From the sequence record PP449093.1: 64,000 bases of DNA; one strand, given 5' to 3'. Within the stretch, counting starts at the first letter, position 1. Every line of letters begins with the position of its first letter. Shown piece after piece: positions 1 to 64,000 of this stretch. The position numbers and the translations under genes are program-made. The notes below the pieces were generated by a model. It had not been told where the DNA came from, searched no databases, and worked only from the letters and a program-made list of their open reading frames with translations. This DNA is from Escherichia coli phage phiS.

Positions 1-88
1 CATTGGCCTATGATAAAGCCGTTAAAGAACTTCATGGAGAATTTGCGGTTTTAAATTTCCCAAATGACTGATAAATGAGGAAAATATT

Positions 89-1912
89 ATGACAGATTTT
101 TTGATCCTTTCAGATAGGGAACATGTGATTCGCAGACCTCATATGTACGTGGGGAGCACAACGTATGAGGCTCAAAAACGCTTTTTGTTTGGTAAATGGC
201 AGTCTGTATCATACGTTCCCGGACTAGTTAAAATCATTGATGAGATCATCGACAACTCTGTAGACGAGGCGATTCGCACTAATTTTGAATTTGCCAATGT
301 GATTAGCGTCGATATCCAAAACAATATTGTTACGGTAACAGACAACGGTCGCGGTATTCCTCAACATATGGTTACTACACCAGAGGGCACGCAGATTCCG
401 CAACCTGTAGCCGCATGGACACGAACAAAAGCAGGGTCTAACTTTGATGATACCAATCGATTAACGCAAGGGATGAACGGTGTTGGGTCGTCGTTGTCAA
501 ATTTCTTTAGCGATTGGTTTACTGGTGTGACCTGTGACGGTGAAACAGAAATGACCGTTCAATGCACAAACGGTGCTGAAAATATCACATGGTCATCAAA
601 ACCATCAAAATTGAAGGGAACGAAGGTTACATTTTGTCCAGACTTCGACCACTTCGAAGGTTATATGATGGACAACTCTGTTTTAGATATTGTTCATGAT
701 CGTCTGCAATCATTGAGCGTAATCTTTCCTAAGATCACGTTTAAGTTTAATGGTAAACGTATTGTTAGTAAGTTCAAGGATTATGCTAAACTATACAATG
801 ATGATCCGTTTGTCATTGAAGATAAAAACTTCTCACTTGCCCTAGTTCCTGCGGTCGAGGGAGAAGGTTTTAAATCAGTATCCTTTGCTAATGGTCTGTT
901 TACCAAAAACGGGGGAACACACGTAGACTACGTGACAGATGATCTTTGTGAAGAGATTGTAAAACGAATCAAGAAAGAATATAAGGTTGATGTTACTAAA
1001 GCTGCGGTTAAGTCTGGATTGACCTGTATTCTTATTGTTCGTGAATTGCCAAACCTCCGTTTTGATTCACAGACAAAAGAACGATTGACTAATCCAACTG
1101 GTGATATCAAGCGTCATATTGATCTTGATTTTAAAAAGCTGGCTAAAGTCATTGCGAAGAAAGAAAACATTATCATGCCTATTATTGCTGTAGTCCTGGC
1201 ACGCAAAGAGGCAGCAGATAAAGCGGCAGCGACTAAGGCAGCAAAGGCAGCAAAACGGGCTAAGGTAGCAAAACACGTTAAAGCTAACCTTATTGGAACT
1301 GACGCAGAAACTACCCTGTTTTTGACGGAAGGTGATTCCGCGATCAACTATCTGATCTCTGTACGTGATCAAGATTTACATGGAGGTTTCCCGTTGCGAG
1401 GCAAAACTCTTACAACGTGGGAACAACCGGAGGCAAAGATCGTTAAGAACGCCGAAATTTTTAACATCATGGCGATCACTGGCTTGCAATTTGGTGTTGA
1501 TGCATTGGAAGTTATGCAATACAAAAATATTGCGATTATGACCGACGCTGATACTGACGGGATCGGGTCTATTAAACCTAGTCTGATCTCTTTCTTTGCA
1601 CGTTGGCCTGAATTGTTCGAAGATGGACGAATCCGGTTTATCAAAACACCTATTATCATTGCTGAACCAAAGAAAGGTGATGATGTTCGATGGTATTATG
1701 ACCTAGAAGAGTTCGAGAACGACCGAGATAATATCAAAGGTTACAACATTCGATATATCAAAGGTTTAGCATCGCTCACAGAATCAGACTATCATCGCGT
1801 GATCAACGATCCTGTCATGGAGATCATCACGTTACCGGAAAACTATAAAGAGCTATTCGATTTGCTCTATAGTGAAGATGCAGATCAGCGCAAAATTTGG
1901 ATGCAATCATAA
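89..1912 (+). CDS. 39: DNA topoisomerase II large subunit (GyrB-like), unsplit gp39
   Basis: 607-aa ORF; N-terminal region resembles T4 gp39 from memory; length covers T4 gene 39 plus gene 60 as one frame. Confidence 0.9.
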   Translation: MTDFLILSDREHVIRRPHMYVGSTTYEAQKRFLFGKWQSVSYVPGLVKIIDEIIDNSVDEAIRTNFEFANVISVDIQNNIVTVTDNGRGIPQHMVTTPEGTQIPQPVAAWTRTKAGSNFDDTNRLTQGMNGVGSSLSNFFSDWFTGVTCDGETEMTVQCTNGAENITWSSKPSKLKGTKVTFCPDFDHFEGYMMDNSVLDIVHDRLQSLSVIFPKITFKFNGKRIVSKFKDYAKLYNDDPFVIEDKNFSLALVPAVEGEGFKSVSFANGLFTKNGGTHVDYVTDDLCEEIVKRIKKEYKVDVTKAAVKSGLTCILIVRELPNLRFDSQTKERLTNPTGDIKRHIDLDFKKLAKVIAKKENIIMPIIAVVLARKEAADKAAATKAAKAAKRAKVAKHVKANLIGTDAETTLFLTEGDSAINYLISVRDQDLHGGFPLRGKTLTTWEQPEAKIVKNAEIFNIMAITGLQFGVDALEVMQYKNIAIMTDADTDGIGSIKPSLISFFARWPELFEDGRIRFIKTPIIIAEPKKGDDVRWYYDLEEFENDRDNIKGYNIRYIKGLASLTESDYHRVINDPVMEIITLPENYKELFDLLYSEDADQRKIWMQS

Positions 1913-1915
1913 CAC

Positions 1916-1943
1916 TTGACATACAAGGGAGATTCTCTATAAT
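1916..1943 (+). promoter_or_regulatory. sigma70-like early promoter (TTGACA, 16 nt spacer, TATAAT) with GGGAGA/TCTCCC dyad around the -10
   Basis: TTGACA at 1916-1921, TATAAT at 1938-1943; inverted repeat flanks the -10. Confidence 0.6.
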
Positions 1944-1977
1944 GGGAGTCTCCCTTTTCTTTTATGAGGATTTAATA

Positions 1978-2277
1978 ATGAGCAAAAAGAATAACATGAT
2001 GATGAGTATGGCAAAGTTCATGGAAGCAGACCTGATCAAAAATACAGTACAGCATGAACGCCAGCGCGAAGCCGCAGTGATTGCAGAACAAGGTTTTCAG
2101 GTTATCCGCAATCCACCTAAAGACACGGTTAAATCGAAATACAGAGACGATCTGAAAGACCATGAAGTACGGGAACTGGTTAATGATCTGCGTGACATTG
2201 CCATCAAATATCATGGTTATCAGTGCTTACGAGAACTGATCGCAGAGCGAGTAATGGACGCACTGAAAAAAGATTAA
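1978..2277 (+). CDS. hypothetical early protein (99 aa)
   Basis: ATG 12 nt after GAGGA; in frame with ORF-track 1897..2277, whose start lies inside the promoter. Confidence 0.55.
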   Translation: MSKKNNMMMSMAKFMEADLIKNTVQHERQREAAVIAEQGFQVIRNPPKDTVKSKYRDDLKDHEVRELVNDLRDIAIKYHGYQCLRELIAERVMDALKKD

Positions 2278-2284
2278 AAATCTG

Positions 2285-2313
2285 TTGACACTGGATCGGG
2301 GATATATCATAAT
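2285..2313 (+). promoter_or_regulatory. sigma70-like early promoter (TTGACA, 17 nt spacer, CATAAT)
   Basis: TTGACA 2285-2290, CATAAT 2308-2313; GGGGA/TCCCC dyad flanks the -10. Confidence 0.6.
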
Positions 2314-2343
2314 GTCCCCATCAAAAACAAAAGGTTGACTTAT

Positions 2344-2538
2344 ATGAAACCGTTTAAGAATGAAGAAACTCAAAAATTTTGTGAAAAAATTGCAGAAATC
2401 TACTTGACAGGGGATAAGGAAAAAGCTAATATTATGTTCAAAGAGTCGGTTTCCATGATGAAAGTAGCACGCTGGGAACTGATCGCAATGCAAGACCAAA
2501 TTCGTTATCTAGTAACAAAGGAGAATCAAAATGCGTAA
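2344..2538 (+). CDS. hypothetical early protein (64 aa)
   Basis: ATG after AAAAGG; ORF-track start at 2335 is a TTG inside the promoter region. Confidence 0.5.
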   Translation: MKPFKNEETQKFCEKIAEIYLTGDKEKANIMFKESVSMMKVARWELIAMQDQIRYLVTKENQNA

Positions 2539-2725
2539 CCATTACATCTAACTGGCAAGCCGTAAAGTTTCAGACCTGAAAGGCGTAATTGCTTACTATG
2601 AAGAAGTCCTGAAAAACAAAATTGCTGATTGGGAACGTAAAGAATACAGCAAGTGCTTAGAGAAAAGCCGCGCTGAACTGGTTGACGCAGAAGCCCATCT
2701 GCAATGGGTGATTGAAAATGTATAA
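2531..2725 (+). pseudogene. small ORF with consensus SD+ATG, in-frame TAA at codon 7, then a 58-codon open frame
   Basis: GGAGAATCAAAATG at 2518-2533; TAA at 2549-2551; downstream frame open to 2725 with no ATG. Confidence 0.3.
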
Positions 2726-2735
2726 GGAGTAGAAA

Positions 2736-2993
2736 ATGAATAGAAGTTTTGATTTTATGTTCGCCAAGTATCATCGAGACAAGAAATCGATGGACCTGTT
2801 TATGAAATGTCTGAGGTATGAATATGCGCACCTTCGTAAACACAAAATTGACCCGCAAGTTTCCTACGAAAACATCAAGAAATATGCGAAAGAAGTGATT
2901 GACAACGATTGCACCGTGACATATAATGCGTTTATTGATTTATGGGCGTGGGATGTAATCTACGCAGAGATGGACAAAGAAGATTTTAATTAA
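2736..2993 (+). CDS. hypothetical early protein (85 aa)
   Basis: ORF with AAGGAG SD. Confidence 0.55.
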   Translation: MNRSFDFMFAKYHRDKKSMDLFMKCLRYEYAHLRKHKIDPQVSYENIKKYAKEVIDNDCTVTYNAFIDLWAWDVIYAEMDKEDFN

Positions 2994-3007
2994 GTGAGGA
3001 TTATATT

Positions 3008-5116
3008 ATGAAAATGCATATTGATAATGAAGAAGTATTTGGTAGTGACCTGAGCGGTGCGGTTGATTTTTCACTGAAAGCAAGTAGCAAGGCTTTTATG
3101 GTGCTTTCTAAGAATACCTATCAATATTGTGAGCGTGCTTGCGTCCGTGAATATTCATGTAATGCTACCGACACTCACAAAGAAGCCGGAACCTTAGACC
3201 GTCCGTTTGATATTCATTTACCGACTGCAATCGAACCGTATTTTTCTGTGCGTGATTATGGTACTGGTATTCCGTCTAAGAAAGAATTAGAACAACTGTT
3301 TACGGTTTACTTTGAATCAACAAAAGACCAGACTAATGACTATATCGGATCTTTTGGTTTAGGTGCGAAGTCTGCGTATAGCTATACCGACACCTTTACA
3401 ATCGTAAACTATTACAATGGTCGCGCTTATGGCTTTACAGCATTTGTGCAAAACTCTATGCCGAAAATGGTGCAGATTTTCGACGAACCGACCTATGAAG
3501 ACAATGGTCTGAAAATCACTATTCCGGTGAAAGAAAAAGACATTCAGACATGGCATCGAGAAGCGCAATTTGTACTGCGTCATTTTGGGGAACACAAACC
3601 TAATATCAATGCAATCGAAATTAATTATTTCCCTAGCTTTGATAATTATTATGTGTGTAATGGGCGTGATAACGATTCCTATGTAGTATATGCAATCATG
3701 GGTAAGATTCAGTATCCGATCCCGTATGAATATGTTCGCGGAACATGGTTAGAAGCTGTAAACCGCCAGCACCAGACCATTTACATTAATTTTGAGTTGG
3801 GTGATCTGGACCTGATGCCATCGCGTGAAGAAGTTCACTTGTCAATTGAGACTAAAGCGAACATCGAAAAACGTATTGCAGAAATCAATGAAATGATGTT
3901 GGAAAAGGTCAAAGAGAAGATCGCCAACATTAAAACAGAGCGTAAACTTGCGCAATTTATGAGCGAGTATTCATCGACTCAACGCAATATTATTAGCAAG
4001 ATGGGTAAGATCGGACAATGGGATGATCCGGTAGCAATCTATAATAAGTTTGTGAATGCGGGTAAAGATTCGCCTAATGACGTAGAAGGTCAGGTGTATA
4101 CTCTGTATCGTACTCGTCACACAATCAGTAAATTGCGCCCTGCTTTCGTTAGAAGTCAATACAACATTACGCATTTTGTATGGATGCATAAAGAAGATAT
4201 TCTGTGTGTAATTGATGATACCGATAAACCGAAACTGCGTGCACTGACTCTTAACGGCATGGTCCAGGAATACGGAATCAATAAAAAGGTACTTGTGTTC
4301 CGTCAGCGCAACGAAAAACATATGGAGACTTTCGAGTACATCAAACAGTATTATGATGATTCTGAAATGACCGTGATTAAAGTGTCTGAGGCCGATGATC
4401 TGCGTGCTAAAGCAGTTAAACCGGAGAAGACCGAGCGTACACAACATGAAGCGACTCCTAAGCTGCCTAACGTGTATATCATGGAAAAGATTGGTGACAG
4501 TTGGCATAAAACCAGCCATCACATGAAAGCGGCAGAGATTCGCGAGTTATCAGGCTTGCACATGTTCCGCGTAGGTGATGCATTCGAAAGCCGTAGTCGT
4601 AAATCGATCCATAGTGAAAATACATTACACACGGCGCTTGACTACTTCGGGGTAACAAAGTATATTATTACCCGTAACGAGACACAAAAATATCTCGTTG
4701 ACGAACAATTGGAATGTGCGCTAGAATTTGTTCGCGGTAAGCTGGCTGGTCTGGCTAAGAAGGTTAAGACCAATCATCTGGGGTATGGCGAATATCTGGG
4801 TGTGATCACTATGTTGTTTCATGACGATGAACTAGAACGCTGTGTTCCAGAATTTATTGACAGACTGTACGGTCGTCATTATAATAAAGAGGTTTCCAAG
4901 TTACTCCTTCGCACCCGTTGGATTATGGACGAAGAAACTAAAAAGATTTGTGATGAAAAATTCACGGCAGCAAACGAACGAATTAAAGCAGTTTGTGCGA
5001 AGTTTAAAGAGAATAGCCCGTTACTGTATGATATTGTAGATAACTGGTATCGTATTCTGCATAACGACAAACGCGCACAAGACTTTATGAAACTGGTTAA
5101 GAATGTTAAATTTTAA
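3008..5116 (+). CDS. rIIA: rIIA protector-from-prophage-exclusion protein (GHKL ATPase-like)
   Basis: 702-aa ORF; histidine-kinase-like ATPase motifs (DYGTGIP, GSFGLGAKS); sits between gp39 and rIIB as in T4. Confidence 0.85.
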   Translation: MKMHIDNEEVFGSDLSGAVDFSLKASSKAFMVLSKNTYQYCERACVREYSCNATDTHKEAGTLDRPFDIHLPTAIEPYFSVRDYGTGIPSKKELEQLFTVYFESTKDQTNDYIGSFGLGAKSAYSYTDTFTIVNYYNGRAYGFTAFVQNSMPKMVQIFDEPTYEDNGLKITIPVKEKDIQTWHREAQFVLRHFGEHKPNINAIEINYFPSFDNYYVCNGRDNDSYVVYAIMGKIQYPIPYEYVRGTWLEAVNRQHQTIYINFELGDLDLMPSREEVHLSIETKANIEKRIAEINEMMLEKVKEKIANIKTERKLAQFMSEYSSTQRNIISKMGKIGQWDDPVAIYNKFVNAGKDSPNDVEGQVYTLYRTRHTISKLRPAFVRSQYNITHFVWMHKEDILCVIDDTDKPKLRALTLNGMVQEYGINKKVLVFRQRNEKHMETFEYIKQYYDDSEMTVIKVSEADDLRAKAVKPEKTERTQHEATPKLPNVYIMEKIGDSWHKTSHHMKAAEIRELSGLHMFRVGDAFESRSRKSIHSENTLHTALDYFGVTKYIITRNETQKYLVDEQLECALEFVRGKLAGLAKKVKTNHLGYGEYLGVITMLFHDDELERCVPEFIDRLYGRHYNKEVSKLLLRTRWIMDEETKKICDEKFTAANERIKAVCAKFKENSPLLYDIVDNWYRILHNDKRAQDFMKLVKNVKF

Positions 5117-5127
5117 GAGGTGATATT

Positions 5128-5259
5128 ATGACTAAACTGACCGCTATCCAGAAAGAAACCATCCGTAAACAATACGCTCGCGGCTTGACTAAAGGCGAAC
5201 TGGCACGAATCTATAATGTATCAGACCGCACAATCCGCAAGGTTGTAGAAGCAAAATAA
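5128..5259 (+). CDS. small helix-turn-helix protein (43 aa)
   Basis: AGAGGTGA SD then ATG; LTKGELARIYNVSDRTIRKV resembles an HTH; below ORF-track length cutoff. Confidence 0.45.
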   Translation: MTKLTAIQKETIRKQYARGLTKGELARIYNVSDRTIRKVVEAK

Positions 5260-5312
5260 TTCTGGTATAATGATGTGAATCGGGCGGCGATAGTCGCCCA
5301 ACTAATAGAGGA

Positions 5313-6314
5313 ATGAATACTATGACTAAAGCAAAAATCACCGTCTCTGACCGTAACGTTCAATGCCTGGATTCTGCGAAACAAATCAAACTGGCTAAAC
5401 AGTGGGGCGAAGGTAAGTTTACTACCCGCGAAGCACTTGCGGCAGCATTTGGTGTATCTCGTCGTACTGCTTCCCGTGTATTACTGATTCAGAAAGACGC
5501 AGTAGCGGAAGGTCGCAAGGCACTAGAAAAACGTAAAGCACGCCGTAAAACAAGTAAAGGAAAAGGCGGTGAACGCGCAAAAAAGCCCGTGACTACTACC
5601 TCAAAAATCGTAGCCATAGCCTCAACTAAGTTTATTACTATTACATGCGGTGACATTGTTTATATTGCTGATCCATCACATGTTAACTTTAAGGAAGCAC
5701 TGGAAGCAGTTAAGCAGAATGATTTTATTAAAGCAATTACGCTGATTGACATTAAGAAAGCGGTTGAAGTATATTATCACGGCGCTTTCCGTATCGAAAA
5801 TGGTATTGTGTATTATCATAATATTGTTCTTGATAATAATCTGACTCGTCGAGTTGTTGAGTCTATTAAAGAGAATAAGCCATATACGCACTATCTGAAC
5901 TTCTTTGAGAAGTGCAAGAAAAACCCTAGCCGTAAGGCGGTAGATCGTCTGTTTGACTTCTTAGAACACAACGACATTGAGATCGGGGAAGATGGTTGTT
6001 TCTATGCATGGAAACGTGTTGATGTTGATTATAAAGATTTCTTTACGCATACGTTTGATAATAGCCCAGGGCGCACGGTTAAAATGAAGCGTAAAGACGT
6101 TGGCCCAGATGATGATCGCACTTGCTCTAATGGCCTCCACGTTGCAGCGAAACACTATATTCCACACTATGGCGGTGGACGAGGCCGAATCATTAAATGT
6201 AAAGTTGATCCGCGTCACGTTGTAAGTATCCCGAAAGATTATGCGAATGCCAAAATGCGCTGTCATCGTTACTATGTGGTTGAAGATGTAACCGAAGGTT
6301 TTAGCCATTACTAA
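5313..6314 (+). CDS. rIIB: rIIB protein
   Basis: C-terminal two thirds resemble T4 rIIB from memory (SRLFDFL..IEI.EDG.FYAWK, FDNSPG, VVSIP.DY.NAKMR); start may be the ATG at 5322. Confidence 0.85.
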   Translation: MNTMTKAKITVSDRNVQCLDSAKQIKLAKQWGEGKFTTREALAAAFGVSRRTASRVLLIQKDAVAEGRKALEKRKARRKTSKGKGGERAKKPVTTTSKIVAIASTKFITITCGDIVYIADPSHVNFKEALEAVKQNDFIKAITLIDIKKAVEVYYHGAFRIENGIVYYHNIVLDNNLTRRVVESIKENKPYTHYLNFFEKCKKNPSRKAVDRLFDFLEHNDIEIGEDGCFYAWKRVDVDYKDFFTHTFDNSPGRTVKMKRKDVGPDDDRTCSNGLHVAAKHYIPHYGGGRGRIIKCKVDPRHVVSIPKDYANAKMRCHRYYVVEDVTEGFSHY

Positions 6315-6328
6315 CAGAGGAATTAATT

Positions 6329-6655
6329 ATGGTTGATATGAAAGTTACTTGCGAAAGTGCACATGTTGAAGTTGAAAGTAGCCAATATTCATTGCGTCCG
6401 TCCGGTCGCGTTACTGTGACTATGGATGATGTTGATTTGGTTAATAATGTTAGTGTTGAAGATATCGTTAATGAGTATGATCATAGCGAACTGCTAGACG
6501 CAATTCCTGAACATGTTGTGATCCAGCACGTAGTAAGCAATAATGATCCATCGACTTTCATTAAAGAATATGGCGCTGATGAAATGCTCGATGAAATTGG
6601 CGAAAAGATTGTTATTGCATGGCTTGAAAACAACGGCTATACTGTAGAACAATAA
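6329..6655 (+). CDS. hypothetical strongly acidic protein (108 aa)
   Basis: ORF with SD; about 23 Asp/Glu against 5 Lys/Arg. Confidence 0.55.
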   Translation: MVDMKVTCESAHVEVESSQYSLRPSGRVTVTMDDVDLVNNVSVEDIVNEYDHSELLDAIPEHVVIQHVVSNNDPSTFIKEYGADEMLDEIGEKIVIAWLENNGYTVEQ

Positions 6656-6663
6656 TCAACATA

Positions 6664-6686
6664 GGCCGCTTTGCGCGGCCTTTCTT
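6664..6686 (+). terminator. rho-independent terminator-like hairpin
   Basis: GGCCGC-TTTGC-GCGGCC followed by TTTCTT. Confidence 0.5.
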
Positions 6687-6700
6687 AGAGGGAATACATT

Positions 6701-6994
6701 ATGACGGTCACGGTTATTACCAAATACGACGACGAAAATGTGATTTACGGTGACGTGGTTGTTGTTCACGGTCGTAGCATGAAAGTTACTGGTAATTGTA
6801 AAGATGGTGCTATTATTTGCGGTGAATTGGTGAGAACAGTCAATCCTATCACCGACGAACAAAAGCGAGTTATTATCAGAAAACTTAAAGACAGTGGATA
6901 TTGTAACGTCGTGGTGATTCAAGAAAAAATTGAAGTAGGCCAGTTATACACAAACCAGAAAACAATTCCAGTATCAATGATAAAAGGCGGTTAA
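6701..6994 (+). CDS. hypothetical protein (97 aa)
   Basis: ORF with GAGGGA SD. Confidence 0.55.
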   Translation: MTVTVITKYDDENVIYGDVVVVHGRSMKVTGNCKDGAIICGELVRTVNPITDEQKRVIIRKLKDSGYCNVVVIQEKIEVGQLYTNQKTIPVSMIKGG

Positions 6995-7023
6995 TTTCCA
7001 GTATCAATGATAAAAGGCGGTTA
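6966..7023 (+). repeat. perfect 29-bp tandem duplication (2 copies)
   Basis: TTCCAGTATCAATGATAAAAGGCGGTTAA at 6966-6994 and 6995-7023; spans the stop of the 6701 ORF and the RBS of the 7027 ORF. Confidence 0.9.
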
Positions 7024-7026
7024 ATA

Positions 7027-7389
7027 ATGCTAGGTCATTCTAAAATAGAAGATTGCTCATTCAGAGCAATGAAAGATGATTTTTCAGTCCTGTACGCGTC
7101 TATCCGAGAGTTGTTTGTAGATTTTAAGCAATTCAGAGAATACAAAGGCGTTAAGATGCGGGAGTGGGTATTCTGGCCTTTCTATATCATTACTCTGTTT
7201 TCTATGGTATTTTGTTTTGTCGGGATCACGATCGCTAGCTTTGTTACTTGCGCTTTCCTGATTATCCGGTGTATCATGTTTGCTTTGATTGCTGCCCCGT
7301 TTATTGTTTCAATCCTTCCGTTAAAATGGCTATTGGATTGGGCTGATAAATCTGATAAAGTAAAGAATGTGATTTGTAAGCGTGTATGA
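7027..7389 (+). CDS. hypothetical membrane protein (120 aa)
   Basis: ORF with long hydrophobic segments in the C-terminal half. Confidence 0.55.
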   Translation: MLGHSKIEDCSFRAMKDDFSVLYASIRELFVDFKQFREYKGVKMREWVFWPFYIITLFSMVFCFVGITIASFVTCAFLIIRCIMFALIAAPFIVSILPLKWLLDWADKSDKVKNVICKRV

Positions 7390-7396
7390 GGTGAAG

Positions 7397-8743
7397 ATGA
7401 ATAAATCAGTTACTTACCGTAGCCTTGAAAGCATTGTACATAATGAAGCTAAGGAATATGCGATCTATTCTGCCGAGGAACGCGGGATTCCTCAATTAGT
7501 TGATGGTCTTAAACCAGTGCAACGCTTTGTTATGGAATGTGCTTTGCAAAAGAGTAAAGGCGACCGTAAGAAATTCCGTAAGATGGCAGATATTGGATCT
7601 GGTGTTGCTGAGTTGGGTTATCACCACGGGGAAACTAATGCCGTAGAAGCCGGATCACTCATGGCGAATACATGGAGCAATAATACTCCACTGCTTGATG
7701 GTCAAGGTAACTTCGGATCGCGTTTAGTCCAGAAAGCAGGTGCGGCACGTTATATCTTTGCTCGTGTGCATGAAAACTTCTTTAAAATCTATAAAGATAT
7801 GAATTGCGCACCTAAGCACGAAGATCTGGAACACATCCCGCCAGCGTTCTACTTGCCAGTTGTTCCAATGGTATTGGCTAACGGTATTAGTGGTATTGCT
7901 ACAGGGTATAAAACTGACATTTTACCGCATTCACTGGAAAGCCTTATTGAATGCACAGAGCTAGCACTTGCCGGAAAACTGGATAAAGAACCTAGTGTTC
8001 AATTCCCGAAATTCACGGGTAAAGTTATCCCACGAGATGATCGCGATGGTGTGATTCTTGAGGGTACATATGAACTAAACGGCAAGACTAAACTGACAAT
8101 ATCAGAAGTTCCTTATAAGTTCGACCGTGAAGAATATGTAGCGGTACTGGATGCACTGGAAGAAAAAGATCTGATTGTCTCATATAATGACCGTTGCTCT
8201 AAGGACGGATTCAGATTTGAAGTAACACTGAAACGCGATTATTTCAAAAGCGAAGATGAATCCGCTCGACATGAGCAGATCATGAAGGATTTTAAACTAA
8301 CGCAGTTAGTAGCACAGAATATCGTAGTGGTTAATGAACGTGGTTTAGTCGAAGTATTCGAGAAAGCGAGCGATCTGATCCGTCGATTCGTCGAAATCCG
8401 CTTAGGCTATATAGACAAACGCATTGAATTGATGCAAGCGGAAACGCTAGAAGCATACAATTATGCAATGGCTAAAGCCGAATTTATCGACCGCGTAATT
8501 AAGGGCGAAATCGAGCTACAGGGCAAGAAAAAGGCCGAGGTAATGCAATCCATCAATGGACATGAAAAACTGCGTCCATACGCCGATAAGCTAGTTTCTA
8601 TGCCATTGTATAGCGTTACTCAAGAAGAGTATGAACGACTGGTCAAAGATGCCGATAAACATCATAGTGAATATGAGTATTGGACAAAGACGACCGCAAT
8701 GAAGGAATATAAGAAAGATCTTAAAGAACTTAAGAAGGGTTGA
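7397..8743 (+). CDS. 52: DNA topoisomerase II medium subunit (GyrA-like)
   Basis: Matches T4 gp52 from memory (GLKPVQRF, LLDGQGNFGSR, ARYIFARV); ORF-track start at 7382 is GTG, ATG at 7397 follows GAGGTGA. Confidence 0.9.
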   Translation: MNKSVTYRSLESIVHNEAKEYAIYSAEERGIPQLVDGLKPVQRFVMECALQKSKGDRKKFRKMADIGSGVAELGYHHGETNAVEAGSLMANTWSNNTPLLDGQGNFGSRLVQKAGAARYIFARVHENFFKIYKDMNCAPKHEDLEHIPPAFYLPVVPMVLANGISGIATGYKTDILPHSLESLIECTELALAGKLDKEPSVQFPKFTGKVIPRDDRDGVILEGTYELNGKTKLTISEVPYKFDREEYVAVLDALEEKDLIVSYNDRCSKDGFRFEVTLKRDYFKSEDESARHEQIMKDFKLTQLVAQNIVVVNERGLVEVFEKASDLIRRFVEIRLGYIDKRIELMQAETLEAYNYAMAKAEFIDRVIKGEIELQGKKKAEVMQSINGHEKLRPYADKLVSMPLYSVTQEEYERLVKDADKHHSEYEYWTKTTAMKEYKKDLKELKKG

Positions 8744-8745
8744 TT

Positions 8746-8949
8746 ATGAAAGAATATCCAGAAGGCGGTTATATTGCATTTGTGTACAACAATAAAAAGA
8801 TTGTGCCAATGGTCGTTGAGACTATGGAAGAAGCCAACCGGATCACTATTGAATCTCTGAATAAGTTAGCAGAGATAACAAACACACCAGAACACAGAGC
8901 AACGATAGACTATTTGATGAAAGAATTTTTGGAGGGAAAGTATGACTGA
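8746..8949 (+). CDS. hypothetical protein (67 aa)
   Basis: ORF directly after gp52; ATG at 8746. Confidence 0.5.
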   Translation: MKEYPEGGYIAFVYNNKKIVPMVVETMEEANRITIESLNKLAEITNTPEHRATIDYLMKEFLEGKYD

Positions 8950-9337
8950 ACGACGCATTACTTCAAGTAATTTAGGCAATCATCATGCATGGATGGTTGA
9001 TCCAGACAAAAATCCTTATAAACTGTACGACACAACAATTCAACCGTGGGATACTGGCGTATGGAAAACATCACCGACAACAGCACCTATTATGACCGAT
9101 CCGAAACCGATTAGCCCGATGGCGGAACCAGTACAGATTAAGCCGTTACCATACCAGATAACGACGAATAGCATCGCCAACAAGCAAGAAAATGATATTG
9201 ATATGATCTACGAGATGATCAAACTTTGGCGTGATGTTTATCTTGGTGTTCTTTGCAACACAGATAAAAGTGCACATGCGGCAGCGGTACTTGCATCTCA
9301 TGCGGTAGACGAAGCCAAAAAGAAATTTAGTAAGTAA
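8942..9337 (+). CDS. hypothetical protein (131 aa)
   Basis: ORF with GGAGGGA SD; ATGA overlap with upstream gene. Confidence 0.55.
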   Translation: MTERRITSSNLGNHHAWMVDPDKNPYKLYDTTIQPWDTGVWKTSPTTAPIMTDPKPISPMAEPVQIKPLPYQITTNSIANKQENDIDMIYEMIKLWRDVYLGVLCNTDKSAHAAAVLASHAVDEAKKKFSK

Positions 9338-9346
9338 CTGATTATT

Positions 9347-9376
9347 AAGCCGATCCTTGTGGTCGGCTTTTTTATT
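9347..9376 (+). terminator. rho-independent terminator
   Basis: AAGCCGATC-CTTGTG-GTCGGCTT followed by a T-run. Confidence 0.7.
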
Positions 9377-9387
9377 TTAAAAAGTTG

Positions 9388-9416
9388 TTGACTTACAGAA
9401 TCCAACATCGCATAAT
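9388..9416 (+). promoter_or_regulatory. early promoter cassette (TTGACT, 17 nt spacer, CATAAT)
   Basis: AAAAGTTGTTGACT upstream A-tract and -35, CATAAT -10, conserved ACACCCATACC leader. Confidence 0.65.
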
Positions 9417-9447
9417 ACACCCATACCAAACAAAAGGAGAATCAAAG

Positions 9448-9720
9448 ATGTGCAACGAAAACAGCAAAGTGTTGGCAATTGCAGATAAAGTAGGTTACTG
9501 GAAATGCTGGGATGATATGGAGAAATTAGGCGGTCGCTATCTCGATAACTTAGAGTTGCATTATTGCCAAGCGCGTAATGCAGAAGTTGCGGGAGTAGCA
9601 ATCGAAGATATTCCGTCTAAAGTCTTCGGATTCTCTAAAGATGATACTCTAGAGTATGTTTTTAAGGCTGTAATGGATCAAGCATGGGAAGACGCAGAGA
9701 CACGCGCTCTTGATTGGTGA
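9448..9720 (+). CDS. hypothetical early protein (90 aa)
   Basis: ATG after GGAGAATCAAAG; ORF-track start at 9385 is the TTG of the -35 element. Confidence 0.6.
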   Translation: MCNENSKVLAIADKVGYWKCWDDMEKLGGRYLDNLELHYCQARNAEVAGVAIEDIPSKVFGFSKDDTLEYVFKAVMDQAWEDAETRALDW

Positions 9721-9724
9721 TAAT

Positions 9725-9943
9725 ATGAACTGGTATAAAATTTGGAAAAATCAGGTGGAGGCTTATCTAGGGTATAAGCCCACCGACGAAGAATTACTCG
9801 ATGCAATGTACGAAGACGGACTAAATCCGAAAGTAGCCGCGCAAGAATACGCGGAATGGATGAAGGTCGAAAAGAACCTAGAGGCAACGAAAAATTTTCA
9901 CGAAAATAATAAAAAAGCAGTTGACGCCAAAGGTCATCGGTAG
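9725..9943 (+). CDS. hypothetical early protein (72 aa)
   Basis: First ATG of ORF-track 9710..9943. Confidence 0.5.
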   Translation: MNWYKIWKNQVEAYLGYKPTDEELLDAMYEDGLNPKVAAQEYAEWMKVEKNLEATKNFHENNKKAVDAKGHR

Positions 9944-9949
9944 TATTAT
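9921..9949 (+). promoter_or_regulatory. early promoter cassette (TTGACG, 17 nt spacer, TATTAT)
   Basis: Promoter lies in the 3 prime end of the preceding ORF; conserved CCCATACCGAAACGAA leader. Confidence 0.6.
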
Positions 9950-9983
9950 ACCCCCATACCGAAACGAAGTGGAGGAAATAAAA

Positions 9984-10226
9984 ATGGTTAAAGTTAATGT
10001 TATCGAAGTTGCACTGTACGACGCTGGAATCTTCCTGAATGAAAAAGAAGCTGCCGTCCTCGACGAACTGAAAACTGTTTTTGTTCCTGTAGTAGAAGAC
10101 GTAGAAGCAATCAAAATCGCTTCTCGTAAACTGTCCCGTGAAGCATTTGACATGATTGATCCGGTTTTCAAAGTTATGCACGAATGCGCGGTTATGATGA
10201 CCGAAGAAGAAGCGAAAAATTTCTAA
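9984..10226 (+). CDS. hypothetical early protein (80 aa)
   Basis: ATG after GGAGGAAATAAAA; ORF-track start at 9921 is inside the promoter. Confidence 0.6.
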   Translation: MVKVNVIEVALYDAGIFLNEKEAAVLDELKTVFVPVVEDVEAIKIASRKLSREAFDMIDPVFKVMHECAVMMTEEEAKNF

Positions 10227-10233
10227 AAACCAG

Positions 10234-10262
10234 TTGACGTAAAGAAACGGGAGTAGTAAGAT
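10234..10262 (+). promoter_or_regulatory. early promoter cassette with GGGAGTAGTAAGATACTCCC hairpin around the -10
   Basis: TTGACG, 17 nt spacer, TAAGAT; 7-bp stems GGGAGTA/TACTCCC flank the -10. Confidence 0.65.
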
Positions 10263-10291
10263 ACTCCCATACCAAACGAAAGGAGAATCAC

Positions 10292-10504
10292 ATGAAATCT
10301 ATCGAGCAAGTAGTAACAGAGTTTATGAGCTACGAAGGAAACCGCATCTTTGGACGTTCTCAAGTTCGCGAGATCGTGGAAGAGGTCTCTGGAGAGTTTG
10401 CGGAATCTGGTCACGTTACCACGCAAGAACGTAAAGAAGAAGCAGTAAACCAGATCATGGCTATGCAGAAAATGCGTATTAATGCACGAGCGGGTAAAAA
10501 TTAA
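10292..10504 (+). CDS. hypothetical early protein (70 aa)
   Basis: ATG after GGAGAATCAC. Confidence 0.6.
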   Translation: MKSIEQVVTEFMSYEGNRIFGRSQVREIVEEVSGEFAESGHVTTQERKEEAVNQIMAMQKMRINARAGKN

Positions 10505-10511
10505 AAAGTAG

Positions 10512-10540
10512 TTGACACCGGATTAAGGGAGTAGTAAGAT
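10512..10540 (+). promoter_or_regulatory. early promoter cassette with GGGAGTAGTAAGATACTCCC hairpin
   Basis: TTGACA, 17 nt spacer, TAAGAT inside the dyad. Confidence 0.65.
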
Positions 10541-10573
10541 ACTCCCATCAAGAAAAACATTGAGGAATATATT

Positions 10574-11332
10574 ATGAAAAACATTATCGCTGCTATCGTT
10601 CTTTCTGCTACTGCTTTCGGTGCTAACGCTGCGTCCTTTGATTGCGCTAAAGCGACTACCAAATCAGAGAAGTTTATTTGTGCTAACGAGTCTATCTCCG
10701 CGCTGGATTCGAAACTTCATGAAGTATATGTTAAGGCTGTTAAGATTGATCCGTCTCTTAAACAAGAGCAACGCAACTGGAATAAAACTGTTCGTGATAC
10801 AATGATCAATATCGGGCAGATTCAGCCACTGGAGGCTGTATACAACGCTCAAATCCAAAACTTGATGAATGCATTACCTAAAGAAGAAACCGCGTCAGAA
10901 AGCGATTCAGAGACTTCTGTGAAGGTTGACGAAGAACAACCGAAACAGGAAGAAAAAGTGGTGGAAGAACCGAAGGTCGAAACTTTTACCTATCAATGCA
11001 CCGTTCGTTATGAGTGGAGTATGAAAGATGGAATTTCCACAAAAATTAAAGAAGCGCCACTGTATGCCAAATATGGAAATCAACCAGGAGATCTTAAAGT
11101 AACCATTAAAAATGGGAAGATGGTTGATTTTGTATACATTGATGAATACAACGTACACAAAGCAAACGTACAAGAAACCGTTATGACTAAAGGCGGGTTT
11201 TATAAGAATGTTGGCAAGAAAGATCTATATGAATACTCCGTTTTCGAACCAAACGACGGAACTATTCGATTTGAAAAACGTCATCCTACATTCGGTGGCG
11301 CAATTGATGTAGATCAATACGTTTGCAAGTAA
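10574..11332 (+). CDS. secreted protein with N-terminal LprI/DUF1311-like (lysozyme-inhibitor family) domain
   Basis: Signal peptide MKNIIAAIVLSATAFGANA; CxxAxTxxExxIC..LD..L..Y motif; acidic linker; C-terminal domain of about 120 aa. Confidence 0.55.
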   Translation: MKNIIAAIVLSATAFGANAASFDCAKATTKSEKFICANESISALDSKLHEVYVKAVKIDPSLKQEQRNWNKTVRDTMINIGQIQPLEAVYNAQIQNLMNALPKEETASESDSETSVKVDEEQPKQEEKVVEEPKVETFTYQCTVRYEWSMKDGISTKIKEAPLYAKYGNQPGDLKVTIKNGKMVDFVYIDEYNVHKANVQETVMTKGGFYKNVGKKDLYEYSVFEPNDGTIRFEKRHPTFGGAIDVDQYVCK

Positions 11333-11343
11333 GAGGTTAAATT

Positions 11344-11631
11344 ATGCAATTCAATAACATGAAGATTACAAAAGATTGGTGGAAGGCGATGCAAGATACT
11401 CCAGAAACCAAATTAAGCGAGACAACAACCACGATACAAGTTGATTACGAAGATCCGAAAGACATATACAGGGAAATTTTAATCAGAGAGCTTATAAAAG
11501 CTGGTAATTATCAAACACCGGACGGTCTTATTGACATGATGGTTAAAGGTCTGTATAGTGGTAAAAATCCAGATGTTTTACCGTGGTACGAGGGATATTT
11601 TAAAACATATCGTGACCACAACCGAAAATAA
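11344..11631 (+). CDS. hypothetical protein (95 aa)
   Basis: ORF with GAGG SD. Confidence 0.55.
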   Translation: MQFNNMKITKDWWKAMQDTPETKLSETTTTIQVDYEDPKDIYREILIRELIKAGNYQTPDGLIDMMVKGLYSGKNPDVLPWYEGYFKTYRDHNRK

Positions 11632-11654
11632 GTTGTTGACGTGAGGATTATATT

Positions 11655-11846
11655 ATGGTAATTTTTAATCGCGATGGTATCATAGTTCGGCAACATCCAT
11701 TCCTTGAATACTATCAGGTTGAACAATGGGGATATGGGGATTGCTCGCGATCATACGGTCAAAGCTGGGGATACCGTACAGTTTTTGAATCAACTAATAT
11801 TGACAAAGTACGACAGAAAGTTTTAGAACTTCTTAACGATAAGTGA
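11655..11846 (+). CDS. hypothetical protein (63 aa)
   Basis: ORF after GTGAGGATTATATT SD motif. Confidence 0.55.
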   Translation: MVIFNRDGIIVRQHPFLEYYQVEQWGYGDCSRSYGQSWGYRTVFESTNIDKVRQKVLELLNDK

Positions 11847-11856
11847 GGATTACATC

Positions 11857-12225
11857 ATGGAAATTCAAAACAATTACGAAAAATGTGTTATTATCAATGA
11901 TTTGCAACGTCAATTGCATCATTACGAAACCGATTATAAAACATCAACAAAAACCGGAAAGTTGAAAGTGTGGGAAGTCTGGTATAACCGAAACTATCTG
12001 GGAAGCATCCACAAACTTGATCGCAGTGATGTTTATACAATGCATGTGGGCGCTTGTGGTGAATCGGATGTAGCATTTAATTTCATGGAAGCACTTGCAT
12101 TCTATGTAGAATATCTGGTAGACTATATCGAGTTGGAAGAGGAAGTGGTAGAATTGCTTCCTCCACCGGAAGAAGCGCCGGAAGCAACGATCCTGAAAGC
12201 ATTAAAGAAAATCTTTGTTAAGTGA
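11857..12225 (+). CDS. hypothetical protein (122 aa), acidic C-terminus
   Basis: ORF after AGTGAGGATTACATC SD motif. Confidence 0.55.
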   Translation: MEIQNNYEKCVIINDLQRQLHHYETDYKTSTKTGKLKVWEVWYNRNYLGSIHKLDRSDVYTMHVGACGESDVAFNFMEALAFYVEYLVDYIELEEEVVELLPPPEEAPEATILKALKKIFVK

Positions 12226-12233
12226 GGTGAACT

Positions 12234-12566
12234 ATGAAAAATGTACTGATTGTGTGGGAACTGATTCCAGAAACTACTGAATTATACATGGTACAGGTTG
12301 ACAATAAAGAATTTGAAATTCTGAAACGCGTCAACTGCAAATATATTAACATTGATGACATGACCCCAGAAATGGACTATGTAAACTATGCTCTCATGCA
12401 GCCTAGTTGGATTATGGATGAAACTAAAGCAGACGCCGAATCACTGGGTGTACCGGAAGAAGTATTAGCGAAATGGCATCAATTCAAAGTTGAAATAAAA
12501 GAGGGTGAACCGTTTATTCCTAGCGGTATGATCGATGCGGTGATTGTAACAGGTTTTCATCTGTAA
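12234..12566 (+). CDS. hypothetical protein (110 aa)
   Basis: ORF after AGTGAGGTGA SD. Confidence 0.55.
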   Translation: MKNVLIVWELIPETTELYMVQVDNKEFEILKRVNCKYINIDDMTPEMDYVNYALMQPSWIMDETKADAESLGVPEEVLAKWHQFKVEIKEGEPFIPSGMIDAVIVTGFHL

Positions 12567-12578
12567 GGACATTATACA

Positions 12579-12911
12579 ATGTTTAATTATGACAAATATG
12601 AATCATGGAAAGCAACCGAATTGAAAGAGGCAGCGCGGTTAATCACACCGCGTCTTTATCCGGTGTTGTTTAGCGCCGATAAAGTAACAAGGGAAGTAAA
12701 CGAGGCGCTATCGGTTTTAGGCTATCTGATCGATAAAGTAGAGAAAACATCGGTATTCACAAATAGCGTAGAATATACCAGATATCGAGTGTTTTTAGAT
12801 TCCTTGCTCGTTGTCATTAAGGCACTAAATGATCATAACTACACCATGAACATGACGAAAATAATCGACGAAGCAAGAATTATGACAGAGAATATTTTCG
12901 GTAAATTTTGA
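12579..12911 (+). CDS. hypothetical protein (110 aa), paralog of 13026..13349
   Basis: C-terminal ...DEARIMTENIFGKF resembles ...KDARKLAENVYGKF of the neighbour. Confidence 0.55.
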   Translation: MFNYDKYESWKATELKEAARLITPRLYPVLFSADKVTREVNEALSVLGYLIDKVEKTSVFTNSVEYTRYRVFLDSLLVVIKALNDHNYTMNMTKIIDEARIMTENIFGKF

Positions 12912-12913
12912 TT

Positions 12914-13039
12914 ATGAAAGATGATGAATCATTGAAAATTGCACTGGTTATGCTATTACAAGGTATAGAATTAGCAAACCACGAAAAAATGTTGAAACAA
13001 CAGCGTGAAATTATGAGAGGTGATTATGATCGAGTTTGA
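12914..13039 (+). CDS. possible small ORF (41 aa)
   Basis: ATG directly after the upstream stop; overlaps start of the next gene; weak. Confidence 0.3.
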   Translation: MKDDESLKIALVMLLQGIELANHEKMLKQQREIMRGDYDRV

Positions 13040-13349
13040 AATTGACAACTTTCACGAAAAAGCAGAAGACCTAACCAAAATTTTGATTAGTCGAGGTGCA
13101 TATAATACGAAAGATATTATAAAAGAAGTTAATGTAGCGATGGACGCGATCCGAAAGGAATTTAAACACATTTCAGCGATTGGAGAAAATGGTCATCTTG
13201 AAGATGTTGAGCTGGTAGCACTGCGACGCTATTACTTCTTTGTTGATTGTATCATTGATCTAGCTAAAAATTATAGTCATTACATGAAAGATATTGTAAA
13301 AGATGCACGTAAGCTGGCAGAGAATGTTTACGGGAAGTTTCCAGAATGA
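13026..13349 (+). CDS. hypothetical protein (107 aa), paralog of 12579..12911
   Basis: ATG after GAGAGGTGA; shared C-terminal motif. Confidence 0.55.
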   Translation: MIEFEIDNFHEKAEDLTKILISRGAYNTKDIIKEVNVAMDAIRKEFKHISAIGENGHLEDVELVALRRYYFFVDCIIDLAKNYSHYMKDIVKDARKLAENVYGKFPE

Positions 13350-13594
13350 AATTAGAGCAAGCGATTGTATACTTTGAGATGGGCTATGATATTGCTCGTG
13401 TAGAGTGGGAAGATGGTGATTTTGTCCGATTGATTGATCTTCCAGAAACAGCTATTGCACTGGTCAAAGTAGAAAACGGCATACAACGAAATTACGCGTT
13501 CTCTGACGAAGACAAACAAGCAGATGACTGGTACGCTACATGTTTTCATCATACAGCGTCAAAATGTGATTCAGGGGCTTCTATGCGCCAATAA
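13346..13594 (+). CDS. hypothetical protein (82 aa)
   Basis: ATGA overlap with upstream gene. Confidence 0.5.
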   Translation: MKLEQAIVYFEMGYDIARVEWEDGDFVRLIDLPETAIALVKVENGIQRNYAFSDEDKQADDWYATCFHHTASKCDSGASMRQ

Positions 13595-13597
13595 AAA

Positions 13598-13626
13598 GAA
13601 GGGGAGGCCGAAAGGCTTCCCCTTTA
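13598..13626. terminator. bidirectional terminator hairpin between convergent genes
   Basis: AAGGGGAGGCC-GAAA-GGCTTCCCCTT with A/T runs on both sides. Confidence 0.6.
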
Positions 13627-13628
13627 AG

Positions 13629-14285
13629 TTATCTAATCCTTCCGAGGATTCTGGCAGATTGATTGCAAAGAGTATCTAAATTCTCAATGTCAATATCCGG
13701 TTTATTCTTCCATGCAATGGAGATACTACCAGAATAGACATTATCGAGATTGAATATAGGACAAGAATACATAACCCCTATATCGATACTCTCTAATTTC
13801 TTTTCTCTTGATGGAATATACTGGAAATCTTTATCGGTAAAATAGGATTTACCTAAAAGATGTCTACGATATTCTTCACTCGTTTTATTGATAGGGAATC
13901 CGCCTAAATTTTTTTCATCGATTGTATGCGGTAGCTTTCCTTCATATGCCACCAAATCAACAAAATAGTTTAGGTTTTTCGGACGAAAACTAAAAACAGC
14001 AGAAAAATCGGCATCAGCCGACACATGAACTATCTGTAACTGCTCCTGTGCTGCATTATCAAAATTGCGGTCTTTCTCTACCTGGAGAACGTGAGCATAA
14101 GTCTCATAACGAGTCTCTTTATAAAGCGCAAATAACTCGTTTTTACTATAAACGACAAATGCTAATATAGACAACACGACGGCAGCAAAAACACGAAGTA
14201 CGAGCAACTCCGTGCTTTTAGTTGTGAAAATAGCGCGCAGGACATTTGAGATAGCAAAGTCTTTCCCTTTTTCAGAAACTTGCAT
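13629..14285 (-). CDS. t: holin
   Basis: 218 aa; resembles T4 holin T from memory (EQLQIVH.S.DADFSAVYSFRPKNLNYFVD..AYEGKLP, MYSCP.FNLDN.Y.G, ARILGR). Confidence 0.9.
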   Translation of the reverse strand: MQVSEKGKDFAISNVLRAIFTTKSTELLVLRVFAAVVLSILAFVVYSKNELFALYKETRYETYAHVLQVEKDRNFDNAAQEQLQIVHVSADADFSAVFSFRPKNLNYFVDLVAYEGKLPHTIDEKNLGGFPINKTSEEYRRHLLGKSYFTDKDFQYIPSREKKLESIDIGVMYSCPIFNLDNVYSGSISIAWKNKPDIDIENLDTLCNQSARILGRIR

Positions 14286-14318
14286 ATAATGCCCTAAGAT
14301 AACTATGACAGTGTACTC

Positions 14319-14558
14319 TTATTTAGGTAGTTGACTATCACTAGGTTTATCTTGCTCGTTGCTATCTTCTGACTGATCTTTATTAAACTCCTTATAAAGT
14401 TCTTCCACAAAACGATCATCAATTGGCGTATTGGTATAAGCCGCAAGACGACGAGCGCAATAGAAGAAAATTTTAGTGAGCATTTTTTCACTAATTAACT
14501 TTGACAATAATTTCATTCCGAAATTAGACAAAGCACCAATGACGATATTATAGACCAT
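14319..14558 (-). CDS. hypothetical small protein (79 aa), hydrophobic N-terminus, acidic C-terminus
   Basis: Minus-strand ORF with AAGGAG SD 7 nt upstream; between holin and gp38. Confidence 0.5.
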   Translation of the reverse strand: MVYNIVIGALSNFGMKLLSKLISEKMLTKIFFYCARRLAAYTNTPIDDRFVEELYKEFNKDQSEDSNEQDKPSDSQLPK

Positions 14559-14622
14559 AGCCGTTTCTCCTTAGTAGTTTCCCTTCCGTGGGAGTTTTCC
14601 TTAATTCTTTTTATAATTAAGT

Positions 14623-15405
14623 CTAAACAGCCGGTCCGTAAATGGCTCCGCGATTTTGCCACGTTGGGGCAGACCCTATAACAGCATAACCGGCATCGCC
14701 GCCATTGTATTCATATCCTTGACCACGAATATTACATCTACCTCCTGCGGCGCCTACCTCACCACCGCTTCCGCCATTATAGACATCGTTCATGGACCCC
14801 GAACCAGGCGCATAAAGAGTACCAGCAGTTGCGCCTGATTGCATGTTGGCAGATCCACCAGCAGCACCAAACGGACGACCGCCGCCACCACCAAAAGTTA
14901 ATTTCATTGGTTTCGTAGGAGAATAATACCCACCACCTCCACCGCCACCGCCGCCAGCGATAGCACCGCCATTATTAATTCTTAGCCTCCCACCAATATC
15001 ATTTTGAATACAATGACCCCCAGCTGATCCAGGACTATTGCTACCGCCATTCCCTCCACGACCATACATCGTTACGCCATGTATATTCAACTGAACATAT
15101 TCATTCGGTGTATCTCCATACATAAAGAATAAAGGAACATCTTTAGAATATGATACTAAATCTCCAGTGATATTAAACACTATAGGTGTACTACCTGCCT
15201 CAAAGCATCTATCACGGAACCACTGACCATTGAAGTTATGGTCTGCTCCAAGTGTATGAATAATTTCTCGCGAGCGACCTGCAAATTGACTCATCCAGCA
15301 AGGAACACCCAATCTTAATTGACCAGCCGCTTGACTCATCCATCGTTGTCCTGTTTCATTTACGGATGAACTACCAATCCAACCAGGAACACCAACTACT
15401 GCCAT
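14623..15405 (-). CDS. 38: T2-type receptor-recognising tail fibre adhesin gp38
   Basis: N-terminus [51 protein letters not shown] as recalled for T2-family gp38; glycine-rich motifs (GGGGGGGGG) separating variable segments. Confidence 0.9.
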
Positions 15406-15441
15406 AATTTATACTCCAAAGGGGGCATTGCCCCCTTGTTG

Positions 15442-18342
15442 TTAGAATTTAAAATATTTACTAATTTTGCGAGCAATTTTAGTGAAGAAAGGAGTTTTCA
15501 ATTCTTTAATTTCTTCACTCATTTCCTGAATAGCCTTAATTAAAAGAGCATTCACAGCAGAGTTAGAAATTGTCAGAACATCGTCTGGATTATCAAGATT
15601 GCCAACCTTTGAAGATTTTACAGCTTCCGGTAATATTTCTTGTAAATCCTGTGCGATAATGCCGATCTCGTGACCGATAATTTCACGGTCTTTAAGAGAT
15701 TTAACTTTATCGTAAGTTTTCACTTTCAGTTTGCCAATTAAACTTAACGCATTTCCTGTATAATCTTCTATATTGTCTTTAAGGCGACGATCTGAACGAA
15801 TATACACATCGTTAAAGCTACCGTTTCCGGTTGCGTTAAATTCACCGCTTGCGTGGAATTGGAACTCCCCAGCTTGAACATGAAGAACAGCGGCTGCGGT
15901 ATTATTACCATCACCGGGACAATGAACGTCCATAGCAGCGATATATTGACGCCCCCAATCAACCGCTTTCCAAACAGCATGAGCACTGTCAATACTTTTC
16001 TGGCAGTCAACCAACAAACCAGCAGGGCGGTCTCTCCATGAAACATATGCACCACCATCAACTTCACCACGGATAAGTCCTTGATCTGCGGCATAAGGAA
16101 CACGCCCTTCCAGTTGAATCATTGCGCCCTTAAAGTGATGACTAAATGGTCCACCGTGGTTATTGCGAATATGTAAAATACCCTCATCGGTCGCCCAAAT
16201 AACAGCCTTTTCTGTTTCGCTAGCATCTCTAAACCAGATATGGCGTGCACCAGTTGAGTTTTTGATGGTTATTCCATTAGGTCCACGCACGGTCAAAGCA
16301 CCGGATACATCAAATAAAACGGTGTCATCTGTTCTACGTTCCGTATAGAAGTGATAACCTTTGGAATCACCGATTTCCATTACTGCCGCGCGTCCAACTT
16401 CTGAATTTCCCCAATTGTTGATAGAGAATCGTTCAGAGCTATTATTCATCTGATTTAGGTATAATGTACCGTCAGTGAAGGTTTCGCCAAAGAATCTGGT
16501 TTTAACGCCGTTAGTACCCCCCACGCGTTCAAATTCAGCCAAGAAACCTTTGGAATCTCGCATACTCAAAACGTTATTGCGTCCTGTATTACTGTTACCC
16601 CAATGGATTAATTCAATATAGTCCATTGACTGACGAGACCCTGATCTAAACACCATATTATCTTCGATGCGGGTGCTACCATCAATTCCCAGATGTAAAC
16701 AGCGTGCGGTAGCTGTGCCACCTAGATCTAATCCACCTTCGGCGAAATCATAGCTGAATGGTCTACGAGTATTCCAATTTCCAAAAGAATCTTTTAAATC
16801 GGTAGTCAGTATATGGAAACTAGTACCATCATTTCTAAAAATTAAGCCATAATTGCCACCTTTAACAGCCAAACGAGCATTTTCAGATAATGCAACTTCG
16901 CTATTCATTACAATTTTCTGGCCTTTACCGCCAGTAATATGCAATTCACCGTTTTCGATCAAGTTTATTGAGTTTTGACCGTTATCGTTCCACCAAATAA
17001 AATCTTTGGTCGTCAAATCACCAAAACCAAACCAGCCATTACGAACATCTTGACCAGTGCGATAATCCATAAAATTAAAATGGCTTGCTTCGTTTGGTCC
17101 TCGACGAATATCAATACCAGCATTAGAACCGGAACCTAAGCCACCATCGATGGTCAATCTACGAATATGCAAACCGGTTACAGCCGAAAGCAATAATTGT
17201 TGGGTTACATCGGTATATCCAGTAGCAAGACGATAATTTTGGTCATCAACACTTTCGTGCCAGATAGTGGCAGGACCAGAGCTTCTAAACCGACGTAACA
17301 TCTTTTTAGCATTTGTCGGTTGTTCGTTCATATGCTCAATGTCATATTGTCCTTGATGGTTGCCAGCAAAATTTAATGTTCCACGGTTACTGAAACTGTT
17401 AAAAGAGCGTATTGTATATGCATCATAGATATGATCAGCTACAGGTTTTTCGCCTACATATTCAGGTCGATCAAGTACAGTTAAATTAACATCGCTGGAC
17501 GCTTGATATTCAGCCATTACCATATTAGTAAATTCGAAGTAACATGCATAGATATCATAAGTGTCATCACCTGTATTAATGGCACAAAATTGATTTTCGT
17601 AACCGGAAACATGATGATACGCAACAAAGTTAATTCCTTTAGGCGAACCGTTGCTAGTCCTTATAACAAGTTCAATAATATTACATTGTCCAGTTCGTCC
17701 TACGTTCCACCCATTTCCACCAATCAATCTAATTTTCAAGCCACGTCCGTCATTTTGCGGAATAAAGGCGGTAGCAATTTTAAACCATCCACTTTCTACA
17801 CCAAAGTTGATGGTCTTCTGGAACATCCGATCTACTTCTTGCTTGCTGTATACATTCAATTCCGACGGACTAGGCTTATCTCCTTCGTGATACATGCGAT
17901 ATGAATATGCTAATACACCATCGGCATTATAACCATAGGTTTTTACAGTAGGGACAATGCTAGAACCATAAGTAAAATCAAACCCACGAGCATGATTGAT
18001 ACCGCTAGGATGGGGAATATGCAAAGCAAGTGCTAGATGACCATCCATATCATTAGTGCGAAATGCCCCGAATTTGTCAAGATTTCGTGCGGTCGGATCA
18101 TCGAAATAGTTTGCGGTATTACTCCACACAAGGTCACCCACAACCACGCGACCGTTTACATTAAAGCCTTTGTCATAAACAGGAGGGCAGCTTAAATTAA
18201 CAATTTGCCCATCATCATTTTTTGTAAGCAGATATTGGTCTGCTAAGTTAATTGCCAACTCTCCCGGATTCATCGTACCAGCATCCGGTTTACGTCCGGC
18301 TGCGCTAGTGCGTTTAAACTGGATTCTGTTTAAATCTGCCAT
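15442..18342 (-). CDS. 37: long tail fibre distal subunit gp37 with C-terminal intramolecular-chaperone-like domain
   Basis: N-terminus matches T4 gp37 pattern (M.DL..IQFKR...G..P...GELAINL.D); C-terminal SDRRLKDNIED motif resembles peptidase S74 self-cleaving chaperone domains. Confidence 0.85.
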   Translation of the reverse strand: MADLNRIQFKRTSAAGRKPDAGTMNPGELAINLADQYLLTKNDDGQIVNLSCPPVYDKGFNVNGRVVVGDLVWSNTANYFDDPTARNLDKFGAFRTNDMDGHLALALHIPHPSGINHARGFDFTYGSSIVPTVKTYGYNADGVLAYSYRMYHEGDKPSPSELNVYSKQEVDRMFQKTINFGVESGWFKIATAFIPQNDGRGLKIRLIGGNGWNVGRTGQCNIIELVIRTSNGSPKGINFVAYHHVSGYENQFCAINTGDDTYDIYACYFEFTNMVMAEYQASSDVNLTVLDRPEYVGEKPVADHIYDAYTIRSFNSFSNRGTLNFAGNHQGQYDIEHMNEQPTNAKKMLRRFRSSGPATIWHESVDDQNYRLATGYTDVTQQLLLSAVTGLHIRRLTIDGGLGSGSNAGIDIRRGPNEASHFNFMDYRTGQDVRNGWFGFGDLTTKDFIWWNDNGQNSINLIENGELHITGGKGQKIVMNSEVALSENARLAVKGGNYGLIFRNDGTSFHILTTDLKDSFGNWNTRRPFSYDFAEGGLDLGGTATARCLHLGIDGSTRIEDNMVFRSGSRQSMDYIELIHWGNSNTGRNNVLSMRDSKGFLAEFERVGGTNGVKTRFFGETFTDGTLYLNQMNNSSERFSINNWGNSEVGRAAVMEIGDSKGYHFYTERRTDDTVLFDVSGALTVRGPNGITIKNSTGARHIWFRDASETEKAVIWATDEGILHIRNNHGGPFSHHFKGAMIQLEGRVPYAADQGLIRGEVDGGAYVSWRDRPAGLLVDCQKSIDSAHAVWKAVDWGRQYIAAMDVHCPGDGNNTAAAVLHVQAGEFQFHASGEFNATGNGSFNDVYIRSDRRLKDNIEDYTGNALSLIGKLKVKTYDKVKSLKDREIIGHEIGIIAQDLQEILPEAVKSSKVGNLDNPDDVLTISNSAVNALLIKAIQEMSEEIKELKTPFFTKIARKISKYFKF

Positions 18343-18410
18343 TTTATAAAATCCTTAAACGGTTATTAGAATAATATTATTTAGAAAAGCGGGGATTCTC
18401 CCCGCTAGAA

Positions 18411-19901
18411 TTAGAAAGTACCAAAATCAATTACCGCATTGAGCGGAACAGCGCCAACCTCATCAGGAGTTGGTTTATGTCCTTCGTGGTATAATTCAAA
18501 GGTATCGGTGTCCTGAGTATTGCCACGAGATTTAACGAAAATAATTTTAGAATCATGTGTGATTCCTAGTTTCTCGTGCGCTTTAATATCGCTAACACGA
18601 TGAATCATTGCTGTACCATTTAAGCTATTAAGTCCAGCGTAGCAATTATCACCATTATAGTTAGCTTCGGCTGTATGAACGCCGTTTGCAGCAGGAACCG
18701 TCAACGCACCTGTCATGGTATCGCCAGTCACATTAACATAGCGAGCATCAGCCAATTTACGGTGATCTACATAGTTCCATGCGGTCCACGAGTTACCGGA
18801 ACAAGAACGCCAGCAAACAGGATGATTAATTGATTCAGGGTAATAGACCTGAACAACTCGAACAGTACCAACCGCATCTTCCGGTCGATATACCATCAAA
18901 ACACCGTTATAATAGCTATCAGATGGTTTATTTTGTCCGGCTTCGGCATTCTCCACCCTGAACATACCGCGATTAATAAGGGTATTCCAATCAACATTTC
19001 CAATGATAGTTGGACTAGCTACCATTGCTTTTTTCTCAAAGTAGCTCAATCTAACCAGATCATTAGGTCCAGATGGATCGGTTGTCACAAGCATTTTGGG
19101 CGCTTGCAAATTACCTTCCATAATGTCACCAGCACGCTTAACTTGCGCGTCATTGGTGACATTACCCAATCCTACGTCGGCTTTAGTAGGCTTGTTGTTG
19201 GTATGATAAAAATTACCTTCACTACCGTTAACAAAAATTTTAGGCTCGTTCTTGCTACGAAATACTAAAGTATCAAGAACGTTTCCATAATAAATGTTTT
19301 CAGCATCGAAAGTAATAAAATCCCGATCCCTCGCAACCAGCTTAGAATCAACCGACAATTTAAAATTAACCGTGTTTAAATTATAAGTTCCGGTGATTGT
19401 ATCGCCTTGTCTGGAAACCAAATCCAAATCATTGTTTGTTGGCTTATTAACAGGACTATAGACGCGTTGACCAGTGTCTTTAATGGTTGTCCCTTCGATG
19501 GTCCCTTTAGTTTTAAAATCACCTGTGGTAGTGTCAATATAAGCCATGATAACATCATCACGAGCATTAACAAAACCAATAGATTTCCACGAATGCAGAC
19601 CCCAACTTACGCCATCAAAGTTAGCCGCATCACTATTTCCTTTAAAGATCCCGTTCTTTTTGGTTTCTCCACCGGATGCGCTACCTACGCTTAAACCTTC
19701 CTCAAAATGGACCTGCTTTTGAAATGTGCCACCGTCTTTAGCACTAACAGCATCAAAATCGGCAGCCGAAGGTTTATCAAAAGCGGTATAGATTTTATGA
19801 CCTTTGTAGAAAAGCTGATCCCCCGCTGGCTGGATCGTCAAGTTTCCTTGCGTCCAAATGGGAGATCCGCCTACAGTAGATCCATGTTTCAAATCTGCCA
19901 T
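18411..19901 (-). CDS. 36: long tail fibre distal connector gp36 (extended, 496 aa)
   Basis: N-terminus MADLKHGSTVGGSPIWTQGN resembles T4 gp36; position between gp35 and gp37. Confidence 0.8.
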   Translation of the reverse strand: MADLKHGSTVGGSPIWTQGNLTIQPAGDQLFYKGHKIYTAFDKPSAADFDAVSAKDGGTFQKQVHFEEGLSVGSASGGETKKNGIFKGNSDAANFDGVSWGLHSWKSIGFVNARDDVIMAYIDTTTGDFKTKGTIEGTTIKDTGQRVYSPVNKPTNNDLDLVSRQGDTITGTYNLNTVNFKLSVDSKLVARDRDFITFDAENIYYGNVLDTLVFRSKNEPKIFVNGSEGNFYHTNNKPTKADVGLGNVTNDAQVKRAGDIMEGNLQAPKMLVTTDPSGPNDLVRLSYFEKKAMVASPTIIGNVDWNTLINRGMFRVENAEAGQNKPSDSYYNGVLMVYRPEDAVGTVRVVQVYYPESINHPVCWRSCSGNSWTAWNYVDHRKLADARYVNVTGDTMTGALTVPAANGVHTAEANYNGDNCYAGLNSLNGTAMIHRVSDIKAHEKLGITHDSKIIFVKSRGNTQDTDTFELYHEGHKPTPDEVGAVPLNAVIDFGTF

Positions 19902-19934
19902 AAAGTAACCTCAAAAATTAGTTATAGTTCCGAG

Positions 19935-19942
19935 TATTTATA
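19935..19942 (-). promoter_or_regulatory. T4-type late promoter TATAAATA upstream of gp36
   Basis: Plus-strand TATTTATA = minus-strand TATAAATA, about 34 nt upstream of the gp36 ATG. Confidence 0.5.
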
Positions 19943-20059
19943 GAATGTTAACAAAATATCGCTTCGCGACGTGCCGTAGGCACTGACTATTTTTTAACCG
20001 AAACAAATTTTCTATTATTCTAAAGATCTTTCTTCGTTTTGGTTATGTTTTAACCAACT

Positions 20060-20093
20060 GTATAAAAATAAAGCCGACCACGAGGATCGGCTT
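20060..20093 (-). terminator. rho-independent terminator downstream of gp35 (minus strand)
   Basis: Reverse complement of the 9347 terminator (AAGCCGAYC..GRTCGGCTT) followed by a T-rich run on the minus strand. Confidence 0.55.
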
Positions 20094-20103
20094 GTTAAAA
20101 ATG

Positions 20104-21243
20104 TTAATCAACATCGAACTCTTTAAAGTTGTTGGATGTGATGTGTTTATTATCTCTAGGCAGTTTAAGAAGACTCATTACAGGGTTAGTAAAATCACCG
20201 TTATCCTGAATGTGAGTTGTTCTAACACCATTAACACCAAATGAAGTAGGACCAGTAGTTTTGACTACTCCACTGATCGGCGTTATTAGTATGTTTCTAA
20301 TTTTAACAATACCTTCATTTGAGTTGGTTGGATATCTGATACAACCAGTGGCAACACTATCAACTCCTTCAGGTACGGTATAGACGGCTTCAAACTTTTC
20401 CCATTGATCTTTCTGGCTGGCATTATAACGAACGCCAGTTTGATATTGTCCATCAGTGAAGTAGTTGTGATAGAAACGCGCTGTTACGTTGGCTGCGGCT
20501 GCGGCACTATCACGGAACAATTCAAAGGATATTGATAGTTTGTCACCTGCCTTTATGTTAAAATATTCAAGTGGTGCGCTGATCTCATCATGAGGCCATT
20601 GTATTAGCTCGAAATGTTCGGCATCTTCGCTAACATATTCAACCGGATTATCTAAAAATCGTTGTGGTGTTCCTGTTATTGCAAGATCGTCTATAGTATC
20701 ATAAACTTTCTCGATCTGTATAGACGAATCTTGACCTTCCCCGTTCGTTGCTTGCATCCCTTCGCACACAATTTTGCCCATTTTAGTAGAATAAATTGCT
20801 GCATAGGATACACGAGGCATTTGCTGTAACAAAATGTGATTCGGGAATGATACAGATCCCAGCTTAGAAAATATATCATCACTTATCGGATCTGCAAACA
20901 ATTCTCCATGCGTTGCCATCGCAATGATATAGTCACCTTTCAGCAAATAAAGATAATCACGCATTGCCAATACAGCACCACGACCATAGAATACCTTTTC
21001 TTCGTGCAATTGTCCAGTTGGAGTAAGAACTTTAAAGTTTAGGCCAGTCTCATAGCCAGCGCCAACGATCTCCACTCCATTAAATCTAATTCTTGCTGGT
21101 TTGGTAGAATCCGCATTAGATCCGCGCACTTCCAGCTTATACATCACAGAGTTGTTTTCTGAAATGCTTGTAAATGTCGCGGAGTCTTCGTCGAAATGCG
21201 CAAACTTAATTCCAGTATTGCGTAATTCTATCTCTTGTGTCAT
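20104..21243 (-). CDS. 35: long tail fibre hinge protein gp35
   Basis: 379-aa ORF between gp34 and gp36; size and position as T4 gp35 (372 aa). Confidence 0.7.
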   Translation of the reverse strand: MTQEIELRNTGIKFAHFDEDSATFTSISENNSVMYKLEVRGSNADSTKPARIRFNGVEIVGAGYETGLNFKVLTPTGQLHEEKVFYGRGAVLAMRDYLYLLKGDYIIAMATHGELFADPISDDIFSKLGSVSFPNHILLQQMPRVSYAAIYSTKMGKIVCEGMQATNGEGQDSSIQIEKVYDTIDDLAITGTPQRFLDNPVEYVSEDAEHFELIQWPHDEISAPLEYFNIKAGDKLSISFELFRDSAAAAANVTARFYHNYFTDGQYQTGVRYNASQKDQWEKFEAVYTVPEGVDSVATGCIRYPTNSNEGIVKIRNILITPISGVVKTTGPTSFGVNGVRTTHIQDNGDFTNPVMSLLKLPRDNKHITSNNFKEFDVD

Positions 21244-21276
21244 AATAACCCCATAGGGGGCTTTCGCCCCCTTTAA

Positions 21277-24200
21277 TTAGTCTTCCCAGATAAAATCTAC
21301 GGTACGAGTCAGATTATTGGCAATAATTTTAACATTACCAACCTTGATCCAGTCACGAACCGTCATAGAGTTCATTAAACCACCTTCGGCAACCACTGCC
21401 CCGATTTCCTGAGCGGTAGGCTTGTTCTGTTTGGTGTAAATTTCGCCCCATGCGGTCCATTGACCATCTGTACCGGAACGGATATAATGCTTATGAGTAC
21501 CATCAGGCGACCAGATTTGGGTAAGGCCGTTTTCATCAGTACCCCATTGCATCAATGTACCATTTTTCTTTTCTGGGTAGGTTTCTTTGATGTTCTGGGT
21601 AGTAACTCGCATATTCCAGAAACCGATGTTACCGATTGCAGGAGCGGTTGCCGCGCTAGCTTCATGCTTAACAGAAACAATAGGCGCATTATCCATAGTC
21701 AGCTTACCGACCATTGTATCGCCAGCATTCTTAACAAACTGACGGTTAAGAACTTCGTCGGCGTTTCCTGCGTGTACGATCTGATATTTCTGTCCGGCGA
21801 TCTCTGTAGTTAACGTTTGATAACCTGCCTTGATGTTAACACTTCCACCGTGACCGATATTCAACATACCGTCTGGAGAGCGAGTCATTGCCGGATTGGA
21901 GTGGTCTACAATATATAAACCGCCTTGCTTCGCATACAGGTTACGACCTGCTATGAAGTCTCTATATGCTAACGCATCGCCGTCACGTTCCATAGCAAAG
22001 GCATAATGTTCAACAGATCCAGAATCGTCAATCTTACAGAAAGCGATAGCATCACTATTAACTGCTTGCGCCGTTCCAGTGCCACCAACGATAATAGACC
22101 ATGAGTTTTCCATACCTTCTGACAAGGTTGTGCCATGCAGAGTAATTCCGGTGTGACCGTCAACTCCACGCTCACCCAATACCAGATGACCATTACTCGG
22201 ATCGTCAGTCGAGTTCTTAGTCACAAACAGAGTTTCAAAGGAACCGGATTTTAAGCACTCTAAATCGCCCTTCACGTTAACGTTTTTATTAAACGTGTAA
22301 TTGCTCTCAATGGTCTGGTCAATGTCTCTACGCGCCCATTTAGCGGCCTCTACGTTACCCAATTTCAAACTATTCTGAGCGGTTGCCATTTTAGGTAAGA
22401 AATTAGCAAGTGCGTAGTTTAATCCTTTCGGAGTTACCGCAATCCCATCATGCTGATATTCATCAAGCTCTTGAGTAGAACCTTGCAGATTATCACCAAC
22501 AAAACAGTTTTCCTGAGTAGCAACTTTCAAGAATCCACGACGCGCTTCGGTTGCTTTCCATGTATCCTCTGTATGGACAACATATTTGAAATTCTTCGGA
22601 GAAATTGCTACATTGTCCAGTGCACCAGCGACGGTTTCGGCTTGAGTACCAACTCTGATAATACCTTCTTTACCTTCGGTGGCCTTTTTGCCTTGCAGCT
22701 TTTTAGGAGTAATGATCGTGGCGTCATCTTCTCCCACATCGGTAAGCTGACTAGTAGCAACTTTCGCGACACCTTTTGTATCTTCGGTTGCATCAAGACC
22801 GCTGATCGTGATACCTTGCCATAAATCACCCGTAAGGTTAAGCCCCTGATTCGGATCTACTCTCAAACGCTGTGCTTTCTCAAAGAAGGTTTTAATCTTC
22901 AATGGAGTAGAAATGCGAGCATCGTCACGACCTGCGTCAAATTCCGGCTGAGTTGCAATTTCTGCTAAACCATGTAAAGTTTCAGTTGCGCGGCGAGTAT
23001 GCAGCTTTTTAGGCGTGATGATATGGTTATCACTCTGGCCTAAGTTAGTTTCTTCCTGCGTAGCAATTTCAGCGATACCAGTACGCGATTCGGTAGCAGT
23101 ACGCTTGGTTAACGTGCGAGTAGTGATCAGCATTGCATCTTGCGGGGTTGCTTCTGTAGCCCCTTGCACTTCCGCGTCAGTTGCCAGATAACCAACACCA
23201 CGGGAAGTTTCGGTCGCCTTAACTTCGTTGATGTTTTGTGGTGTAACGATTTTAGCATGGTCATTGATGTTATAGACCCCTGTACCAGCTTCGCCACGTC
23301 GAGCGGCAGCACTACCACCCATCTGAACAATTTCAGCGATACCAGCAAGGTCTTCCGACGCGCGACGTTCCTCTAATTTCTTAGGGGTGATTGCGCGTGT
23401 ATCGTCTAAACCTACGTTGGTTTCTTCCTGAGTTGCAATCTCCAACACGCCTCGATGTTCTTCGGAAGCAACACACGCATTTAGTTTTTTAGGAGTTACG
23501 ATCACATCATCAAGAAAATTTGCCCCTGTATGTTGGTGCGTTTCTTCTTGAGTAGCGATTCTAGCAATACCTCGACGCGTTTCGTTTGCAGTCTTATTGG
23601 CAAGCATTTTTGGCGTTACTGCAACTTCGTCGCTAGGATTATCTTCATGGTTTTTGTTGGTTTCGTCCTGTGTTGCAAGCGCAATAACACCAACACGCTC
23701 TTTACGAGTCGGATCTACTCGTTCTACGATCGGGTGAGCATGTGCTACCAACCAGTGTTTCTTACCATCATCACCTTCTGAATAAGAGAACTCCAGATAA
23801 GGTACATAATCATTTGCAGCGTTGAAAGACAATTCAGACACTTCCTTCCATGTATCGGTCCCATTGAACGGGTACTCGCTACGCTTAGGAAACTGAACCA
23901 TGTTTTTCTGCATAAGGATTTTTGTATCCTCTTCTGCGGTAACGATTCGGCAATTCTGGTTTCCGTGCATATACTGCATAGAAATTTGGATACGATCACC
24001 ATGCTCGACGCTGGTCGGTAAAGTCAAGGTAACATCACGATCACCAAATACTGCAACATAGCTATTGGGGGACAAGCGAGTATCACTAATGATAGGATTC
24101 AAGCGAACAGACTGATCACCATCCCACAAACGCCATAAGTTTTCCGGTTTGTCAAATATGAATACACCATGACCGCTACGCTTACCAACAATTTCTTTTA

Positions 24201-25017
24201 CCCCGAAAGTACCGATCGATTGTTCTTGCGCACCTTCATGCACTTTTACCGTAACATGGTTGGTTGCAGTCAATCCGTCAAGATCGGTAGTCTGGATCAT
24301 ATCACCGTTATTAGCAAACTTAGGAAGCATCAAAACAATGTTACCCAAAGAACTACGGCGGAATACCTGATCACCGTTTTGCATCTGGATCGGGTCGATA
24401 GATGGTTGTGCATATACCCCGCGTGGCTCCGTTCCCGTCTGGTAAACGTGCCAGCGATTGCGAACAAAAATGAAGTAGTTCATTGCATAAGGGGTAGTAC
24501 AGTACCATTTGCGGTTGTTTACCACACCATTATGATAGAACTCATGACCAACCGAAAGGAACGATAACTCATTAACACCGCACTTGCCACCGATATCTTT
24601 TACTGTTATAGTGTCGCCCTCTACCGGATTTGTAGGCATTGAGAATGTCAAGTTTGCAAACTGACAGTCCGCTGCGATATAATCACCGGACTTTAAAGGA
24701 GTATCGCCGGAAGTTGCTGCAACATAATCCCAACGTGGGTCCGTGCGCAGTGCTTGCCATTTAGTCGGGTCAAAATCACCTGCTGGTTTTGTGATATCTT
24801 CTTTTGCATAATACGGACGGTTTTGATAGATTGTAGTGCCGTATTGATCATAACCGCGAGTTGCGTCATACTGAGTAATACCATTATGGTAATTGAAAAA
24901 TTCAACGTTGACCGCATCGGTGTTGACATTCTTATCAGCCAATGCTACATTGACGACCTTTTCATTACCAGCGTCAAAGCCAAATGTGGCCTTGAAATGT
25001 TGAGAAAAATCTGCCAT
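21277..25017 (-). CDS. 34: long tail fibre proximal subunit gp34
   Basis: 1246 aa; N-terminus and internal repeats (..IATQ.E.N.G.DDT..ITPKKL..R.ATE..) resemble T4 gp34. Confidence 0.9.
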   Translation of the reverse strand: MADFSQHFKATFGFDAGNEKVVNVALADKNVNTDAVNVEFFNYHNGITQYDATRGYDQYGTTIYQNRPYYAKEDITKPAGDFDPTKWQALRTDPRWDYVAATSGDTPLKSGDYIAADCQFANLTFSMPTNPVEGDTITVKDIGGKCGVNELSFLSVGHEFYHNGVVNNRKWYCTTPYAMNYFIFVRNRWHVYQTGTEPRGVYAQPSIDPIQMQNGDQVFRRSSLGNIVLMLPKFANNGDMIQTTDLDGLTATNHVTVKVHEGAQEQSIGTFGVKEIVGKRSGHGVFIFDKPENLWRLWDGDQSVRLNPIISDTRLSPNSYVAVFGDRDVTLTLPTSVEHGDRIQISMQYMHGNQNCRIVTAEEDTKILMQKNMVQFPKRSEYPFNGTDTWKEVSELSFNAANDYVPYLEFSYSEGDDGKKHWLVAHAHPIVERVDPTRKERVGVIALATQDETNKNHEDNPSDEVAVTPKMLANKTANETRRGIARIATQEETHQHTGANFLDDVIVTPKKLNACVASEEHRGVLEIATQEETNVGLDDTRAITPKKLEERRASEDLAGIAEIVQMGGSAAARRGEAGTGVYNINDHAKIVTPQNINEVKATETSRGVGYLATDAEVQGATEATPQDAMLITTRTLTKRTATESRTGIAEIATQEETNLGQSDNHIITPKKLHTRRATETLHGLAEIATQPEFDAGRDDARISTPLKIKTFFEKAQRLRVDPNQGLNLTGDLWQGITISGLDATEDTKGVAKVATSQLTDVGEDDATIITPKKLQGKKATEGKEGIIRVGTQAETVAGALDNVAISPKNFKYVVHTEDTWKATEARRGFLKVATQENCFVGDNLQGSTQELDEYQHDGIAVTPKGLNYALANFLPKMATAQNSLKLGNVEAAKWARRDIDQTIESNYTFNKNVNVKGDLECLKSGSFETLFVTKNSTDDPSNGHLVLGERGVDGHTGITLHGTTLSEGMENSWSIIVGGTGTAQAVNSDAIAFCKIDDSGSVEHYAFAMERDGDALAYRDFIAGRNLYAKQGGLYIVDHSNPAMTRSPDGMLNIGHGGSVNIKAGYQTLTTEIAGQKYQIVHAGNADEVLNRQFVKNAGDTMVGKLTMDNAPIVSVKHEASAATAPAIGNIGFWNMRVTTQNIKETYPEKKNGTLMQWGTDENGLTQIWSPDGTHKHYIRSGTDGQWTAWGEIYTKQNKPTAQEIGAVVAEGGLMNSMTVRDWIKVGNVKIIANNLTRTVDFIWED

Positions 25018-25045
25018 TATTGGGTCTCCTTTTATAGTATGTTCA

Positions 25046-25053
25046 TATTTATA
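25046..25053 (-). promoter_or_regulatory. T4-type late promoter TATAAATA upstream of gp34
   Basis: Minus-strand TATAAATA about 28 nt upstream of the gp34 ATG; AGGAG SD in between. Confidence 0.55.
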
Positions 25054-25091
25054 AAATAAGGCTTGATAGAAACAAAAGAGGATGATATATT

Positions 25092-25277
25092 ATGGTTAAA
25101 TTTGATTTGTCAGATGGTGCAAAATGGGTAGTTGACAGAATCCCTGATAAGGATTACAATTATTTCCGTGCCGAATTAAACAATGCAATTCTGCGAGTTA
25201 TGGAGAAATACGGGTATGATCGTGAAGTATCTAACTCGTTTGGCGAATATGTTGTTGTGAGAGTGGAGAGAACTTAA
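25092..25277 (+). CDS. hypothetical protein (61 aa)
   Basis: ORF with AGAGGA SD. Confidence 0.5.
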   Translation: MVKFDLSDGAKWVVDRIPDKDYNYFRAELNNAILRVMEKYGYDREVSNSFGEYVVVRVERT

Positions 25278-25279
25278 TT

Positions 25280-26227
25280 ATGACGTATAACCCGTTTACA
25301 AAAACTACCGCTACACTTAATGATTTCTTCGATGATCCAGAAGATAAACTACCGGAAGGTGTGCATTTGATTGATATGTCACAGCTTATGATTGCTACTA
25401 TCTCTCATACATTTAAACCGGAAGATCCTATTAATGAAGGCATGATCCGTCATCTTATTCTTGACACCATGCGTTATAATATGACAAAATTCAAAGAGCA
25501 ATACCCAATAACGGTACTTGCATTCGATTCAAGCAAAGGTTACTGGCGACGTGATATCGCCCCTTACTATAAACGCAACCGTAAGGAAAAACGAGACGCA
25601 GATCCGCGTGATTGGGAGATGATCTTTGCTGCGATCAATAAGATCACCGAAGAGTTTAAAGAGAACATGCCTTATCACGTTATTAAGGTTGACAAAGTTG
25701 AGGCAGATGATATAATCGCTGTGTTAACTAAAAAGTTTTCTGTAGAAGGTCGTCAGGTGCTAATCAACTCCGGCGATGGTGACTACACACAGTTACACAA
25801 ATACAAAAATGTGAAACAGTGGGCGCCAGTACAGAAAGCATGGAAGAAATGCAAATATGGTAGCCCTTACAAAGACCTTATGGTAAAATGTGTTAAGGGT
25901 GACGCAAAAGACGGTGTGGCTTCTGTCAAGTGTCGTAGTGATTTCATTATCTCTCGACTGGAAGGGGAACGAGCTAAACCAATTGCAACCAAATGGTTAG
26001 AGCAAATTTTCGATGCCGAAGATCCAAAGTCTTTGATGACAGAGGAAGAAGCACGACGTTTTGACGAAAACCGCGAACTTATTGATTTCGATTACATCCC
26101 AGACAATATTCAGAATCAGATTCTGGAGTCATGGGAAAAATCTAAACCAGCACCACGCGGTAAAATTTATAACTATTTTGTAACAAATGCGTTAGTTAAA
26201 ATGTTGCAGAAAATTGGTGAGTTCTAA
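25280..26227 (+). CDS. rnh: RNase H (5 prime-3 prime exonuclease, FEN-1 family)
   Basis: Strong resemblance to T4 RNase H (GYWRRD, YKKNRK, DKVEADDIIAVLTKKFS, GDGDYTQLHKY.NVKQW, GKIYNYFV). Confidence 0.9.
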   Translation: MTYNPFTKTTATLNDFFDDPEDKLPEGVHLIDMSQLMIATISHTFKPEDPINEGMIRHLILDTMRYNMTKFKEQYPITVLAFDSSKGYWRRDIAPYYKRNRKEKRDADPRDWEMIFAAINKITEEFKENMPYHVIKVDKVEADDIIAVLTKKFSVEGRQVLINSGDGDYTQLHKYKNVKQWAPVQKAWKKCKYGSPYKDLMVKCVKGDAKDGVASVKCRSDFIISRLEGERAKPIATKWLEQIFDAEDPKSLMTEEEARRFDENRELIDFDYIPDNIQNQILESWEKSKPAPRGKIYNYFVTNALVKMLQKIGEF

Positions 26228-26237
26228 GGGTTGACAT

Positions 26238-26834
26238 ATGAAAGAACTTGAATTAAAATACTATGCACACTCACAAATTGGCGTCGAAACCATCTGTGAT
26301 TTGTGGGTAGCAATGTATGACGGGTACAATCTCGTAGACCGAGATAACATTCTAAAACACGAATTTTATTATGATACCGAAGATCATGCACTGCGTCGAA
26401 AAGGAATTTATGCTCGACTTGACGTTAATAGATCATTGATCATGGTCAAAATAGGTGATGGTGAATCTGGACCATTCAACCGAGAAGAAATTACTTTTTC
26501 AACAATGGATGATTTCTATCATTATGTTGATAGTCTGGGTGTTAACTCCGACCTTATCGTTCCTTTACTGCAAGTAAAGACATATCGCAAGTCATTGACA
26601 CTTGACCTTGAGGGTGCTATAGTGGAAATGTGCAAAGACACTTTCTATTATTGCATAGTCGGCGAAAGAATGGGAGAGGCTCACTATGAACTTGAGTTCG
26701 AGTTAAAATCAGGTGATGAAAAAGCACTTGGCATTATCCGAGAAATGATGCTAGAATATGTGGGTGACGATTTAAGTCCTAGCGAAATCTCAAAAGCTGA
26801 ACGTGGTTTTCAATTAATGACGAAAGAGGGTTAA
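26238..26834 (+). CDS. CYTH-like (triphosphate tunnel metalloenzyme / class IV adenylate cyclase-like) protein
   Basis: N-terminal ELELK (ExExK signature); conserved Arg/Lys/Glu pattern; C-terminal HYELEFELK strand; no T4 counterpart recalled at this locus. Confidence 0.5.
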   Translation: MKELELKYYAHSQIGVETICDLWVAMYDGYNLVDRDNILKHEFYYDTEDHALRRKGIYARLDVNRSLIMVKIGDGESGPFNREEITFSTMDDFYHYVDSLGVNSDLIVPLLQVKTYRKSLTLDLEGAIVEMCKDTFYYCIVGERMGEAHYELEFELKSGDEKALGIIREMMLEYVGDDLSPSEISKAERGFQLMTKEG

Positions 26835-26839
26835 ATATT

Positions 26840-27115
26840 ATGACTGAACAGAAAAAAGAAAAAGTAGTATTCGATGAAAATGTACACGGAAATACCCTGG
26901 CACAACTGATTAAAGAAGCCAGCGATCAGAAAACCATTCAAGAAGCATATGGCGATAAGATCAAAGAGATCAAACAGCGTGCTAAAGAAGAATTAGGCGT
27001 AGATGGTAAAATGTGGGGCATTCTGTTTAAACTGTATCACCAGCAACAGCGCGAAACCTTCGAAGCAGAACGCGATGAAGCAGTAGAACTCTATGATCGG
27101 GTGTTCAATGCTTAA
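26840..27115 (+). CDS. dsbA: double-stranded DNA-binding protein DsbA (late transcription)
   Basis: 91 aa; resembles T4 DsbA (DE..HG..LA..IKEASD, ELGVDGKM, FEAE..E.VELYD.VF). Confidence 0.8.
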   Translation: MTEQKKEKVVFDENVHGNTLAQLIKEASDQKTIQEAYGDKIKEIKQRAKEELGVDGKMWGILFKLYHQQQRETFEAERDEAVELYDRVFNA

Positions 27116-27362
27116 TGAACATGCGGTAAAAGCCGCGAACAAAACAGCAAACGGTCTTGCAATCGAAAAACTGGTTGTTGAAGAGGGATTGACTTATCTT
27201 GAAGCGACCACTCAGTTTGTAGAGGAAAACTCTATAGAATATGGTCACTATCAGAAGTATATTCCGGTGTCCATTATTGACAAGATCACACAAGAATGTA
27301 TAGTAAATAGAACACTCAGGAAGGGAGTGATCGACGAACCGACCAACACTCTCGATATTTAA
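27108..27362 (+). CDS. 33: late transcription co-activator gp33
   Basis: IEKLVVEEGLTYLEATTQFVEENSI resembles T4 gp33; start ATG uncertain (27093, 27108 or 27114). Confidence 0.7.
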   Translation: MLNEHAVKAANKTANGLAIEKLVVEEGLTYLEATTQFVEENSIEYGHYQKYIPVSIIDKITQECIVNRTLRKGVIDEPTNTLDI

Positions 27363-27371
27363 GGGGTATGT

Positions 27372-28052
27372 ATGATCAGAAACCGTCTTCCTCCAGATCC
27401 AGATATGCGAATTAATGCTAAATCTGTGTATATGTTATATTGCATGATGAAAGCTCATATGAACGGGCGTTATGATTGCGTAAAATATAATTGGAGGATG
27501 CGGTTATCTGATGCCGCATTCAATAAACGCAGAGATAAGTATTATTTCGCGAAATTAGCGGAAAAATACAATCTAAGAGAATTATACTTTCTATTCCTAA
27601 GCAATCTGGTAGCCAATACCGATGCATGGGTAGGTGAAATCACTGATGTTGACGCATACGGCTTTTATATGGAATACATAGGAAAGATAACCGATGCAGC
27701 AACACGATTTGACGATGACATTAAAAGTCTGGTATACTTCTCCGAGAAACGCGGGGTTACTCTTAAAGAGCTAATTACATACAATCCCGCAACCGAAACT
27801 AGCGGTATCTTTAAACTACTGCAAAATCGGATTATATCGTTTGAGTCGTTTATGTTGTTAGATAGCTTTCTAAATATAATCGACGAACACGACAAGGTAG
27901 CCAAAGACTTGATTTGGCAAACTTATAGTGTTAAAATGAAGGCGTACAAGAAACTACTTGTTATTGACGCCGCAAAAGCAAGAGCATTATTTGTTAAAGT
28001 AGTTAAAGAGTGTAAAGAAATATCTCAATTAAAAGCCGAAACAAATAGTTGA
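27372..28052 (+). CDS. 59: helicase loader / gp41 assembly protein gp59
   Basis: Resembles T4 gp59 (KSVY.LY.M.K.HMNG.YD..KYNW.MR.SDAA..KRRDKY.F.KL.EKY, FLSNLVAN.DAW.G.I.D.DA). Confidence 0.9.
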   Translation: MIRNRLPPDPDMRINAKSVYMLYCMMKAHMNGRYDCVKYNWRMRLSDAAFNKRRDKYYFAKLAEKYNLRELYFLFLSNLVANTDAWVGEITDVDAYGFYMEYIGKITDAATRFDDDIKSLVYFSEKRGVTLKELITYNPATETSGIFKLLQNRIISFESFMLLDSFLNIIDEHDKVAKDLIWQTYSVKMKAYKKLLVIDAAKARALFVKVVKECKEISQLKAETNS

Positions 28053-28076
28053 CAAGTAAACTTAAATCTGTATAAT
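28049..28076 (+). promoter_or_regulatory. sigma70-like promoter upstream of gene 32
   Basis: TTGACA, 16 nt spacer, TATAAT. Confidence 0.55.
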
Positions 28077-28118
28077 AGTCTAGCAAATTAATAGTTAATG
28101 TATAAAAGAGGTATAATT

Positions 28119-29066
28119 ATGAACATTTTTCGTCGTCAAGATTCTTCCAAACTGCAAGCTCAACTGGCAGCACTGAAAGGTAGCAACGGCTTCTCCAAAG
28201 AAGATCCGAAAGAGTGGAAGATTAAGACTGATGCAGCAGGTAACGGTGAAGCCCTGATTCGCTTCCTGCCGTCTAAGACAGAAGACGGTCTGCCGATTGT
28301 GAAACTGGTAAACCATTCCTTCAAAGTTAATGGCAAATGGTATTGGGAAAACTGCTCCAGCACCCACGGTGATTTTGATTCTTGCCCTGTGTGCAAATAT
28401 ATTAACGAAAAAGATCTGTACAATACCGATAAAACAGAATGGCAACTGATTAAGCGTAAAGCCTCTTACTACGCAAATATTCTGGTACTGAAAGATCCTC
28501 AAGCACCAGAAAATGAAGGTAATGTATTCAAATTCCGCTTCGGTCAGAAAATTTATGATAAGATCGTTGCAATGGTGAACGTGAATACCGACATGGGCGA
28601 AGTTCCGGTAGATGTAACTTGTGTGTTCTCCGGTGCTAACTTCCTCCTGAAAGCTAAGAAGGTTGATAAACACCAGAACTATGATGATTCTCGTTTCATG
28701 CAGCAATCACAGCTTCCGAAAATTGAAGACGAAGCATATCAGAAATATCTGATGGAAAACATGGTTGACCTGAGTGAGATTGTAGCGCCTAGCCAGTTTA
28801 AACCGTTCGATGAACTGGAAACCAAATTTAAGAAAACTATGGGCGTTTCTATGGTAGCTGGTGCTGCGGCTTCCAGTGCTGCGGCAGCGATTAACAGCCA
28901 GCTTGACGATTTTGACGCACAGATGAATGCATTCGATTCTGGTATAACCGCAGCTAGCACGGCGTTAGATTCTTCCGCTGATGACCTGATGGCATCTCTG
29001 GACCTGGGTGGCGGTACTTCCTCCGCTTCTGATCTGGATGATCTTGACGCTCTGTTAGGGATGTAA
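28119..29066 (+). CDS. 32: single-stranded DNA-binding protein gp32
   Basis: Resembles T4 gp32 (IRFLPSK, KWY.E.CSSTHGD.DS, CKYI...DLYNTD, PENEG.VFK.RFG.KI.DKI.AM, acidic Ala-rich C-terminus). Confidence 0.9.
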   Translation: MNIFRRQDSSKLQAQLAALKGSNGFSKEDPKEWKIKTDAAGNGEALIRFLPSKTEDGLPIVKLVNHSFKVNGKWYWENCSSTHGDFDSCPVCKYINEKDLYNTDKTEWQLIKRKASYYANILVLKDPQAPENEGNVFKFRFGQKIYDKIVAMVNVNTDMGEVPVDVTCVFSGANFLLKAKKVDKHQNYDDSRFMQQSQLPKIEDEAYQKYLMENMVDLSEIVAPSQFKPFDELETKFKKTMGVSMVAGAAASSAAAAINSQLDDFDAQMNAFDSGITAASTALDSSADDLMASLDLGGGTSSASDLDDLDALLGM

Positions 29067-29074
29067 TGAATTTT

Positions 29075-29104
29075 AAAGCCTTCCTTCGGGGAGGCTTTTT
29101 TATT
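29075..29104 (+). terminator. rho-independent terminator after gene 32
   Basis: GCCTTCC-TTCG-GGGAGGC followed by TTTTTTATT. Confidence 0.7.
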
Positions 29105-29128
29105 GCCTAAAATTTTATGAAAAAGGTG

Positions 29129-29156
29129 TTGACATGCTGATGTTAGGATGTATAAT
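29129..29156 (+). promoter_or_regulatory. sigma70-like early promoter
   Basis: AAAAAGGTGTTGACA, 16 nt spacer, TATAAT, ACAAACATCGAAAC leader. Confidence 0.6.
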
Positions 29157-29186
29157 ACAAACATCGAAACAAAGGAGGATAAAAAT

Positions 29187-30431
29187 ATGAAAACTTACTT
29201 TGCAAAAGATGTTTGTTATATTATCAAAAATAAATCCGTCTCAAAAACACCAGAACATTACGAGAATCTCTCAATAAGTTATGCATTGTCTCATGGTTTC
29301 GTTTATTTGGGGTTTATTGGAGAATATTCTGGATGCCAAACCCTGTCAAATTTTGAATGTAAAAGACATGGAACGTTTGCGGTCAGAGTAAAAAATCTAA
29401 ATCATGCTAAACATGGTTGCCCAAACTGTGCCCTTGAGAATAGGGCAGAAAAAAGAAAATTGAGTATAGAAAAGATTTATAACGACATAAATCGAATCTG
29501 TGATGAGAACGGAACCATAGAATTAACAGAAATTAAAGGTGGGTATAAAACAACAAAAACACGAAATTTATTTTTTAAATGTAAATTGTGTAATGGCATG
29601 TTTAATACATCACATGATCATTTAAAACGAGGTCAAGCATGTCCAAAATGTCGGTATAAAAAAATTTCTGTGTGTAATACTAGAAACCAACTTGATATTG
29701 AACTTGACATAAAAATAGAATGTAAAAAAAGAAAAACCGTTGAATTTGTAGAATTTGAAAATGGATATTGCAGATACAAGTCAAAAAATTTAATAATGAG
29801 ATGTTTGCGTGGACACGGAAATTACACAACAACAGCAAACGACTTTTTTAAGGGATGTGGTTGTCCTACATGCGGAGGAACGAAAAGACTAACAGAAAAA
29901 CAAGCATCTGAACAAATGATAAAAGAGTGTGAAATTAGAGGTTATGATTTTTTGGGATTTTTTAATGGGTATAAAAAGTCGGCAGAACCTAATGCAAAAT
30001 TAAAATGTAAACGCAGCGGGGTAAGTTTTTATACATCACACAACAATTTTATGAAAGGACAAAACTGTAAGTGTTGCTCTGAATTTGGATATAGAACAAC
30101 GAAATCTGGTGTTTTCTATGTACAGAAACTGTTAGAAAATAATATTTTTTGTGGTGTTAAATTTGGTGTAACCAATAGAACAACAAAAGAACGAATTGGA
30201 GGTCAATCTCGCCTTTCCAAATTCGACCACGAGATCTTTTATGAACTTACTTTACAAGACGGTCAAAAGATCTTAGACTTAGAGAACAAGATCAAGGAAG
30301 CGATGAAAGGTAAAACTTCCTATATCTCAAAAGAAGATATGCCGGATGGCTACACAGAGACAGTAGCACCGTCCGAATTGAGCACTATCATGTATATCGT
30401 AAAATCTTTTGAAAAAGAGTTGACAAAGTAA
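29187..30431 (+). CDS. Cys-rich protein: four tandem zinc-ribbon-like repeats plus C-terminal GIY-YIG-like domain
   Basis: Four repeats of about 28 aa ending in GCPxC / CPKC / CPTCGG / CKCC; C-terminal GVFYVQ...KFGVTNRTTKERI...EIFYEL; locus matches the T4 segG neighbourhood. Confidence 0.5.
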   Translation: MKTYFAKDVCYIIKNKSVSKTPEHYENLSISYALSHGFVYLGFIGEYSGCQTLSNFECKRHGTFAVRVKNLNHAKHGCPNCALENRAEKRKLSIEKIYNDINRICDENGTIELTEIKGGYKTTKTRNLFFKCKLCNGMFNTSHDHLKRGQACPKCRYKKISVCNTRNQLDIELDIKIECKKRKTVEFVEFENGYCRYKSKNLIMRCLRGHGNYTTTANDFFKGCGCPTCGGTKRLTEKQASEQMIKECEIRGYDFLGFFNGYKKSAEPNAKLKCKRSGVSFYTSHNNFMKGQNCKCCSEFGYRTTKSGVFYVQKLLENNIFCGVKFGVTNRTTKERIGGQSRLSKFDHEIFYELTLQDGQKILDLENKIKEAMKGKTSYISKEDMPDGYTETVAPSELSTIMYIVKSFEKELTK

Positions 30432-30447
30432 CATAGTATTGTATAAT
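30420..30447 (+). promoter_or_regulatory. sigma70-like early promoter
   Basis: TTGACA, 16 nt spacer, TATAAT, CGAACATCGAAAC leader; near-duplicate of the 29129 promoter. Confidence 0.6.
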
Positions 30448-30478
30448 ACGAACATCGAAACAAAGTGAGGATTACATT

Positions 30479-30808
30479 ATGTGGACTGTAGAACAAGAAG
30501 TTAACGGATCAATCGAAATTCTGTCTTGTGGTACTATTGAGGAATGTCTTAATACAGCCAACCGCAATTGTATTACAATTTATGAGTCTCGTCGCGGTGA
30601 TGGTAGTTTAATTCAAAGTGATTATCGTTACACTGCCGATAAAATTATCTTTCGTTTCTGGGAAAATGGTGTTAACGTTGGTGTCAGCCTACTGAAAAAG
30701 TATCGTGACTATTCAGAACGCTATTATGTTTGCCCTGATGATGGCACAGTGTTTAAAACAGAGATTAACGAAGAAAACGTTAACGAAAACTACCTTAAAA
30801 TGGTCTGA
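30479..30808 (+). CDS. hypothetical protein (109 aa)
   Basis: ORF after AGTGAGGATTACATT SD motif. Confidence 0.55.
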   Translation: MWTVEQEVNGSIEILSCGTIEECLNTANRNCITIYESRRGDGSLIQSDYRYTADKIIFRFWENGVNVGVSLLKKYRDYSERYYVCPDDGTVFKTEINEENVNENYLKMV

Positions 30809-30821
30809 TAGGAGATATATT

Positions 30822-31403
30822 ATGATTCAATGTGTATTTGCGATTGGTGACACTAAAATGTCGGATGAAAATTGGGCGTTTGGTTTTAAAGGCGGCTTAC
30901 CGTGGGGTCGTCCAATCAAAAAGGATATGGAAAACTTTAAAATGCGCACTATGGGAGATGTTGATCTTGCGGCGGTGGTAATGGGACGTAATACCTTTGA
31001 AAGTCTCCCTAAAGCACTGGAAGGTCGTGTGAATGTGGTTGTTAGCACCGATACCAGTAAGCCAGCACCGAAAGCAAAAAACGGCGACCAACCAGATGTG
31101 TATACCGCGATTACTAATGATGGTGGATTGAAGGAATTATTAGAAGTCATAGAGAAATTGCAAGGTTTGGTAAGCGTTATTGGTGGACCTTCCCTGATTG
31201 AAAAAGCAGTTGACTTTGCGGACCGTATTGTGTTAACGTATGTTCAACGTTCAGGGATCAACGATCCATTTGAATATGATGTTGGTATATCTAAGGAAAT
31301 GATTCAGGAATTGTATTTTGACTTTGTAACCAAAGAAGAACATAATTACTTCCTTGATAATTACCTGATCAGCGAACAAATTTTAGAACGTAAGAAGGCG
31401 TAA
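30822..31403 (+). CDS. frd: dihydrofolate reductase
   Basis: 193 aa; DHFR motifs (GLPWGRP.KKD...F...T, V.GR.TFESLP, VIGGPSL); ATG at 30822 after GGAGA, ORF-track start at 30705 is further upstream. Confidence 0.85.
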   Translation: MIQCVFAIGDTKMSDENWAFGFKGGLPWGRPIKKDMENFKMRTMGDVDLAAVVMGRNTFESLPKALEGRVNVVVSTDTSKPAPKAKNGDQPDVYTAITNDGGLKELLEVIEKLQGLVSVIGGPSLIEKAVDFADRIVLTYVQRSGINDPFEYDVGISKEMIQELYFDFVTKEEHNYFLDNYLISEQILERKKA

Positions 31404-31404
31404 C

Positions 31405-31497
31405 ATGAAAATTCTGACAGATTATGAGTGCAAACATTGTGGTGAATCTTTGATGTTTGCTGGTAGTCGGTGCTTACATTGCGGACGGGAGCAATAA
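31405..31497 (+). CDS. small zinc-ribbon peptide (30 aa)
   Basis: CKHCGE...CLHCG between frd and td; below ORF-track cutoff. Confidence 0.4.
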   Translation: MKILTDYECKHCGESLMFAGSRCLHCGREQ

Positions 31498-31766
31498 TGA
31501 AAGTCGGTATTATTCAATTATGGACGGCTACCAGTGAAAACTACGCAGTAGCCGTAGATTATTACGGGTTACAATATCTCTATGATGAAGCTAAAGCGTC
31601 ATGGCTTCCAGTACAGGAAAATAGCGACATTTCAAGACCTGTTACTGTATTCGATCCTGGAGTTGTCTTTATCGATATTGACGAGACAGTAGCAAAACTG
31701 CGTAAGAAAGCAATCAACAAGAAAAAGGTGATGTGGGATGAAAGAATATTTGAAACTGTTGCGTGA
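31497..31766 (+). CDS. hypothetical protein (89 aa)
   Basis: TAATG overlap with the upstream peptide; in frame with ORF-track 31470..31766. Confidence 0.5.
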   Translation: MKVGIIQLWTATSENYAVAVDYYGLQYLYDEAKASWLPVQENSDISRPVTVFDPGVVFIDIDETVAKLRKKAINKKKVMWDERIFETVA

Positions 31767-32958
31767 TGTTCTTGATAATGGCTGGCCTCGTGAAGACCGA
31801 ACTGGGGTAGGTACGCTCTCTAAATTCGGCGCAGAGATGCGAATTGATTTAAGCAAGGGTTTCCCATTACTGACCACTAAAAAGATGGCTACAGCCTCTG
31901 TAATTGGCGAATTGCTATGGTTTATGGAGGGATCACTTGACCGCCGTCGCTTACAGGAAATTACACGCGGCAAGTTTGACGAAGAAGCCTTCGACATTTG
32001 GCGCGGCAACTGTCTTGATATGAAAGAAAAGAATCCTTTGCGATTCAATGGTTATAATGTCGGCAATATGTATGGTATGGCGTGGCGACGCAAACCGATT
32101 CATCCACACGGTGAAATCAAAATTAAGCGCGTTAAGAGCAAATATACACATACATTTAAGCACCCGTGGGTAGAAGACTTTACGCCAACCAATGAAACAG
32201 AAGACCGTTTATGTGCTATCTGGCGTGGTATGCGTTATGAAGAGTTTGATTGTATTCTGGTAGCAGACCACTGGAAGACTCAATCTAATTTTGTTAATGA
32301 TGCATATTGCTTGTGGGGATTCCAGGAATGGGTAGATAGTGGTTATTTCGATTATCTGCTTGATAGTGATTATCTGGGCGGTGACATTTTAGCACCGGAT
32401 ACCACGATCTTTGTTAGTATGGACGTAGACACATCAAGCCCTAAAGACGATGAGGAATATGTATATCGCCAGAAGATTTGGGAAGACCAGTTACAAAACG
32501 TGATTGAACAAATTAAAAACAATCCAACAGATCGCCGGATCATTATTGACTCATGGAACGTACAAGGAACACATAATGCTGTATTAGGTGTATGTCATCC
32601 TTTCGTGCAATTCTATGTCAATGAAGGTAAACTGTCTTGTATGTGGTTTCAGCGAAGCGTAGACAGCTTTTTGGGCTTGCCCTTTAACGTCGCCAGCTAT
32701 GCGCTGTTAACTCACATCATAGCGAAAATGTGTGATCTTGAGGTAGGAGAACTGATTTTCTCTGGTGGAGATACTCACATTTACAAAAACCACTTTGATC
32801 AAGTTATGGAACAGTTAAGCCGTGTTCCGTTTGATAAACCAACAATTGAGTTGCCGGAATTTAAATCTTTAGATGAGATATTGACAAAGACTCCGAAAGA
32901 CTTTAAAATTCACAACTATCAAAGCCATCCAGCGATCACAGCTCAAATGGCAGTATAA
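31738..32958 (+). CDS. td: thymidylate synthase with about 130-aa insertion in the small domain, intron-less
   Basis: ThyA motifs (DRTGVGT, MYGMAWRR, DRRIIIDSWN, CHPFVQFYV, DSFLGLPFNVASYALLTHI, GGDTHIY); continuous 406-aa frame. Confidence 0.9.
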   Translation: MKEYLKLLRDVLDNGWPREDRTGVGTLSKFGAEMRIDLSKGFPLLTTKKMATASVIGELLWFMEGSLDRRRLQEITRGKFDEEAFDIWRGNCLDMKEKNPLRFNGYNVGNMYGMAWRRKPIHPHGEIKIKRVKSKYTHTFKHPWVEDFTPTNETEDRLCAIWRGMRYEEFDCILVADHWKTQSNFVNDAYCLWGFQEWVDSGYFDYLLDSDYLGGDILAPDTTIFVSMDVDTSSPKDDEEYVYRQKIWEDQLQNVIEQIKNNPTDRRIIIDSWNVQGTHNAVLGVCHPFVQFYVNEGKLSCMWFQRSVDSFLGLPFNVASYALLTHIIAKMCDLEVGELIFSGGDTHIYKNHFDQVMEQLSRVPFDKPTIELPEFKSLDEILTKTPKDFKIHNYQSHPAITAQMAV

Positions 32959-32962
32959 ACAA

Positions 32963-32985
32963 AGGGGGCGAAAGCCCCCCAAATA
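32963..32985 (+). terminator. GC-rich hairpin after td (weak terminator or RNA stability element)
   Basis: GGGGGC-GAAA-GCCCCC; no clear T-run. Confidence 0.35.
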
Positions 32986-33028
32986 TGGAGGATAAACTTG
33001 TTCCTGCTAAAATATGAAGTGAGGTAAT

Positions 33029-35272
33029 ATGATTAAAAATGTTGTTAAGTCTTCCGGTCTGACTGTTCCGTTTGAAAAAGAAAAAGTAATGAAAATTCTT
33101 GAAGCGGCAGCCGAAGGTCATAACGTTGATCCATATGAATTGTTTGATATGGTTGAACCACTTCTGACAGAAGGTATGTCTACCAATGATATCCAGAAAG
33201 TATTGATTAAGGTCGCAGCAGATAACATTACTGTAGAAACACCAGATTATCAATATGTAGCAAGTAACCTTGCAATGTTCGCGCTTCGCAAATCAGTATA
33301 CGGTCAATTCCAACCGATTGATTTTTATAGCCATATTGAGCGTAATATTGCAACCGGAAAATATGATCGCGAAATTCTGCAAAAGTATTCCCGCGAAGAA
33401 GTGGAATATCTGGAGAAATTCATCGATCATAAACTTGATTTTAAAATGACCTACGCTGGTGCGATGCAGTTAAAAGAGAAATATCTTGTTCAGGATCGCA
33501 GCACTAAGAAAATCATTGAAACACCGCAGTTTGCGTATATGCTGATCGGTATGTGCTTACATCAAGAAGAGACAGAAAATCGACTTGAACATGTGATTGA
33601 TTTTTATAATGCTGTTGCGAATAAGCAAATTTCTCTGCCTACTCCGATTATGGCGGGTGTGCGTACCCCGACACGACAATTTAGTTCGTGTGTGGTTATT
33701 GAAAGTGATGACTCATTGCAGGGCATCAACGAAACAGCAAATGCAATCATCAAGTATATTAGTAAGCGTGCTGGTATCGGTATCAATGCTGGTATGATTC
33801 GCGCGGAAGGATCTAAGATCGGGCATGGTGAAGTTCGTCATACTGGCGTTATCCCATTCTGGAAACATTTTCAGACTGCCGTTAAGTCATGCTCACAAGG
33901 CGGTATTCGTGGCGGGGCGGCGACTCTCTATTACCCAATGTGGCATTTAGAGTTTGAAAGTCTTATTGTGTTGAAGAACAACAAAGGGGTAGAAGATAAC
34001 CGCATTCGTCATCTTGATTACGGCGTACAGATTAATAACCTGATGGTAGAGCGATTCCTTAAACGGGATTACATTACTCTGTTTAGTCCAGATGTTGCAG
34101 GTGGCTTGTTGTGGGATCTGTACTTCCGAGATGAGGAAGGTTTCCGCCAGCTTTACGAAAAACTGGAAAAAGATCCGAGTGTTCGTAAAACTCGTGTTAA
34201 AGCCGAAGACCTGTTTTTAGCGGTAGCAATTGAACGTTTTAACACTGGTCGAATCTACCCAACATTCACAGACAACATGAACAATCACGGGGCGTTTATT
34301 CGTAATGTAGCACCAATTAAACAATCTAACCTGTGTTGTGAAATTGCTCTGCCAACAAAACCGATGGGTCGTGATGATTCAGAAATTAGCCTATGTACTT
34401 TGGCAGCATATGTTTTAGGTAATTTCGATATCGAAAATATGGAAGAAGTAGAACGCATTGCTATGGTTATGGTGCGTGCACTTGACAACCTGTTAGATTA
34501 TCAGGATTATCCTGTAGAACAAGCTCTGACAGCCAAAAAACGTCGCTCTCTGGGTGTTGGTGTTACTAACTTTGCATCATATCTAGCAGATAATTTCTTC
34601 ACATATGAAGACGCTAACGAGTTTACGCATAAAACGTTTGAACGCTTGCAATATGCTCTGATTAAGGCTAGTGTGCGACTGGCTAAAGAGAAGGGTGCTT
34701 GCGAACTGATGCACGAAACACGTTATGGTCGCGGTGAACTGCCTATCGACTGGTACAAAAAGACAGTAGATGAACTGGTTGATCCGGTGTATGAGATGGA
34801 TTGGGAAGAACTGCGCGAAGACCTGAAAAAATATGGCATTCGTAACAGTACACTTTCGGCGCTGATGCCGTGTGAGTCGTCTTCTCAGGTATCTAACAGC
34901 ACAAACGGTATTGAACCGCCTCGCGGGATTGTATCGGTTAAAGGATCGAAAGAAGGGCAATTTAATCAGGTTATTCCGAACGTAGAGAATAATGCTGATG
35001 TTATTGACCTGCTTTGGACACTGATCAAGAAAGGTAACAAGCCTTATCTGACACTGGCAGCGATCATGCAGAAGTTTGTAGATCAGGCGATTAGTTCCAA
35101 TACATCCTATGATCCAAGCACTTATAAGACTGGTAAAGTCGATATTGCTGATGTGTTAGATGATATGTTGTTCGCTCAACATTACGGTCTGAAAACCCTG
35201 TATTATGCGAACGTTCGCGACGGTGCAGATGGTACGGAAGACGCTAGCGAGTGCTCATCTTGCAAGCTGTAA
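33029..35272 (+). CDS. nrdA: aerobic ribonucleotide reductase large subunit
   Basis: 747 aa; class Ia RNR alpha motifs incl. catalytic NLCCEI and C-terminal CxxC. Confidence 0.95.
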   Translation: MIKNVVKSSGLTVPFEKEKVMKILEAAAEGHNVDPYELFDMVEPLLTEGMSTNDIQKVLIKVAADNITVETPDYQYVASNLAMFALRKSVYGQFQPIDFYSHIERNIATGKYDREILQKYSREEVEYLEKFIDHKLDFKMTYAGAMQLKEKYLVQDRSTKKIIETPQFAYMLIGMCLHQEETENRLEHVIDFYNAVANKQISLPTPIMAGVRTPTRQFSSCVVIESDDSLQGINETANAIIKYISKRAGIGINAGMIRAEGSKIGHGEVRHTGVIPFWKHFQTAVKSCSQGGIRGGAATLYYPMWHLEFESLIVLKNNKGVEDNRIRHLDYGVQINNLMVERFLKRDYITLFSPDVAGGLLWDLYFRDEEGFRQLYEKLEKDPSVRKTRVKAEDLFLAVAIERFNTGRIYPTFTDNMNNHGAFIRNVAPIKQSNLCCEIALPTKPMGRDDSEISLCTLAAYVLGNFDIENMEEVERIAMVMVRALDNLLDYQDYPVEQALTAKKRRSLGVGVTNFASYLADNFFTYEDANEFTHKTFERLQYALIKASVRLAKEKGACELMHETRYGRGELPIDWYKKTVDELVDPVYEMDWEELREDLKKYGIRNSTLSALMPCESSSQVSNSTNGIEPPRGIVSVKGSKEGQFNQVIPNVENNADVIDLLWTLIKKGNKPYLTLAAIMQKFVDQAISSNTSYDPSTYKTGKVDIADVLDDMLFAQHYGLKTLYYANVRDGADGTEDASECSSCKL

Positions 35273-35280
35273 AATAAGTG

Positions 35281-35309
35281 TTGACGCGGGGAGAAATCCC
35301 CGCTATAAT
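35281..35309 (+). promoter_or_regulatory. early promoter with palindromic GC-rich spacer
   Basis: TTGACG, spacer CGGGGAGAAATCCCCGC (17 nt dyad), TATAAT. Confidence 0.65.
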
Positions 35310-35341
35310 ACAACCATCAAAAACAAGTGAGGATTTTTATT

Positions 35342-35509
35342 ATGACCAAATTAAAATGTGTTGCTGTAGATTTTGAGCTAGCTGATAGCTTTGTTGTCGG
35401 TGATGTATATGATGCTCGACATGATGGGGCTTGCTACTACGTTGAGGATGAATATGGCGTAGAATGGGCTATTCTTCCTGATGATAAATGCTTTGAGGTT
35501 GTAGGATAA
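35342..35509 (+). CDS. hypothetical protein (55 aa)
   Basis: ATG after GTGAGGATTTTTATT; ORF-track start is a GTG in the SD. Confidence 0.5.
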   Translation: MTKLKCVAVDFELADSFVVGDVYDARHDGACYYVEDEYGVEWAILPDDKCFEVVG

Positions 35510-35682
35510 TGGCTACTGTATGGTTATTGATTGCAATCAGCAATTCAATGTATAATTACGGAAATATGTCAAGCATTGAGTTTGCAACAAAGCAGGATTG
35601 CGTTAAAGCTCGCGAGGTTATCCGCGAAGACAATAAACGCTTTATGAATCTGTACTGTGTTGAAAAGCAGAAGGTGAACTAA
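35509..35682 (+). CDS. small protein with hydrophobic N-terminus (57 aa), paralog 1
   Basis: TAATG coupling; MATVWLLIAISNSMY...; below ORF-track cutoff. Confidence 0.45.
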   Translation: MATVWLLIAISNSMYNYGNMSSIEFATKQDCVKAREVIREDNKRFMNLYCVEKQKVN

Positions 35683-35849
35683 TGGCTACATTATGGTTAT
35701 TGCTTTCCGTTAGTGTTGGTGTGTATAATAAAGGCACGGTCACTGGTGTAGAGTTTACATCTCATCAAAGTTGTTTTGAGGCTTTGCGGGAACTACAACA
35801 GGATAGCGAAATAAACAGAAATACTAAGTTCTTTTGTGTTAAAAAGTGA
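35682..35849 (+). CDS. small protein with hydrophobic N-terminus (55 aa), paralog 2
   Basis: TAATG coupling; MATLWLLLSVSVGVY...; tandem duplicate of the preceding gene. Confidence 0.45.
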   Translation: MATLWLLLSVSVGVYNKGTVTGVEFTSHQSCFEALRELQQDSEINRNTKFFCVKK

Positions 35850-35918
35850 TAGTGAGGTGAATTAATCCTTCTTCTGGATACCTGATAAATAATGGTATAC
35901 AGAAAAGAGGATTTATTC

Positions 35919-36566
35919 ATGAACTTACAAAAACTACACGACGCAATCATAGAAAAAGCAAAGATGAGAGGAACCGTTGAAGGATATAAGGAAACACATC
36001 ACATTTTACCGCGATCTATGGGTGGCAGTGATGAAGTCGATAACCTGATTGATTTGACAGCAAAAGAACATTTTGTTATTCATCACCTGCTAGCAAAAAT
36101 TCATGGTGGACCTATGGCGCAAGCATTTGGTATGATGTGTTTGGCAAAAAATGCTAAGACCAATAAAAGAGATTATGTTGTTTCGTCTAGGGTATATGAA
36201 CAAGCTAGGGTACTGATATCTGAACAAAGAAAGGGTAAGCCTATGAAAGAAGAAACGCGAAGAAAGATTAGCGAATCTTCAAAGGGTGTATTGAAATCAG
36301 AAGAAACAAAAGCTAAAATGCGTAAACCAAAAACAAAGGAGCACGCGTTAAACATTTCAAAAGCTAGAATGGGAAGTAAAAATCCTATGTTTGGTAAACC
36401 ATCACCAACTAAAGGAATACCACATAGCGAGGAAATGAGAAAGCTGATTGCACAAAGGACAAAGGAAGCAACGATGGCAGATCCTTGTCCGCATTGCGGT
36501 AAAATTACCAATAAAGGCAATGCTCTACGATGGCACTTTGATAACTGTAAAATGAGGAATATGTGA
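35919..36566 (+). CDS. mobE: HNH homing endonuclease (MobE-like) between nrdA and nrdB
   Basis: HNH motif ETHHILPRSMGGSDEVDNLIDLTAKEH; C-terminal NUMOD-like repeats; same location as T4 mobE. Confidence 0.75.
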   Translation: MNLQKLHDAIIEKAKMRGTVEGYKETHHILPRSMGGSDEVDNLIDLTAKEHFVIHHLLAKIHGGPMAQAFGMMCLAKNAKTNKRDYVVSSRVYEQARVLISEQRKGKPMKEETRRKISESSKGVLKSEETKAKMRKPKTKEHALNISKARMGSKNPMFGKPSPTKGIPHSEEMRKLIAQRTKEATMADPCPHCGKITNKGNALRWHFDNCKMRNM

Positions 36567-37760
36567 ATGGGAAATACGGTATTTAATCGTGAACATGTTG
36601 ATATTATGAATGAACCGATGTTTCTGGGTAGCGGTTTAGGTATCGCTCGTTATGATATTCAGCGTCATCAAGTATTTGAAGAATTAATTGAAAAATCTCT
36701 GTCATTTTTCTGGCGTCCAGAAGAGATTTCACTTGCAACTGACCGCATTCAATATCTTAATATGGGTGACGTTGAAAAGCGTTTCTTTACTGAAAACTTG
36801 AAGTATCAGACATTACTTGATTCTATTCAAGGTCGCGCACCGTCCGCAGCATTTGGTCCAATTGTATCTGATCCAACTCTCGATACATGGTTACAAACAT
36901 GGACATTCAGCGAAACGATTCATAGCCGCAGTTATACTCACATTATGCGTAACTGTTTTATTGATCCGGCTAGTGAGTTCGACCAGATCATCGATAACCC
37001 TGCTATCATGAAGCGAGCGGAATCTATCGGGAAATATTATGATGATGTTCTTTATTGGATTCGTAAGTATGAGAATGCAAAAGAAGATCTCCGCTATTGG
37101 GAAGAAGAAGTTCTCCACCACTATTGGGAAGAACGAGACGATCAGACAGAATTAGATGATGCAAGAAGATTTTTTGAAGATACAAAACGAGATCTGATGG
37201 CTTCGATTTATCTGTGTGCACACTGCGTAAATGCACTGGAAGCAATTCGTTTTTATGTGTCCTTTGCATGTACTTTCAGCTTTGCCGAACGTGGTTTACT
37301 GGAAGGTAACGCGAAGATCATGAAATTTATTGCGCGTGATGAACAACTTCACTTAAAAGGCACACAATACATTATTCGTCAATGGCAAACGGGGGTTGAT
37401 GGTGATGAGTGGAAACAGATTGCGGAAGAACTTGAAGGCGAAGCAACGAAAATCTTTCTGGATGTTGTCGAGCAAGAAAAAGAATGGGTAGACCACCTAT
37501 TCGCAATGGGGGCAATTCCTAACCTGTCACCGGAAATTCTGAAAACCTATGTAGAATACCTGGCAGATTCCCGTATGCGCGCCGCCGGACTGAAAAGCCC
37601 GTTTAGTGTTCGTCGTCATCCGTTACCGTGGATGCGTAAATGGTTGAACTCTGACGAAGTACAGAATGCAGCGCAGGAAGTAGAGATTATGTATCTGGTA
37701 TCTCAGGTTAATACCGATTTAACAGACGACGACTACAACCGATTCGGGAAATATCTATGA
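36567..37760 (+). CDS. nrdB: aerobic ribonucleotide reductase small subunit, intron-less
   Basis: 397 aa; class Ia beta motifs (FFWRPEE, NLKYQTLLDSIQGR, WTFSETIHSRSYTHI, NALEAIRFYVSFAC.F.FAERG). Confidence 0.95.
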   Translation: MGNTVFNREHVDIMNEPMFLGSGLGIARYDIQRHQVFEELIEKSLSFFWRPEEISLATDRIQYLNMGDVEKRFFTENLKYQTLLDSIQGRAPSAAFGPIVSDPTLDTWLQTWTFSETIHSRSYTHIMRNCFIDPASEFDQIIDNPAIMKRAESIGKYYDDVLYWIRKYENAKEDLRYWEEEVLHHYWEERDDQTELDDARRFFEDTKRDLMASIYLCAHCVNALEAIRFYVSFACTFSFAERGLLEGNAKIMKFIARDEQLHLKGTQYIIRQWQTGVDGDEWKQIAEELEGEATKIFLDVVEQEKEWVDHLFAMGAIPNLSPEILKTYVEYLADSRMRAAGLKSPFSVRRHPLPWMRKWLNSDEVQNAAQEVEIMYLVSQVNTDLTDDDYNRFGKYL

Positions 37761-38233
37761 TATATTTTGTCGATTTAGATTTTACGATCACAGATCCAAC
37801 GCATCGACTAGCAAAGATGCCAACCGAAAATCTTGATAAAGTCGAGTCGTGGATCGAATATAACAAGGCATGTGGGGGAGATTCCCCCATTTACGATGTA
37901 ATTCGTGTTATTAATGCTCTTTCCGACAACGGGCATTTGATTTACATCCTCACCGGACGAAGTTCACATGCTTACATGGAAACAATTGATTGGTTAATTT
38001 CTAACGGGGTGTGTTTTGATAAAATCTTTATGAGAGGCCGTACCGATTCCCGTAAAGACTATCACATCAAATTAGAGGTAATTAAATCCTTTGATAAAGA
38101 TGAAGTTGTCGGAGTCTTTGAGGATAACCCAGAAGTGATTAAAGTTTTGCGTGAAAATGGTTATCGTGTCTTTGACGTAGGAAATCACAAAGATAAGACG
38201 CGAGCGGATATTGCAAATCACGGTCATGATTAA
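37757..38233 (+). CDS. HAD-superfamily phosphatase (stand-alone, resembles the Pnk phosphatase domain)
   Basis: DLDFT (DxDxT), ILTGR, K, FEDNPEV motifs; aligns by eye with the C-terminal domain of the Pnk at 41735. Confidence 0.6.
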   Translation: MIYFVDLDFTITDPTHRLAKMPTENLDKVESWIEYNKACGGDSPIYDVIRVINALSDNGHLIYILTGRSSHAYMETIDWLISNGVCFDKIFMRGRTDSRKDYHIKLEVIKSFDKDEVVGVFEDNPEVIKVLRENGYRVFDVGNHKDKTRADIANHGHD

Positions 38234-38244
38234 TGTTTGTTCAA

Positions 38245-38270
38245 AGTCGCCCATAGTGGCGACTTTTTTT
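38245..38270 (+). terminator. rho-independent terminator
   Basis: AGTCGCC-CATAGTG-GCGACT followed by TTTTTTT. Confidence 0.7.
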
Positions 38271-38281
38271 GTTATTGGGTG

Positions 38282-38310
38282 TTGACAATCGGATCGTGGT
38301 ATAGCATAAT
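38282..38310 (+). promoter_or_regulatory. early promoter cassette (TTGACA, 17 nt spacer, CATAAT)
   Basis: Conserved GCACCCATCGAAACGGAGGA leader. Confidence 0.65.
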
Positions 38311-38334
38311 GCACCCATCGAAACGGAGGAACAT

Positions 38335-38553
38335 ATGGAAACAGAAGAACAAGTCATTGCATATTTTCATCGTAAAAAGATGAAACTTAGAATCGAAAAA
38401 CAGTACATCAATCACTACATTGACCAAGTTCACTTAACAAGTACACCTTACCTATTCCGGTTGATAAACCCTAGAAAACGGTGGGAGAAGTTGGATAGAA
38501 ACACAAAAATAATTGATAAGCTCACCCAATGGTGGAATGAATACAACAAGTAA
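38335..38553 (+). CDS. hypothetical early protein (72 aa)
   Basis: ORF after promoter cassette. Confidence 0.6.
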   Translation: METEEQVIAYFHRKKMKLRIEKQYINHYIDQVHLTSTPYLFRLINPRKRWEKLDRNTKIIDKLTQWWNEYNK

Positions 38554-38560
38554 AAAGTAG

Positions 38561-38589
38561 TTGACACTGAATAACGGGGGTAGTAAGAT
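38561..38589 (+). promoter_or_regulatory. early promoter cassette with GGGGGTAGTAAGATACTCCC hairpin
   Basis: TTGACA, 17 nt spacer, TAAGAT. Confidence 0.65.
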
Positions 38590-38622
38590 ACTCCCATCGA
38601 AACGAAACAAAGGAGAATCAAA

Positions 38623-38841
38623 ATGAAATTTACTTGCACCGACTCTATCAACAAACACTTTGTAGTGGGCGAAGTATACGAATCTACTACTATTCGTCAA
38701 CGTGACCTGATGGGTCGCCTTTACAATCAGCCAGTATTCATTATTGGTGAAGAATTGTTCTACATTGAAAACCGTCCGTGGGTTGCTTTCAATAAACGAG
38801 GACGCAAGGTAGCAAAATTCGAACTTGTCATTAAAAAGTAG
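38623..38841 (+). CDS. hypothetical early protein (72 aa)
   Basis: ORF after promoter cassette. Confidence 0.6.
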   Translation: MKFTCTDSINKHFVVGEVYESTTIRQRDLMGRLYNQPVFIIGEELFYIENRPWVAFNKRGRKVAKFELVIKK

Positions 38842-38870
38842 TTGACAGCATATCACGGGAGTAGTAAGAT
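38842..38870 (+). promoter_or_regulatory. early promoter cassette with GGGAGTAGTAAGATACTCCC hairpin
   Basis: TTGACA, 17 nt spacer, TAAGAT. Confidence 0.65.
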
Positions 38871-38903
38871 ACTCCCATACCAAAACAACTAAGGAGTATC
38901 AAG

Positions 38904-39302
38904 ATGATTAAATTTCAAACTCGCAAAGACGTTCTGGACTTCGTTAAAGTTTTCGGTTACGCTGCATTGCAACATGCAATGGACAAAATGACCATCTCCC
39001 CAGATCAGACTATGCTGATCCGTATGGTTAAAGCAACCGCCTACAAAAACGACATTACCCTCTCAGAAATCAACGACGGTAATACTGTCCGCGAGGTAAT
39101 TGTTTCTTTCGAATCACCGAAAATTGGCGGTTTTCATACCACGATGTTAGGTGAAATCACTGTCACTGTATACGGGCAAGGTGGCGGAGTGTTTACCGTC
39201 AAAGAAGCAATGGAAAATGGAACGCTGAACAAAGAAAAACTGGAATTTGTCCTGAAAATCATCAAGGAGCGTAACGAAGCTCGCGATATTCTGGAAAGTT
39301 AA
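38904..39302 (+). CDS. hypothetical early protein (132 aa)
   Basis: ORF after promoter cassette. Confidence 0.6.
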   Translation: MIKFQTRKDVLDFVKVFGYAALQHAMDKMTISPDQTMLIRMVKATAYKNDITLSEINDGNTVREVIVSFESPKIGGFHTTMLGEITVTVYGQGGGVFTVKEAMENGTLNKEKLEFVLKIIKERNEARDILES

Positions 39303-39309
39303 TAAGGTG

Positions 39310-39335
39310 GGCGGGAGAAATCCCGCCTTTGTTGT
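39310..39335 (+). terminator. terminator-like hairpin
   Basis: GGCGGGA-GAAA-TCCCGCC followed by TTTGTTGT. Confidence 0.55.
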
Positions 39336-39352
39336 GACGTGAGGAAAGGATA

Positions 39353-39814
39353 ATGATTAATGAGCTAATAGAAAACTATGGATTCGTTAAATATTCATGT
39401 TTAGAGTGTAAAGATGGTGATGTGATTCTACCGCCTCAGAAGAACCGTTTAAATGTTCTTTACGCTATTGTTGTTGATGATGAACTGGTATACATTGGTC
39501 AGACTGTTAATCTCAGAAAGCGGATCAATTATTACCGGACTAGCATTAACAGACAAACACCAACAGCGGATACTCGCAAGAGTAAGAATATTCATAAGGC
39601 GCTAGAGGAAGGTAAGACAGTAACATTCTATTACCGACAGTGCTTTGAGTTGTACATCGAGAATCCAACGGGTAAGGATATTATAAGCACTGCCGATATC
39701 GAAGAACCTGTTTTGATCACCAAATTTAAACCAGAATGGAACACAAATTATGTCAACAAAAGAAAACAACAAAAAAGTTTTAGCATTGTTCAAAAATCTG
39801 ATGGTACTATGTGA
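39353..39814 (+). CDS. denA: endonuclease II
   Basis: Resembles T4 DenA (YAI...DELVYIG.T.NLRKRINYYRT.INR, EG..V.FY.RQCF). Confidence 0.85.
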   Translation: MINELIENYGFVKYSCLECKDGDVILPPQKNRLNVLYAIVVDDELVYIGQTVNLRKRINYYRTSINRQTPTADTRKSKNIHKALEEGKTVTFYYRQCFELYIENPTGKDIISTADIEEPVLITKFKPEWNTNYVNKRKQQKSFSIVQKSDGTM

Positions 39815-40919
39815 CGGATCTGATACGTTCTATTACAAAGATGAAATTACGGCGATGCAAACCCGTATGCGCATTTTTAGCTATCTGTACTTGAGCAAAC
39901 CGGAAATGTGGAATAAACCAGATGCGTTAGAGTGTCGCGGGATCATGTTTGAAATTGACGATAAAGGTCGTCCGGTCCGCATCGCATCTCGTCCTATGGA
40001 GAAGTTTTTTAATTTGGGTGAGAATGATCGCGCTCGCTTTAAGCCGGAAGATGTGGAAATGGTCATGGACAAAATGGACGGTAGTCTAGTAAGTACATAC
40101 ATTGATAACGGCTATGTTCAGTTGAAGTCTAAAGCGGCCTTGTACTCAAGCCAGGCAGAGAGAGCAAACGGTCTTCTGTATTCAGAGAAGTATGCGGATC
40201 TACGCGCTAAGATTGCTGATATTGGGTCTGATTATACTTTCAACTTTGAATATACAGCGCCCAGCAACCGAATTGTTGTAGAATATTCTGAACCGTCGCT
40301 AACACTTCTGAATGTACGCCATAACGTCACAGGAGAGTATGTACCGCATCAAATGCTATTCGCTGATGCAATCCTACGTCCTCATCTGGTAAATGCGTTA
40401 CAGGTTGATTCAGCGCGTTTTAGCAATATTCTTGATGAAGTTCGGATCGCAGAAGGTATCGAAGGAATTGTTGCACGCACTAAAGACGGTCAAATGTTCA
40501 AAGTGAAGAGTGAATGGTATATTGGTGTGCATAACATTAAAAACACATCGATGTTTCCTAATAACCTGATCTACTATGTAGTAGAAAGTGAAACCGATGA
40601 TTTGCGTGCTGCATATGAAGGCGAACCGGAAGCACTGGAACGAATCGAGCTATTCGAGGAAGCATTCAGGTCTATTCTTCGCAATGCCTTCACGACAGCA
40701 ACAGAATTTTATAACGCACACGCGGGAGAAGACAGAAAGACATATGCATCCAATGCGACTATCGAATCACGTAAACATGGTGATGCACAAGCATATATTT
40801 TCATGTGTCTGATGATTGCATTTGATGGTCTTGATTATGACCGTATTCTGGATTCAATGAAAACTTACTATCTACGGAATTATAAGAAACTGATTCCGGC
40901 TGATAAGATTGATTGGTAA
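39750..40919 (+). CDS. rnlA: RNA ligase 1 (T4 gene 63 type)
   Basis: RIFSY.Y, PDALECRGIMFE, RIASRPMEKFFNL.EN, KxDGSLVSTY nucleotidyl-transferase motif; exact start uncertain, overlaps denA. Confidence 0.8.
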   Translation: MSTKENNKKVLALFKNLMVLCDGSDTFYYKDEITAMQTRMRIFSYLYLSKPEMWNKPDALECRGIMFEIDDKGRPVRIASRPMEKFFNLGENDRARFKPEDVEMVMDKMDGSLVSTYIDNGYVQLKSKAALYSSQAERANGLLYSEKYADLRAKIADIGSDYTFNFEYTAPSNRIVVEYSEPSLTLLNVRHNVTGEYVPHQMLFADAILRPHLVNALQVDSARFSNILDEVRIAEGIEGIVARTKDGQMFKVKSEWYIGVHNIKNTSMFPNNLIYYVVESETDDLRAAYEGEPEALERIELFEEAFRSILRNAFTTATEFYNAHAGEDRKTYASNATIESRKHGDAQAYIFMCLMIAFDGLDYDRILDSMKTYYLRNYKKLIPADKIDW

Positions 40920-40925
40920 TAATAA

Positions 40926-40948
40926 GCGGGGCTAGTTCCCGCCTTTTG
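40926..40948 (+). terminator. terminator-like hairpin
   Basis: GCGGG-GCTAGTT-CCCGC followed by CTTTTGTC. Confidence 0.5.
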
Positions 40949-40962
40949 TCGTTGGGGGTAAT

Positions 40963-41286
40963 ATGTCAAAGCTGATATACATTGTTATCATCTCTGTCTT
41001 GCTAGGGGTAGGTGGTAATATGTGGTGGGAAAATAAAAAGGAGGTAGATCGACTGAATCAGGAATTTACAGAGTATAAGAAAAAGACAGATGAAAAGATG
41101 AAGATTGTAGACTCGCTACAAAAGGAGATGTACGGAATAAGAACTAAGTTTGCAGAAGAACAAAACAAAGCAATGAAAGACGCTACACGAGGCTATGTAG
41201 TAGCACAAAAACCCAAGTTGGTAGAGAAACAGCTTAATGACTCATTTAAGGAGTTTACCGAAGAATTAAAGGAGGCTACTAAATGA
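40963..41286 (+). CDS. inner-membrane spanin candidate (Rz-like)
   Basis: N-terminal TM segment then coiled-coil-rich periplasmic region; immediately upstream of a lipoprotein ORF and pseT, as T4 pseT.3. Confidence 0.55.
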   Translation: MSKLIYIVIISVLLGVGGNMWWENKKEVDRLNQEFTEYKKKTDEKMKIVDSLQKEMYGIRTKFAEEQNKAMKDATRGYVVAQKPKLVEKQLNDSFKEFTEELKEATK

Positions 41287-41735
41287 GCATAGAAATATTG
41301 CATACACAAGATCAGATAAGCAATTTTAATCTGGTTGATTATCTGGGGATAGGTGCAAGCATTATTATCCTGATGGTGTTTTCAATTTTCGTGATACACT
41401 GGATGTTTAAGAAAGCACATAAGAATTTTCAGACCGCCATAATCCATGTCTTCGCTGTGCCTATTGTATTTGCGCTTTCTTCGTGTACACTGGACCATTA
41501 TTCACAGGAACCGAAATTACATCCTCCACTACCAGCACCAATAGAAAAAGTTGACATTGACCTGAAAGTGGATACAATAGACGGTAAACCTAGAGTTTCT
41601 ATGTCGTGGGAGGACTCCCAAAAATTCAGAGTCTGGCTTGCGGATATTAAGAGATATACACTTGAAAGTAAGTTGATCATGTGTTATTATCGAAAAGAAC
41701 TTAATGAGGAACGGTGCAAACCGAAGGAGAAATAA
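41283..41735 (+). CDS. outer-membrane spanin candidate (lipoprotein; alternative start 41403)
   Basis: Internal Met at 41403 gives signal peptide plus lipobox ALSSC and a Pro-rich mature region; the longer frame from 41283 adds an N-terminal TM segment. Confidence 0.5.
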   Translation: MSIEILHTQDQISNFNLVDYLGIGASIIILMVFSIFVIHWMFKKAHKNFQTAIIHVFAVPIVFALSSCTLDHYSQEPKLHPPLPAPIEKVDIDLKVDTIDGKPRVSMSWEDSQKFRVWLADIKRYTLESKLIMCYYRKELNEERCKPKEK

Positions 41736-42613
41736 TGCCGAAATGTGAAGTGATTTTAACCGTTGGTTGTTCTGGGTCCGGTAAAACTACATGGGCTATG
41801 GAAACGTGTAAACGGTTTAGTAATTATCGTAATGTGAATCGCGATGATCTTCGTCTTATGTTGTTTGGTGTTGACTCACATTTGAAATACAAGTATACTA
41901 AGGAAAAAGAAAAACTGGTAGAGTCTATTCAGAGAATGATTGCTCGTGAGACTCTATCACGCGGTTTGAGTATCATTATCTCCGATACCAACCTGAAAGA
42001 AAAACATCGTGTATTCTACAAAGAACTTGCAAAAGAATTTAACGCGGTGTATACTGAACAAGTGTTCAATGAACCGTTTGAGACACTAAAGAAACGTAAT
42101 TTCTATCGCGGCGAGAAAGCAATTCCACTTTCTCATTTGCGTAACCAATTTTATCTGATGCAGGAATATATGGGTCAAGAAGTATACAAACCGAATACCA
42201 TGCTGCCGAAGGCAGTGATCTTTGATATTGATGGAACATTAGCGGATAAGGGCGGTCGTCATCCGTTTGACTGGACAAAGGTCAAAGAAGATAAACCTCG
42301 TCCGCAAGTGATCGAAATGCTTAAACTGTATCGTGATAATGGCTATCGTATCATTACATGCTCAGGGCGTGAGGATGTTTGCGAAGAAGATACTCTGCAA
42401 TGGTTGCGTGAACAGGGTATTGAACCGAGTGATCACTTTCAACGTGAAACTAATGATCGTCGTCCTGATCATGAAGTGAAGAAAGAGATTTTCTTCTCTG
42501 AAATTGCACCGCGTTATCATGTTGTGTTGGCAGTAGATGATCGTGATCAAGTGGTTGACATGTACCGCTCAATTGGTGTAGAATGTTTTCAGGTTAACTA
42601 CGGAGACTTTTAA
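41735..42613 (+). CDS. pseT: polynucleotide 5 prime-kinase / 3 prime-phosphatase
   Basis: P-loop GCSGSGKTT, NRDD, then HAD domain AVIFDIDGTLA...SGRE...DDRDQVV; resembles T4 Pnk; ATG after AAGGAGA. Confidence 0.9.
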   Translation: MPKCEVILTVGCSGSGKTTWAMETCKRFSNYRNVNRDDLRLMLFGVDSHLKYKYTKEKEKLVESIQRMIARETLSRGLSIIISDTNLKEKHRVFYKELAKEFNAVYTEQVFNEPFETLKKRNFYRGEKAIPLSHLRNQFYLMQEYMGQEVYKPNTMLPKAVIFDIDGTLADKGGRHPFDWTKVKEDKPRPQVIEMLKLYRDNGYRIITCSGREDVCEEDTLQWLREQGIEPSDHFQRETNDRRPDHEVKKEIFFSEIAPRYHVVLAVDDRDQVVDMYRSIGVECFQVNYGDF

Positions 42614-42816
42614 TGTTTACCGATAAAATCAAGCAATTAGGCGAAGCACTTGCTAAACGTGGTTTTAGTGTTGATATTGAACCAGCGCCAGTTATGCCGT
42701 TTAGCGATGAACGTCGCAGTGTATATGTCATCATGAGAAATAATCATGGTGTGAATACATTCAATGTAAAACAGTATAGCGACGGATCAGTAGAATACTT
42801 TCGCGTATACGGTTAA
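42613..42816 (+). CDS. hypothetical protein (67 aa)
   Basis: TAATG overlap with pseT. Confidence 0.5.
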   Translation: MFTDKIKQLGEALAKRGFSVDIEPAPVMPFSDERRSVYVIMRNNHGVNTFNVKQYSDGSVEYFRVYG

Positions 42817-42837
42817 TTAATATGTGAGGATTATATT

Positions 42838-43344
42838 ATGTTGTCACAAACTTACATGCAGATCGCCTATCTGATCGCAAAGAACTCTAAATGTGTTTCG
42901 TGGAAGGTAGGCGCACTGATCGAAAAAGACGGGCGAATCATTTCTACTGGATTTAACGGAACTCCAGCAGGGCAAGTAAATTGTAGCTGTCATGCACATA
43001 AAAACGGTTGGCTGGATGATGACGGCAAAATGATCCCAGAAAAACGACCAGAGCATAGTGCATGGTCACAGAAAAACGAGATCCATGCTGAATTAAATGC
43101 TATTTTGTTTGCTGCCCGTAGCGGTGTATCGATTGAAGGCGCTAGTATGTGGTGTACTGCTTCACCGTGTCCAGATTGCGCTAAAGCAATTGCAAACAGT
43201 GGAATTAAACATTTATACTATTGCGACACATATGATCGAAATGGTGGGCGTGATTGGGCTGATATTTTGGATAAAGCCGACATTACGGTTACGCGTATTC
43301 CAAAAGCATTATTGGCTGATTTGAAGGGTATTGATAATGACTGA
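42838..43344 (+). CDS. cd: dCMP deaminase
   Basis: Resembles T4 Cd (SKC.SWKVGA.IEK.GRIISTG.NG.PAG, HAELNAILFAAR.G.SIEGA.M..T.SPCPDCAKAIA.SGIK). Confidence 0.9.
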   Translation: MLSQTYMQIAYLIAKNSKCVSWKVGALIEKDGRIISTGFNGTPAGQVNCSCHAHKNGWLDDDGKMIPEKRPEHSAWSQKNEIHAELNAILFAARSGVSIEGASMWCTASPCPDCAKAIANSGIKHLYYCDTYDRNGGRDWADILDKADITVTRIPKALLADLKGIDND

Positions 43345-43657
43345 ACAAATTGATAATATCGCACTTCGTGAAGCACTCAAGAAAATGTTTTCGGTCGGTA
43401 CTCACTCTTTGCAGTTTACTAAGAAAGATGGTACTGTCCGTGAGATGATCGCCACGCGAGATCCGGCACTGATGCCGTTTGAAACATACGAAAAGTGGTT
43501 AGTTCCTAATGTTGAAAAACCGCGTAAAGAATCAGAAACATCTTTGCCAGTATATGAAATTGCAGTTGAAGGTTTCCGTAGTTTTGGGCTTGATAGTCTG
43601 ATTAATGTAGATGGATTGACTCCAGCGCAGATCATCGAAATGTACGGTGGTAGTTGA
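43337..43657 (+). CDS. hypothetical protein (106 aa)
   Basis: ATG inside ORF-track 43331..43657 (track start TTG). Confidence 0.5.
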   Translation: MTEQIDNIALREALKKMFSVGTHSLQFTKKDGTVREMIATRDPALMPFETYEKWLVPNVEKPRKESETSLPVYEIAVEGFRSFGLDSLINVDGLTPAQIIEMYGGS

Positions 43658-43659
43658 CA

Positions 43660-44271
43660 ATGGAAATAAAAGATGATAATATCATATTACCAGCACCGGA
43701 AGAATGGAGACAAGCTGTAGGTTATCCGTGGTATGAAATCTCTAATTATGGTAGATTGAGATCTATTGACCGAAATATCGAATTTTATAGAGAAGTTTCT
43801 CCTGGTAATATTAAGCTAGTAAAACAAAAACGTGCTGGTAAAATAATAAAACCGATTTTAGACCGATATGGGTATTATTATTCAACACTGTCAAAACAAA
43901 AAGACAATGGTAAAATCTCAGTTAAAGCCGAAAAGATACATCGACTTGTAGCAAATGCATTTCTAGGAGACGTTACCGGACTGGAGGTTAACCACATCAA
44001 TGGTGTAAAAACCTGCAATTATGTGTGGAATTTAGAAATAGTAACCTTACTAGAAAATATGAGACATTCATTTAGAACTGGACTCAATAACAATGTTGGT
44101 GAAAACCACTCACGGGCAAAACTGACAAATGCGCAAGTCGAAGAAATAATGCGACTCAAAGGAAAGGTTAAGAAGCAAATTATAGCCGATATGTTTAATG
44201 TTTCTTATTGTTGTATAGCGCAAATACATTCTGGTCTGCGGCGAAATCCAAAGGTCGCTAAATATAAATAA
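43660..44271 (+). CDS. HNH homing endonuclease (NUMOD4/HNH_3-like)
   Basis: WYEISNYGRLRS and VNHINGVKTCNYVWNLEIVT motifs. Confidence 0.7.
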   Translation: MEIKDDNIILPAPEEWRQAVGYPWYEISNYGRLRSIDRNIEFYREVSPGNIKLVKQKRAGKIIKPILDRYGYYYSTLSKQKDNGKISVKAEKIHRLVANAFLGDVTGLEVNHINGVKTCNYVWNLEIVTLLENMRHSFRTGLNNNVGENHSRAKLTNAQVEEIMRLKGKVKKQIIADMFNVSYCCIAQIHSGLRRNPKVAKYK

Positions 44272-44307
44272 TTTACTATTGAACTGAATTGAAGAGGTAA
44301 GAAAATT

Positions 44308-44631
44308 ATGACCGTTAAAACTCCTAAAGCACTTGGTGACTATGTGATCATTGAAGCTAAAGCGGAAAGCGCAGGGACCGAAGTAAAGAGCGACTTTGGT
44401 ATTATCATCGAACAAAAACGAACTATGGGAGAGATTCCTTTAGTCGGTAAGATTATTGATATCGGTGATAACGTTGATAAAGAATTGCTGGGTAAGACTG
44501 TATTGCTTCCTCATGGGAAACTTAATAAAGTTCCTCATCCAGACGTTATTAACGGCGTTAAGAAGGAAGAAGAGATCGACCTGAAATGGACTGTAACACA
44601 CAAACAGAATATTGTGGTAGTTTACGGTTAA
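44308..44631 (+). CDS. 31: co-chaperonin GroES analog gp31
   Basis: 107-aa ORF at the T4 gene 31 locus (between cd and ligase); GroES-like pattern (GDYVII, mobile-loop-like segment). Confidence 0.65.
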   Translation: MTVKTPKALGDYVIIEAKAESAGTEVKSDFGIIIEQKRTMGEIPLVGKIIDIGDNVDKELLGKTVLLPHGKLNKVPHPDVINGVKKEEEIDLKWTVTHKQNIVVVYG

Positions 44632-44642
44632 TGATTTTAAAC

Positions 44643-44667
44643 GGCGGGAAATAATCCCGCCTATATT
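44643..44667 (+). terminator. terminator-like hairpin
   Basis: GGCGGGA-AATAA-TCCCGCC followed by TATATTTTG. Confidence 0.5.
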
Positions 44668-44713
44668 TTGGCTATATGATTTTGTAAGTTATTGATTATT
44701 AAGGAATTTTATT

Positions 44714-44878
44714 ATGAAAACTATGAATGTAAACATCCACGAAATCCATACCGAAGTATTCACCGATGAAGACCAGTTTGGTGTATGGGTAAATCCTCAT
44801 TCGATTACTATCGATATTCCTAATGACGATTATGATCCGTTCTCTCTGATTAGCGAGATTAGTTTCAATGACTTCTGA
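44714..44878 (+). CDS. hypothetical small protein (54 aa)
   Basis: ATG after AAGGAATTTTATT; below ORF-track cutoff. Confidence 0.4.
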   Translation: MKTMNVNIHEIHTEVFTDEDQFGVWVNPHSITIDIPNDDYDPFSLISEISFNDF

Positions 44879-45347
44879 AATTGATATCTATGCGGGTGGA
44901 CCTTATCCATCGGGTGAATTGAGTAATTTCAATAAAAGACCATTCCGTCTATTTGGTTGTGATATTAACAGCACAGAAGGATTTTTACAGGGGCTAAGAT
45001 TTAAGAACCCTCAGAGACAAAGAGAAATCTTTTTGATGCACGGTGGCAAAGCAAAAAGAACCGGAAGAACTGAAAAGATTGAGAATCACATGTTATATTT
45101 TCAGGGTCGCCAGATTCATCGAATGAGTGAGCATTATTACAGACTGGTACATCTGGCATTTGTTACGATGGCACGGAATAACCCAGAATTTTGTAAAGCA
45201 TTACTCGCTACAGGAAATAAGAAATTACGTCATAGCATAGGTGGAACTGATCCGTTAAAGACTATATTGACTGAATCGGAATTTTGTAGTATCCTCAATG
45301 ATATTCGTGAACGTTTAACAAAACGAGGTGAAAATGTCAATTCTTAA
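44868..45347 (+). CDS. NADAR (YbiA/DUF1768)-like protein
   Basis: GELSNF, STEGFLQGLRF and ALLATG...L.H segments resemble the NADAR fold family; by-eye assignment. Confidence 0.45.
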   Translation: MTSEIDIYAGGPYPSGELSNFNKRPFRLFGCDINSTEGFLQGLRFKNPQRQREIFLMHGGKAKRTGRTEKIENHMLYFQGRQIHRMSEHYYRLVHLAFVTMARNNPEFCKALLATGNKKLRHSIGGTDPLKTILTESEFCSILNDIRERLTKRGENVNS

Positions 45348-46830
45348 TATCATTAACCAGCTTGCAGCGACCGACAAAACATCGCTGAAAGAAAAGATCC
45401 TGAAAGAATCCGCAAGTAATGAAACTCTGAAAGAATGCTTTTATCTGGCATATTGCAAACAGGTTACGTTTGGCGTAAAGAAATACGATAAACCATCGCG
45501 TTATTCGTCTGTATTGTCTTTATCCGGTGCATTACAGGTCTTTAAAAATAAACTTGCCACGCGTCAAGTAACTGGTAATGCAGCATTACAGCTAGTTACC
45601 GATACTCTGACTTGCTTGTCAGAGGATGATGCTAAAGTTGCAATGATGGTCCTGAATCGTGATCTGGAGTGTGGTTGTTCCGCTACCACTGCAAACAAGG
45701 TATGGAAGAAACTGATCCCCCAGCAACCGTGCCACCTTGCATCGTCATGTTCTGATAAGACTATTGCCAATATCAAATATCCGGCGTATGCACAACTTAA
45801 AAGCGATGGCGCTCGTGGTATGGCTGATATTGACGGGGAAACATTAGCAATCTATACCCGCTCAGGTAATACCTATCAAGGGCTTGATGATTTGTTTGCG
45901 GTTTTAGAGCGTCTACGAGGCCGTGGAATTGTTCTAGATGGCGAATTGGTATATATGCCTACCCTTTCGCAAACACCAGCGCAGAACTTCGTTGAGAGCG
46001 TTTATGATGGTACTCTGTCATGGATATTTGAAGAAGAGGAAATGCCATTAACGCCAGTAGCGGAAGCAGTGAAAGAATCCGTTGTTGCAGATCGTCAGAC
46101 CGGAAATGGTATCCTCAACAAATCACTTAAAGGAACTATTCCAAAAGAAGAAGCCCAATGTATTGTTTACACTGTCTGGGATGTTATCGACCGTGATGTG
46201 TATTACGGAAACGAGAAAGCAACGAAGCAATATAAAGATCGATTCGAAGAACTAAAACAGATTGTTGAAGAACTTAACGATCCTCGTGTTCAGATAATCG
46301 AAAATACTGTAGTTAACAATATCGATGAAGCTCGCGAAGTATATCATCGCTATGTAAACATGGGATTAGAAGGCATTATCCTTAAAAATTTACATGGTGT
46401 ATTTGAAGATCGTCGCAGTAAAGATCAGGTTAAATTTAAAGAAGTGATTGACTTCGACGCGGAAATTGTTGATGTATATCCGCATAGTAAAGATCCTAAT
46501 AAGGTAGGCGGTTTTACTGTCCGTAGTGCGTGCGGACGAATGATGACTAACACCGGATCGGGATTGACCGACACCACAACCGAAAAAGGCGATGATGGTA
46601 TTGAACGTGTGATTCCGTTTGACCGTCGAAATGAACTTGACCGAGAAATGTTATGGGCTGACCGTCATAACCTGATTGGAAAAGTCATTGAGATGACATG
46701 CAACGGGTATATCCGCAGCAAATCACGTAAAGAAGATGAACCGGAGTTCTCTTTATTTCTCCCAATCATAAAACGTATTCGCTACGACAAGACCACTGCA
46801 AATACAGTAAAAGAGGTATTCGATGTGTGA
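45334..46830 (+). CDS. 30: ATP-dependent DNA ligase gp30
   Basis: Resembles T4 DNA ligase (AQLKSDGAR adenylation motif, LDGELVY, SLKGTI.KEEAQC, EGIILKN, KFKEVID.D, GGF). Confidence 0.9.
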   Translation: MSILNIINQLAATDKTSLKEKILKESASNETLKECFYLAYCKQVTFGVKKYDKPSRYSSVLSLSGALQVFKNKLATRQVTGNAALQLVTDTLTCLSEDDAKVAMMVLNRDLECGCSATTANKVWKKLIPQQPCHLASSCSDKTIANIKYPAYAQLKSDGARGMADIDGETLAIYTRSGNTYQGLDDLFAVLERLRGRGIVLDGELVYMPTLSQTPAQNFVESVYDGTLSWIFEEEEMPLTPVAEAVKESVVADRQTGNGILNKSLKGTIPKEEAQCIVYTVWDVIDRDVYYGNEKATKQYKDRFEELKQIVEELNDPRVQIIENTVVNNIDEAREVYHRYVNMGLEGIILKNLHGVFEDRRSKDQVKFKEVIDFDAEIVDVYPHSKDPNKVGGFTVRSACGRMMTNTGSGLTDTTTEKGDDGIERVIPFDRRNELDREMLWADRHNLIGKVIEMTCNGYIRSKSRKEDEPEFSLFLPIIKRIRYDKTTANTVKEVFDV

Positions 46831-47299
46831 TAATGAAGGGGCGAAAGCCCCTAAACCTAAAAAATTGTCAAAGAAAGAGCAACGCCAGATCCTGAAAATG
46901 AAATATGGTGGACGTTGTGCCTATTGTGGCGAGGAACTAGGGGATCGCTGGCACGCAGACCACATCAAACCAGTATTGCGACGCTCAAAGGTAGTCTATG
47001 ATGAAAATGGACGAATTGCCCGTAATGATGATGGATCGTGGAAGTATAAGGTTGTAGGAATGCATAAACCGGAGCATGATATACTTGATAACATGAATCC
47101 GGCGTGTGTGCAATGCAATCTTTACAAAAGCTGTATGGGCTTAGAATACTGGCGTAAGTGTATACGCGAGAACTTCCAGAAGTACATTCAGCACAATATG
47201 GGATTGCGAGCGGCTAAACGCTTTGGCTTGCTGTCAATTCATGACCAGCCAGTAGAATTTTATTTCGAAAAGTACGAGCGCGAGCATCAAGAAAAATAA
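46823..47299 (+). CDS. HNH endonuclease
   Basis: CAYCGEEL...HADHIKP...NMNPACVQCN. Confidence 0.7.
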   Translation: MCDNEGAKAPKPKKLSKKEQRQILKMKYGGRCAYCGEELGDRWHADHIKPVLRRSKVVYDENGRIARNDDGSWKYKVVGMHKPEHDILDNMNPACVQCNLYKSCMGLEYWRKCIRENFQKYIQHNMGLRAAKRFGLLSIHDQPVEFYFEKYEREHQEK

Positions 47300-47313
47300 T
47301 TCAAAAAAAGTTG

Positions 47314-47342
47314 TTGACAGGGGATCACCGATCCCCTATACT
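47314..47342 (+). promoter_or_regulatory. early promoter with palindromic spacer GGGGATCACCGATCCCC
   Basis: TTGACA, 17-nt perfect dyad spacer containing two GATC, TATACT. Confidence 0.65.
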
Positions 47343-47387
47343 ACACACATCAAAACGAAACACACTTTCTTAAACGGAGAATCAAAA

Positions 47388-47555
47388 ATGTTCCAGACTA
47401 AAGCAGAATGCGAAGCATACATTGTAGCAAACCACGGTGAAGACTACCTGAAATTCGATATCGTAGTAGCACAGAAGATCACCGGAATGGTTGCAAAATA
47501 TCTGGGTGTTAAAGAAGGTTACTATCCAAGCAACGCACCAGAAATTAACAAATAA
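47388..47555 (+). CDS. hypothetical early protein (55 aa), paralog of 50645..50812
   Basis: MFQTKAECEAYIVANHGEDYLKFDIVVAQKI... against MFETKAACEAYIIETYGEDYLKFDIVVAQKI... Confidence 0.55.
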   Translation: MFQTKAECEAYIVANHGEDYLKFDIVVAQKITGMVAKYLGVKEGYYPSNAPEINK

Positions 47556-47558
47556 TAG

Positions 47559-47587
47559 TTGACAATGATTAAAGGGAGTAGTAAGAT
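47559..47587 (+). promoter_or_regulatory. early promoter cassette with GGGAGTAGTAAGATACTCCC hairpin
   Basis: TTGACA, 17 nt spacer, TAAGAT. Confidence 0.65.
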
Positions 47588-47619
47588 ACTCCCATAAAGA
47601 CAACAAACGGAGAATCAAA

Positions 47620-47799
47620 ATGAAAGCTATCGAAGTTCAGAAGTACATGGAACTCATCATTGAAGGTAAAGCACATACAGTATTGACTACCCACGTAGGA
47701 TATGATAAAAATGTGCATATGCTGGTAGACAATATCGGTTGGATGAAGTTTAATCCTAACGAGAATGTACAAGCTCAAGAAATGACCATCCCTTTCTAA
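47620..47799 (+). CDS. hypothetical early protein (59 aa)
   Basis: ATG after GGAGAATCAAA; below ORF-track cutoff. Confidence 0.5.
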   Translation: MKAIEVQKYMELIIEGKAHTVLTTHVGYDKNVHMLVDNIGWMKFNPNENVQAQEMTIPF

Positions 47800-47811
47800 G
47801 AGGAATATATT

Positions 47812-48090
47812 ATGATGCGAATTACTGCAACGCTGGATAAGACACACAAAGAAAGATTTTTCGGTATGATCTTAAAAACGCCGATTTTCGATAATTACCT
47901 TTATGTTGACTATGACGGTCACATTAGCTATAAATGTAAAAATGATATTCGTGATTCCTTTGGTGATAAATCACAAGCCGATATTCATGACCACTGGTGG
48001 AACCATGACGAACCTTTACGAGTTATCGCAGTTGATGTAAAAACAACAAAAGAAGCTGATAAGGTAGTGAATGATTATGAGCAAATTTAA
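47812..48090 (+). CDS. hypothetical protein (92 aa), member of a 4-gene paralog family
   Basis: Shared Y.YVD..L.I.Y ... HW ... V.A.D pattern with 48491, 48816 and 49513 ORFs. Confidence 0.55.
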   Translation: MMRITATLDKTHKERFFGMILKTPIFDNYLYVDYDGHISYKCKNDIRDSFGDKSQADIHDHWWNHDEPLRVIAVDVKTTKEADKVVNDYEQI

Positions 48091-48286
48091 AGAATACAAA
48101 GCATATCAACAGATTTTGCGAGTATACGCACCAGAGTTCGCCGAAAAGATGATGGAAGATGCATCAAAATGCCCGTCCTTTTCTGGAAACAAAAACCATT
48201 ATTCGACTGGTATTGTGTCATGGAAAGAAACCGCATATACTCAACAATGGATAGAGGTTTTCTCAAAAACTCTTGATTGGTGTTAA
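48071..48286 (+). CDS. hypothetical protein (71 aa), MSKFK family paralog 1
   Basis: MSKFKEYKAY...MMEDA...GIVSWKETAY. Confidence 0.5.
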   Translation: MIMSKFKEYKAYQQILRVYAPEFAEKMMEDASKCPSFSGNKNHYSTGIVSWKETAYTQQWIEVFSKTLDWC

Positions 48287-48288
48287 TT

Positions 48289-48504
48289 ATGAGCAAATTT
48301 AAAGATTATCGAGCATATAAAGCGATCTGCGATATATTCGATGAAAAGACCGCTCATGCAATGATGGAAGATGCAGAACAATATGAATCATTCGTCAATT
48401 CCAAAGATTGCACAGTAAACGGGATTGTGTGCTGGAAAGATACAAAGTATGAAGAAAAATGGATTACTGTGTATTACGGAGAACTAGAATATGAAATTAA
48501 CTAA
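48289..48504 (+). CDS. hypothetical protein (71 aa), MSKFK family paralog 2
   Basis: MSKFKDYRAY...MMEDA...GIVCWKDTKY. Confidence 0.5.
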   Translation: MSKFKDYRAYKAICDIFDEKTAHAMMEDAEQYESFVNSKDCTVNGIVCWKDTKYEEKWITVYYGELEYEIN

Positions 48505-48811
48505 AAAGATTTTCCCAGAATTGCGTAACTGTCTGTTATTGGTTACTGAATATAAGCCGTATGCGATCTACTTGTATGTTGATGAAAATCTGAAAATCCG
48601 TTACTATGATTATACGTCTCCAGTGATGAAATCATTTGCTCACTCGATAGCAAATAACTGTATGAATCACAATCATTGGGTATCAGAAACGGATGACGAT
48701 GCGTCAGAAGTTGTAGTGGTTGCATGGAATCTATCACCAGCGGAAGCAGATCAAGCACGCATTAAGCATTATGCGAAAAACAATTGGTTTGACCTTATAA
48801 GTGAGGACTAA
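48491..48811 (+). CDS. hypothetical protein (106 aa), 4-gene paralog family
   Basis: YLYVDENLKIRYYDY...HNHW...VVAWN. Confidence 0.55.
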   Translation: MKLTKKIFPELRNCLLLVTEYKPYAIYLYVDENLKIRYYDYTSPVMKSFAHSIANNCMNHNHWVSETDDDASEVVVVAWNLSPAEADQARIKHYAKNNWFDLISED

Positions 48812-48815
48812 TATT

Positions 48816-49094
48816 ATGTTCAAAGTAGGTGATAAGTTTATTCTTAGTCGTGATATTCTACCTAATCTGAAAGGTTGTATCATCAATCCTAGTAAAAATT
48901 CATGGTTTTATCTGTTTATCGACGACAAACTGAATGTACGCGCCGAATATAAAGAAGGTCTTCGCACTGGCCTCGGTTTCTTTAACGATCACGATCATAG
49001 CCATTGGCTAAACGGTGGATTCGAAGCAACGGTGCTCGCGGTTGATGTGACCTACACAAACATCATAGAAAAATATCAAAAAATTATTTTATAA
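48816..49094 (+). CDS. hypothetical protein (92 aa), 4-gene paralog family
   Basis: FYLFIDDKLNVRAEY...HSHW...VLAVD; ATG after GTGAGGACTAATATT. Confidence 0.55.
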   Translation: MFKVGDKFILSRDILPNLKGCIINPSKNSWFYLFIDDKLNVRAEYKEGLRTGLGFFNDHDHSHWLNGGFEATVLAVDVTYTNIIEKYQKIIL

Positions 49095-49100
49095 AAAGTG

Positions 49101-49129
49101 TTGACATAAGATCGGGTGTATAGCATAAT
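49101..49129 (+). promoter_or_regulatory. early promoter cassette with GGGTGTAT..ATACACCC dyad around the -10
   Basis: TTGACA, 17 nt spacer, CATAAT. Confidence 0.65.
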
Positions 49130-49175
49130 ACACCCATCGAAACGAGATACACTTTCTAACTAGGAGAATCAAATT

Positions 49176-49463
49176 ATGGCATACATCACCATCACTCTGA
49201 AAGTTAACAAATTTGCTCACGCTGCACACGAAACCGATAATGCAATCCGTAACAACAAGTTCGCACGTCTGGTACGCGATGCGGTAGCTAAAGAGTTCAA
49301 CTTCAAATTTGCCGATGGTAAAGTTATCACTAAATGGACTCATGACGGCGAAACTAAAGTAGAACTTGCTGACAACTTCGCAAATCAGGAATATGCACAC
49401 CGTCGCATTAATGAAATTATCAGCGATGAACTCTACTACGGTGTACAGGAAGGACTGTTTTAA
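49176..49463 (+). CDS. hypothetical early protein (95 aa)
   Basis: ATG after GGAGAATCAAATT. Confidence 0.6.
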   Translation: MAYITITLKVNKFAHAAHETDNAIRNNKFARLVRDAVAKEFNFKFADGKVITKWTHDGETKVELADNFANQEYAHRRINEIISDELYYGVQEGLF

Positions 49464-49512
49464 TATATGGGGCGTTAAGCCACTTTTAATCTATCTGAAT
49501 GAGGATATCACT

Positions 49513-49821
49513 ATGAAAAATCTTGTAGTTGAATTTACCCGCGAGAATTTACCACAATTACGCAACTCTCTGCTTAAACTAGAGAACAGTAATTATGATG
49601 TATATTTTTACATCACAGAAGACCTAGAGATCCTTTACGCAGATTATCCAGGTCCGATCCGTACTTTCGAAACAGCATCAAAGTATAAAAATGTTTACGG
49701 TCATGAGCACTGGTTACGAGAAAACCCAGGTCGCAAGAAAGCACGCGTTAAAGTGCTGGCGATTGACATAACACCAGCATACGCCGACCGGATTGCACAG
49801 AATGATTATTTGTCTAAATGA
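49513..49821 (+). CDS. hypothetical protein (102 aa), 4-gene paralog family
   Basis: VYFYITEDLEILYADY...HEHW...VLAID; ATG after GAGGATATCACT. Confidence 0.55.
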   Translation: MKNLVVEFTRENLPQLRNSLLKLENSNYDVYFYITEDLEILYADYPGPIRTFETASKYKNVYGHEHWLRENPGRKKARVKVLAIDITPAYADRIAQNDYLSK

Positions 49822-49828
49822 TTTTATT

Positions 49829-49857
49829 AGCCGACCTTAGCGTCGGCTTTTTTATTG
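49829..49857 (+). terminator. rho-independent terminator
   Basis: AGCCGAC-CTTAGC-GTCGGCT followed by TTTTTTATT. Confidence 0.7.
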
Positions 49858-49877
49858 CATAAAATTTTAAAAAAGAA

Positions 49878-49906
49878 TTGACACCAGATCACGCCTATAG
49901 CATAAA
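49878..49906 (+). promoter_or_regulatory. early promoter cassette (TTGACA, 17 nt spacer, CATAAA)
   Basis: Conserved ATACACCCATCAAAACGAGATACC leader. Confidence 0.6.
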
Positions 49907-49947
49907 TACACCCATCAAAACGAGATACCACTTAGGAGAATCAAACA

Positions 49948-50217
49948 ATGGCACTGACTAAAACCACTACCAACTTTGCAAAACGTCACGGCTTCGACCT
50001 TGAAATCAATAGCTTTAACGATTACACCCTTCTGTGTGTATATGAAATCGAAAATGATTGCGAGTGGATGTTCAGCTATCGCGTAAACGAAGACGGATCT
50101 TTCACTTGGAACGGAAATATCTATCTTGCACAGGAAGTAAAAGAAGAACTTCCGGCGACCATCAAAGATGAGAAACATTTACGTCAAGTTTTAAAATTTA
50201 TTTCTGAAAATATCTAA
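49948..50217 (+). CDS. hypothetical early protein (89 aa)
   Basis: ATG after GGAGAATCAAACA. Confidence 0.6.
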   Translation: MALTKTTTNFAKRHGFDLEINSFNDYTLLCVYEIENDCEWMFSYRVNEDGSFTWNGNIYLAQEVKEELPATIKDEKHLRQVLKFISENI

Positions 50218-50225
50218 AAAAGTTG

Positions 50226-50254
50226 TTGACACTAAAGTAAGAACATAGCATAAT
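50226..50254 (+). promoter_or_regulatory. early promoter cassette (TTGACA, 17 nt spacer, CATAAT)
   Basis: AAAAAGTTGTTGACA ... CATAATACACCCATACCGAAACGAA. Confidence 0.65.
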
Positions 50255-50287
50255 ACACCCATACCGAAACGAACTGGAGAATCAAAA

Positions 50288-50569
50288 ATGAAATTCATCA
50301 AAGCAACCGAAATCCTGAAAAACAAAGAAGCATACATCGGAAACATCGTTGGTATGAACATTCGCGGCGCTGGTAGCCAGTGGACCAAACTGGTTGATGT
50401 TAAAGCTAAAGGCGATAAAATTGAGTTCACTGTAAAAATGCTTACGCATAACGCACATATGGGTATCAAGACAAAAACGATGGCAGCAGATAAAAGCATT
50501 AACTATCAGGATCTGGGTGATTGGCTGAACTGGTGCAAAATGCACAACATCGAAACTAATCACGAATAA
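50288..50569 (+). CDS. hypothetical early protein (93 aa)
   Basis: ATG after GGAGAATCAAAA. Confidence 0.6.
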   Translation: MKFIKATEILKNKEAYIGNIVGMNIRGAGSQWTKLVDVKAKGDKIEFTVKMLTHNAHMGIKTKTMAADKSINYQDLGDWLNWCKMHNIETNHE

Positions 50570-50582
50570 TTTAAAAAAGTTG

Positions 50583-50611
50583 TTGACGGGGATCGGGAGA
50601 TCCCCTATAAT
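50583..50611 (+). promoter_or_regulatory. early promoter with palindromic spacer GGGGATCGGGAGATCCCC
   Basis: TTGACG, 17 nt GC-rich dyad spacer with two GATC, TATAAT. Confidence 0.65.
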
Positions 50612-50644
50612 ACACACATACCGAAACGAAATAGGAGAATCAAA

Positions 50645-50812
50645 ATGTTCGAGACTAAAGCAGCATGTGAAGCATATATCATTGAAACCTACGGTGAAGA
50701 TTATCTGAAATTTGACATTGTAGTAGCACAGAAGATTGTAGGGATGGTTGCGAAATACCTGGGTGTTAAAGAAGGTTACTATCCTAGCAACGCACCAGAA
50801 ATTAACAAATAA
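50645..50812 (+). CDS. hypothetical early protein (55 aa), paralog of 47388..47555
   Basis: About 85 percent identical to the 47388 product by eye; same promoter class. Confidence 0.55.
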   Translation: MFETKAACEAYIIETYGEDYLKFDIVVAQKIVGMVAKYLGVKEGYYPSNAPEINK

Positions 50813-50826
50813 TTTTATAAAAAGTG

Positions 50827-50855
50827 TTGACAGGGGAGGATAACTCCCCTACAAT
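50827..50855 (+). promoter_or_regulatory. early promoter with palindromic spacer GGGGAGGATAACTCCCC
   Basis: TTGACA, 17 nt dyad spacer, TACAAT. Confidence 0.6.
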
Positions 50856-50895
50856 ACAACCATCAAAACGAGATACCACTTAGGAGAATCAAACA

Positions 50896-51147
50896 ATGGC
50901 TAACATCGAAACCGCAAAGAAAATCGCTAAAGACCTGAACGTTAAAGGCTTCCGTAAACTGAAATTACAGCGTGTACGCTACACCATCGGCAAACAGTGC
51001 TCTTTCATGAGCGAAGAAATTGCTAACAGCCTGATTGATAACCTGATTGCGGCTGGCTGGGAAGTTGCGGATCTGAAAACTTGCCGCGAACTGGCTAACA
51101 AAGGTCTTTTAGATTCTGTTACTATCAAACCAATGGGGGCAGCGTGA
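50896..51147 (+). CDS. hypothetical early protein (83 aa)
   Basis: ATG after GGAGAATCAAACA. Confidence 0.6.
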   Translation: MANIETAKKIAKDLNVKGFRKLKLQRVRYTIGKQCSFMSEEIANSLIDNLIAAGWEVADLKTCRELANKGLLDSVTIKPMGAA

Positions 51148-51680
51148 ACAATATAGACTGGAAGAAATACTTTAATTATGATCCTGATACTGGTATTCTT
51201 ACATGGAAGGAGAGAACAGATATACACCCATCAAGAATAAAACAATGGAATGCTGCATGGGCTGGAAAGGAGGTCGGGTCACTAGGAAGTGGTGGACGTT
51301 ATCTTGAATCGTCAATAAAAATTGACGGTAAAATTATTAACTACAAAGTTCATCGAGTATGTTATATTATCCACAATGGACCTATACCAGAAGGATATGA
51401 AGTAGACCATATTAATCACATTAAGACAGATAATAGAGCGGTGAATTTTGAACTTAAGACACATCAAGACAACATGAGGAATCAAACAAAATCTAAAAAG
51501 AATACAAGCGGACACAGTGGAATACATAAAAACAAATACAATAAATGGGTAGTTAGAATTGGCAGCGGTCGTCGTGGTGATAGAAAATATCTAGGATGCT
51601 TCGATACATTAGAAGAAGCTATAGAGGTTAGAACCAAAGCAGAAAGAGAGCATGGCTATCATGAAAACCACGGAAAGTAA
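51144..51680 (+). CDS. HNH homing endonuclease with AP2-like DNA-binding domain
   Basis: VDHINHIKTDNRAVN HNH motif; C-terminal SGHSGIHKNKYNKWVVRI...YLGCFDTLEEA; GTG start overlapping the upstream stop. Confidence 0.7.
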   Translation: MNNIDWKKYFNYDPDTGILTWKERTDIHPSRIKQWNAAWAGKEVGSLGSGGRYLESSIKIDGKIINYKVHRVCYIIHNGPIPEGYEVDHINHIKTDNRAVNFELKTHQDNMRNQTKSKKNTSGHSGIHKNKYNKWVVRIGSGRRGDRKYLGCFDTLEEAIEVRTKAEREHGYHENHGK

Positions 51681-52386
51681 ACTTATATTCTGTAATTTTG
51701 ATGGGTCCGGTATCATGGGTCTAGAATGGGCGAAAGCAGGTCATAAGGTGATCTGCTTTAACGCAGATGATGCGGATCATGGAACATATAAAAAATACAA
51801 CACTCGATTTGAGCATCCCAACCTAACATATGTTAATGCATGGATTGACCTAGATTGGTTGGAAAGGGCAATGGACCTTGAATGGGGCAAACCGGATATG
51901 ATCTTTGCGTTTCCTAGCTGTTCAAATTTAGCGGTTAGTGGCGCTGCACATTTTGAGCGTAAGCGAAAAACTCTAGGTCCACTCATTCAGCATAGAGATG
52001 TTCAAACAGCTAAAATAACCGCTTATTTGGGTGAATGGCTAGGAGTTCCCTACATGATAGAGAATCCTGTAAGCGTTATCTCTAGCATGTGGCGTAAGCC
52101 TGATTATATGTTCCATCCGTGGGAATATGGCGGTTATTTGCCGGAAGATGATAAACATCCTACTTTTCCTGAGTATATTGCCGCCCGTGATATGTACCCG
52201 AAAAGGACTTGCTTATGGACCGGACAAGGCTTTATAATGCCAGAAAAGAAACCGTTGCAGATTAATAAAGGGTACAGTAAACAGCATTCTAAGCTAGGCG
52301 GGAAAGGAACGAAAACAAAGACTATAAGGTCACTTACCCCGCGAGGATTCGCAAAGGCAGTATTTGAAGCAAATAAGGATCTATAA
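51652..52386 (+). CDS. compact C5-cytosine-methyltransferase-fold protein (244 aa, no obvious target-recognition domain)
   Basis: Motif I FCNFDGSGIMG; motif IV-like FAFPSCSNLAVSG (Cys kept, Ser where PC has Pro); motif VI ENP; C-terminal RSLTPRGFAKAV resembles motif IX. Confidence 0.5.
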   Translation: MAIMKTTESKLIFCNFDGSGIMGLEWAKAGHKVICFNADDADHGTYKKYNTRFEHPNLTYVNAWIDLDWLERAMDLEWGKPDMIFAFPSCSNLAVSGAAHFERKRKTLGPLIQHRDVQTAKITAYLGEWLGVPYMIENPVSVISSMWRKPDYMFHPWEYGGYLPEDDKHPTFPEYIAARDMYPKRTCLWTGQGFIMPEKKPLQINKGYSKQHSKLGGKGTKTKTIRSLTPRGFAKAVFEANKDL

Positions 52387-52715
52387 TGAGATTGTTTAAG
52401 TATTCGCTAACGTCAAATTACGATAAACAAGGTCATTGCATCCGTTGCCCTGATTGTCATAACCATAACATCGAAAGCAAGATCACCGATCATATTGATG
52501 GACTTTGGTCGCCAGCAAGTGAAATAGAATACTATTGCGCTGATTGTGGAATTGTAGTAGCATATTGGGCATACGGATCATATGATCCATACTTCCAGAT
52601 GGGAGAGCGTTCAATCCCTGCGCTTATCTGGAGAATTAAGAACAATATCCGCCATTCATGGGATGAGTTATTAAAAGATATTGATTTACGTGATGATCCA
52701 TTCAGGAGACTATAA
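52386..52715 (+). CDS. zinc-ribbon protein (109 aa)
   Basis: CIRCPDC and YCADCG cysteine clusters; start overlaps upstream stop. Confidence 0.5.
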   Translation: MRLFKYSLTSNYDKQGHCIRCPDCHNHNIESKITDHIDGLWSPASEIEYYCADCGIVVAYWAYGSYDPYFQMGERSIPALIWRIKNNIRHSWDELLKDIDLRDDPFRRL

Positions 52716-52716
52716 C

Positions 52717-53235
52717 ATGAACAGATTAACCCCTAAACGCCGTTACTATACCAATACTAAAAACTTTGTCATCTCTGTTTATGAGGCGTGGTTAGAAGAT
52801 GGCTATATCAACATGAACCCAGATTATCAGCGTCCTTTGGTATGGGACACCGAAAACAAACGTATGTTTATCGAAAACCTGATTAATGATTTTCCGGTTG
52901 GTGCTATCGCAATGGCTAAGATTGATGATGGCTCTCGATATGAGATCGAAATCGTGGACGGTAAACAGCGTTTAAACGCAATATTCTCCTTCATGAAGGA
53001 TGAGTTTAGCATTGCTGGTAATGATGATTCTATGCTGTATTACAGTGATTTTACGCCAGCAGAAAAGCGACGTTTCCGAAATCTCGGACTACCCGCGATA
53101 ATGATGGAAGAGAGCACACGAGAAGACCGATTAGAGTATTTCTACAAAACAAACTTTTTCGGTGTCCCTCAATCGGAAGAACATCGCCAGCATGTGATTT
53201 CCCTATTGCAAGATGAGCAATTAAAAAATAACTAA
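52717..53235 (+). CDS. DUF262 / ParB-like nuclease-domain protein (172 aa)
   Basis: YQRPLVW and IVDGKQRLNAI (DGQQR-type) motifs; ATG after AGGAGAC; ORF-track start 52681 is TTG. Confidence 0.55.
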   Translation: MNRLTPKRRYYTNTKNFVISVYEAWLEDGYINMNPDYQRPLVWDTENKRMFIENLINDFPVGAIAMAKIDDGSRYEIEIVDGKQRLNAIFSFMKDEFSIAGNDDSMLYYSDFTPAEKRRFRNLGLPAIMMEESTREDRLEYFYKTNFFGVPQSEEHRQHVISLLQDEQLKNN

Positions 53236-53242
53236 AAAGTTG

Positions 53243-53272
53243 TTGACAGGGGGATCGGTGATCCCCTATAAT
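53243..53272 (+). promoter_or_regulatory. early promoter with palindromic spacer GGGGGATCGGTGATCCCC
   Basis: TTGACA, 18 nt dyad spacer with two GATC, TATAAT. Confidence 0.65.
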
Positions 53273-53308
53273 GCACACATACCGAAACGAACTACTAAGG
53301 AGTATCAA

Positions 53309-53521
53309 ATGGCTAACATCGAAATCATCATTACCGACGTAACTTATGACCGCATTAACGAAATCGGTACTGCATTACTGGAAGATGAAACAACTCGTAC
53401 CATCAACTACGCAGAATACGTTGAAATGCGTGGCTGGATTAAACGAGTAGGAAAATATACCCTGATTGAAAAAGACTATTCAGGATATACCTTAGAGCAA
53501 TTGCTCGATGGTGCATTATAA
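53309..53521 (+). CDS. hypothetical early protein (70 aa)
   Basis: ATG after AAGGAGTATCAA; N-terminus MANIE shared with the 50896 product. Confidence 0.55.
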   Translation: MANIEIIITDVTYDRINEIGTALLEDETTRTINYAEYVEMRGWIKRVGKYTLIEKDYSGYTLEQLLDGAL

Positions 53522-53525
53522 TAAA

Positions 53526-53546
53526 GGGGGCGTTAAGCCCCGTTTT
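53526..53546 (+). terminator. terminator-like hairpin
   Basis: GGGGC-GTTAA-GCCCC followed by GTTTTC. Confidence 0.55.
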
Positions 53547-53587
53547 CATAAATATAGGTTTATAGGTTATCAACTAGAGGATATAAA

Positions 53588-55639
53588 ATGTTTAACTTAG
53601 AAATCGACGATCTAATGATTGAATCTTTCGAGAAATGGCTGTTGACGGAAGAGGAAGAAAACTTTGGTAGTATTGCCCCGGTACAGTGCTTAAAGCCTAA
53701 GCAGAATCCTAAACAGCTTTTTGCAGTACAGACACGCGATAAAGATGTGATTGTCCGTCTTTGTAACTTCACCAACAAAACACCTAAAATCATTCGTATG
53801 GGTGACAAGACAGCACATGTTGTACTGTGCGAAATGAACAAAAGCGGTCGTATTGTACAGCTTAAAAATGGTCTAGGCGATAACCCGATTGCAGTTATGG
53901 CAAGTGCTTTTGATGTGGTTATGGAAACAGCCCGTAAAGCGCAATTAGACGCTGTTATGTTCCGTTTTAACGTATCCCGCATGAAAGGTAAGACCGAACT
54001 GGTTAAGCGCGTTATAGAGCGTTTGGTGCGTCGTACACCGAAGTTTGAAGTATTCCAGCAGGAAGTAATGACCAGCAAAAAGATCGCTTTAGTTGTTGTC
54101 AAGCGTCGCGGTATGGCGATTGATAAGATTAAAGGGATTAAACTTGATGATTCCTTGTTCACTAAAGTAGAAAGTGATTTAGGTGATCGCTGGGTATCTA
54201 AGGCTACTGGTGAATCTCTGACTAAAGATGAGGCGTATGCGGCTAGTCTTGTGTCAGAAGAAGAACGAAACGCGGAAGCGGAACAACGCGTAGCGGCTAA
54301 ATCTCGTTTGACTAAAGAAGAAATGCTGAAAACTCAAGCGACCTATAACAGCGACTATGTGAATCATCCAGAAAAAATTAATCTTAAACCGGAAGAAGAT
54401 ATCACCGAAGCCGAACCTAAGAAACAGTTTAATACTCTGATTGATCGTCAAGCCTTAGAACGTTCAACCGCTCGTTCTCTGAATGAATGGACAAGTGATA
54501 TTATCACTCGCTATGGTTTCATGCGTACTATTTTTGAAAGCGAAGCCGATGCAAAATACGCAGTAAGCGAACTGGTAAAAGTTCAGGATCAATATGATCC
54601 GTTGTCTGCGGAAGTTATCGCAGCATCAATCAAACGCTTAAAAGAAATCATGAGCGAGGAAGTATTCGAAAACAAGATCACCGCCCTGGCAATGGATCGA
54701 GTAGACCAGTCTATGCCAGCAGATGTAAAAGCTGAAATGCTGCGTAGTCATATCACCCAGATTAAAACCGATGCCCTACGTAATGTTGCTTCCGGTATGT
54801 TTGAAGCAATTGCTAGCAACATGGGTGAAATGATGGCAGATATTGATCTTGATCTGCCGGGCGCGGAAGGTTTTGTATTGAGCGAATATGCCGATGCAGC
54901 ATACATCAATATGAACAACTTCCTAACCGACCGTAAGCTGGAAGAGTTTGAAGGCATCGCAGATCCAGAAGAATTGGTCAAGATGTGCGATGCACTGGAT
55001 AATGCCTTCTCTAACTATGGTGTTAAACTTGATCCGGGTACTATTCTGTATCGTGGTATGGACTTCCGGTCGCAAATGTGGGAAACTGCACGTAAGCAAA
55101 AAGCGTTTTACTTTAAAAACTATGTGAGCACTTCCCTTGCACCTAACATTTTTGGTGGCTGGAATGCAAACGTGGCTAGTGCCATTGCTGGTGTTGATTC
55201 TATGGCTGGCTCTCGCGGTGAAGGTGGCGCTAATGTTGCTTTCTCCATTGCTGGCGCGGAAAACATCCCTGTATTGCCAGTAGGTAACAAAGCATTTGCT
55301 TACAAAGAATGCGAGATTTTACTTCCTCGCGGTGTTGTGTTATCCTTTGATACGGTAACTCGTGCTACGGCATCGACGGATTCACAAGAAACATATTACA
55401 TTGAGGCACATATTATGAACAAAAGTGAACTGGCAGCATTACAAGAATCTGGCGAAATGATCGCGGACGGTGATGCATTCATCCGTGAAGGTGTTGTTAA
55501 ACCTGCTTCTGACCTGTCTTTCTCCAGCTTCATTAGCGAAGCTAAAACCGAACGTAAGAAAGCAGATAAGGCAACTCTACGTCAGCTTATCGCTGATCTG
55601 GTATCTGTAGACGCAATGCCAGATAAATTTAAAATGTAA
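53588..55639 (+). CDS. alt: Alt-like ADP-ribosyltransferase (head-packaged type)
   Basis: 683 aa; N-terminal region resembles T4 Alt (LCNFTN...MGDK..H, LFTKVES.LGD); C-terminal R (YRG) - STS (VSTSLA) - ExE (ECEILLPRG) motifs. Confidence 0.8.
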   Translation: MFNLEIDDLMIESFEKWLLTEEEENFGSIAPVQCLKPKQNPKQLFAVQTRDKDVIVRLCNFTNKTPKIIRMGDKTAHVVLCEMNKSGRIVQLKNGLGDNPIAVMASAFDVVMETARKAQLDAVMFRFNVSRMKGKTELVKRVIERLVRRTPKFEVFQQEVMTSKKIALVVVKRRGMAIDKIKGIKLDDSLFTKVESDLGDRWVSKATGESLTKDEAYAASLVSEEERNAEAEQRVAAKSRLTKEEMLKTQATYNSDYVNHPEKINLKPEEDITEAEPKKQFNTLIDRQALERSTARSLNEWTSDIITRYGFMRTIFESEADAKYAVSELVKVQDQYDPLSAEVIAASIKRLKEIMSEEVFENKITALAMDRVDQSMPADVKAEMLRSHITQIKTDALRNVASGMFEAIASNMGEMMADIDLDLPGAEGFVLSEYADAAYINMNNFLTDRKLEEFEGIADPEELVKMCDALDNAFSNYGVKLDPGTILYRGMDFRSQMWETARKQKAFYFKNYVSTSLAPNIFGGWNANVASAIAGVDSMAGSRGEGGANVAFSIAGAENIPVLPVGNKAFAYKECEILLPRGVVLSFDTVTRATASTDSQETYYIEAHIMNKSELAALQESGEMIADGDAFIREGVVKPASDLSFSSFISEAKTERKKADKATLRQLIADLVSVDAMPDKFKM

Positions 55640-55656
55640 TTTTTAAGAAATAATGG

Positions 55657-55685
55657 TTGACTCAAACGGGGACTAGTTTTATACT
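55657..55685 (+). promoter_or_regulatory. promoter-like element with hairpin (TTGACT, 17 nt spacer, TATACT)
   Basis: CGGGGACTAG..ACTAGCCCCG dyad around the -10; may also terminate alt transcripts. Confidence 0.5.
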
Positions 55686-55717
55686 AGCCCCGTTTTCTGT
55701 TATATGGGAGGTTTAAA

Positions 55718-56542
55718 ATGTTCAAGAAATTACAGGATTTTCGTCTTTCGGAAGAAGCACGCGAATCAATGATGGAACGTATGGATAATTACATCGAAAC
55801 ATATGGCATCGAGGGGATTAATGGTTACATGATCACTGAGATGATCAGCGATCAGATTAACTTTGATGATTATGTGAAGGTTATCCGCTTCCTTGAGCGT
55901 GAGACACAAGATTATGGATTTGTCAAGAAAATCATTAATGTGATGTATGAAGTACACTCCGAAGACTTTGGAGATAATGTATTCAAACATTACAAACATA
56001 ACAATATAACCCCAGCAGAATATAATGCAATCTGTGATTATGTGTCTGAACAATACGAATGGGTAAATGGTGCTCTCTTAGGGGAAGAAGACATGACCGA
56101 TGAGATATCAGAGATTGTTGATTTGATGGATTGTGTCATGGATAAAACCGAAAAGTTAAACGGTACTCTTTATCGCGGTCAACATCTTGACATTCAGACA
56201 ATAGAGCGTATTATTGAAGATAAGGAATTTACCTTTAAAAACTTTGTGTCGACCAGCATGACACCAATCATCTTTGGAGGCTGGCTTTCAAACAGCACTA
56301 GCCTTTATTGTGAGAATCGATATGAATCAATGACCGGAAAGATGCAACATTCTTGTAATGTATCGTGGGTAATTGACGTAAAAGATCATAAAGGTTTTGT
56401 CGTTGGGTCAATTGCATGGAACCCTTGCGAATGTGAAGTAATTTTACCGCGCGGGACTTGCGTCAAGGTAAACGACGTAGTAGAATCTTTCGGCGATGAG
56501 AATCGTAGACAATTTACAATTTTCGGTGAGGTGACTAAATGA
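55718..56542 (+). CDS. second ADP-ribosyltransferase (Alt C-terminal domain paralog / Mod-like)
   Basis: LYRG, VSTSMT and PCECEVILPRG motifs parallel the catalytic region of the upstream Alt-like protein. Confidence 0.65.
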   Translation: MFKKLQDFRLSEEARESMMERMDNYIETYGIEGINGYMITEMISDQINFDDYVKVIRFLERETQDYGFVKKIINVMYEVHSEDFGDNVFKHYKHNNITPAEYNAICDYVSEQYEWVNGALLGEEDMTDEISEIVDLMDCVMDKTEKLNGTLYRGQHLDIQTIERIIEDKEFTFKNFVSTSMTPIIFGGWLSNSTSLYCENRYESMTGKMQHSCNVSWVIDVKDHKGFVVGSIAWNPCECEVILPRGTCVKVNDVVESFGDENRRQFTIFGEVTK

Positions 56543-57024
56543 AAATGATTAAACTGATTGGTCTTGCGGCTGCATTCATGCTTACTGGTTGTGCCAACAT
56601 GGAAGCTATGATGAATGCTAAATCAGATCCGGTTTTCTTGCTTCGTGAATGTAAAGCAGCATATGCAAGTGATGGTCAGATCGAATCATGCTTTATTTCT
56701 AAAATGGAACGTCGAGACGTAGATCGAGTTAAAGTTGGTTTAGCACCACAAACTCAGATGTTCAAGGATGCAATCAAAGAAGCGCGGGAAGAGAAAGAAC
56801 AAGAAGAAAAGAAGCGTCAAGAAGAATTGCGCAAGCAGAAAGAAGAGTCTAAACAACTTGATAAGATGAAAGCACGGGATCGCTGTATCATCATGTCTGA
56901 CATGCAGATAGAGCAAGAAGCAAGAAAGGCAGCATTAAACGGTGATTATGACCGTTATGAAGAACTTAACAGCGCAGAATTTCAAACTAAGGCACTAAAA
57001 TATTGCAATGATTTAGCAAAATAA
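56539..57024 (+). CDS. lipoprotein with coiled-coil region
   Basis: Signal peptide with lipobox LTGC; Lys/Glu-rich helical segment. Confidence 0.6.
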   Translation: MKMIKLIGLAAAFMLTGCANMEAMMNAKSDPVFLLRECKAAYASDGQIESCFISKMERRDVDRVKVGLAPQTQMFKDAIKEAREEKEQEEKKRQEELRKQKEESKQLDKMKARDRCIIMSDMQIEQEARKAALNGDYDRYEELNSAEFQTKALKYCNDLAK

Positions 57025-57051
57025 AAAGGCGGGGGATAATCCCCGCCTTTC
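57025..57051. terminator. bidirectional terminator between convergent genes
   Basis: AAAGGCGGGGA-TAA-TCCCCGCCTTT. Confidence 0.7.
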
Positions 57052-57056
57052 GCTTA

Positions 57057-57989
57057 TCAGAACCAGTTAGTGACAGTATTCACCACACGCCCACCAACGC
57101 CATTTAGACGCGATAAAGCATTACCAGCAGCAGATAACCCACTATCAAGTAAATTATTGCCGAAAGTGTTTGTTATTGCGTTTATTGCCTTATCCTCAAT
57201 CCATTCTCGCGCGGCTTGCTCTCCTACAGCACCAGTTTGCATAGAACGATATGCGAAAGTAACATCGAATGTTGTGATTTCGTTGTTGTTTTCATAGTTT
57301 AATTCCGGTGCACTCACACCAACAGGAACACAACCATTAAACATCATGATCGTGTGAGGAACTCCCATTCGGTTATGTAAGTTGACCTGAATATCTGCTT
57401 CAACGTCAACAGGAAGCGCACGAAGCCCTGTAACGGGGTCTTCTACTGAGTTAACCCAATCCTGCATTGCTCTATAGTTTGATGCGCTAGAGTCCATTCT
57501 AAAGCTCAATACAAGCGGATCAAAATCACGTCCGGTAATTCGAATGTTTGGCGCATTGTGGTTACGGTCCATTTCATAATTCAATCTGTTTTCTGGAACC
57601 TTAACAGCATACACCAGAAGACCGCTTGTCTTATATGCCATATTGAACCAGTCAAGCGCATACGTACCAACATCAAATTGCCCCAGAAGAGATTGAACTA
57701 CGCGGGATGACATTGCACCTAAAAGATACTTTTTGACACCGGATGAATCAACAGCACGCCTAACACCCTGTACAGCAAGATTTGTTAATGCGTCAGTATA
57801 ATCACCACGAGTAATCCCGAAATAGTCATTTAATGCATTTGGTATAATATCATATACCGCACCGCCCATACTTTCTAGGATCGCTTGTGTCTTATTACTT
57901 GGAGTGGTGGCAAATGCCACGCTGAATAAGTTGGATCGCTGAAAGTCAAGGTTAGCGGCTTGTTCGTTAAAATCATTTAAATCAAACAT
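57057..57989 (-). CDS. 54: baseplate tail-tube initiator gp54
   Basis: Resembles T4 gp54 (NRLNYEMDRNHNAPNIRITGRDFDPLVLSFRMDS.A.NYRAMQDWVNSV.DPVTGLRALP.DVEADIQVNLH). Confidence 0.9.
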   Translation of the reverse strand: MFDLNDFNEQAANLDFQRSNLFSVAFATTPSNKTQAILESMGGAVYDIIPNALNDYFGITRGDYTDALTNLAVQGVRRAVDSSGVKKYLLGAMSSRVVQSLLGQFDVGTYALDWFNMAYKTSGLLVYAVKVPENRLNYEMDRNHNAPNIRITGRDFDPLVLSFRMDSSASNYRAMQDWVNSVEDPVTGLRALPVDVEADIQVNLHNRMGVPHTIMMFNGCVPVGVSAPELNYENNNEITTFDVTFAYRSMQTGAVGEQAAREWIEDKAINAITNTFGNNLLDSGLSAAGNALSRLNGVGGRVVNTVTNWF

Positions 57990-59047
57990 TATACCGCACT
58001 CCCAAATATAGTACCACGGGAAAGTGTCAAGATCTCTCTAAATGATACTTCCAGAACAAAGGTACTAGGCAAGTTAGGAGAAATAGCAAGGCCATTAAAC
58101 TTACCATCAGGCGACTTGTCCAGACGTACACTTGAGATCTGAGCGGGACCAAATGCATCGCTACGCCCTTCAAACGATGTACGCTTACCGAAGTTAGAGA
58201 TCATCCATATTGTCGGGTTAGATACAGTAATTGCGTTTGATAGAAAATCGGTGATCCCTTCAAACAGCGTATCATTTCTCTTTGCCTCGGCTGGAGTGGA
58301 TTTGCTCAATAGTGTATTTTTATACCACGCATCAACTTCCGCTTTTAATTCTTTTGCGGTGCTGGAAATACCACTAGAACCATAAGACAACTCTAAAAAC
58401 GTTTCGTATATGATCAGAATATTGCGAAGGTCTTCAATACTACGTGGGGTTAGATGCCATACGTAGTTTTTCGTTCGTGCGTCAGCACCCGCATACATGC
58501 TTCGCGCAGTATTATAAATCTGTTCACCGTGATCGGCAAGGTATCCACCAGTAATACTTTCGATACCACCAAAAACGGCAGTAGATGCCATATTAGAAAG
58601 AGCACCGCCTAAAGTACCACCGCCGCGAGAAATAACAGATTCACCAACATCATTAAACTTATGGCTGGCAGCGTCAACGTCAGATTGACTACGAGGAAGA
58701 AGAATATTAGCAATTGCCTCTCGGTCAAATGCAACATTTCTCCCACCCAAATTTAAATCAAAACCAGCGATATTAACACTACCGCCAAAACCGCTAGCAA
58801 CATTTTTCTTTTTCCTGAAATCACGCAACGATCCGGTAGTACGAGATGTATAATCGTATGCAGTGAATAACAGACCATTATTATATAAGTCGTTGATATA
58901 ATAACCGCTAGCATCATTACCGCTAGCACGTTCAGCGGGGAATTGAGCGGTTAATGTTTTCCCTTTATTTTTTGAGGTAAAACCAGCGGAGGTTTTAACC
59001 CCCGCTTTAAAGCTATCAACGACATCATTGATAACACTAATTTTCAT
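57989..59047 (-). CDS. 48: baseplate tail-tube cap gp48
   Basis: 352-aa ORF between gp54 and gp29; size and order as T4 gp48. Confidence 0.75.
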   Translation of the reverse strand: MKISVINDVVDSFKAGVKTSAGFTSKNKGKTLTAQFPAERASGNDASGYYINDLYNNGLLFTAYDYTSRTTGSLRDFRKKKNVASGFGGSVNIAGFDLNLGGRNVAFDREAIANILLPRSQSDVDAASHKFNDVGESVISRGGGTLGGALSNMASTAVFGGIESITGGYLADHGEQIYNTARSMYAGADARTKNYVWHLTPRSIEDLRNILIIYETFLELSYGSSGISSTAKELKAEVDAWYKNTLLSKSTPAEAKRNDTLFEGITDFLSNAITVSNPTIWMISNFGKRTSFEGRSDAFGPAQISSVRLDKSPDGKFNGLAISPNLPSTFVLEVSFREILTLSRGTIFGSAV

Positions 59048-60780
59048 TAAAAGTTCCCCATATTAATTGTACCCGGGGCATCAATTCTAGTTGTTGGTGC
59101 ACCCTGTTTAATAGTTCTATTGTTTGTTACAATTTGTGTATTATTTACGTTTGAGGTCTGGTTTGTCGTTTGTTGCTGGATTGCAGCTTGTTTCTGCATT
59201 TGTTCAGTACGTTCCGCTTGTTTTGCTGTTTCCGTTTCAGTTGCAGGAACCGGCTGTGTTTGCACAACACCCTTAGTTTTATCAGCATACATCTCATCAA
59301 ATTTTTCAATAAGACGCTCTAACTGAGAACGATCACTTTCAACTAATGTAGGATCTTGAACTTGCTCACGGTAAACATCAATATCCTTTTTCAACTCTCC
59401 CATTCTTTCTTTGTCATAGTCACCGCTCAAATTCTCCATAACTTCATTAATATTATTGATCGCGCCCTCGCTTTTAATTCTAAGTTTACGACTAGCAGAT
59501 CGTTGTTCAGCAGAAACAGACTTGTATTCCCCGCGTTTTAATTCTTCTTGTCGTTTCTCTGCGTCAACATCCTTTTGATCTCGCCAACCCAGACTAACAA
59601 GACCTTCGTTAACTTTATCCTTAATAGAATCCCCAATAGCTTCGCCAATATCACGGGCTTTTCCGGTCCAACCAGTACGCTCTCCATATTTGTCTTCTTC
59701 GTGTTCAGACTCGACCTTATCCATTAATTCGAGTTCTCTTTCATTTGGCGTATAGCCTTGAGCGACAGCAGATTTTAAAGCACCATATTCTAACTTATCG
59801 GCATAATCACCCATACCAGGGATCATACGAAGAATTTTAGCAATACCAGTAGTGATAATTCGATCAAGTTGGATAAAGGTTTTATAGAATGCATCACCAA
59901 TACCCATAACAAGAGATTTAATTAACTCTCCATATTCGCCTTTAGACCAATAATCTCGAACCTGACGAACAGTAGTTAAAATATCGCTAATAGGACCAGC
60001 CCATCCTCCGGCCTTATCCATAAATTCCTTGAATTTTGTTTCGAATAAATCACTCCAATATCTGAAATGAACCATCAGGGTATCAATGACAAAAACAATA
60101 CCCATCAAAATAGCACCCCATTTTGCGGCTTCTGCCATAGCGGTCAATGTGATCTTAAATAACATCCCTAAGACCTTATTAGAGATACCTATGGTTTCTT
60201 TAAATCCTCCACGAACAACTTTAAGAAGATTTTCCATAGAATCCGCATTACGCTTATCTGTGGCGTTCTTTTTCTTTCGGTCATCAACATCTGGTTTTTT
60301 CTTTGGAAGACCTTGATAGTTGTCATTGTTAGGCTGTTCCGGTACAGTAGGCAAAACTGGCTGAGGTGATGGCATTGTTTGCGGTTGTTCCGGTTTTTTC
60401 AATGCTTCTTCAATCGCACCAATACCACTAGCCATTTTACTGACAACACCAAATCTACGTTCCATCATAACACCAAAACCACGTAATTTCTCATTCATCT
60501 GAGAAGAGAAATTATTGAGTTTTTGCAATTCTTCATAAGTTTTTTGGGTATTGCCAGCGGTAGATTGTGTATTTTCTGCCGTCAATTCATTGGCTGCGGT
60601 GTTATCCTCTACCGCACCAACAACTTCATTAGATTTTTGTTCCACTGTCTCCGCCACCAATTCGGTAGCGGCTTGCAAATTATCAATAGAATCAAGTTTA
60701 TCTAATTTGTTAATTTTATCAATCGGGTTTTCTTCCGCTTCCTTGCGCATCCCGCGAAATGATGTTAATGCGTCATTCAT
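59047..60780 (-). CDS. 29: baseplate hub subunit / tail length determinator gp29
   Basis: 577-aa ORF in T4 gp29 position; coiled-coil-rich. Confidence 0.75.
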   Translation of the reverse strand: MNDALTSFRGMRKEAEENPIDKINKLDKLDSIDNLQAATELVAETVEQKSNEVVGAVEDNTAANELTAENTQSTAGNTQKTYEELQKLNNFSSQMNEKLRGFGVMMERRFGVVSKMASGIGAIEEALKKPEQPQTMPSPQPVLPTVPEQPNNDNYQGLPKKKPDVDDRKKKNATDKRNADSMENLLKVVRGGFKETIGISNKVLGMLFKITLTAMAEAAKWGAILMGIVFVIDTLMVHFRYWSDLFETKFKEFMDKAGGWAGPISDILTTVRQVRDYWSKGEYGELIKSLVMGIGDAFYKTFIQLDRIITTGIAKILRMIPGMGDYADKLEYGALKSAVAQGYTPNERELELMDKVESEHEEDKYGERTGWTGKARDIGEAIGDSIKDKVNEGLVSLGWRDQKDVDAEKRQEELKRGEYKSVSAEQRSASRKLRIKSEGAINNINEVMENLSGDYDKERMGELKKDIDVYREQVQDPTLVESDRSQLERLIEKFDEMYADKTKGVVQTQPVPATETETAKQAERTEQMQKQAAIQQQTTNQTSNVNNTQIVTNNRTIKQGAPTTRIDAPGTINMGNF

Positions 60781-61295
60781 GATAGGCGATCCAATATGTT
60801 AATTCCACCATAGATAGTACCTTCCGGTGTATCCAGTGCAATAGTTTTTCTTAATCCTGTAGCCCAATCCATAATAAAAGCTGGGAAATCATGGAAGTCT
60901 ACGCTAGGATCGTGATAATGATGACTCAAGAAATCAGCGTCATCGATAATGGGGTCAGAAGTATACATTGGATTTTTAAATTTAAAGACTTTACCATTTA
61001 AAGTAAATTCAGTCTCTGTACAAATATACACATCAGACAGCTTAAGACCATCTTTTTCTTCCAGACACTTACCATTAAACGCACAAAGGTTAAGCATAAC
61101 CAATTCCGACTCGGCAGCGTTTAACCCAGGACAGATTGAATCAAGAAGAATCTTTAATGTTTCATCACAGCTACGAACATCTTTTAATAATCGATGTTGC
61201 TTAATCCCCATTTTTGGGATCTTAATATGTTTCCCGTTTATCTCTAATTTTTTTACAGGAACAACAAATTTTAACATAGGTTTAGTTTCTGTCAT
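60777..61295 (-). CDS. 28: baseplate hub distal subunit gp28
   Basis: 172-aa ORF in T4 gp28 position. Confidence 0.7.
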   Translation of the reverse strand: MTETKPMLKFVVPVKKLEINGKHIKIPKMGIKQHRLLKDVRSCDETLKILLDSICPGLNAAESELVMLNLCAFNGKCLEEKDGLKLSDVYICTETEFTLNGKVFKFKNPMYTSDPIIDDADFLSHHYHDPSVDFHDFPAFIMDWATGLRKTIALDTPEGTIYGGINILDRLS

Positions 61296-62404
61296 TATAT
61301 CTTACCTTCAAATTTGACTTCCTGTAATTCTTCGCTGTTACCGATCATATACAGGTGAGTTAATGATTGCTCTCGGCTAATTTCATGCACAACTTCGTCA
61401 ACAATAAAATCATTGCGTGCTTGTTGTTTCTCATCAAAGAATCGAATAACCATGCCGGGGCGCAACGAAAAATTACCGTGACACACGGCGGTAGCATATG
61501 AATCATATTGTTCTATTGTGGCAAGTTTAGAACCTTCCAAAAACGCATTCTTATAAGTTAAATTACCATAAGCGCCACCATGAGCAAAGTGTGCAATATT
61601 ATCCCCATTACCAACAACAATTTTATTATACTGCTTAGTAACAAAATCAATAGTTGTGTATGTCACATTGCTAAATGAATTTTTAACTTTAGCATTGCTC
61701 TTAGTCTGCCACTCGAAATTAAAAACCATCAGATTAGGCGACATATCAATAAATTGCCCCATGAGTCTAGGCTCACAGATTATAGCTGGTATTGGCTCAT
61801 TTTTTAATATTGTATCGTATCCAGCAATCGTTATACCATCAAAATCTTCCCAGCAATACACGAAAGACTCGGTTTCTACGCTTTGCCCGTATGCCCTAAC
61901 AAAATCCATATAGTCATTTATGGTACTAACCCACGGACAACGAGGAATAACAACGTTATCACCCTTTATAGTAGGTTTCCATAAAGGAACTTCCTTATAG
62001 ATGGCATCAATCATGCTAGTTACGTTATTAACCGCGTTATTTGTCAATGAGCGAGAAAATTTAAGGTTTAATGTTTCGTGATAGCTCTTTAACTGGAATG
62101 TTAAAATATTGTCGGATTTTTGGTCAATTGTTACATTACTATGAGAGATCCCATAGATTCGGTTAAACACTTCATCTGTATTAGCAGTGGACAGCGAAAT
62201 CTGAATAATCTCTCGTCCGTTTAATTTTGTATGCATCGCTTTATTATCATAGAATTGCAACAATCCTTCATTGACCCCACGGATCGAATCACGCAGAGTC
62301 ATTGTAACAAAGGTAGCACCCAACTCTATAAAGCGATGATTTAGAAACGCCTCATAATCCTGATAAAGTTTTATTGAGACATTAGGAAACCCCGTTCTTT
62401 GCAT
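61295..62404 (-). CDS. 27: baseplate hub subunit gp27
   Basis: 369-aa ORF in T4 gp27 position. Confidence 0.75.
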   Translation of the reverse strand: MQRTGFPNVSIKLYQDYEAFLNHRFIELGATFVTMTLRDSIRGVNEGLLQFYDNKAMHTKLNGREIIQISLSTANTDEVFNRIYGISHSNVTIDQKSDNILTFQLKSYHETLNLKFSRSLTNNAVNNVTSMIDAIYKEVPLWKPTIKGDNVVIPRCPWVSTINDYMDFVRAYGQSVETESFVYCWEDFDGITIAGYDTILKNEPIPAIICEPRLMGQFIDMSPNLMVFNFEWQTKSNAKVKNSFSNVTYTTIDFVTKQYNKIVVGNGDNIAHFAHGGAYGNLTYKNAFLEGSKLATIEQYDSYATAVCHGNFSLRPGMVIRFFDEKQQARNDFIVDEVVHEISREQSLTHLYMIGNSEELQEVKFEGKI

Positions 62405-63152
62405 TATTTGCCTCTTTTACGTCTTTCTCGACCAGTGTCAGTGCAATGTTTCTCTCAATCGGTAACATATCCATAAGATCACTGATAGAATAATTTGATT
62501 TTGCCAATAGATGGTTTATTCGATAAAAGATGAATAACTCATCTGGATTCAACAACAATTTGAATAATGGAAGAAGACCTATGTATTTCAGGTCATGACT
62601 TTCACAACAAGATATCTTTTGTTCGATCTTGATTGTGTGCATCTGCTTAACAACTTCTTCAAATTCAGCAAATGAGATTGAATCGATAACCTGTTCTCTA
62701 ACTTCTTCCGGTAATTCAGTCCATAGATAATCATTAATACCATCAGATACACGCTCTATCGCATCCAGAAACGTTTTTGCATAGTCGGTTGATGGTTTAA
62801 CATACCGGAAAGTTATTTTAAGCCCTGCGGCCTCTAGAACGATTGGTTTTAGTGCTTCAACCTGTAAGTTAAGCAACATTTTTCTTTCTTTGTTGCAAGT
62901 CGGGCAAGTAAAACAAAGCGGTATCTTAGTTTTACCAATTGAACTAGTAAAGACATTCAGGAAAATATATTCACGAAATGCCGGATCTACTTCTGGATAT
63001 ATTTCTTCTAATAGCTCATCCAGAATCGTTTGTTCTTCTTCTGGATTCATCTTAATTTCAGTTGACACCAGAAGGAAATCTCTATAATCTTTTACCGTGA
63101 ATGGTTTAAATCTCTGCACACCTTCCGGTAGTTTTATTCGGATAATATTCAT
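62382..63152 (-). CDS. 51: baseplate hub assembly catalyst gp51
   Basis: 256-aa ORF in T4 gp51 position; late promoter upstream. Confidence 0.7.
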   Translation of the reverse strand: MNIIRIKLPEGVQRFKPFTVKDYRDFLLVSTEIKMNPEEEQTILDELLEEIYPEVDPAFREYIFLNVFTSSIGKTKIPLCFTCPTCNKERKMLLNLQVEALKPIVLEAAGLKITFRYVKPSTDYAKTFLDAIERVSDGINDYLWTELPEEVREQVIDSISFAEFEEVVKQMHTIKIEQKISCCESHDLKYIGLLPLFKLLLNPDELFIFYRINHLLAKSNYSISDLMDMLPIERNIALTLVEKDVKEANNAKNGVS

Positions 63153-63172
63153 GGTATAATCCCCCTTTCGGG

Positions 63173-63180
63173 TATTTATA
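63173..63180 (-). promoter_or_regulatory. T4-type late promoter TATAAATA upstream of gp51
   Basis: Minus-strand TATAAATA about 20 nt upstream of the ATG, AGGGGG SD between. Confidence 0.55.
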
Positions 63181-63222
63181 AAATACTAAATAATTCTATG
63201 TGTTTATAAAGGGTGTTTTATT

Positions 63223-63852
63223 ATGCAATACTTTTTCAAGATCCAATTAGGCGAAAAGTTGATACACGCCCGTGCTTTCACCTTCGGCGAATTTCAAAAA
63301 CTGGTAGCAGCAAAAGAGACTGGCAAGCTGTCAGAGGTTGTTATAGAGATCATACATGAATGTACGGGGATCAATGCATTAGAGCTAGAGAAATGCGAAG
63401 CAGAATATATTTTTCTTCTCTTATGGTGTCACAGCCTCAATAAGATGAAAATTGATGCTACTTGGGTGTGTGGTGTATGCAATAAAGAGAAAGTATACTC
63501 TCTTGATGTTTCACGCACACAGATACCAGAAGTTGAACCGTATATTCTGGACTTAGGACAAGTAAAAATCAAGTTTCGTCAACCTAAGTTTACAGAAGAT
63601 GTTGATATTATGCAGATGGTAATTGCATGTATCGAATATATCGTGATCGGCGATCAGCAATTCAATATAGACGACCTGAACGCACAGGACTTTGACCGCG
63701 TGCTGGATATGCTTACCACGGATAAAGTGGAAGAAGTGATCGACGAGCTAACAAGAAATCAAATCACGCTGGCAGTACCGATCAAGTGCGAATGCGGGGA
63801 ATCTGGTGTATATTCATTATCAGGTCTATCCAGTTTCCTTAAAATTCTTTGA
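63223..63852 (+). CDS. 26: baseplate hub subunit gp26
   Basis: 209-aa ORF divergent from gp51, as in T4. Confidence 0.7.
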   Translation: MQYFFKIQLGEKLIHARAFTFGEFQKLVAAKETGKLSEVVIEIIHECTGINALELEKCEAEYIFLLLWCHSLNKMKIDATWVCGVCNKEKVYSLDVSRTQIPEVEPYILDLGQVKIKFRQPKFTEDVDIMQMVIACIEYIVIGDQQFNIDDLNAQDFDRVLDMLTTDKVEEVIDELTRNQITLAVPIKCECGESGVYSLSGLSSFLKIL

Positions 63853-63860
63853 GGTATAAC

Positions 63861-64000
63861 ATGGCAACTATTAATCAGATGTATACTGATTTGGATCTCA
63901 ATATATCCAGATCGTGGAATAACGACGTTAAAAAGAACATAGGGATTAAAGCGGTTAAGGATTCTATTCTACTGATCGTGACTACTCGCAAGGGATCTCG
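63861..64000 (+). CDS. 25: baseplate wedge subunit gp25 (5 prime partial, continues past window end)
   Basis: N-terminus MATINQMYTDLDLNISRSWNNDVKKNIGIKAVKDSILLIVTTRKGS resembles T4 gp25. Confidence 0.75.
   Translation, partial: MATINQMYTDLDLNISRSWNNDVKKNIGIKAVKDSILLIVTTRKGS

Follow-up and report, generated by a model that had tools for sequence, protein, structure and literature searches.

Two described situations in bacteriophage T4 resemble a frame that opens with sound start signals and is closed again within a few codons. In T4 gene 60, an early stop lies directly after a sense codon and the frame continues beyond it. Bypass there goes together with a coding gap, identical take-off and landing codons, a stem-loop, a nascent-peptide signal, and a stop that is maintained among carriers. 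In T4 ochre mutants, such as those in rII, one base substitution has put UAA into a non-essential gene, and expression then needs a host ochre suppressor tRNA. A further point of comparison is a gene family. RB49 ORF003 (RB49p003, NP_891574.1) is a 195-nt CDS for a hypothetical protein of 64 residues, and the family to which it belongs, phrog_9544, is marked by an uninterrupted frame of about 64 codons.

We examined a frame at positions 2531-2725 (+) of a 64-kb window, meaning the whole stretch of phage DNA that was analyzed. A sequence-only reading had described it as a small gene with a ribosome-binding site and an in-frame TAA at codon 7, and the sequence confirms that description. The frame carries an ordinary ochre allele specific to this strain, or possibly a single miscalled base, in an already known conserved hypothetical gene. 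It shares with T4 gene 60 an early stop directly after a sense codon in a T4-family gene and a frame that continues beyond. It differs in having no coding gap, its sequence being colinear with that of intact orthologs, and in having no identical take-off and landing codons, no stem-loop, no nascent-peptide signal and no conserved stop. It resembles the T4 ochre mutants in carrying a single-base UAA in what may be a non-essential gene, and in that a host ochre suppressor tRNA would be required for expression, but the allele comes from a genome of unknown history and, as far as is known, was not selected in the laboratory. RB49 ORF003, the other Krischvirus orthologs and phrog_9544 match it in position, length, frame and start context, with DNA 95-99.5% identical, and the proteins of Cognac and FL04 are 100% identical to that of the window once codon 7 is taken as Glu. 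The orthologs, however, have GAA where the window copy has TAA, so that no 64-residue protein is possible. With the family's uninterrupted frame broken at codon 7, the window copy counts as a disrupted (pseudogene) allele within the RB49 ORF003 family rather than as a functional member, and it should be annotated as such, neither as a new gene nor as a recoding site.

The locus and its neighbors

The window belongs to Krischvirus, the RB49-like, T4-related phages that infect E. coli. Positions 1900-3100 are 97-98.6% identical to 58 Krischvirus records; over a longer span of 25 kb, identity to even the nearest records drops to about 95%, and no second copy of the same isolate was present for comparison in the collections searched. 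The RB49 gene order (gene 39, RB49p005, RB49p004, RB49p003, RB49p002, rIIA) is matched in the window, and the same arrangement occurs in GEC-3S, Cognac, FL04, KFS-EC and others. RB49p003 is annotated exactly at the matching position, before rIIA. The 2531-2725 frame is the ortholog of RB49 ORF003, an early gene common to the whole genus.

A sigma-70-type early promoter (TTGACA, 17 nt, CATAAT) lies at 2285-2313 (+), matching the consensus at 11 of 12 positions, and GEC-3S carries a promoter annotation at the same place. We infer that it likely drives a transcript covering ORF004, ORF003 and ORF002. The upstream gene, at 2344-2538 (+), is the RB49p004 ortholog, a 64-residue member of phrog_5072 that is 98.4% identical to the KFS-EC protein; its TAA (2536-2538) overlaps the start of ORF003 (ATGCGTAA). 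The downstream gene, at 2726-2993 (+), is the RB49p002 ortholog, an 85-residue member of phrog_15941. Because it has its own GGAG (2726-2729) and ATG (2736), its translation should be independent of the broken ORF003. Within ORF002 and ahead of rIIA stands a perfect 12/12 sigma-70 consensus promoter (2899-2927, +), and transcriptional polarity would therefore reach ORF002 at most.

Two further features of this region were recorded. Another perfect 12/12 sigma-70 promoter occupies 1916-1943 (+), overlapped by a 13-bp hairpin with a T-run at 1925-1956, and relatives annotate a promoter and a terminator there. On the opposite strand, a TTG-initiated ORF of 110 codons (2526-2858, -) lies across from ORF003 and ORF002; it is unannotated in the seven relatives whose feature tables cover the stretch and is probably spurious.

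Structure of the disrupted frame

Read off the window sequence, the ORF003 frame begins with the Shine-Dalgarno motif GGAG at 2520-2523, followed by a 7-nt spacer and ATG at 2531-2533. Spacing and composition are typical of genes in the window: a Shine-Dalgarno core lies at -17 to -4 in 59 of the 69 mapped genes, with G the most frequent base at -12 to -9. The sequence-only reading had called this start context the consensus of the genome; it is indeed typical of the window, although the 14-mer as such is not that consensus. Codons 2-6 are CGT AAC CAT TAC ATC and codon 7 is TAA (2549-2551), leaving a remnant frame at 2531-2551 (+) of ATG plus five sense codons (MRNHYI) before the premature stop. 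The frame is then stop-free over 2552-2722 and terminates with TAA at 2723-2725, so that the full translation reads MRNHYI, a stop, LASRKVSDLKGVIAYYEEVLKNKIADWERKEYSKCLEKSRAELVDAEAHLQWVIENV, and the natural stop. The open stretch is thus as previously described, although the 58 stop-free codons counted earlier are 57 sense codons plus the stop.

The body of ORF003 (2552-2725, +), comprising codons 8-64 and the natural TAA, encodes the conserved WERKEY core of the protein and is no longer reachable from any start codon. The earlier remark that no internal ATG follows the TAA holds for the frame: in-frame ATG, GTG and TTG are all absent past codon 7 until a GTG at codon 60 (2708). Only weak near-cognate starts, CTG at 2552, CTG at 2576 and ATT at 2588, occur downstream of the premature TAA, and internal restart was rejected as an explanation accordingly.

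Conservation of ORF003 and the protein it encodes

The coding-like character previously ascribed to the stretch beyond the TAA reflects a conserved gene body. With codon 7 taken as Glu, the ORF003 protein matches phrog_9544 across residues 2-64 (E=2.7e-35), with a more distant match to phrog_7866. By tblastn it is found in 83 phage records overall. It is 92-100% identical in the 58 Krischvirus records, while distant matches at 36-48% identity occur in RB43, RB16, Citrobacter and Klebsiella phages and Yersinia phage JC221. The phrog_9544 match and the presence of orthologs in all 58 Krischvirus records rule out a chance ORF. The 70-residue homologs JC221_240 and RB43ORF013c align over their full length, N-terminus included. 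In that alignment the core W34-E-R-K-E-Y39 is invariant, as are V13 and D15, and the NHY-V/I-E motif, which contains Glu7, is retained in JC221.

Among the 19 relatives read directly, 18 have ORF003 unbroken. The 20 alleles (window plus 19 relatives) show 11 synonymous, 12 non-synonymous and 2 nonsense variant sites, a pattern that fits moderate purifying selection. Judged by these comparisons, ORF003 is a genuine protein-coding gene under constraint. Searches of Pfam, NCBIfam and PDB sequences with the ORF003 protein returned no significant match, and neither PHROG family has an assigned function. Modeled by AlphaFold2 from the single sequence, residues 8-64 form one long helix (pLDDT 94.7), too featureless to suggest more than a small protein of coiled-coil type.

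One base change at codon 7

The premature stop results from one substitution: at 2549 (+) the window has T where relatives have G, so that GAA (Glu7) is replaced by TAA (ochre). Codon 7 is GAA in every one of the 19 relatives read directly, and in alignment RB49, G2248 and GEC-3S have GAA opposite the TAA of the window. When a 47-nt query spanning 2505-2551 was used, all 58 Krischvirus records matched, each with one mismatch or with a match ending at 2548, and in none of the 58 is this segment identical to the window. A 51-mer was centered on 2549 so that any 28-nt seed necessarily spans the site; with T at the site it had no match in 50,697 phage records, whereas the G version had 35. A 26-mer with T was likewise absent from IMG/VR, metagenome contigs and GTDB genomes.

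Over the 195 nt of ORF003, G2549T is the sole difference between Cognac and the window, and because nothing else separates the two alleles the mutation must be recent and has undergone no further decay. A recent nonsense mutation giving a pseudogene was among the options raised by the sequence-only reading, and it is this option that the uniform GAA of the relatives and the single-base distance from Cognac support. The arrangement that the same reading had set against it, relatives sharing the TAA and starting separately downstream, is the opposite of what we found, as the TAA is missing in relatives.

A second nonsense allele in the same gene comes from vB_EcoM_G2248 (MK327932.1), in which positions 1076-1078, equivalent to window 2675-2677, carry an independent GAA-to-TAA change at codon 49 of ORF003. 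The product, QBO62158.1, is annotated at 48 residues. Both alleles are GAA-to-TAA ochre changes in one gene, and G2248 too is a sequenced, viable Krischvirus. They differ in what is left: 48 residues, including the WERKEY core, remain in G2248 and may retain function, while the window keeps six. The two independent nonsense alleles, from which alone dispensability is argued, hint that ORF003 may be dispensable for growth on at least some hosts. A literature search on nonsense mutations in Krischvirus returned nothing relevant.

Tests for special decoding of the stop

Several ways in which TAA might acquire another meaning were considered and rejected. TAA terminates 50 of 70 mapped genes, including ORF003 and its upstream neighbor, and in eight cases as TAAC, like the premature stop; no other mapped gene of the window has an internal TAA. 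As the main terminator, TAA has not been reassigned, and the genetic code is therefore standard. A phage-encoded suppressor tRNA was rejected as well, given that ARAGORN found no tRNA genes in the 64-kb window and that RB49-type genomes have none: RB49, phi1 and JSE are each listed with 0 tRNA genes (PMC2993671, Table 2).

The precedent of gene 60, which the sequence-only reading had placed in this neighborhood, does not carry over, because gene 60 is fused to gene 39 in Krischvirus, a genus with neither a split gene 60 nor its coding gap. In the window, the large topoisomerase II subunit (89-1912, +) is one protein of 607 residues, equivalent to T4 gp60 plus gp39, and Phi1 annotates the fused gene as '60+39'. 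Nor is the stop maintained among carriers, since none of the 58 Krischvirus records has it. A bypass in the style of gene 60 was rejected on these grounds: the codons are not matched, there is no stem-loop, the peptide has six residues, and the stop is not conserved.

Alternative explanations

It is highly improbable that recoding, whether by readthrough, hopping or re-initiation past the premature UAA, leaves ORF003 protein at a useful level. The start signals are whole and the downstream frame is undamaged, and candidate routes can be named: near-cognate readthrough of UAA-C, a hop of peptidyl-tRNA-Ile from AUC 2546 to AUU 2588, and re-initiation at CUG 2552 or AUU 2588, the last of these codons being in frame with AAAGG just before it. 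AUC and AUU are decoded by one tRNA-Ile, and a C at the fourth position makes for a weaker stop context in E. coli, in which UAA is the least leaky stop codon. Against recoding stands the fact that the stop is missing in all relatives, which leaves no history in which a stimulatory signal could have evolved. The RNA at 2515-2625 folds worse than shuffled sequences (MFE -13.2 kcal/mol against a mean of -16.4, z=+0.97), with 169 of 200 shuffles folding at least equally well, so that by this comparison there is no stable stem-loop at the candidate take-off site, the stop codon included. Only six residues, MRNHYI, precede the stop, a peptide too short to span the ribosomal exit tunnel or to act as a nascent-peptide signal of the gene 60 type. 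The take-off AUC has no in-frame AUC downstream with which to pair, only AUU at 2588 and 2621, which bears out the earlier observation that no take-off and landing pair is obvious, in that no identical landing codon exists in frame. A hop to AUU 2588 would, moreover, remove residues 7-19, the invariant V13 and D15 among them. Programmed stop-codon readthrough, which usually involves a leaky UGA or UAG whose stimulatory 3' context or structure is shared by relatives, was rejected because the stop here is a UAA, lies in unstructured RNA and is not conserved, and the earlier suggestion of programmed readthrough or bypass finds no support in an unconserved stop, unstructured RNA and the lack of a suppressor tRNA. 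Trace expression through UAA-C readthrough or initiation at CUG 2552 or AUU 2588 is possible. If recoding were true, the locus would offer a natural case of bypass or readthrough that had not evolved for the purpose, yet rescued a newly arisen nonsense mutation in a phage of the T4 family.

The choice then lies mainly in whether the T at 2549 is present in the phage. We consider it likely that this is a real G-to-T nonsense mutation that makes a strain-specific knock-out of ORF003, a pseudogene of very recent origin; both the presence of this base in phage DNA and the lack of a functional protein are points that we infer. A sequencing or assembly error, offered earlier as one option, is kept as a rival and is rather unlikely. 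It would mean that T is a wrong consensus call and that the phage has GAA and an intact ORF003. The T allele is found nowhere else, neither in the 58 Krischvirus records nor in the four collections searched, and an error here would touch one position of a gene otherwise the same as that of Cognac. On the other hand, it would have to be a substitution rather than a homopolymer indel, with flanks (CATCTAACTG) that are not of low complexity, and the allele in G2248 shows that analogous GAA-to-TAA changes do occur in this gene. Nor does the assembly look error-prone. We mapped 81 annotated KFS-EC proteins onto the window, and among the roughly 70 with counterparts there is no frameshift or disrupting stop besides that in ORF003; the sole other stop flagged, in dCMP deaminase, costs three C-terminal residues. 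With no frameshift or broken gene elsewhere in the window, a real mutation is likelier than a sequencing error. The loss might also be adaptive, the knock-out having been selected rather than left by neutral decay, for example as an escape from an abortive-infection or defense trigger or from a cost on the isolation host. Two independent ochre mutations at different GAA codons (7, and 49 in G2248) of a 64-codon gene, among about 20 alleles read, in two phages both viable enough for isolation and sequencing, would suit such a history. Two events, however, are too few for telling selection from chance, and a gene intact in 18 of 19 relatives and conserved in distant genera argues for net purifying selection. 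The family, with its lack of database matches and its PHROG assignments of unknown function, also has no known link to defense. We regard adaptive loss as very unlikely, and take a real nonsense mutation as the preferred reading.

Proposed consequences of the ochre allele

If the nonsense mutation is real, a single G-to-T transversion at 2549 would have turned codon 7 from GAA (Glu) into TAA (ochre). Ribosomes would start at ATG 2531, either through GGAG or by coupling to the upstream gene, whose stop overlaps that ATG, and would terminate after the six residues MRNHYI. For the 57 codons of ORF003 beyond the premature stop there would be no usable start, and translation would stay at trace level at most, leaving about 184 nt untranslated up to ORF002. 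Downstream genes would retain their own signals, namely the ribosome-binding site of ORF002 and the rIIA promoter at 2899-2927. The significance beyond annotation is small, although a natural knock-out could offer a handy starting point for finding the function of ORF003.

Other differences from relatives

Set against KFS-EC, the window is mosaic in gene content. Six small genes that form a block in KFS-EC lack counterparts between about 47293 and 47388, and five further KFS-EC genes lack counterparts, four of them small (one after gp37), the fifth being the gene for an FmdB-like regulator. In KFS-EC this regulator gene is upstream of gene 39, and its place falls at or beyond the window start. 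In megablast, the matches with every relative start only near 206-209, although the gp39 alignment at protein level runs from base 89; positions 1-208, which hold the start of gene 39 and what lies upstream of it, may be a locally divergent or mosaic segment. The distal tail-fiber protein gp37, listed at window coordinates 15496-18342, is only 70% identical to that of KFS-EC. The dCMP deaminase gene (42838-43344, +; stop at 43342-43344) has TGA in place of the KFS-EC CGA at codon 169 of 171, a difference in C-terminal length that is probably harmless. The single-strand DNA-binding protein gp32 (28119-29063, +) begins MNIFRRQ, compared to MFKRQ in KFS-EC, and so has two extra codons at its N-terminus.

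Follow-up and report, generated by a model that had tools for sequence, protein, structure and literature searches.

A family of small acidic proteins links the rIIB region of Krischvirus phages with lambdoid prophages

Escherichia coli phage phiS encodes, just downstream of rIIB, a 108-aa acidic protein that belongs to a family of small, stand-alone phage proteins whose acidity is a selected trait. The protein was found in a 64,000-nucleotide stretch of phiS DNA (PP449093.1), referred to below as the window. New here are the delimitation of the family, the finding that its members have one or two modules, their shared acidity and the recurrent placement of their genes in early operons of unrelated phages; the family also newly ties Krischvirus to lambdoid prophages, Kagunavirus and Vibrio phages. 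We tentatively propose, at a probability of about 0.4, that the protein uses its acidic surface to bind or inhibit a host protein early and stoichiometrically, in host takeover or counter-defence.

The gene and its transcription unit

The gene and the surrounding features are as follows.

4857-4885, plus strand: sigma-70 consensus promoter-like site, TTGACA-17-TATAAT, matching the consensus at 12 of 12 positions, at the 3' end of rIIA
5128-5259, plus strand: 43-aa HTH-like ORF (orf43) between rIIA and rIIB; RB49p274 and phi1p274; PHROG 15481
5313-6314, plus strand: rIIB; PHROG 609 RIIB, E = 3.7e-105; named rIIB in RB49 and Phi1
6317-6321, plus strand: Shine-Dalgarno sequence GAGGA, 7 nt 5' of the ATG at 6329; a ribosome-binding site is annotated likewise in Ec_Makalu_001
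6329-6655, plus strand: acidic protein gene, 108 aa and stop codon; ATG start, TAA stop
6663-6681, plus strand: GC-rich hairpin AGGCCGC-UUUGC-GCGGCCU followed by UUCUU, a probable intrinsic terminator 3' of the acidic gene
7027-7389, plus strand: predicted membrane ORF of 120 aa (orf120), directly 5' of gp52, in the slot of T4 ac/52.1

A preliminary description had placed at 6329-6655 a protein of 108 aa with about 23 Asp/Glu against 5 Lys/Arg, just downstream of rIIB. A recount confirmed the composition, with 13 Glu and 10 Asp (23 acidic residues) against 3 Lys and 2 Arg (5 basic residues), and the position was confirmed by the PHROG 609 match of the upstream gene, whose stop codon lies 14 nt 5' of the ATG at 6329. 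The protein has a mass of 12.1 kDa and a D+E content of 21%. The same description had proposed that pI and charge distribution be computed; the pI is 4.09, and every 12-residue block contains 1 to 4 Asp or Glu, so that negative charge runs along the full chain. Because the charge is spread evenly over the entire chain, a reading of the protein as one with an acidic tail was dropped.

The net charge per residue of the protein, -0.167, ranks second among about 76 plus-strand ORFs of the window (the small ORFs of the window, used as the reference, have a mean of -0.024 and an sd of 0.059), and the protein is the largest of three acidic outliers. The other two are a 54-aa ORF at 44714-44878 (plus strand, net charge -10, PHROG 15277) and a 55-aa ORF at 35342-35509 (plus strand, net charge -9, PHROG 16302), both assigned to families without known function. 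Since these two small ORFs are equally acidic, acidity by itself is weak evidence of function. In size and composition (small, high D+E, pI below 5) the 108-aa protein matches the generic profile of a DNA mimic protein.

The site at 4857-4885 is a candidate early promoter of a unit made up of orf43, rIIB and the acidic gene, and the last two genes are probably co-transcribed. The hairpin at 6663-6681 would be the probable end of this unit. Its centroid structure, the hairpin alone, has an energy of -13.6 kcal/mol, and the MFE structure, which includes a second small stem, has -13.9 kcal/mol (z = -2.4). The hairpin is symmetric, which is why our scan listed it for the minus strand; a terminator is annotated at the equivalent position in Ec_Makalu_001. 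A second near-consensus sigma-70 site (11/12) is located within rIIB at 5746-5775. The 43-aa ORF gave weak matches to PHROGs of HTH DNA-binding proteins or transcription regulators (E = 1e-5 to 7e-4), and rIIB gave weak HTH Pfam matches at aa 37-57; the two proteins gave no BLASTP alignment with each other.

The order rIIA, orf43, rIIB, acidic gene, hairpin, orf97, orf120 (membrane), gp52 was the same in every Krischvirus examined. In T4, the slot between rIIB and gp52 contains denB.1, denB, ndd, stp, ac and 52.1 and is a classical plastic region of host-directed early genes. The operon context suggests that the acidic gene is expressed early. The 120-aa membrane ORF had no Pfam match.

The 2.1-kb stretch around the acidic gene is 98-99% identical to T4-type Krischviruses, RB49, Phi1, GEC-3S, ECD7 and PHB13 among them. 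Matches to the rIIB-gp52 stretch were found in 58 phage records, all with at least 95% identity, and all 58 encode the acidic protein at a coverage of at least 80%. Its orthologs include RB49p272, phi1p272 and TB34TRB_137, the first two annotated as "hypothetical protein". Against diverged orthologs, dN/dS was 0.09-0.25 (about 0.15), and the values for neighbouring genes were comparable. Annotation in RB49 and Phi1, presence in 58 of 58 records and these dN/dS values together demonstrate that the ORF is a genuine gene under purifying selection and no chance ORF.

Two alleles of the protein, of 108 aa and 105 aa, occur in Krischvirus, and we compared the window with four phages that carry the shorter allele (Skers, SSG23, Makalu_001 and UPWr_E1). 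Nucleotides 6328-6477 are only 74.7% identical to Shigella phage SSG23, whereas the flanks are 93-99% identical. Against the 105-aa-allele phages, dS was 0.77-0.84 and dN 0.13-0.16 in codons 1-55. Since dN and dS are raised together there, the divergent N-terminal domain looks as if it had been swapped by recombination rather than shaped by simple positive selection. Very strong constraint acts on the C-terminal modules; in codons 56-108, dN was 0 and dS 0.13-0.25 against all four phages. Further divergence hot spots against SSG23 were seen at 6928-7077 (76.7% nucleotide identity), the junction of orf97 and orf120, and at 7378-7509 (84%), the 5' end of gene 52, in surroundings of 93-99% identity, which suggests that both are mosaic recombination patches.

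An acidic family with a duplicated helical module

Over its full length the acidic protein belongs to PHROG 14049 (E = 5.2e-66), and PHROG 7311 gave a weaker match (E = 4.5e-7). These two are the sole catalogued families for the protein, and neither is functionally annotated. The protein displays the hairpin pattern and the module of the PHROG 14049/7311 family and is matched by the family HMM at E = 2.7e-32; scanned with this HMM, the window contained no paralog. A HMMER search of 1.84 billion representative proteins gave only 10 matches at E <= 1e-3, including one spurious low-complexity match (P0015), and the true matches fell into two length classes of about 73-76 aa and about 103-108 aa. 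Profile searches of 90%-identity clusters gave about 60 clusters with profile A3 and about 96 with profile A5, roughly 150 overall. All of these clusters are 67-108 aa long, stand alone without fusion to other domains and are named "hypothetical". The family hosts are Yersinia, Citrobacter, E. coli, Lelliottia, Cronobacter, Enterobacter, Pantoea, Providencia, Proteus, Rahnella and Vibrio. The HMM also recovered ASH99361 of Kagunavirus ST20 (E = 1.3e-17) and NVP1232O_50 of Vibrio phage 1.232.O (E = 2.6e-11), and a narrow-pattern scan of 185,579 species-representative genomes gave 2 loci.

Pfam and NCBIfam scans of the window protein and of family members gave no matches. With PADLOC, the window protein and 6 of 7 relatives tested had no match at E <= 0.1, and a Vibrio member had two matches, both at chance level (E = 0.009-0.03). 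A similarity to sigma-70 region 1.1 was dropped, having been seen in 1 of 54 members at E = 0.086. Literature searches by locus tags, accessions, peptide strings and accessory-gene-screen supplements found no mention of the ORF, and the BASEL collection papers contain no Krischvirus.

All 54 aligned members are acidic, with D+E of 17-27%, net charges of -6 to -20 and pI values of 4.05-4.6. Certain alignment columns are acidic in 60-98% of the 54 members (E49 in 98%, D36 in 88% and D88 in 89%). Because acidity is kept in every aligned member despite identities of 25-45%, in a family whose divergence reaches 25-30% identity, we conclude that it is a selected trait of the family. That the members are small and always stand alone fits a binder rather than an enzyme.

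The protein is divided into three parts.

6329-6454, plus strand: N-terminal domain, aa 1-42, a predicted beta-hairpin lying in the divergence hot spot (codons 1-55)
6455-6547, plus strand: helical module copy 1, about aa 43-73, the extra copy that is missing from one-module relatives of 67-91 aa
6548-6652, plus strand: helical module copy 2 with the C-terminal GYTV motif, aa 74-108, the best-conserved part of the family

A module of about 31 aa is duplicated in the Krischvirus protein. Aligning aa 47-71 with aa 78-102 gave an internal repeat score of 48, whereas shuffled sequences scored 20.8 +/- 3.9 and 0 of 2000 reached 48. In the family alignment, long and short members differ by exactly one insertion of 31 columns, that is, by one additional module. 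The module consensus is IVxEY-x3-LLxxIG-x3-VIxWLExxGYxV, and the most conserved residues of copy 2 are L87, I90, G91, W98, L99, E100, G103 and V106.

An AF2 model built with 54 sequences was of moderate confidence (pLDDT 72, pTM 0.36), and one built with 7 close sequences was uninformative (pLDDT 44). The former predicts strands at aa 10-15 and 28-33 of the N-terminal domain around a variable loop at aa 17-26, followed by helices at aa 43-49, 52-58, 61-71, 74-81 and 83-101, which make up two three-helix units. In the family alignment, the columns of the N-terminal domain alternate between hydrophobic and acidic residues, as in beta-strands. The predicted fold of the family is thus a beta-hairpin N-terminal domain followed by one or two three-helix modules of about 31 aa.

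Relatives in prophages and virulent phages

All bacterial homologs examined lie inside lambdoid or Rac-like prophages, in the early-left operon and on the strand that runs from cI to N, as a rule 3' of N and 5' of cIII, kil, the recombination genes and int. One-module homologs were found in lambdoid prophages of Yersinia, E. coli, Citrobacter, Proteus and Vibrio, and also in Kagunavirus and Vibrio phages. In the prophages of Yersinia, E. coli and Proteus, and likewise in L039, N precedes the homolog and the cIII, kil or Rec genes follow it; the homolog starts 20 nt 3' of N in the E. coli loci and 2 nt 3' of N in L039. In Vibrio prophages it lies farther along the early-left operon, past RecT/YqaJ and ahead of Dam. 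We located marker genes in 15 further loci by tblastn (N, cI, cIII, Erf, RecT, YqaJ and Dam), and wherever markers were found the homolog was in the N-cIII or Rec interval; L032 and L033 gave no tblastn marker matches. The N-cIII placement holds for most lambdoid prophages that carry a homolog; the lambda genes found there are orf28, ral and ea10. Homologs of lambda Ral, Ea10 and Gam were found in 0 of 27 family-bearing loci (tblastn, E <= 1e-3; L002-L013 and L023-L040), an absence that is suggestive at most.

The immediate neighbours of the prophage homologs vary and include PHROG 1376, proteins with an Nmad5 domain and small ORFs. A gene of PHROG 1376 (about 320-340 aa, without known function) recurs just 3' of the family gene in many of the loci, not always adjoining it. 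No conserved partner gene was found among the prophage neighbours, and because the neighbours are unconserved and themselves without known function, guilt by association indicates only an early accessory gene. In two Vibrio prophages, a protein of 560-580 aa combines a YqaJ-type exonuclease with a T7 gp5.9 domain (5515-7254 in L010 and 5568-7256 in L011); its gene adjoins RecT, in an operon shared with a family member.

Two-module forms were found in virulent phages only: besides Krischvirus, one is encoded on a phage contig of 135 kb and one on L038, a contig of a sister T4-like lineage. In the 135-kb contig the homolog lies amid small early genes, and the homologs of Kagunavirus ST20 and Vibrio phage 1.232.O are also in early regions. 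In L038, the ortholog is 42% identical and lies just 5' of a membrane ORF (37% identical) and gp52 (84% identical), so the acidic gene evolves much faster than the core gene beside it.

Possible functions and known acidic inhibitors

In the function that we propose, the acidic gene would be transcribed early with rIIB and would give a soluble protein that binds a host protein stoichiometrically. The conserved acidic surface would mask a basic, probably nucleic-acid-binding, site of that protein, which could be either a defence component or a housekeeping protein that handles DNA or RNA. The helical module would serve as the conserved functional unit and the N-terminal hairpin as the variable part, and the protein would act as an accessory factor of host takeover or counter-defence. 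We infer the early expression, the inhibitory action and the existence of a host target, and the sequence of the protein in itself offers no clue to what that target is. The fast evolution of the gene and its mosaic N-terminal hot spot are typical of host-interaction genes. The preliminary description had suggested, from composition only, that the protein may be a DNA mimic of the Ocr/ArdA kind or an inhibitor of nucleic-acid-binding host proteins, a reasonable if generic guess. The conserved acidity, the early unit, the N-cIII position of the homologs and the unmodified cytosine of the phage DNA are compatible with a DNA mimic or inhibitor in general.

A more specific form of this proposal is that the protein is a modular nucleic-acid mimic with a new fold, in which the acidic three-helix module would be the mimicking unit, with a single copy in temperate phages and two in T4-type phages, and the fast-evolving hairpin would determine specificity. 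The protein neutralised would then be a host defence or DNA-handling protein that lies beyond the targets of Ocr, Ral, Gam and Arn and is common to Enterobacterales and Vibrio. We regard this combination as unlikely.

What is known of Krischvirus DNA bears on possible targets. RB49 DNA contains neither hmC nor glucosyl-hmC, and both HpaII and NheI cut it (PMC4041780). Krischviruses are without a known hmC pathway, and the cytosine of TB34 is canonical (PMC13390438). Fully modified cytosines were reported for the Krischvirus SAP, in contrast to the canonical cytosines of TB34, to which it is 99.96% identical; no modification pathway is known in Krischvirus genomes, and the paper gives no explanation for the contrast (PMC13390438). 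Because RB49-type cytosine is unmodified, protein-based countermeasures are plausible. TB34 carries a copy of the acidic protein that is 98% identical to ours. This phage was restricted 10-100-fold by a Salmonella type I BREX system, and 10^4-fold more without brxL, and was fully rescued only when Ocr or Sp6 Gp5 was supplied in trans (PMC11341690). An EPEC island with a type I R-M system and DarTG2 likewise restricted it, by a factor of about 10^4 (PMC12255303); this effect is not assignable to R-M alone.

These phenotypes weigh on the idea that the protein is an Ocr/ArdA-style DNA mimic that blocks type I R-M, and BREX, upon entry of the phage DNA. Its small size, its pI of 4.1, the family-wide acidity, the early position of the gene and the largely unmodified Krischvirus DNA all favour the idea, as does the N-cIII interval, which is the ral slot in lambda and in which Ral homologs were missing from the 27 loci, but this absence is uninformative without the background frequency of ral in lambdoid phages. 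Ocr gave no Pfam match at E <= 1 with the window protein or any of the 54 members, and no Ocr chain was among the PDB sequence matches at E <= 10 of the single protein and the profiles. ArdA and ArdB/KlcA gave no match in Pfam, NCBIfam and PDB sequence searches. The PDB sequence searches, run with the protein and two family profiles, gave chance matches only (bacterioferritin at E = 0.04 and an 8-oxoG glycosylase fragment), with no Arn chain among them, and fold comparison, limited by the moderate AF2 model (pTM 0.36), tied the protein to none of Ocr, ArdA, ArdB/KlcA and Arn and to no solved structure. With hhalign, family profile A4 aligned to T4 Arn (NP_049868) at a probability of 0.15% over 2 columns, and the family profile gave probabilities below 0.5% with T4 DenB.1 and Ndd.1 and 0.4% with lambda Ea10. 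Neither Gam nor gp5.9 resembled the protein in sequence or in fold. Because the PDB searches were at chance level and the hhalign probabilities were below 0.5%, the protein is, as judged by sequence comparison, outside the Ocr, ArdA, Arn, Gam and gp5.9 families; the model allows that it may have a convergent DNA-like surface. Moreover, an anti-BREX activity equivalent to that of Ocr is unlikely, because TB34 carries the 98% identical copy and yet falls to BREX restriction, from which only Ocr or Gp5 rescue it. The restriction of TB34 by the EPEC island also speaks against the mimic, to the extent that R-M contributes there. The Ocr/ArdA-like form of the DNA-mimic suggestion thus finds no support in the domain, structure and profile searches or in the BREX sensitivity of TB34, and we consider it decidedly unlikely.

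The other explanations were weighed against the distribution and context of the family. That the protein inhibits RecBCD, as the small acidic proteins T7 gp5.9 and lambda Gam do, and so protects linear or rolling-circle DNA and lets phage recombinases work, would agree with the homologs that share an early-left operon with RecT, Erf or exonuclease modules. Rec+ lambdoid phages without a known inhibitor exist (PMC12315714), and L002-L004, L012 and L039 have a Rec module without a recognised Gam, GamL, Abc2 or gp5.9. However, the family gene lies beside N or before cIII, with cIII, kil and other ORFs intervening before the Rec genes, and it co-occurs with GamL in L006 and with the YqaJ-gp5.9 fusion in L010 and L011. 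The DNA ends of T4-type phages are protected by gp2. Given also the undetected similarity to Gam and gp5.9, this reading is very unlikely. An accessory role inside the phage, in which the protein would modulate a phage protein, for example by serving the rII proteins, the membrane ORF or the gp52 topoisomerase as adaptor or chaperone, is suggested by the strict synteny of rIIB, the acidic gene, orf97, orf120 and gp52 in Krischvirus and by the two-module ortholog of L038, which likewise lies just 5' of a membrane ORF and gp52. Yet rII, gp52 and the membrane ORF are absent from the lambdoid prophages, Kagunavirus and Vibrio siphophages that carry one-module homologs, and no neighbour is conserved across the family. 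A shared partner is therefore more likely to be a host protein, and we find a phage-internal role quite unlikely. Finally, the protein could exclude competing phages or be a dispensable moron without a role in the infection of its carrier. Lambdoid early-left operons do hold exclusion genes (RexAB in L003, sieB in lambda), and the family is sporadic and rare, as the 2 matches of the narrow-pattern scan indicate. But the gene lies 3' of N in the lytic early operon, outside the repressor transcript, it is intact and under purifying selection in all 58 virulent Krischvirus records, and no PADLOC defence model matched it, all of which makes an exclusion factor or a moron most improbable.

If the proposed host-directed binder or inhibitor proves true, the family would be a further counter-defence or host-takeover family common to temperate lambdoid phages and to virulent T4-type phages, Kagunavirus and Vibrio phages. 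It may then help to explain how Krischviruses, candidate therapeutic phages with unmodified cytosine, withstand host immunity. The one- and two-module forms and the mosaic N-terminal domain provide simple handles on specificity.

Among known systems, T7 Ocr (gp0.3) and ArdA resemble the acidic protein in being small and stand-alone, with a pI of about 4, an early position and a phage DNA without protective base modification. They differ in structure, Ocr being an elongated all-alpha dimer and ArdA having three domains, whereas a hairpin and short three-helix modules are predicted for the acidic protein. T4 Arn, a DNA mimic of 92 aa that counteracts McrBC and binds H-NS, is of similar size and, too, an acidic accessory protein that a T4-type phage makes early, but arn lies elsewhere, between asiA and motA, and McrBC, which Arn counteracts, has no bearing on the unmodified DNA of RB49. 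T7 gp5.9 and lambda Gam, the acidic RecBCD inhibitors, are also small, acidic and encoded in early or recombination operons; in contrast to them, the family gene does not adjoin recombinase genes and co-occurs with GamL or a gp5.9 domain. Lambda Ral, unlike the family members, is a non-acidic protein, of 66 aa, and shows no sequence similarity to them; the equivalence of the one-module homologs with lambda ral, orf28 and ea10, whose N-cIII interval they occupy, is positional only. We class the acidic protein with the many unannotated small acidic early accessory proteins of phages, a broad and well-known kind.

Follow-up and report, generated by a model that had tools for sequence, protein, structure and literature searches.

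The genome of Escherichia coli phage phiS (PP449093.1) carries repeated early promoters, many of them with a GC-rich hairpin built into the promoter itself. Do these repeats belong to a known class of element, and what may the hairpins do there? The window, that is, the whole stretch of 64,000 nucleotides analysed, is read below on its + strand, on which all features described here lie. Single coordinates given for sites are those of the first T of TTGAC.

Identity of the cassettes

The window is 94-96% identical to phi1, GEC-3S, ECD7 and others, and by its sequence it is a Krischvirus, an RB49/phi1-like T4-type coliphage. Its 47-54 kb part aligns with the phi1 region analysed by Arbiol et al. 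2010 (PMC2839356), who defined promoter-early stem-loops (PeSLs) in phi1 and RB49, and positions 47304-51148 are collinear with phi1 ORF205-ORF190. The annotation of GEC-3S places promoters at positions homologous to the cassettes. Phi1/RB49 PeSLs come from the same genus, occupy orthologous positions, and share with the cassettes of the window an AT-rich tract, TTGACA-N17-TATAAT, then a Shine-Dalgarno and ATG. They also share a G-run/loop/C-run stem, with the same published subclasses (between -35 and -10, or overlapping -10), and lie likewise in hyperplastic regions, where they precede ORFans and are associated with indels (PMC2839356). Nothing essential differs, except that the window has its own mosaic and its own copy numbers. 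The resemblance to PeSLs of RB49-type phages proposed in the initial annotation is thus borne out, and the repeats are an already described element rather than a new class. We conclude, with a probability of about 0.85, that the cassettes are PeSLs, composite regulatory units of Krischvirus in which a compressed terminator/attenuator and promoter double as a homology patch. Three points presented below are not discussed in PMC2839356: the gap-length rule, the content of GATC and the likeness of the Shine-Dalgarno to a RegB site.

Census and layout

A profile built from 17 sites and run on both strands of the window (threshold E<1e-6) retrieved 19 confident cassettes. Every one lies on the + strand and is read in the direction of the genes; the - strand gave no hit. 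Three looser promoter sites were added (1916, 28049 and 55657). The shared architecture reported in the initial annotation was found in the sequence where it had been located. Its figure of at least 22 sites within 9388-53272 was too high, the repeats being real but amounting there to 18 confident sites and 1 loose one; a total of 22 needs 1916, 2285 and 55657, all outside that interval. Promoter hexamers match the consensus at 11-12 of 12 positions.

The cassettes are strong early promoters that contain a stem-loop of their own and delimit small accessory genes. Each occupies the short interval that separates two early genes read in the same direction, and the stop codon of the first gene falls within an A-rich tract that resembles an UP element. 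Next comes a sigma-70 promoter close to consensus (TTGACA-17 followed by TATAAT, CATAAT or TAAGAT). There is usually a GC-rich stem-loop of 6-8 bp, which lies either in the spacer (class A) or about the -10 (class B). An A/C-rich leader, 20-45 nt long, leads to the Shine-Dalgarno GGAGAAUCA and ATG. Some sites depart from this layout: structure is weak at 9901-9986 (TTGACG-17-TATTAT), the PeSL-type promoter retrieved by the profile search at 30400-30481 has no hairpin, and at 50206-50290 only a 3' arm, ATACACCC, remains. The loose promoter at 28029-28100 (TTGACA-16-TATAAT, 5' of gene 32, profile E 3.7) is also without hairpin and is not a confident cassette.

Embedded hairpins are kept as pairings

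A strong GC hairpin lies inside the promoter at 14 of the 22 sites, at or below the 5th percentile of the genome's 44-nt windows, with z-scores of -2.0 to -5.5 against dinucleotide shuffles and dG of -11 to -21 kcal/mol. Palindromic spacers with GATC, as described initially, make up three class A cassettes: 47294-47390 (GGGGATCaccGATCCCC at 47319-47337, site 47314), 50563-50647 (GGGGATCgggaGATCCCC at 50588-50605, site 50583) and 53223-53311 (GGGGGATCggtGATCCCC at 53249-53267, site 53243). The related GC palindromes are equally present, both without GATC, in the class A cassettes 35261-35344 (GCGGGGAgaaaTCCCCGC at 35286-35303, site 35281; same in 4 genomes, z -4.8) and 50807-50898 (GGGGAGgataaCTCCCC at 50832-50850, site 50827; z -4.3).

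Class B2 is built on a 20-nt element, GGGAGTAGTAAGATACTCCC, present in 5 copies, all on the + strand, where 0 are expected by chance. It is exact at 10249-10268 (cassette 10214-10294, whose -10, TAAGAT, is in the loop), 10527-10546 (10492-10576), 38857-38876 (38822-38906) and 47574-47593 (47539-47622). The copy at 38576-38595 (cassette 38541-38625), GGGGGTAG..ACTCCC, has one mismatch, with a G-U pair still possible. With a 17-nt spacer, the -10 is TAAGAT and falls within the loop and 3' arm, in agreement with the earlier description of an identical element placing the -10 in a hairpin loop. Class B1 comprises 2265-2346, where GATCGGGGATAT..ATGTCCCCATC encloses a CATAAT -10 (profile E 2e-7), and 49081-49178, where GATCGGGTGTAT..ATACACCCATC at 49110-49138 is replaced in orthologs by the compensatory GGGGATAT..ATATCCCC. 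B1-type cores with decayed stems are found at 38262-38337 and at 49858-49950, the latter with a 1-nt insertion in the window's -10 (CATAAAT).

Compensatory pairs were detected at orthologous sites, UA/GC and GC/AU in B1 and AU/GC in B2, and 73% and 98% of cells were paired, versus 21-75% when partner columns were slid. Class A stems were uninterrupted in all 38 distinct cores, built from 13 arm sequences. Among B1-type cores, stems had decayed in about half, and 4 of the 22 cassettes had neither hairpin nor upstream terminator, so that the hairpin is dispensable at some sites.

Could the palindromes instead be targets of a protein, either a repressor of early promoters or a PeSL recombination factor, as Arbiol et al. 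speculated (PMC2839356)? The G-run/C-run character is conserved and the dyad overlaps the RNA polymerase footprint. However, arms vary (13 types in class A alone), as do loop length (3-6 nt) and the placement of the dyad with respect to the hexamers; changes are compensatory, so that pairing rather than sequence is kept, and dyads give way to canonical terminators where space permits. We consider a protein target very improbable, and the operator role suggested in the initial annotation is not upheld, since the stems covary while differing in sequence, loop length and position.

Promoter activity and termination

The core at 47314 is identical to that of phi1 PeSL206/205, for which about 13,000 Miller units were measured (PMC2839356). 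This cassette is the counterpart of both PeSL206/205, a tested promoter, and PeSL211/210, a tested terminator stem: in phi1/RB49, the PeSL211/210 stem reduced lacZ to a degree similar to that seen with rrnB T1 (PMC2839356). Termination has been demonstrated, in a plasmid assay, for this one class A stem and for no class B stem (PMC2839356). This terminator/attenuator role, experimentally backed, was absent from the functions listed in the initial annotation. A literature search found no transcript-end data for any Krischvirus.

In the proposed mechanism, host RNA polymerase would start early transcription some 7 nt past the -10, just 3' of the stem; promoter activity is that of the phi1 ortholog, and the start site is predicted. 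A start immediately 3' of the stem would leave the hairpin outside the cassette's own transcript. The hairpin would then fold only in read-through RNA from the upstream gene, where it may terminate or attenuate transcription and so insulate each small gene, as the lacZ assay showed for the PeSL211/210 stem, ortholog of 47314, and as we infer for the other stems. The hairpin would sit within the promoter because the gaps leave no room for a terminator of its own, long gaps using a canonical one instead. Embedded hairpins have stop-to-(-35) gaps of 0-17 nt. Gaps of 48-62 nt were found for 4 cassettes, all without embedded hairpin and all with a canonical terminator (Fisher p=0.006): 9347-9378 (GC hairpin and T-run), directly 5' of the hairpin-less cassette 9388 (9368-9450; TTGACT-17-CATAAT, Shine-Dalgarno GGAGAATCA); 29075-29104, 5' of the hairpin-less cassette 29129 (29109-29189; Shine-Dalgarno GGAGGATAAAA); 38243-38271, 5' of 38282; and 49829-49856, 5' of 49878.

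The embedded hairpins do not qualify as canonical intrinsic terminators, and a generic terminator scan did not call them. Like canonical Rho-independent terminators, of which 4 cassettes have one just upstream, they are GC-rich hairpins at a gene end. Unlike them, class A and B stems overlap the next promoter and have no T-tract, the 8 nt past the stem holding 1-3 U in class A (UAUAAUAC) and 0-1 in class B (AUACCAAA). A genuine T-run does follow the hairpin enclosing the -10 in two loose cassettes: 1896-1980 (site 1916; TTGACA-16-TATAAT, hairpin at 1925-1956, dG -21.3, z -5.5; outside 9388-53272), and 55637-55720 (site 55657), after the alt gene, with hairpin CGGGGACTAG..CTAGCCCCG followed by TTTTCTGTT (z -4.6).

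The tails of class B, with no U-tract, would also suit hairpins, class B especially, that mainly protect upstream mRNA 3' ends rather than terminate. The phage endoribonuclease RegB would cleave read-through RNA at the Shine-Dalgarno that follows, and exonucleases would halt at the hairpin, giving stable monocistronic messages. The common Shine-Dalgarno noted initially, GGAGAATCA, was indeed found without mismatch at 11 sites of the + strand, and at 10 of these it is the Shine-Dalgarno of a cassette; this stereotyped sequence resembles the RegB cleavage consensus. Read as GGAGAAUCAAA (10 copies; GGAGGAUAAAA once), it agrees at 10 of 11 positions with the RegB/S1 consensus GGAGRAYARAA (PMC1702504), and the divergent RegB of RB49 cleaves in vivo at GGAG/U (PMC3014915). 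Yet the motif departs from the consensus at position 8 (C for A), GGAG is equally a plain strong Shine-Dalgarno, and a pure stabiliser would leave downstream lacZ unlowered, whereas the PeSL211/210 stem lowered it (PMC2839356). Such protection, which fits PeSL identity and could coexist with attenuation, is a possible but doubtful main role. The conserved leader claimed along with the Shine-Dalgarno, CACCCATACCGAAACGA, was exact at 1 site and within one mismatch at 4, and is otherwise degenerate and A/C-rich; it begins with the 3' arm of the -10 hairpin.

GATC sites in the spacers

The GATC palindromes could also be Dam/SeqA-sensitive switches, linking early promoters to the methylation or replication state of phage DNA. 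GATC does occur between -35 and -10 in 41% of 105 cassettes, versus 13% of random 30-mers, at a fixed offset of +9 from TTGACA, class A stems holding two such sites 7-8 nt apart. A putative DNA methyltransferase is encoded in the same region, and RB49-type phages are not among the listed carriers of the gene 42 dCMP hydroxymethylase, so that GATC should be a normal Dam substrate. Against a switch, GATC lies in the spacer, outside the hexamers, and is limited to one stem subfamily: stable conservation is also seen in stems without it, GGGGAG..CTCCCC and CGGGGA..TCCCCG, and the analogous Certrevirus stems have none. Of 10 orthologs of the 49101 site, 3 no longer have it, and class A sites of phi1 and G5211 have lost one arm. 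In class B1, GAT merely lengthens the stem by pairing with ATC of the leader. Genome-wide, GATC has an ordinary frequency (observed/expected 1.04), and the GATC-type PeSL206/205 was very active in a presumed dam+ cloning strain (PMC2839356). A Dam switch, as suggested in the initial annotation, is very improbable and not supported.

Cassettes as sites of exchange

Homology breaks between the window and 11 relatives fell in cassettes for 19 of 41 distinct breakpoint clusters, and cassettes make up 4.1% of the sequence (enrichment >10-fold, P=4.5e-16). This excess could partly reflect a better tolerance of intergenic sites to indels, rather than a higher rate of exchange. Two cassettes are chimeric PeSLs that mark losses relative to phi1: 53243, a chimera of phi1 PeSL187/186 and PeSL186/185, marks that of ORF186, and 47314, a mosaic of PeSL212/210 and PeSL206/205, that of ORF210-206, all these ORFs being absent from the window. 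The same downstream gene is preceded by a class A core in some phages and by a class B core in others. Mini-circles were shown by Arbiol et al. 2010 (PMC2839356). Of the roles initially offered for the palindromes, that of recombination hotspots is the one supported, by the breakpoint enrichment, the chimeric PeSLs and PMC2839356. In the proposed mechanism, the approximately 90 nt of conserved sequence acts as a homology patch, through which phage recombination deletes, inserts and swaps the flanked ORFans, as breakpoints and chimeras show here and mini-circles in PMC2839356.

Alternatively, the inverted repeats might act as DNA, a cruciform modulating promoter opening with the -10 single-stranded in the loop, or offering a substrate to structure-specific nucleases that initiate recombination. 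The -10 is in the loop in class B, crossovers adjoin stems, and the class A loop exists in both orientations, acc and ggt being exact reverse complements at orthologous sites. Loop flips may however arise equally by exchange between paralogous PeSLs that already have either loop, and for a cruciform to extrude in vivo, arms of 6-8 bp are short. We give this explanation hardly any credence.

Comparable systems

PeSLs/PmSLs of T4/PST and KVP40/nt-1 (Comeau et al. 2014, PMC4122927) are also composite promoter-terminator motifs of hyperplastic regions, which mark indels between close relatives as the window cassettes do. They differ by a weaker promoter consensus (TTTACW / TTGYVH) and by AT-richer stems (A3-4G3..C3T3-4, AGNA..TCNT), usually placed 5' of the promoter rather than embedded (PMC4122927).

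The Certrevirus phages CB7, CR3, CR8 and PBES 02 have sigma-70-like early promoters (Buttimer et al. 2020, PMC7344957) which, as in the window, precede clustered short ORFs (AAAA-N3-TGTTGAC-N17-19-TATAAT). In PBES 02 we found spacer-embedded GC hairpins and an A/C-rich leader like those of the window; the terms hairpin, stem-loop and palindrome do not occur in the promoter description of PMC7344957. Certrevirus belongs to a different subfamily (Vequintavirinae), its stems differ (CCGGG..CCCGG, GGGGCC..GGCCCC, without GATC), and no homology was found between the ORFs flanked in Certrevirus and in the window. The design of these phages is analogous to that of the Krischvirus cassettes.

Morons and integron gene cassettes are likewise small accessory genes with their own expression signals. 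The cassettes of the window differ from both in having no integrase or attC sites, their mobility being attributed to homologous recombination between regulatory repeats. To the reading of these cassettes as PeSLs, the present analysis adds the support of compensatory stem changes, of a gap-length rule and of breakpoint enrichment.

Promoter cassettes of phiS and their identity

We searched the window with a profile HMM trained on 17 clear sites. At E<1e-6, 19 sites were found, all 19 on the + strand, and the same search gave no site on the - strand. Three looser combinations of promoter and hairpin lie at 1916, 28049 and 55657 (cassettes are named by the first T of their TTGAC). The initial annotation had counted at least 22 sites between 9388 and 53272: the cassettes themselves are real, but this number was too high, as the interval holds 18 confident sites, or 19 with a loose one.

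The promoter is made of TTGAC followed by A, G or T, a spacer of 16-18 nt, and then TATAAT, CATAAT, TAAGAT or TATACT, so that 10 to 12 of the 12 hexamer positions match the sigma-70 consensus. The 25 nt upstream of the -35 box have an A+T content of 0.68-0.88. An ATG preceded by a Shine-Dalgarno-like motif is found 21-46 nt 3' of the -10 box at 22/22 sites, and in 10 cassettes the Shine-Dalgarno is exactly GGAGAATCA. The conserved leader first proposed exists in one exact copy only, but a degenerate A/C-rich leader is present, and the 3' arm of the -10 hairpin consists of its first bases. Among the 22 sites, 14 have an embedded stem, either within the spacer (5 sites, class A, for example GGGGATCaccGATCCCC followed by TATAAT) or over the -10 box (9 sites, class B, for example GGGAGTAgtaagaTACTCCC); four have an upstream terminator, and four are stemless.

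Both remarkable subclasses that had been picked out by eye were recovered. The 20-nt element GGGAGTAGTAAGATACTCCC has five copies, all on the + strand, four of them exact and one with a single change that keeps a G-U pair, for a chance expectation of 0. The palindromic spacers with GATC are directly readable at 47314 (GGGGATCaccGATCCCC), 50583 (GGGGATCgggaGATCCCC) and 53243 (GGGGGATCggtGATCCCC), and the related palindromes at 35281 and 50827 are also present, without GATC. The pattern GGGGATC-N4-GATCCCC has a sole match in the window, at 50588; it misses the other two palindromes because their loops are of 3 nt.

All cassettes are intergenic and co-directional with the early genes. They cluster at 9.4-10.5, 38.3-38.9 and 47.3-53.3 kb; by the phi1 annotation, they occupy three clusters of small ORFans and a few gaps beside gene 32, nrdA and nrdB. 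The ORFs behind them are mostly of 55-132 aa, belong to PHROGs with unknown function, and are ORFans in the phi1 annotation. Cassette-flanked accessory genes include a protein that has, of GmrSD, the N-terminal (DUF262) domain alone (52681-53235), an LprI-like protein of the lysozyme inhibitor family (10574-11332), a small HNH protein after DNA ligase (46823-47299), and a second ADP-ribosyltransferase, after alt (55718-56542).

About 58 Krischvirus genomes, among them phi1, RB49, JSE, GEC-3S and ECD7, are 94-96% identical to the region 47-54 kb. It is in phi1 and RB49 that these elements were defined as PeSLs (promoter-early stem-loops), composed of an AT-rich tract, a sigma-70 consensus promoter, a stem-loop, often polyG...polyC, that can take five different positions relative to the promoter, a Shine-Dalgarno and an ATG, and numbering about 52 per genome, chiefly within hyperplastic regions (Arbiol et al. 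2010, PMC2839356). The consensus later given for RB49/phi1 is TTGACA-N17-TATAAT with a stem of G-run, loop and C-run (Comeau et al. 2014, PMC4122927). Segment 47304-51148 is collinear with phi1 ORF205-ORF190 at 93% identity, PeSLs included, and promoters are marked at homologous positions in the GEC-3S annotation. The cassette at 50560-50650 is at most 98.9% identical to those of other Krischvirus genomes, and at least 95% identical in 46 of 64 matching records. The resemblance to RB49-type PeSLs, pointed out in the initial annotation, was thus exact, in definition as well as in orthologous positions. The phiS cassettes are members of a known, named family of their home genus, and their detection is a rediscovery, since PeSLs had already been defined in phi1 and RB49. 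No Rfam family matched at gathering score on either strand of the 64 kb, and our literature search found no Krischvirus transcriptome. In phi1/RB49, PeSL206/205 (phi1 cassettes are named by their flanking ORFs) is a strong promoter, and the stem of PeSL211/210 has terminator-like activity (PMC2839356). We place high confidence in the promoter role of the cassettes.

Pairing is conserved in the stems

When 44 nt from each -35 box were folded, the hairpin ranked at or below the 5th percentile of the genome's windows at 14 of the 22 sites, with z-scores of -2.0 to -5.5 against the folding tool's own shuffles. The comparison set was then the syntenic DNA of 11 relatives, taken from GenBank phage records, for 161 cassettes in all; a search of IMG/VR anchored on Alt gave two related contigs only.

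An uninterrupted stem was found in 38/38 distinct class A cores, built from 13 arm sequences with loops of 3-6 nt. At the 49101 site, seven phages, with six distinct core variants among them, have GGGTGTAT..ATACACCC, two have GGGGATAT..ATATCCCC, and one has GGGGGTAT..ATATCCCC. The 20-mer family comes in two alternating forms, GGGAGTA..TACTCCC and GGGGGTA..TACCCCC. Class B was divided into B1, over a CATAAT-type -10 box, and B2, bearing the 20-mer with a TAAGAT -10 box. In B1, pair 17:32 is UA in 9 cases and GC in 4, and pair 18:31 is GC in 11, AU in 3 and GU in 1; in B2, pair 19:32 is AU in 7, GC in 5 and GU in 2. Paired cells amount to 73% (B1) and 98% (B2), versus 21-75% in slid controls, and few shuffles reached the observed covariation score. 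By sequence comparison, the conserved property of these stems is pairing, not sequence, which points to a nucleic-acid structure rather than to a sequence-specific operator. The proposal that the palindromes are operators also fits poorly with their 13 arm types, their variable loops, their several positions and their compensatory changes.

Two further structural observations concern class A. At orthologous sites, some phages have acc as the 3-nt loop of GGGGATCnnnGATCCCC (47326-47328) and others have ggt (compared with loci L006 10281, L007 10652, L003 4021 and others); taken over the whole element, these variants are exact reverse complements of each other. The difference could come from inversion of the hairpin loop or from exchange between paralogous PeSLs; these two origins being indistinguishable, we did not retain it as evidence for a cruciform. 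At 50821-50865 and 35275-35318, GUGUUG around the -35 box can pair in RNA with the -10 region (CAAUAC or UAAUAC); the class A hairpin would then become part of a longer, interrupted helix of some 13 bp (dG -19 kcal/mol, z -4.3 to -4.8).

Gap length and termination

Hairpin placement was associated with the length of the gap between the stop codon of the upstream gene and the -35 box (Fisher p=0.006). This gap is 0-17 nt in cassettes with an embedded hairpin. It reaches 48-62 nt at four cassettes (9388, 29129, 38282 and 49878), each devoid of an embedded hairpin, and each of these four gaps holds a canonical GC hairpin followed by a T-run. The hairpin would then sit inside the promoter because so short an intergenic gap has no room for a separate terminator, and the embedded stem resembles a terminator that serves the upstream gene and is fitted into the one part of the next promoter that is free. 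The predicted start lies about 7 nt after the -10 box, just 3' of the stem, so that the stem would be present in read-through RNA only.

The tails of the embedded stems are not those of canonical intrinsic terminators: the U-rich tract directly after the GC hairpin is absent at class A and class B stems, with 1-3 U among the 8 nt of class A tails (UAUAAUAC) and 0-1 among those of class B tails (AUACCAAA). This feature is present at the four upstream terminators and at 1916, where a hairpin enclosing the -10 box is followed by a T-run; at 55657, where the hairpin likewise encloses the -10 box, a T-run lies directly 3' of the inner stem. A generic terminator scan of the + strand called 49829 and 53527 only, and none of the embedded class A or B stems. 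Termination has been demonstrated for one stem, of class A (PMC2839356). We therefore hold termination by class A stems with moderate confidence; for class B stems, we infer it with lower confidence.

GATC sites in the spacers

The presence of GATC had suggested a Dam-sensitive switch. Genome-wide, GATC is not enriched (347 sites, observed/expected 1.04), but it is found in the interval from the -35 box to the -10 box in 41% of 105 cassettes, compared with 13% among random 30-mers, and its offset there is fixed at +9. It is nevertheless confined to one stem subfamily, in the spacer, and stems free of GATC are stably conserved. Among the 10 orthologs of 49101, three have lost it, and class A sites of phi1 and of genome G5211 have lost it on one arm. 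In B1 cassettes, the GAT of GATC pairs with ATC of the leader and so does no more than make the stem longer. With GATC tied to a subfamily in this way and lost in several orthologs, these comparisons leave a Dam switch unsupported. GATC and Dam are not mentioned in the PeSL papers (PMC2839356, PMC4122927), and the list of phages with a gene 42 hydroxymethylase does not include those of the RB49 type. We consider it very improbable that PeSLs with two GATC, 7-8 nt apart within a perfect palindrome between -35 and -10, sense methylation of phage DNA via Dam or SeqA. If they did, early promoters would be shut off or used again in step with replication, a control layer undescribed for any T4-type phage.

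An invariant ccaGATC in the 49878 orthologs was considered as a sign of selection for Dam control, and rejected: GATC is not unusually conserved, since against a background identity of 94-96% it is the adjacent hexamer that is unusually variable, and other sites lose GATC. These six bases (49891-49896) come in seven versions across ten distinct 49878-orthologous cores from genomes about 95% identical, among them acgcct, acgccc, tagcct, ctgtgt, cggcct and cgacct, and they occupy the expected place of the B1 stem 5' arm. The window copy of this cassette has a 1-nt insertion in its -10 box (CATAAAT).

The ORF at 51652-52386, a homolog of phi1 ORF189, is called a DNA methyltransferase by RefSeq and PHROG 757, but neither Pfam nor NCBIfam gives a match to it. 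Over some 175 nt, its DNA is about 80% identical to that of Salmonella phages of roughly 48 kb.

Cassettes are sites of gene content change

Recombination between PeSLs is known to produce mini-circles, including ORF192/210 circles (PMC2839356), and a role as recombination hotspots had been put forward for the palindromic spacers. We aligned 11 relatives to the window by Megablast and took the block ends as breakpoints, which gave 118 internal ends in 41 distinct clusters. Cassettes, which make up 4.1% of the range, contained 19 of the 41 clusters (binomial P=4.5e-16). Homology breakpoints are thus concentrated at cassettes, and we have high confidence in the recombination role.

Exchanges also occurred within cassettes, as shown by the same downstream gene being preceded by class A cores in some phages and by class B cores in others. 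Cassette 47314 is a mosaic of two phi1 PeSLs: PeSL212/210 corresponds to its upstream tract, leader and Shine-Dalgarno, PeSL206/205 to its hairpin loop and -10 box, and the gene behind it is ORF205. It follows from this make-up that the window lacks phi1 ORF210-206 and that the crossover took place in the common Shine-Dalgarno/ATG patch. Similarly, the match of 53243 to phi1 PeSL187/186 runs as far as 53309, that to PeSL186/185 starts at 53232, and the window has no ORF186. Judged by this make-up, both are textbook PeSL-PeSL deletions.

Duplication has also taken place. The 55-aa ORFans at 47388-47555 and 50645-50812 (phi1 ORF205 and ORF191 types) are paralogs with 87% identity, each behind a class A PeSL of the GATC type, so that the gene and its cassette have been duplicated as a unit.

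Three large indels do not end in cassettes. Each carries a homing-endonuclease ORF, which most relatives lack and whose limits are the homology breakpoints that lie outside PeSLs: 35892-36566 (NUMOD3), 43654-44271 (NUMOD4+HNH_3), and 51144-51680 (HNH_3), which stands in place of phi1 ORF189.1.

RegB-like motifs and a parallel in Certrevirus

The target consensus of the RegB/S1 endoribonuclease is the 11-nt GGAGRAYARAA (PMC1702504), and the RegB of RB49 is divergent and cuts GGAG/U sites (PMC3014915). The cassette Shine-Dalgarno GGAGAAUCAAA (10 copies) matches 10 of the 11 consensus positions; counted over GGAGAATCAAA at 9436, 38612, 47376, 47609, 49163, 49935, 50276, 50634 and 50883 and GGAGGATAAAA at 29174, the match is at 10-11 positions. 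Early mRNAs driven by PeSLs may be built-in RegB targets. The PeSL paper (PMC2839356) makes no mention of RegB.

Outside the genus, a 91-nt cassette matched six Cronobacter phage records, among them PBES 02, CR3 (JQ691612.1 87354-87428) and CR8. In PBES 02, classified as Certrevirus, Vequintavirinae, of the 11 gaps that separate small ORFs (KT353109.1 141962-147045), at least 8 have a TTGAC and a TATAAT with a GC hairpin in the spacer, then an A/C-rich leader and a Shine-Dalgarno. These hairpins are perfect (CCGGG..CCCGG or GGGGCC..GGCCCC), and the Krischvirus cassette profile finds PBES 02 with E=2.5e-10. A sigma-70-like promoter has been published for Certrevirus (Buttimer et al. 2020, PMC7344957), in a paper where the words hairpin, stem-loop and palindrome are absent. 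The flanked ORFs of PBES 02 have no homology to Krischvirus, and DNA similarity is at the level of motifs only. For these reasons, horizontal transfer or a shared mobile cassette was rejected, and the Certrevirus elements are probably an analogous design.

As a discovery, the present finding has little weight, PeSLs having been defined, named and partly tested in the same genus in 2010. It illustrates that a reading of sequence alone can recover a real, published element of regulation and recombination. Specialists may be interested in the tails of the embedded hairpins, which are non-canonical and prompt one to ask how these hairpins terminate, and in two further leads, the RegB-like Shine-Dalgarno and the parallel design in Certrevirus. 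The gap-length rule offers a simple account of why the hairpin lies within the promoter, and 11 more genomes bring quantitative support to the view that cassettes are the places where gene content changes.

Follow-up and report, generated by a model that had tools for sequence, protein, structure and literature searches.

The gene under study occupies positions 10574-11332 of the plus strand in a 64,000-nucleotide stretch of Escherichia coli phage phiS DNA (PP449093.1; the whole analysed stretch is referred to below as the window), where an ATG opens a reading frame of 252 amino acids that is orthologous to RB49p262 (NP_891833, UniProt Q7Y3G7). The window belongs to a Krischvirus: across the 2 kb around the gene, Escherichia phage vB_EcoM_011D4 shows 99.5% identity and the 19 records listed after it, out of 58 matches that include RB49, show 91-98%, and phages 011D4, RB49, GEC-3S, and JSE are all classified in the genus Krischvirus of the family Straboviridae. 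The encoded protein matches PHROG 14799 over its full length (E 5.5e-155). The gene lies in a hyperplastic region flanked by the topoisomerase gene 52 on one side and, about 2.3 kb away, by the holin gene t on the other, followed by the tail-fibre genes. An initial annotation, made from the sequence of the window, had delimited this open reading frame exactly, and all of the elements it named were found in place. The RB49 protein carries the UniProt name 'Lysozyme inhibitor LprI-like N-terminal domain-containing protein', the E. coli copies are called 'lysozyme inhibitor LprI family protein' by PGAP, and a table published in 2006 gave RB49ORF260c, which we assumed to be the same gene as RB49p262, a DUF1311 hint with an E value of 0.2 (PMC1524935). 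Our literature search recovered no study of the RB49p262 gene apart from this table entry and nothing on an exchangeable C-terminal domain joined to a near-invariant DUF1311 module. The domain annotation is thus already public; what appears to be new is the combination of these two parts in one protein and its occurrence in both virulent Krischviruses and E. coli prophages.

The gene is preceded on the plus strand by a cassette at 10512-10546 in which a sigma-70-type early promoter overlaps a stem-loop, as revealed by promoter scanning, motif counting, and folding. The promoter (TTGACA-17-TAAGAT, 10512-10540) combines a -35 hexamer TTGACA at 10512-10517 with a -10 hexamer TAAGAT at 10535-10540, and the latter is overlapped by a stem-loop at 10527-10546 with a 7-bp stem (GGGAGTA-GTAAGA-TACTCCC; -13.3 kcal/mol, z -2.4). 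The 35-nt motif occurs in five copies in the window compared to zero expected (never in 100 shuffles); the further copies, with 0-1 mismatch, are located on the same strand at 10234-10268, 38561-38595, 38842-38876, and 47559-47593, and these four mark further cassette-type early genes. A sigma-70 consensus promoter with a conserved stem-loop, repeated in hyperplastic regions, is the arrangement described as the promoter-early stem-loop (PeSL) cassette in phages RB49 and phi1 (Arbiol et al., 2010; PMC2839356). Since the motif matches the PeSL of these phages, the description of the gene as driven by a promoter cassette, as proposed in the initial annotation, and the label 'early' are both reasonable, and the promoter type predicts that the gene would be expressed early in infection. 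A ribosome-binding site, GAGGA, was read from the sequence at 10562-10566 (plus strand), 7 nt before the ATG. The gene resembles the PeSL-flanked ORFan cassettes of RB49 and phi1 in that it stands directly behind a canonical PeSL in a hyperplastic region, but the replacement observed here is not a whole-ORF swap; a single domain is replaced within the gene, with one breakpoint at the linker and the other within the final six codons. The best sigma-70 consensus match of the region (TTGACA-17-TATAGT, 11/12) was found elsewhere, at 11531-11559 (plus strand) within the next open reading frame (11344-11631), and may be an internal promoter for downstream small open reading frames.

The protein starts with a predicted Sec/SPI-type signal peptide (residues 1-19; 10574-10630, plus strand) with cleavage expected after A-N-A. 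The N-terminus, MKNIIAAIVLSATAFGANA/A, shows a charged n-region (K2), a hydrophobic core at residues 3-17 with a mean Kyte-Doolittle value of 1.86, and A-N-A before A20. The signal peptide, which had already been recognized in the initial annotation, was called by rule (composition and the -3/-1 A-x-A pattern) rather than by SignalP; it is conserved in all relatives, and residues 1-20 have low pLDDT in the structural model. No L-[AS]-[GA]-C lipobox was found around the cleavage site FGANA/ASFDC, which argues against a membrane anchor. Thus, judging from the sequence, the protein would be exported to the periplasm, where its cysteines could form disulfides.

The signal peptide is followed by the constant module of the protein, a DUF1311/LprI-like helical domain with a Cys24/Cys36 pair (residues 20-103; 10631-10882, plus strand). 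The CxxAxTxxExxIC...LD..L..Y pattern singled out in the initial annotation corresponds to C24-x2-A-x-T-x2-E-x2-I-C36 ... L44-D45 ... L48 ... Y52, and the DUF1311 homology it proposed was recovered by profile search: the Pfam LprI family (PF07007) matches residues 24-76 with 24.8 bits (E 3e-5) against a gathering score of 22, a marginal match that covers profile positions 1-71 of 106, or two thirds of the profile. The same family matches 21 of the 21 relatives scanned (best E 9.7e-6), and C24, C36, L44-D45, L48, and Y52 are invariant or nearly so in these 21 sequences. In an alignment of the N-domain from four lineages, C5, C17, D26, and Y33 are invariant, and the AlphaFold model computed with 21 sequences places helices at residues 30-100. 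A search with the four-lineage N-domain profile returned only 20 small DUF1311 proteins, no T6SS or phage neighbours were recognized in three genomic contexts of such hits, and a scan of genome contigs with the N-module yielded no confirmed locus. Two other hits, to NCBIfam BhsA (12.9 bits, a signal-peptide-like match) and to the PADLOC candidate PDC-S13 (14 bits, residues 54-111), were treated as noise. In one metagenome contig (L024, 3887-9290), a 705-aa HemolysinCabind protein overlaps at its end with a 96-aa DUF1311 open reading frame, which also overlaps the start of a 1,011-aa open reading frame, an arrangement that may represent either one large secreted protein broken by frameshifts or a toxin/immunity pair.

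The assignment to a 'lysozyme-inhibitor family' in the initial annotation holds as far as PF07007 homology is concerned, whereas inhibition belongs to the name of the family and is not a demonstrated property of the domain. The name was taken from LprI of Mycobacterium tuberculosis, which contains a PF07007 domain and a separate MliC domain; in the account of LprI given in PMC7933661, the lysozyme inhibition lies in MliC, and the inhibitor role of PF07007 is described as lacking experimental support (PMC7933661). The Salmonella DUF1311 protein ScwA is periplasmic and disulfide-bonded and raises the levels of the lytic transglycosylase MltD; a mutant without ScwA has unchanged lysozyme susceptibility, and ScwA overproduction leads to lysis (PMC7933661). 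The EHEC DUF1311 protein Etsi4 rescues cells from Etse4, a periplasm-acting T6SS effector that targets the cell wall (PMC12981562), and DUF1311 immunity proteins have been predicted in Salmonella Dublin (SED_RS06230) and among the orphan immunity genes of Pantoea (PMC8867033, PMC9796082). The phage protein shares with the DUF1311 family, Etsi4 and ScwA included, the HMM match, the Cys/LD..L..Y motif, the Sec signal, and a predicted periplasmic destination, and its modelled helices may form a comparable bundle. These family links make the binding of peptidoglycan hydrolases in the periplasm a plausible, though not an established, common logic. Unlike these relatives, the phage protein also has an acidic tether and a beta-barrel that can be exchanged, adjoins no T6SS effector, and is encoded by virulent and temperate phages.

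The tether is an acidic disordered linker (residues 104-134; 10883-10975, plus strand) with pLDDT below 50 at residues 104-131 and the left recombination breakpoint at its end. It contains 12 D/E in the 34 residues from approximately 101 to 134, and its length differs among homologues. The exchangeable C-terminal domain (residues 135-252; 10976-11329, plus strand; swapped DNA 10976-11313) is predicted to form an 8-stranded beta-barrel. The full-length AlphaFold model (21 sequences) has a beta domain at residues 135-251, and residues 136-251 modelled alone gave eight strands with a pLDDT of 88.5 and a pTM of 0.80; the acidic linker and the second domain of the initial annotation are therefore both recovered in the models, the former as a D/E-rich disordered segment and the latter with confidence. 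Cys142 and Cys251 are invariant and fall in the first and last strands, so that the barrel is probably stapled by a disulfide. No sequence relatives of the C-domain were detectable outside the family: a phmmer search against 1.84 billion representatives returned one family member and three repetitive proteins that were judged spurious, and PDB searches with the whole protein and with the N- and C-domain profiles returned nothing or chance GH85 matches (E 0.3-0.6).

Allelic swapping of this C-domain is the most informative feature of the gene. Identity among 36 relatives is 84-100% (median 98%) in residues 1-100, compared to 19-100% (median 32%) in the C-domains. Clustering of the latter at 80%, 60%, and 45% identity gives 11, 8, and 5 groups, respectively. 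Two super-groups can be distinguished among the C-domains, and they have no profile similarity past their first strand (hhalign 2.6%). In nucleotide comparisons, the window aligns with GEC-3S and ELT3 at 95-98% identity up to position 10975, has no blastn match to them at 10976-11313, and aligns again at 93-94% from 11314, 16 nt before the stop codon; the open reading frame that follows does not differ between the three alleles. The idea of a downstream 'immunity' gene that co-varies was thus rejected, and the unchanged downstream frame argues against a linked partner gene. At the Krischvirus locus, the RB49-type allele was found in 44 records, 42 of them at 99% identity or above, and the phi1/GEC-3S-type allele, which is 36% identical to the RB49 type, in 12 records; a third allele is of the JSE type. 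The JSE protein (L023, 3767-4585) has 272 aa, and its C-domain is of the P0018/P0019 type, whose other members come from E. coli prophages. The alleles are discrete, conserved within each type, and recombined at the linker, and they look like old recognition variants in circulation rather than products of rapid drift. Discrete C-domain types with sharp breakpoints are the pattern expected of recognition modules under frequency-dependent selection.

The N-module is common to Krischviruses and temperate phages. A survey of 5,426 complete E. coli genomes detected it in 26, with 94-96% nucleotide identity, and in the two chromosomes examined the gene borders a truncated hicB and is the last one of a prophage that carries a GpA-type terminase. 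In these chromosomes (L022, 9001-10342; L002, 10001-11317), the prophage is inserted in the antitoxin gene hicB, which PGAP annotates as lacking its C-terminus, hicA is intact, and the LprI-family gene is the prophage gene nearest the junction. Nine IMG/VR viral contigs of 23.6-36.3 kb carry the N-module approximately 0.6-1.4 kb from the contig end. Between the window and the E. coli prophage in L002, only positions 10568-10944 match (94%). Synonymous codon differences in the N-module exceed non-synonymous ones in 7 of 9 pairwise comparisons, and C-domain types related to those of Krischviruses are found in temperate elements too. The same layout of signal peptide, LprI domain, and linker, followed by unrelated C-domains, was observed in the Klebsiella phage Marfa (252 aa; PF07007 22.4 bits) and the Aeromonas phage CC2 (239 aa; 28.4 bits), both scoring above the Pfam threshold. 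The Marfa gene (L007, 3001-3759) lies between the primase gene 61 and the dCTPase gene 56, and its C-domain has no beta-barrel signature.

We tentatively propose that the protein is a periplasmic immunity or exclusion factor of the infected cell or lysogen. In such a role, the protein would be exported to the periplasm as a soluble molecule and two disulfides would form on its oxidation. The DUF1311 module would serve as a generic hydrolase-binding or anchoring part against invaders of the peptidoglycan-hydrolase type, the flexible acidic tether would join this helical module to the 8-strand barrel, and the barrel allele would decide which competitor is recognized, while recombination at the linker would keep several ancient alleles circulating. 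By binding and neutralizing outside attackers of the envelope, the factor would shield the infected or lysogenic cell; the likeliest targets would be the muramidase-bearing devices with which superinfecting phages penetrate the cell, in analogy to the task of Spackle, or toxins of the peptidoglycan-hydrolase kind that arrive by way of T6SS or bacteriocins. In a virulent phage, transcription would start from the PeSL, a sigma-70-type early promoter, and in temperate phages the gene takes the last place by the attachment site, a position typical of prophage-expressed genes. This proposal is consistent with the export signal, the two cysteine pairs, and the two folded domains, with the presence of DUF1311 in all members as well as in Marfa and CC2 next to unrelated C-domains, and with the immunity function of Etsi4 and the predicted cases in Salmonella Dublin and Pantoea. 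It is also in line with the PeSL promoter and the prophage-end position by the truncated hicB, and with the N-module common to virulent and temperate phages, the discrete C-domain types, and the two properties of RB49-like phages described next, namely that no Spackle homologue was detected in the DNA searched and that the RB49 endolysin is an M15 peptidase. On the other side stand the facts that PF07007 has never been shown to inhibit lysozyme, that the ScwA mutant was unchanged in lysozyme susceptibility, that PhiA, which has the MliC fold but likewise no SGxxY motif, failed to inhibit muramidases in vitro, that Marfa combines Spackle with the same architecture, and that the alleles show no co-variation with gp5.

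To our knowledge, superinfection exclusion by T4-like phages is understood at the molecular level only for Spackle and, in part, for Imm. The initial annotation had suggested a functional analogue of T4 Spackle (gp61.3), the periplasmic inhibitor of the gp5 tail lysozyme. Spackle (Sp) has no sequence or fold homology in the phage protein; tblastn searches with Marfa Sp and T4 Sp found nothing in RB49 positions 1-95,000, which by coordinate estimate cover all of that genome but about 10 kb of mostly structural genes, or in the window, and no sp gene is annotated between genes 41 and 61. The absence of a Spackle homologue from the searched RB49-like DNA is compatible with a Spackle substitute, and the phage protein could do the same job and would likewise be early, Sec-exported, disulfide-containing, and periplasmic. 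The suggestion is thus not contradicted in RB49 and the window, but Marfa carries both an annotated Spackle homologue (L007, 644-925) and the LprI-layout protein approximately 2 kb apart, indicating that the two are not simple substitutes. Moreover, Spackle is highly conserved and gp5-specific (PMC7677548), whereas the LprI-like protein is polymorphic. RB49 gp5 (L021, 20150-21952) contains a Phage_lysozyme domain at residues 189-320, and the annotated RB49 endolysin (p102; L021, 9719-10108) matches Peptidase_M15_4 with 46.8 bits and is not a T4 e-type lysozyme, so that, of the two lytic enzymes of RB49 that were checked, only gp5 yielded a lysozyme domain. The gpe lysozyme, also named as a target in the initial annotation, is consequently irrelevant as a self-target in RB49. 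With an endolysin of the M15 peptidase type, the phage would be able to lyse its host unhindered by a periplasmic muramidase inhibitor, and this speaks mildly for the inhibitor idea. The hypothesis that the C-domain allele co-varies with the gp5 of the same phage was rejected, since throughout the Krischviruses the identity of gp5 is 98.8% or higher irrespective of the allele; the polymorphism is thus not tuned to the phage's own gp5.

A broader version of the immunity or exclusion proposal, which we regard as conceivable but doubtful, is that virulent T4-like and temperate coliphages have in common a system of exclusion or immunity whose specificity depends on the allele. Interchangeable periplasmic recognition barrels of at least eight types, two of them unrelated in sequence, would be combined with a constant DUF1311 module. 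Each barrel would be directed against another class of competitor, for instance the penetration device of a different phage or a toxin active in the periplasm, and the barrels would be reshuffled at the linker as in polymorphic toxin/immunity systems or tail-fibre adhesins.

Alternatively, the protein might act as a ScwA-like regulator whose DUF1311 module binds or stabilizes host lytic transglycosylases such as MltD, thereby tuning peptidoglycan turnover in the infected cell, and with it the timing of lysis, lysis inhibition, or envelope robustness, instead of warding off attackers from outside. This alternative is supported by ScwA itself, an enterobacterial periplasmic DUF1311 protein that raises MltD, is not involved in resistance to lysozyme, and on overproduction leads to lysis (PMC7933661), and by the presence of the holin gene t in the same hyperplastic region. 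We nevertheless consider it unlikely, since the conserved peptidoglycan enzymes of the host would leave eight or more unrelated C-domain alleles unexplained, the DUF1311 domain of ScwA is C-terminal within a different architecture (PMC7933661), and the prophage-end position better suits the protection of a lysogen.

A still less probable function would be the masking of receptors or the envelope in the manner of T5 Llp or Cor, in which the variable barrel would attach to the periplasmic face of an outer-membrane protein and block adsorption or injection by other phages, or prevent the loss of progeny on cell debris. Variable alleles could match variable or alternative outer-membrane receptors, and the closest folds to the C-domain include many protein-binding barrels of surface lipoproteins (fHbp, NHBA, TbpB, and Tp0751); in addition, a BFVD neighbour of the protein is annotated as a phage lipoprotein, and the position of cor-type genes in prophages resembles that of the LprI-like gene. 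In contrast to the Llp/Cor-type receptor-blocking lipoproteins, the phage protein has no lipobox and hence no membrane anchor. A link between the C-domain allele and the adhesin or fibre was also rejected: the C-domain is 100% identical in 011D4 and RB49, and the RB49-type allele is 99-100% identical across phages with different fibre or adhesin modules, of which the window has a T2-type gp38 and 011D4 a single distal-fibre open reading frame of approximately 970 aa in place of gp37 and gp38. The allele is therefore not tracking the receptor specificity of its own phage, and this, along with the lack of a lipobox, speaks against a receptor mask of the Llp/Cor type.

The layout of M. tuberculosis LprI, an exported protein with DUF1311 first and then a small 8-strand barrel with terminal cysteines, suggested MliC as a candidate for the C-domain and, with it, a true LprI-type (DUF1311 plus MliC) inhibitor of c-type or other lysozymes, in which a highly diverged MliC/PliC barrel would plug the active site. 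The C-domain shares with MliC and PhiA the barrel size, the strand count, and the cysteines in the first and last strands, and its modelled eight-strand antiparallel barrel with a putative disulfide between these strands agrees with the MliC/PliC shape. However, Pfam MliC (PF09864) had no match in 21 members at E values up to 10, hhalign against an MliC alignment of limited diversity gave 2.5% for group A and 0.95% for group B, and the SGxxY motif, which in MliC forms the loop that enters the lysozyme active site (PMC8334348), is absent; its equivalent is KGGFY in the window allele and is not conserved in other alleles. PhiA, an MliC-fold protein without SGxxY, showed no muramidase inhibition in vitro (PMC8334348). 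Membership of the C-domain in MliC/PliC was rejected on the Pfam, hhalign, and motif results, and the phage C-domain differs further from M. tuberculosis LprI in being polymorphic and part of a protein that is not a lipoprotein. We thus described the protein as LprI-like in layout without filing its C-domain under MliC, and we consider a true LprI-type inhibitor improbable. Least probable of all is a periplasmic barrel for small molecules or lipids (of the lipocalin, YceI, or FABP kind) that serves envelope physiology with no role in conflict: the fold neighbours of the C-domain also include many lipocalin, FABP, and outer-membrane barrels, but discrete recombining alleles and their sharing between competing phages are not expected of a metabolite binder, and the C-domain searches (phmmer, Pfam, and PDB profile) gave no family assignment.

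The immunity or exclusion proposal, if true, would make this secreted protein with swappable recognition domains a compact and easily tested model of phage competition at the cell envelope. Lytic Krischviruses of the therapeutic type share the gene with E. coli prophages, at approximately 95% nucleotide identity in the N-module, and this sharing could affect the compatibility of phage cocktails and the resistance of lysogens. The locus also provides a natural experiment on the widespread DUF1311 domain, which is held constant while its partner domain varies. The result overturns nothing and could reveal an allele-specific exclusion system; should the protein prove inert in exclusion, the finding would shrink to a hypothetical protein, already annotated, whose recombination pattern is of interest.

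A separate case of modular variation was noted among the distal-fibre genes of the window, where a T2-type adhesin gp38 of 260 aa is encoded at 14623-15405 (minus strand), accompanied by the open reading frame at 15442-18342 (minus strand). This gp38 is 91-94% identical to its counterparts in the best 60 records listed, which are mostly of the Tequatrovirus type (for example RB3, RB14, and Yersinia phage PST) with a few Krischviruses, and RB49 is not among these 60. Phage 011D4, in other respects the nearest relative, has its single distal-fibre open reading frame at this place. The window adhesin looks like a cross-genus exchange of a receptor-binding module.
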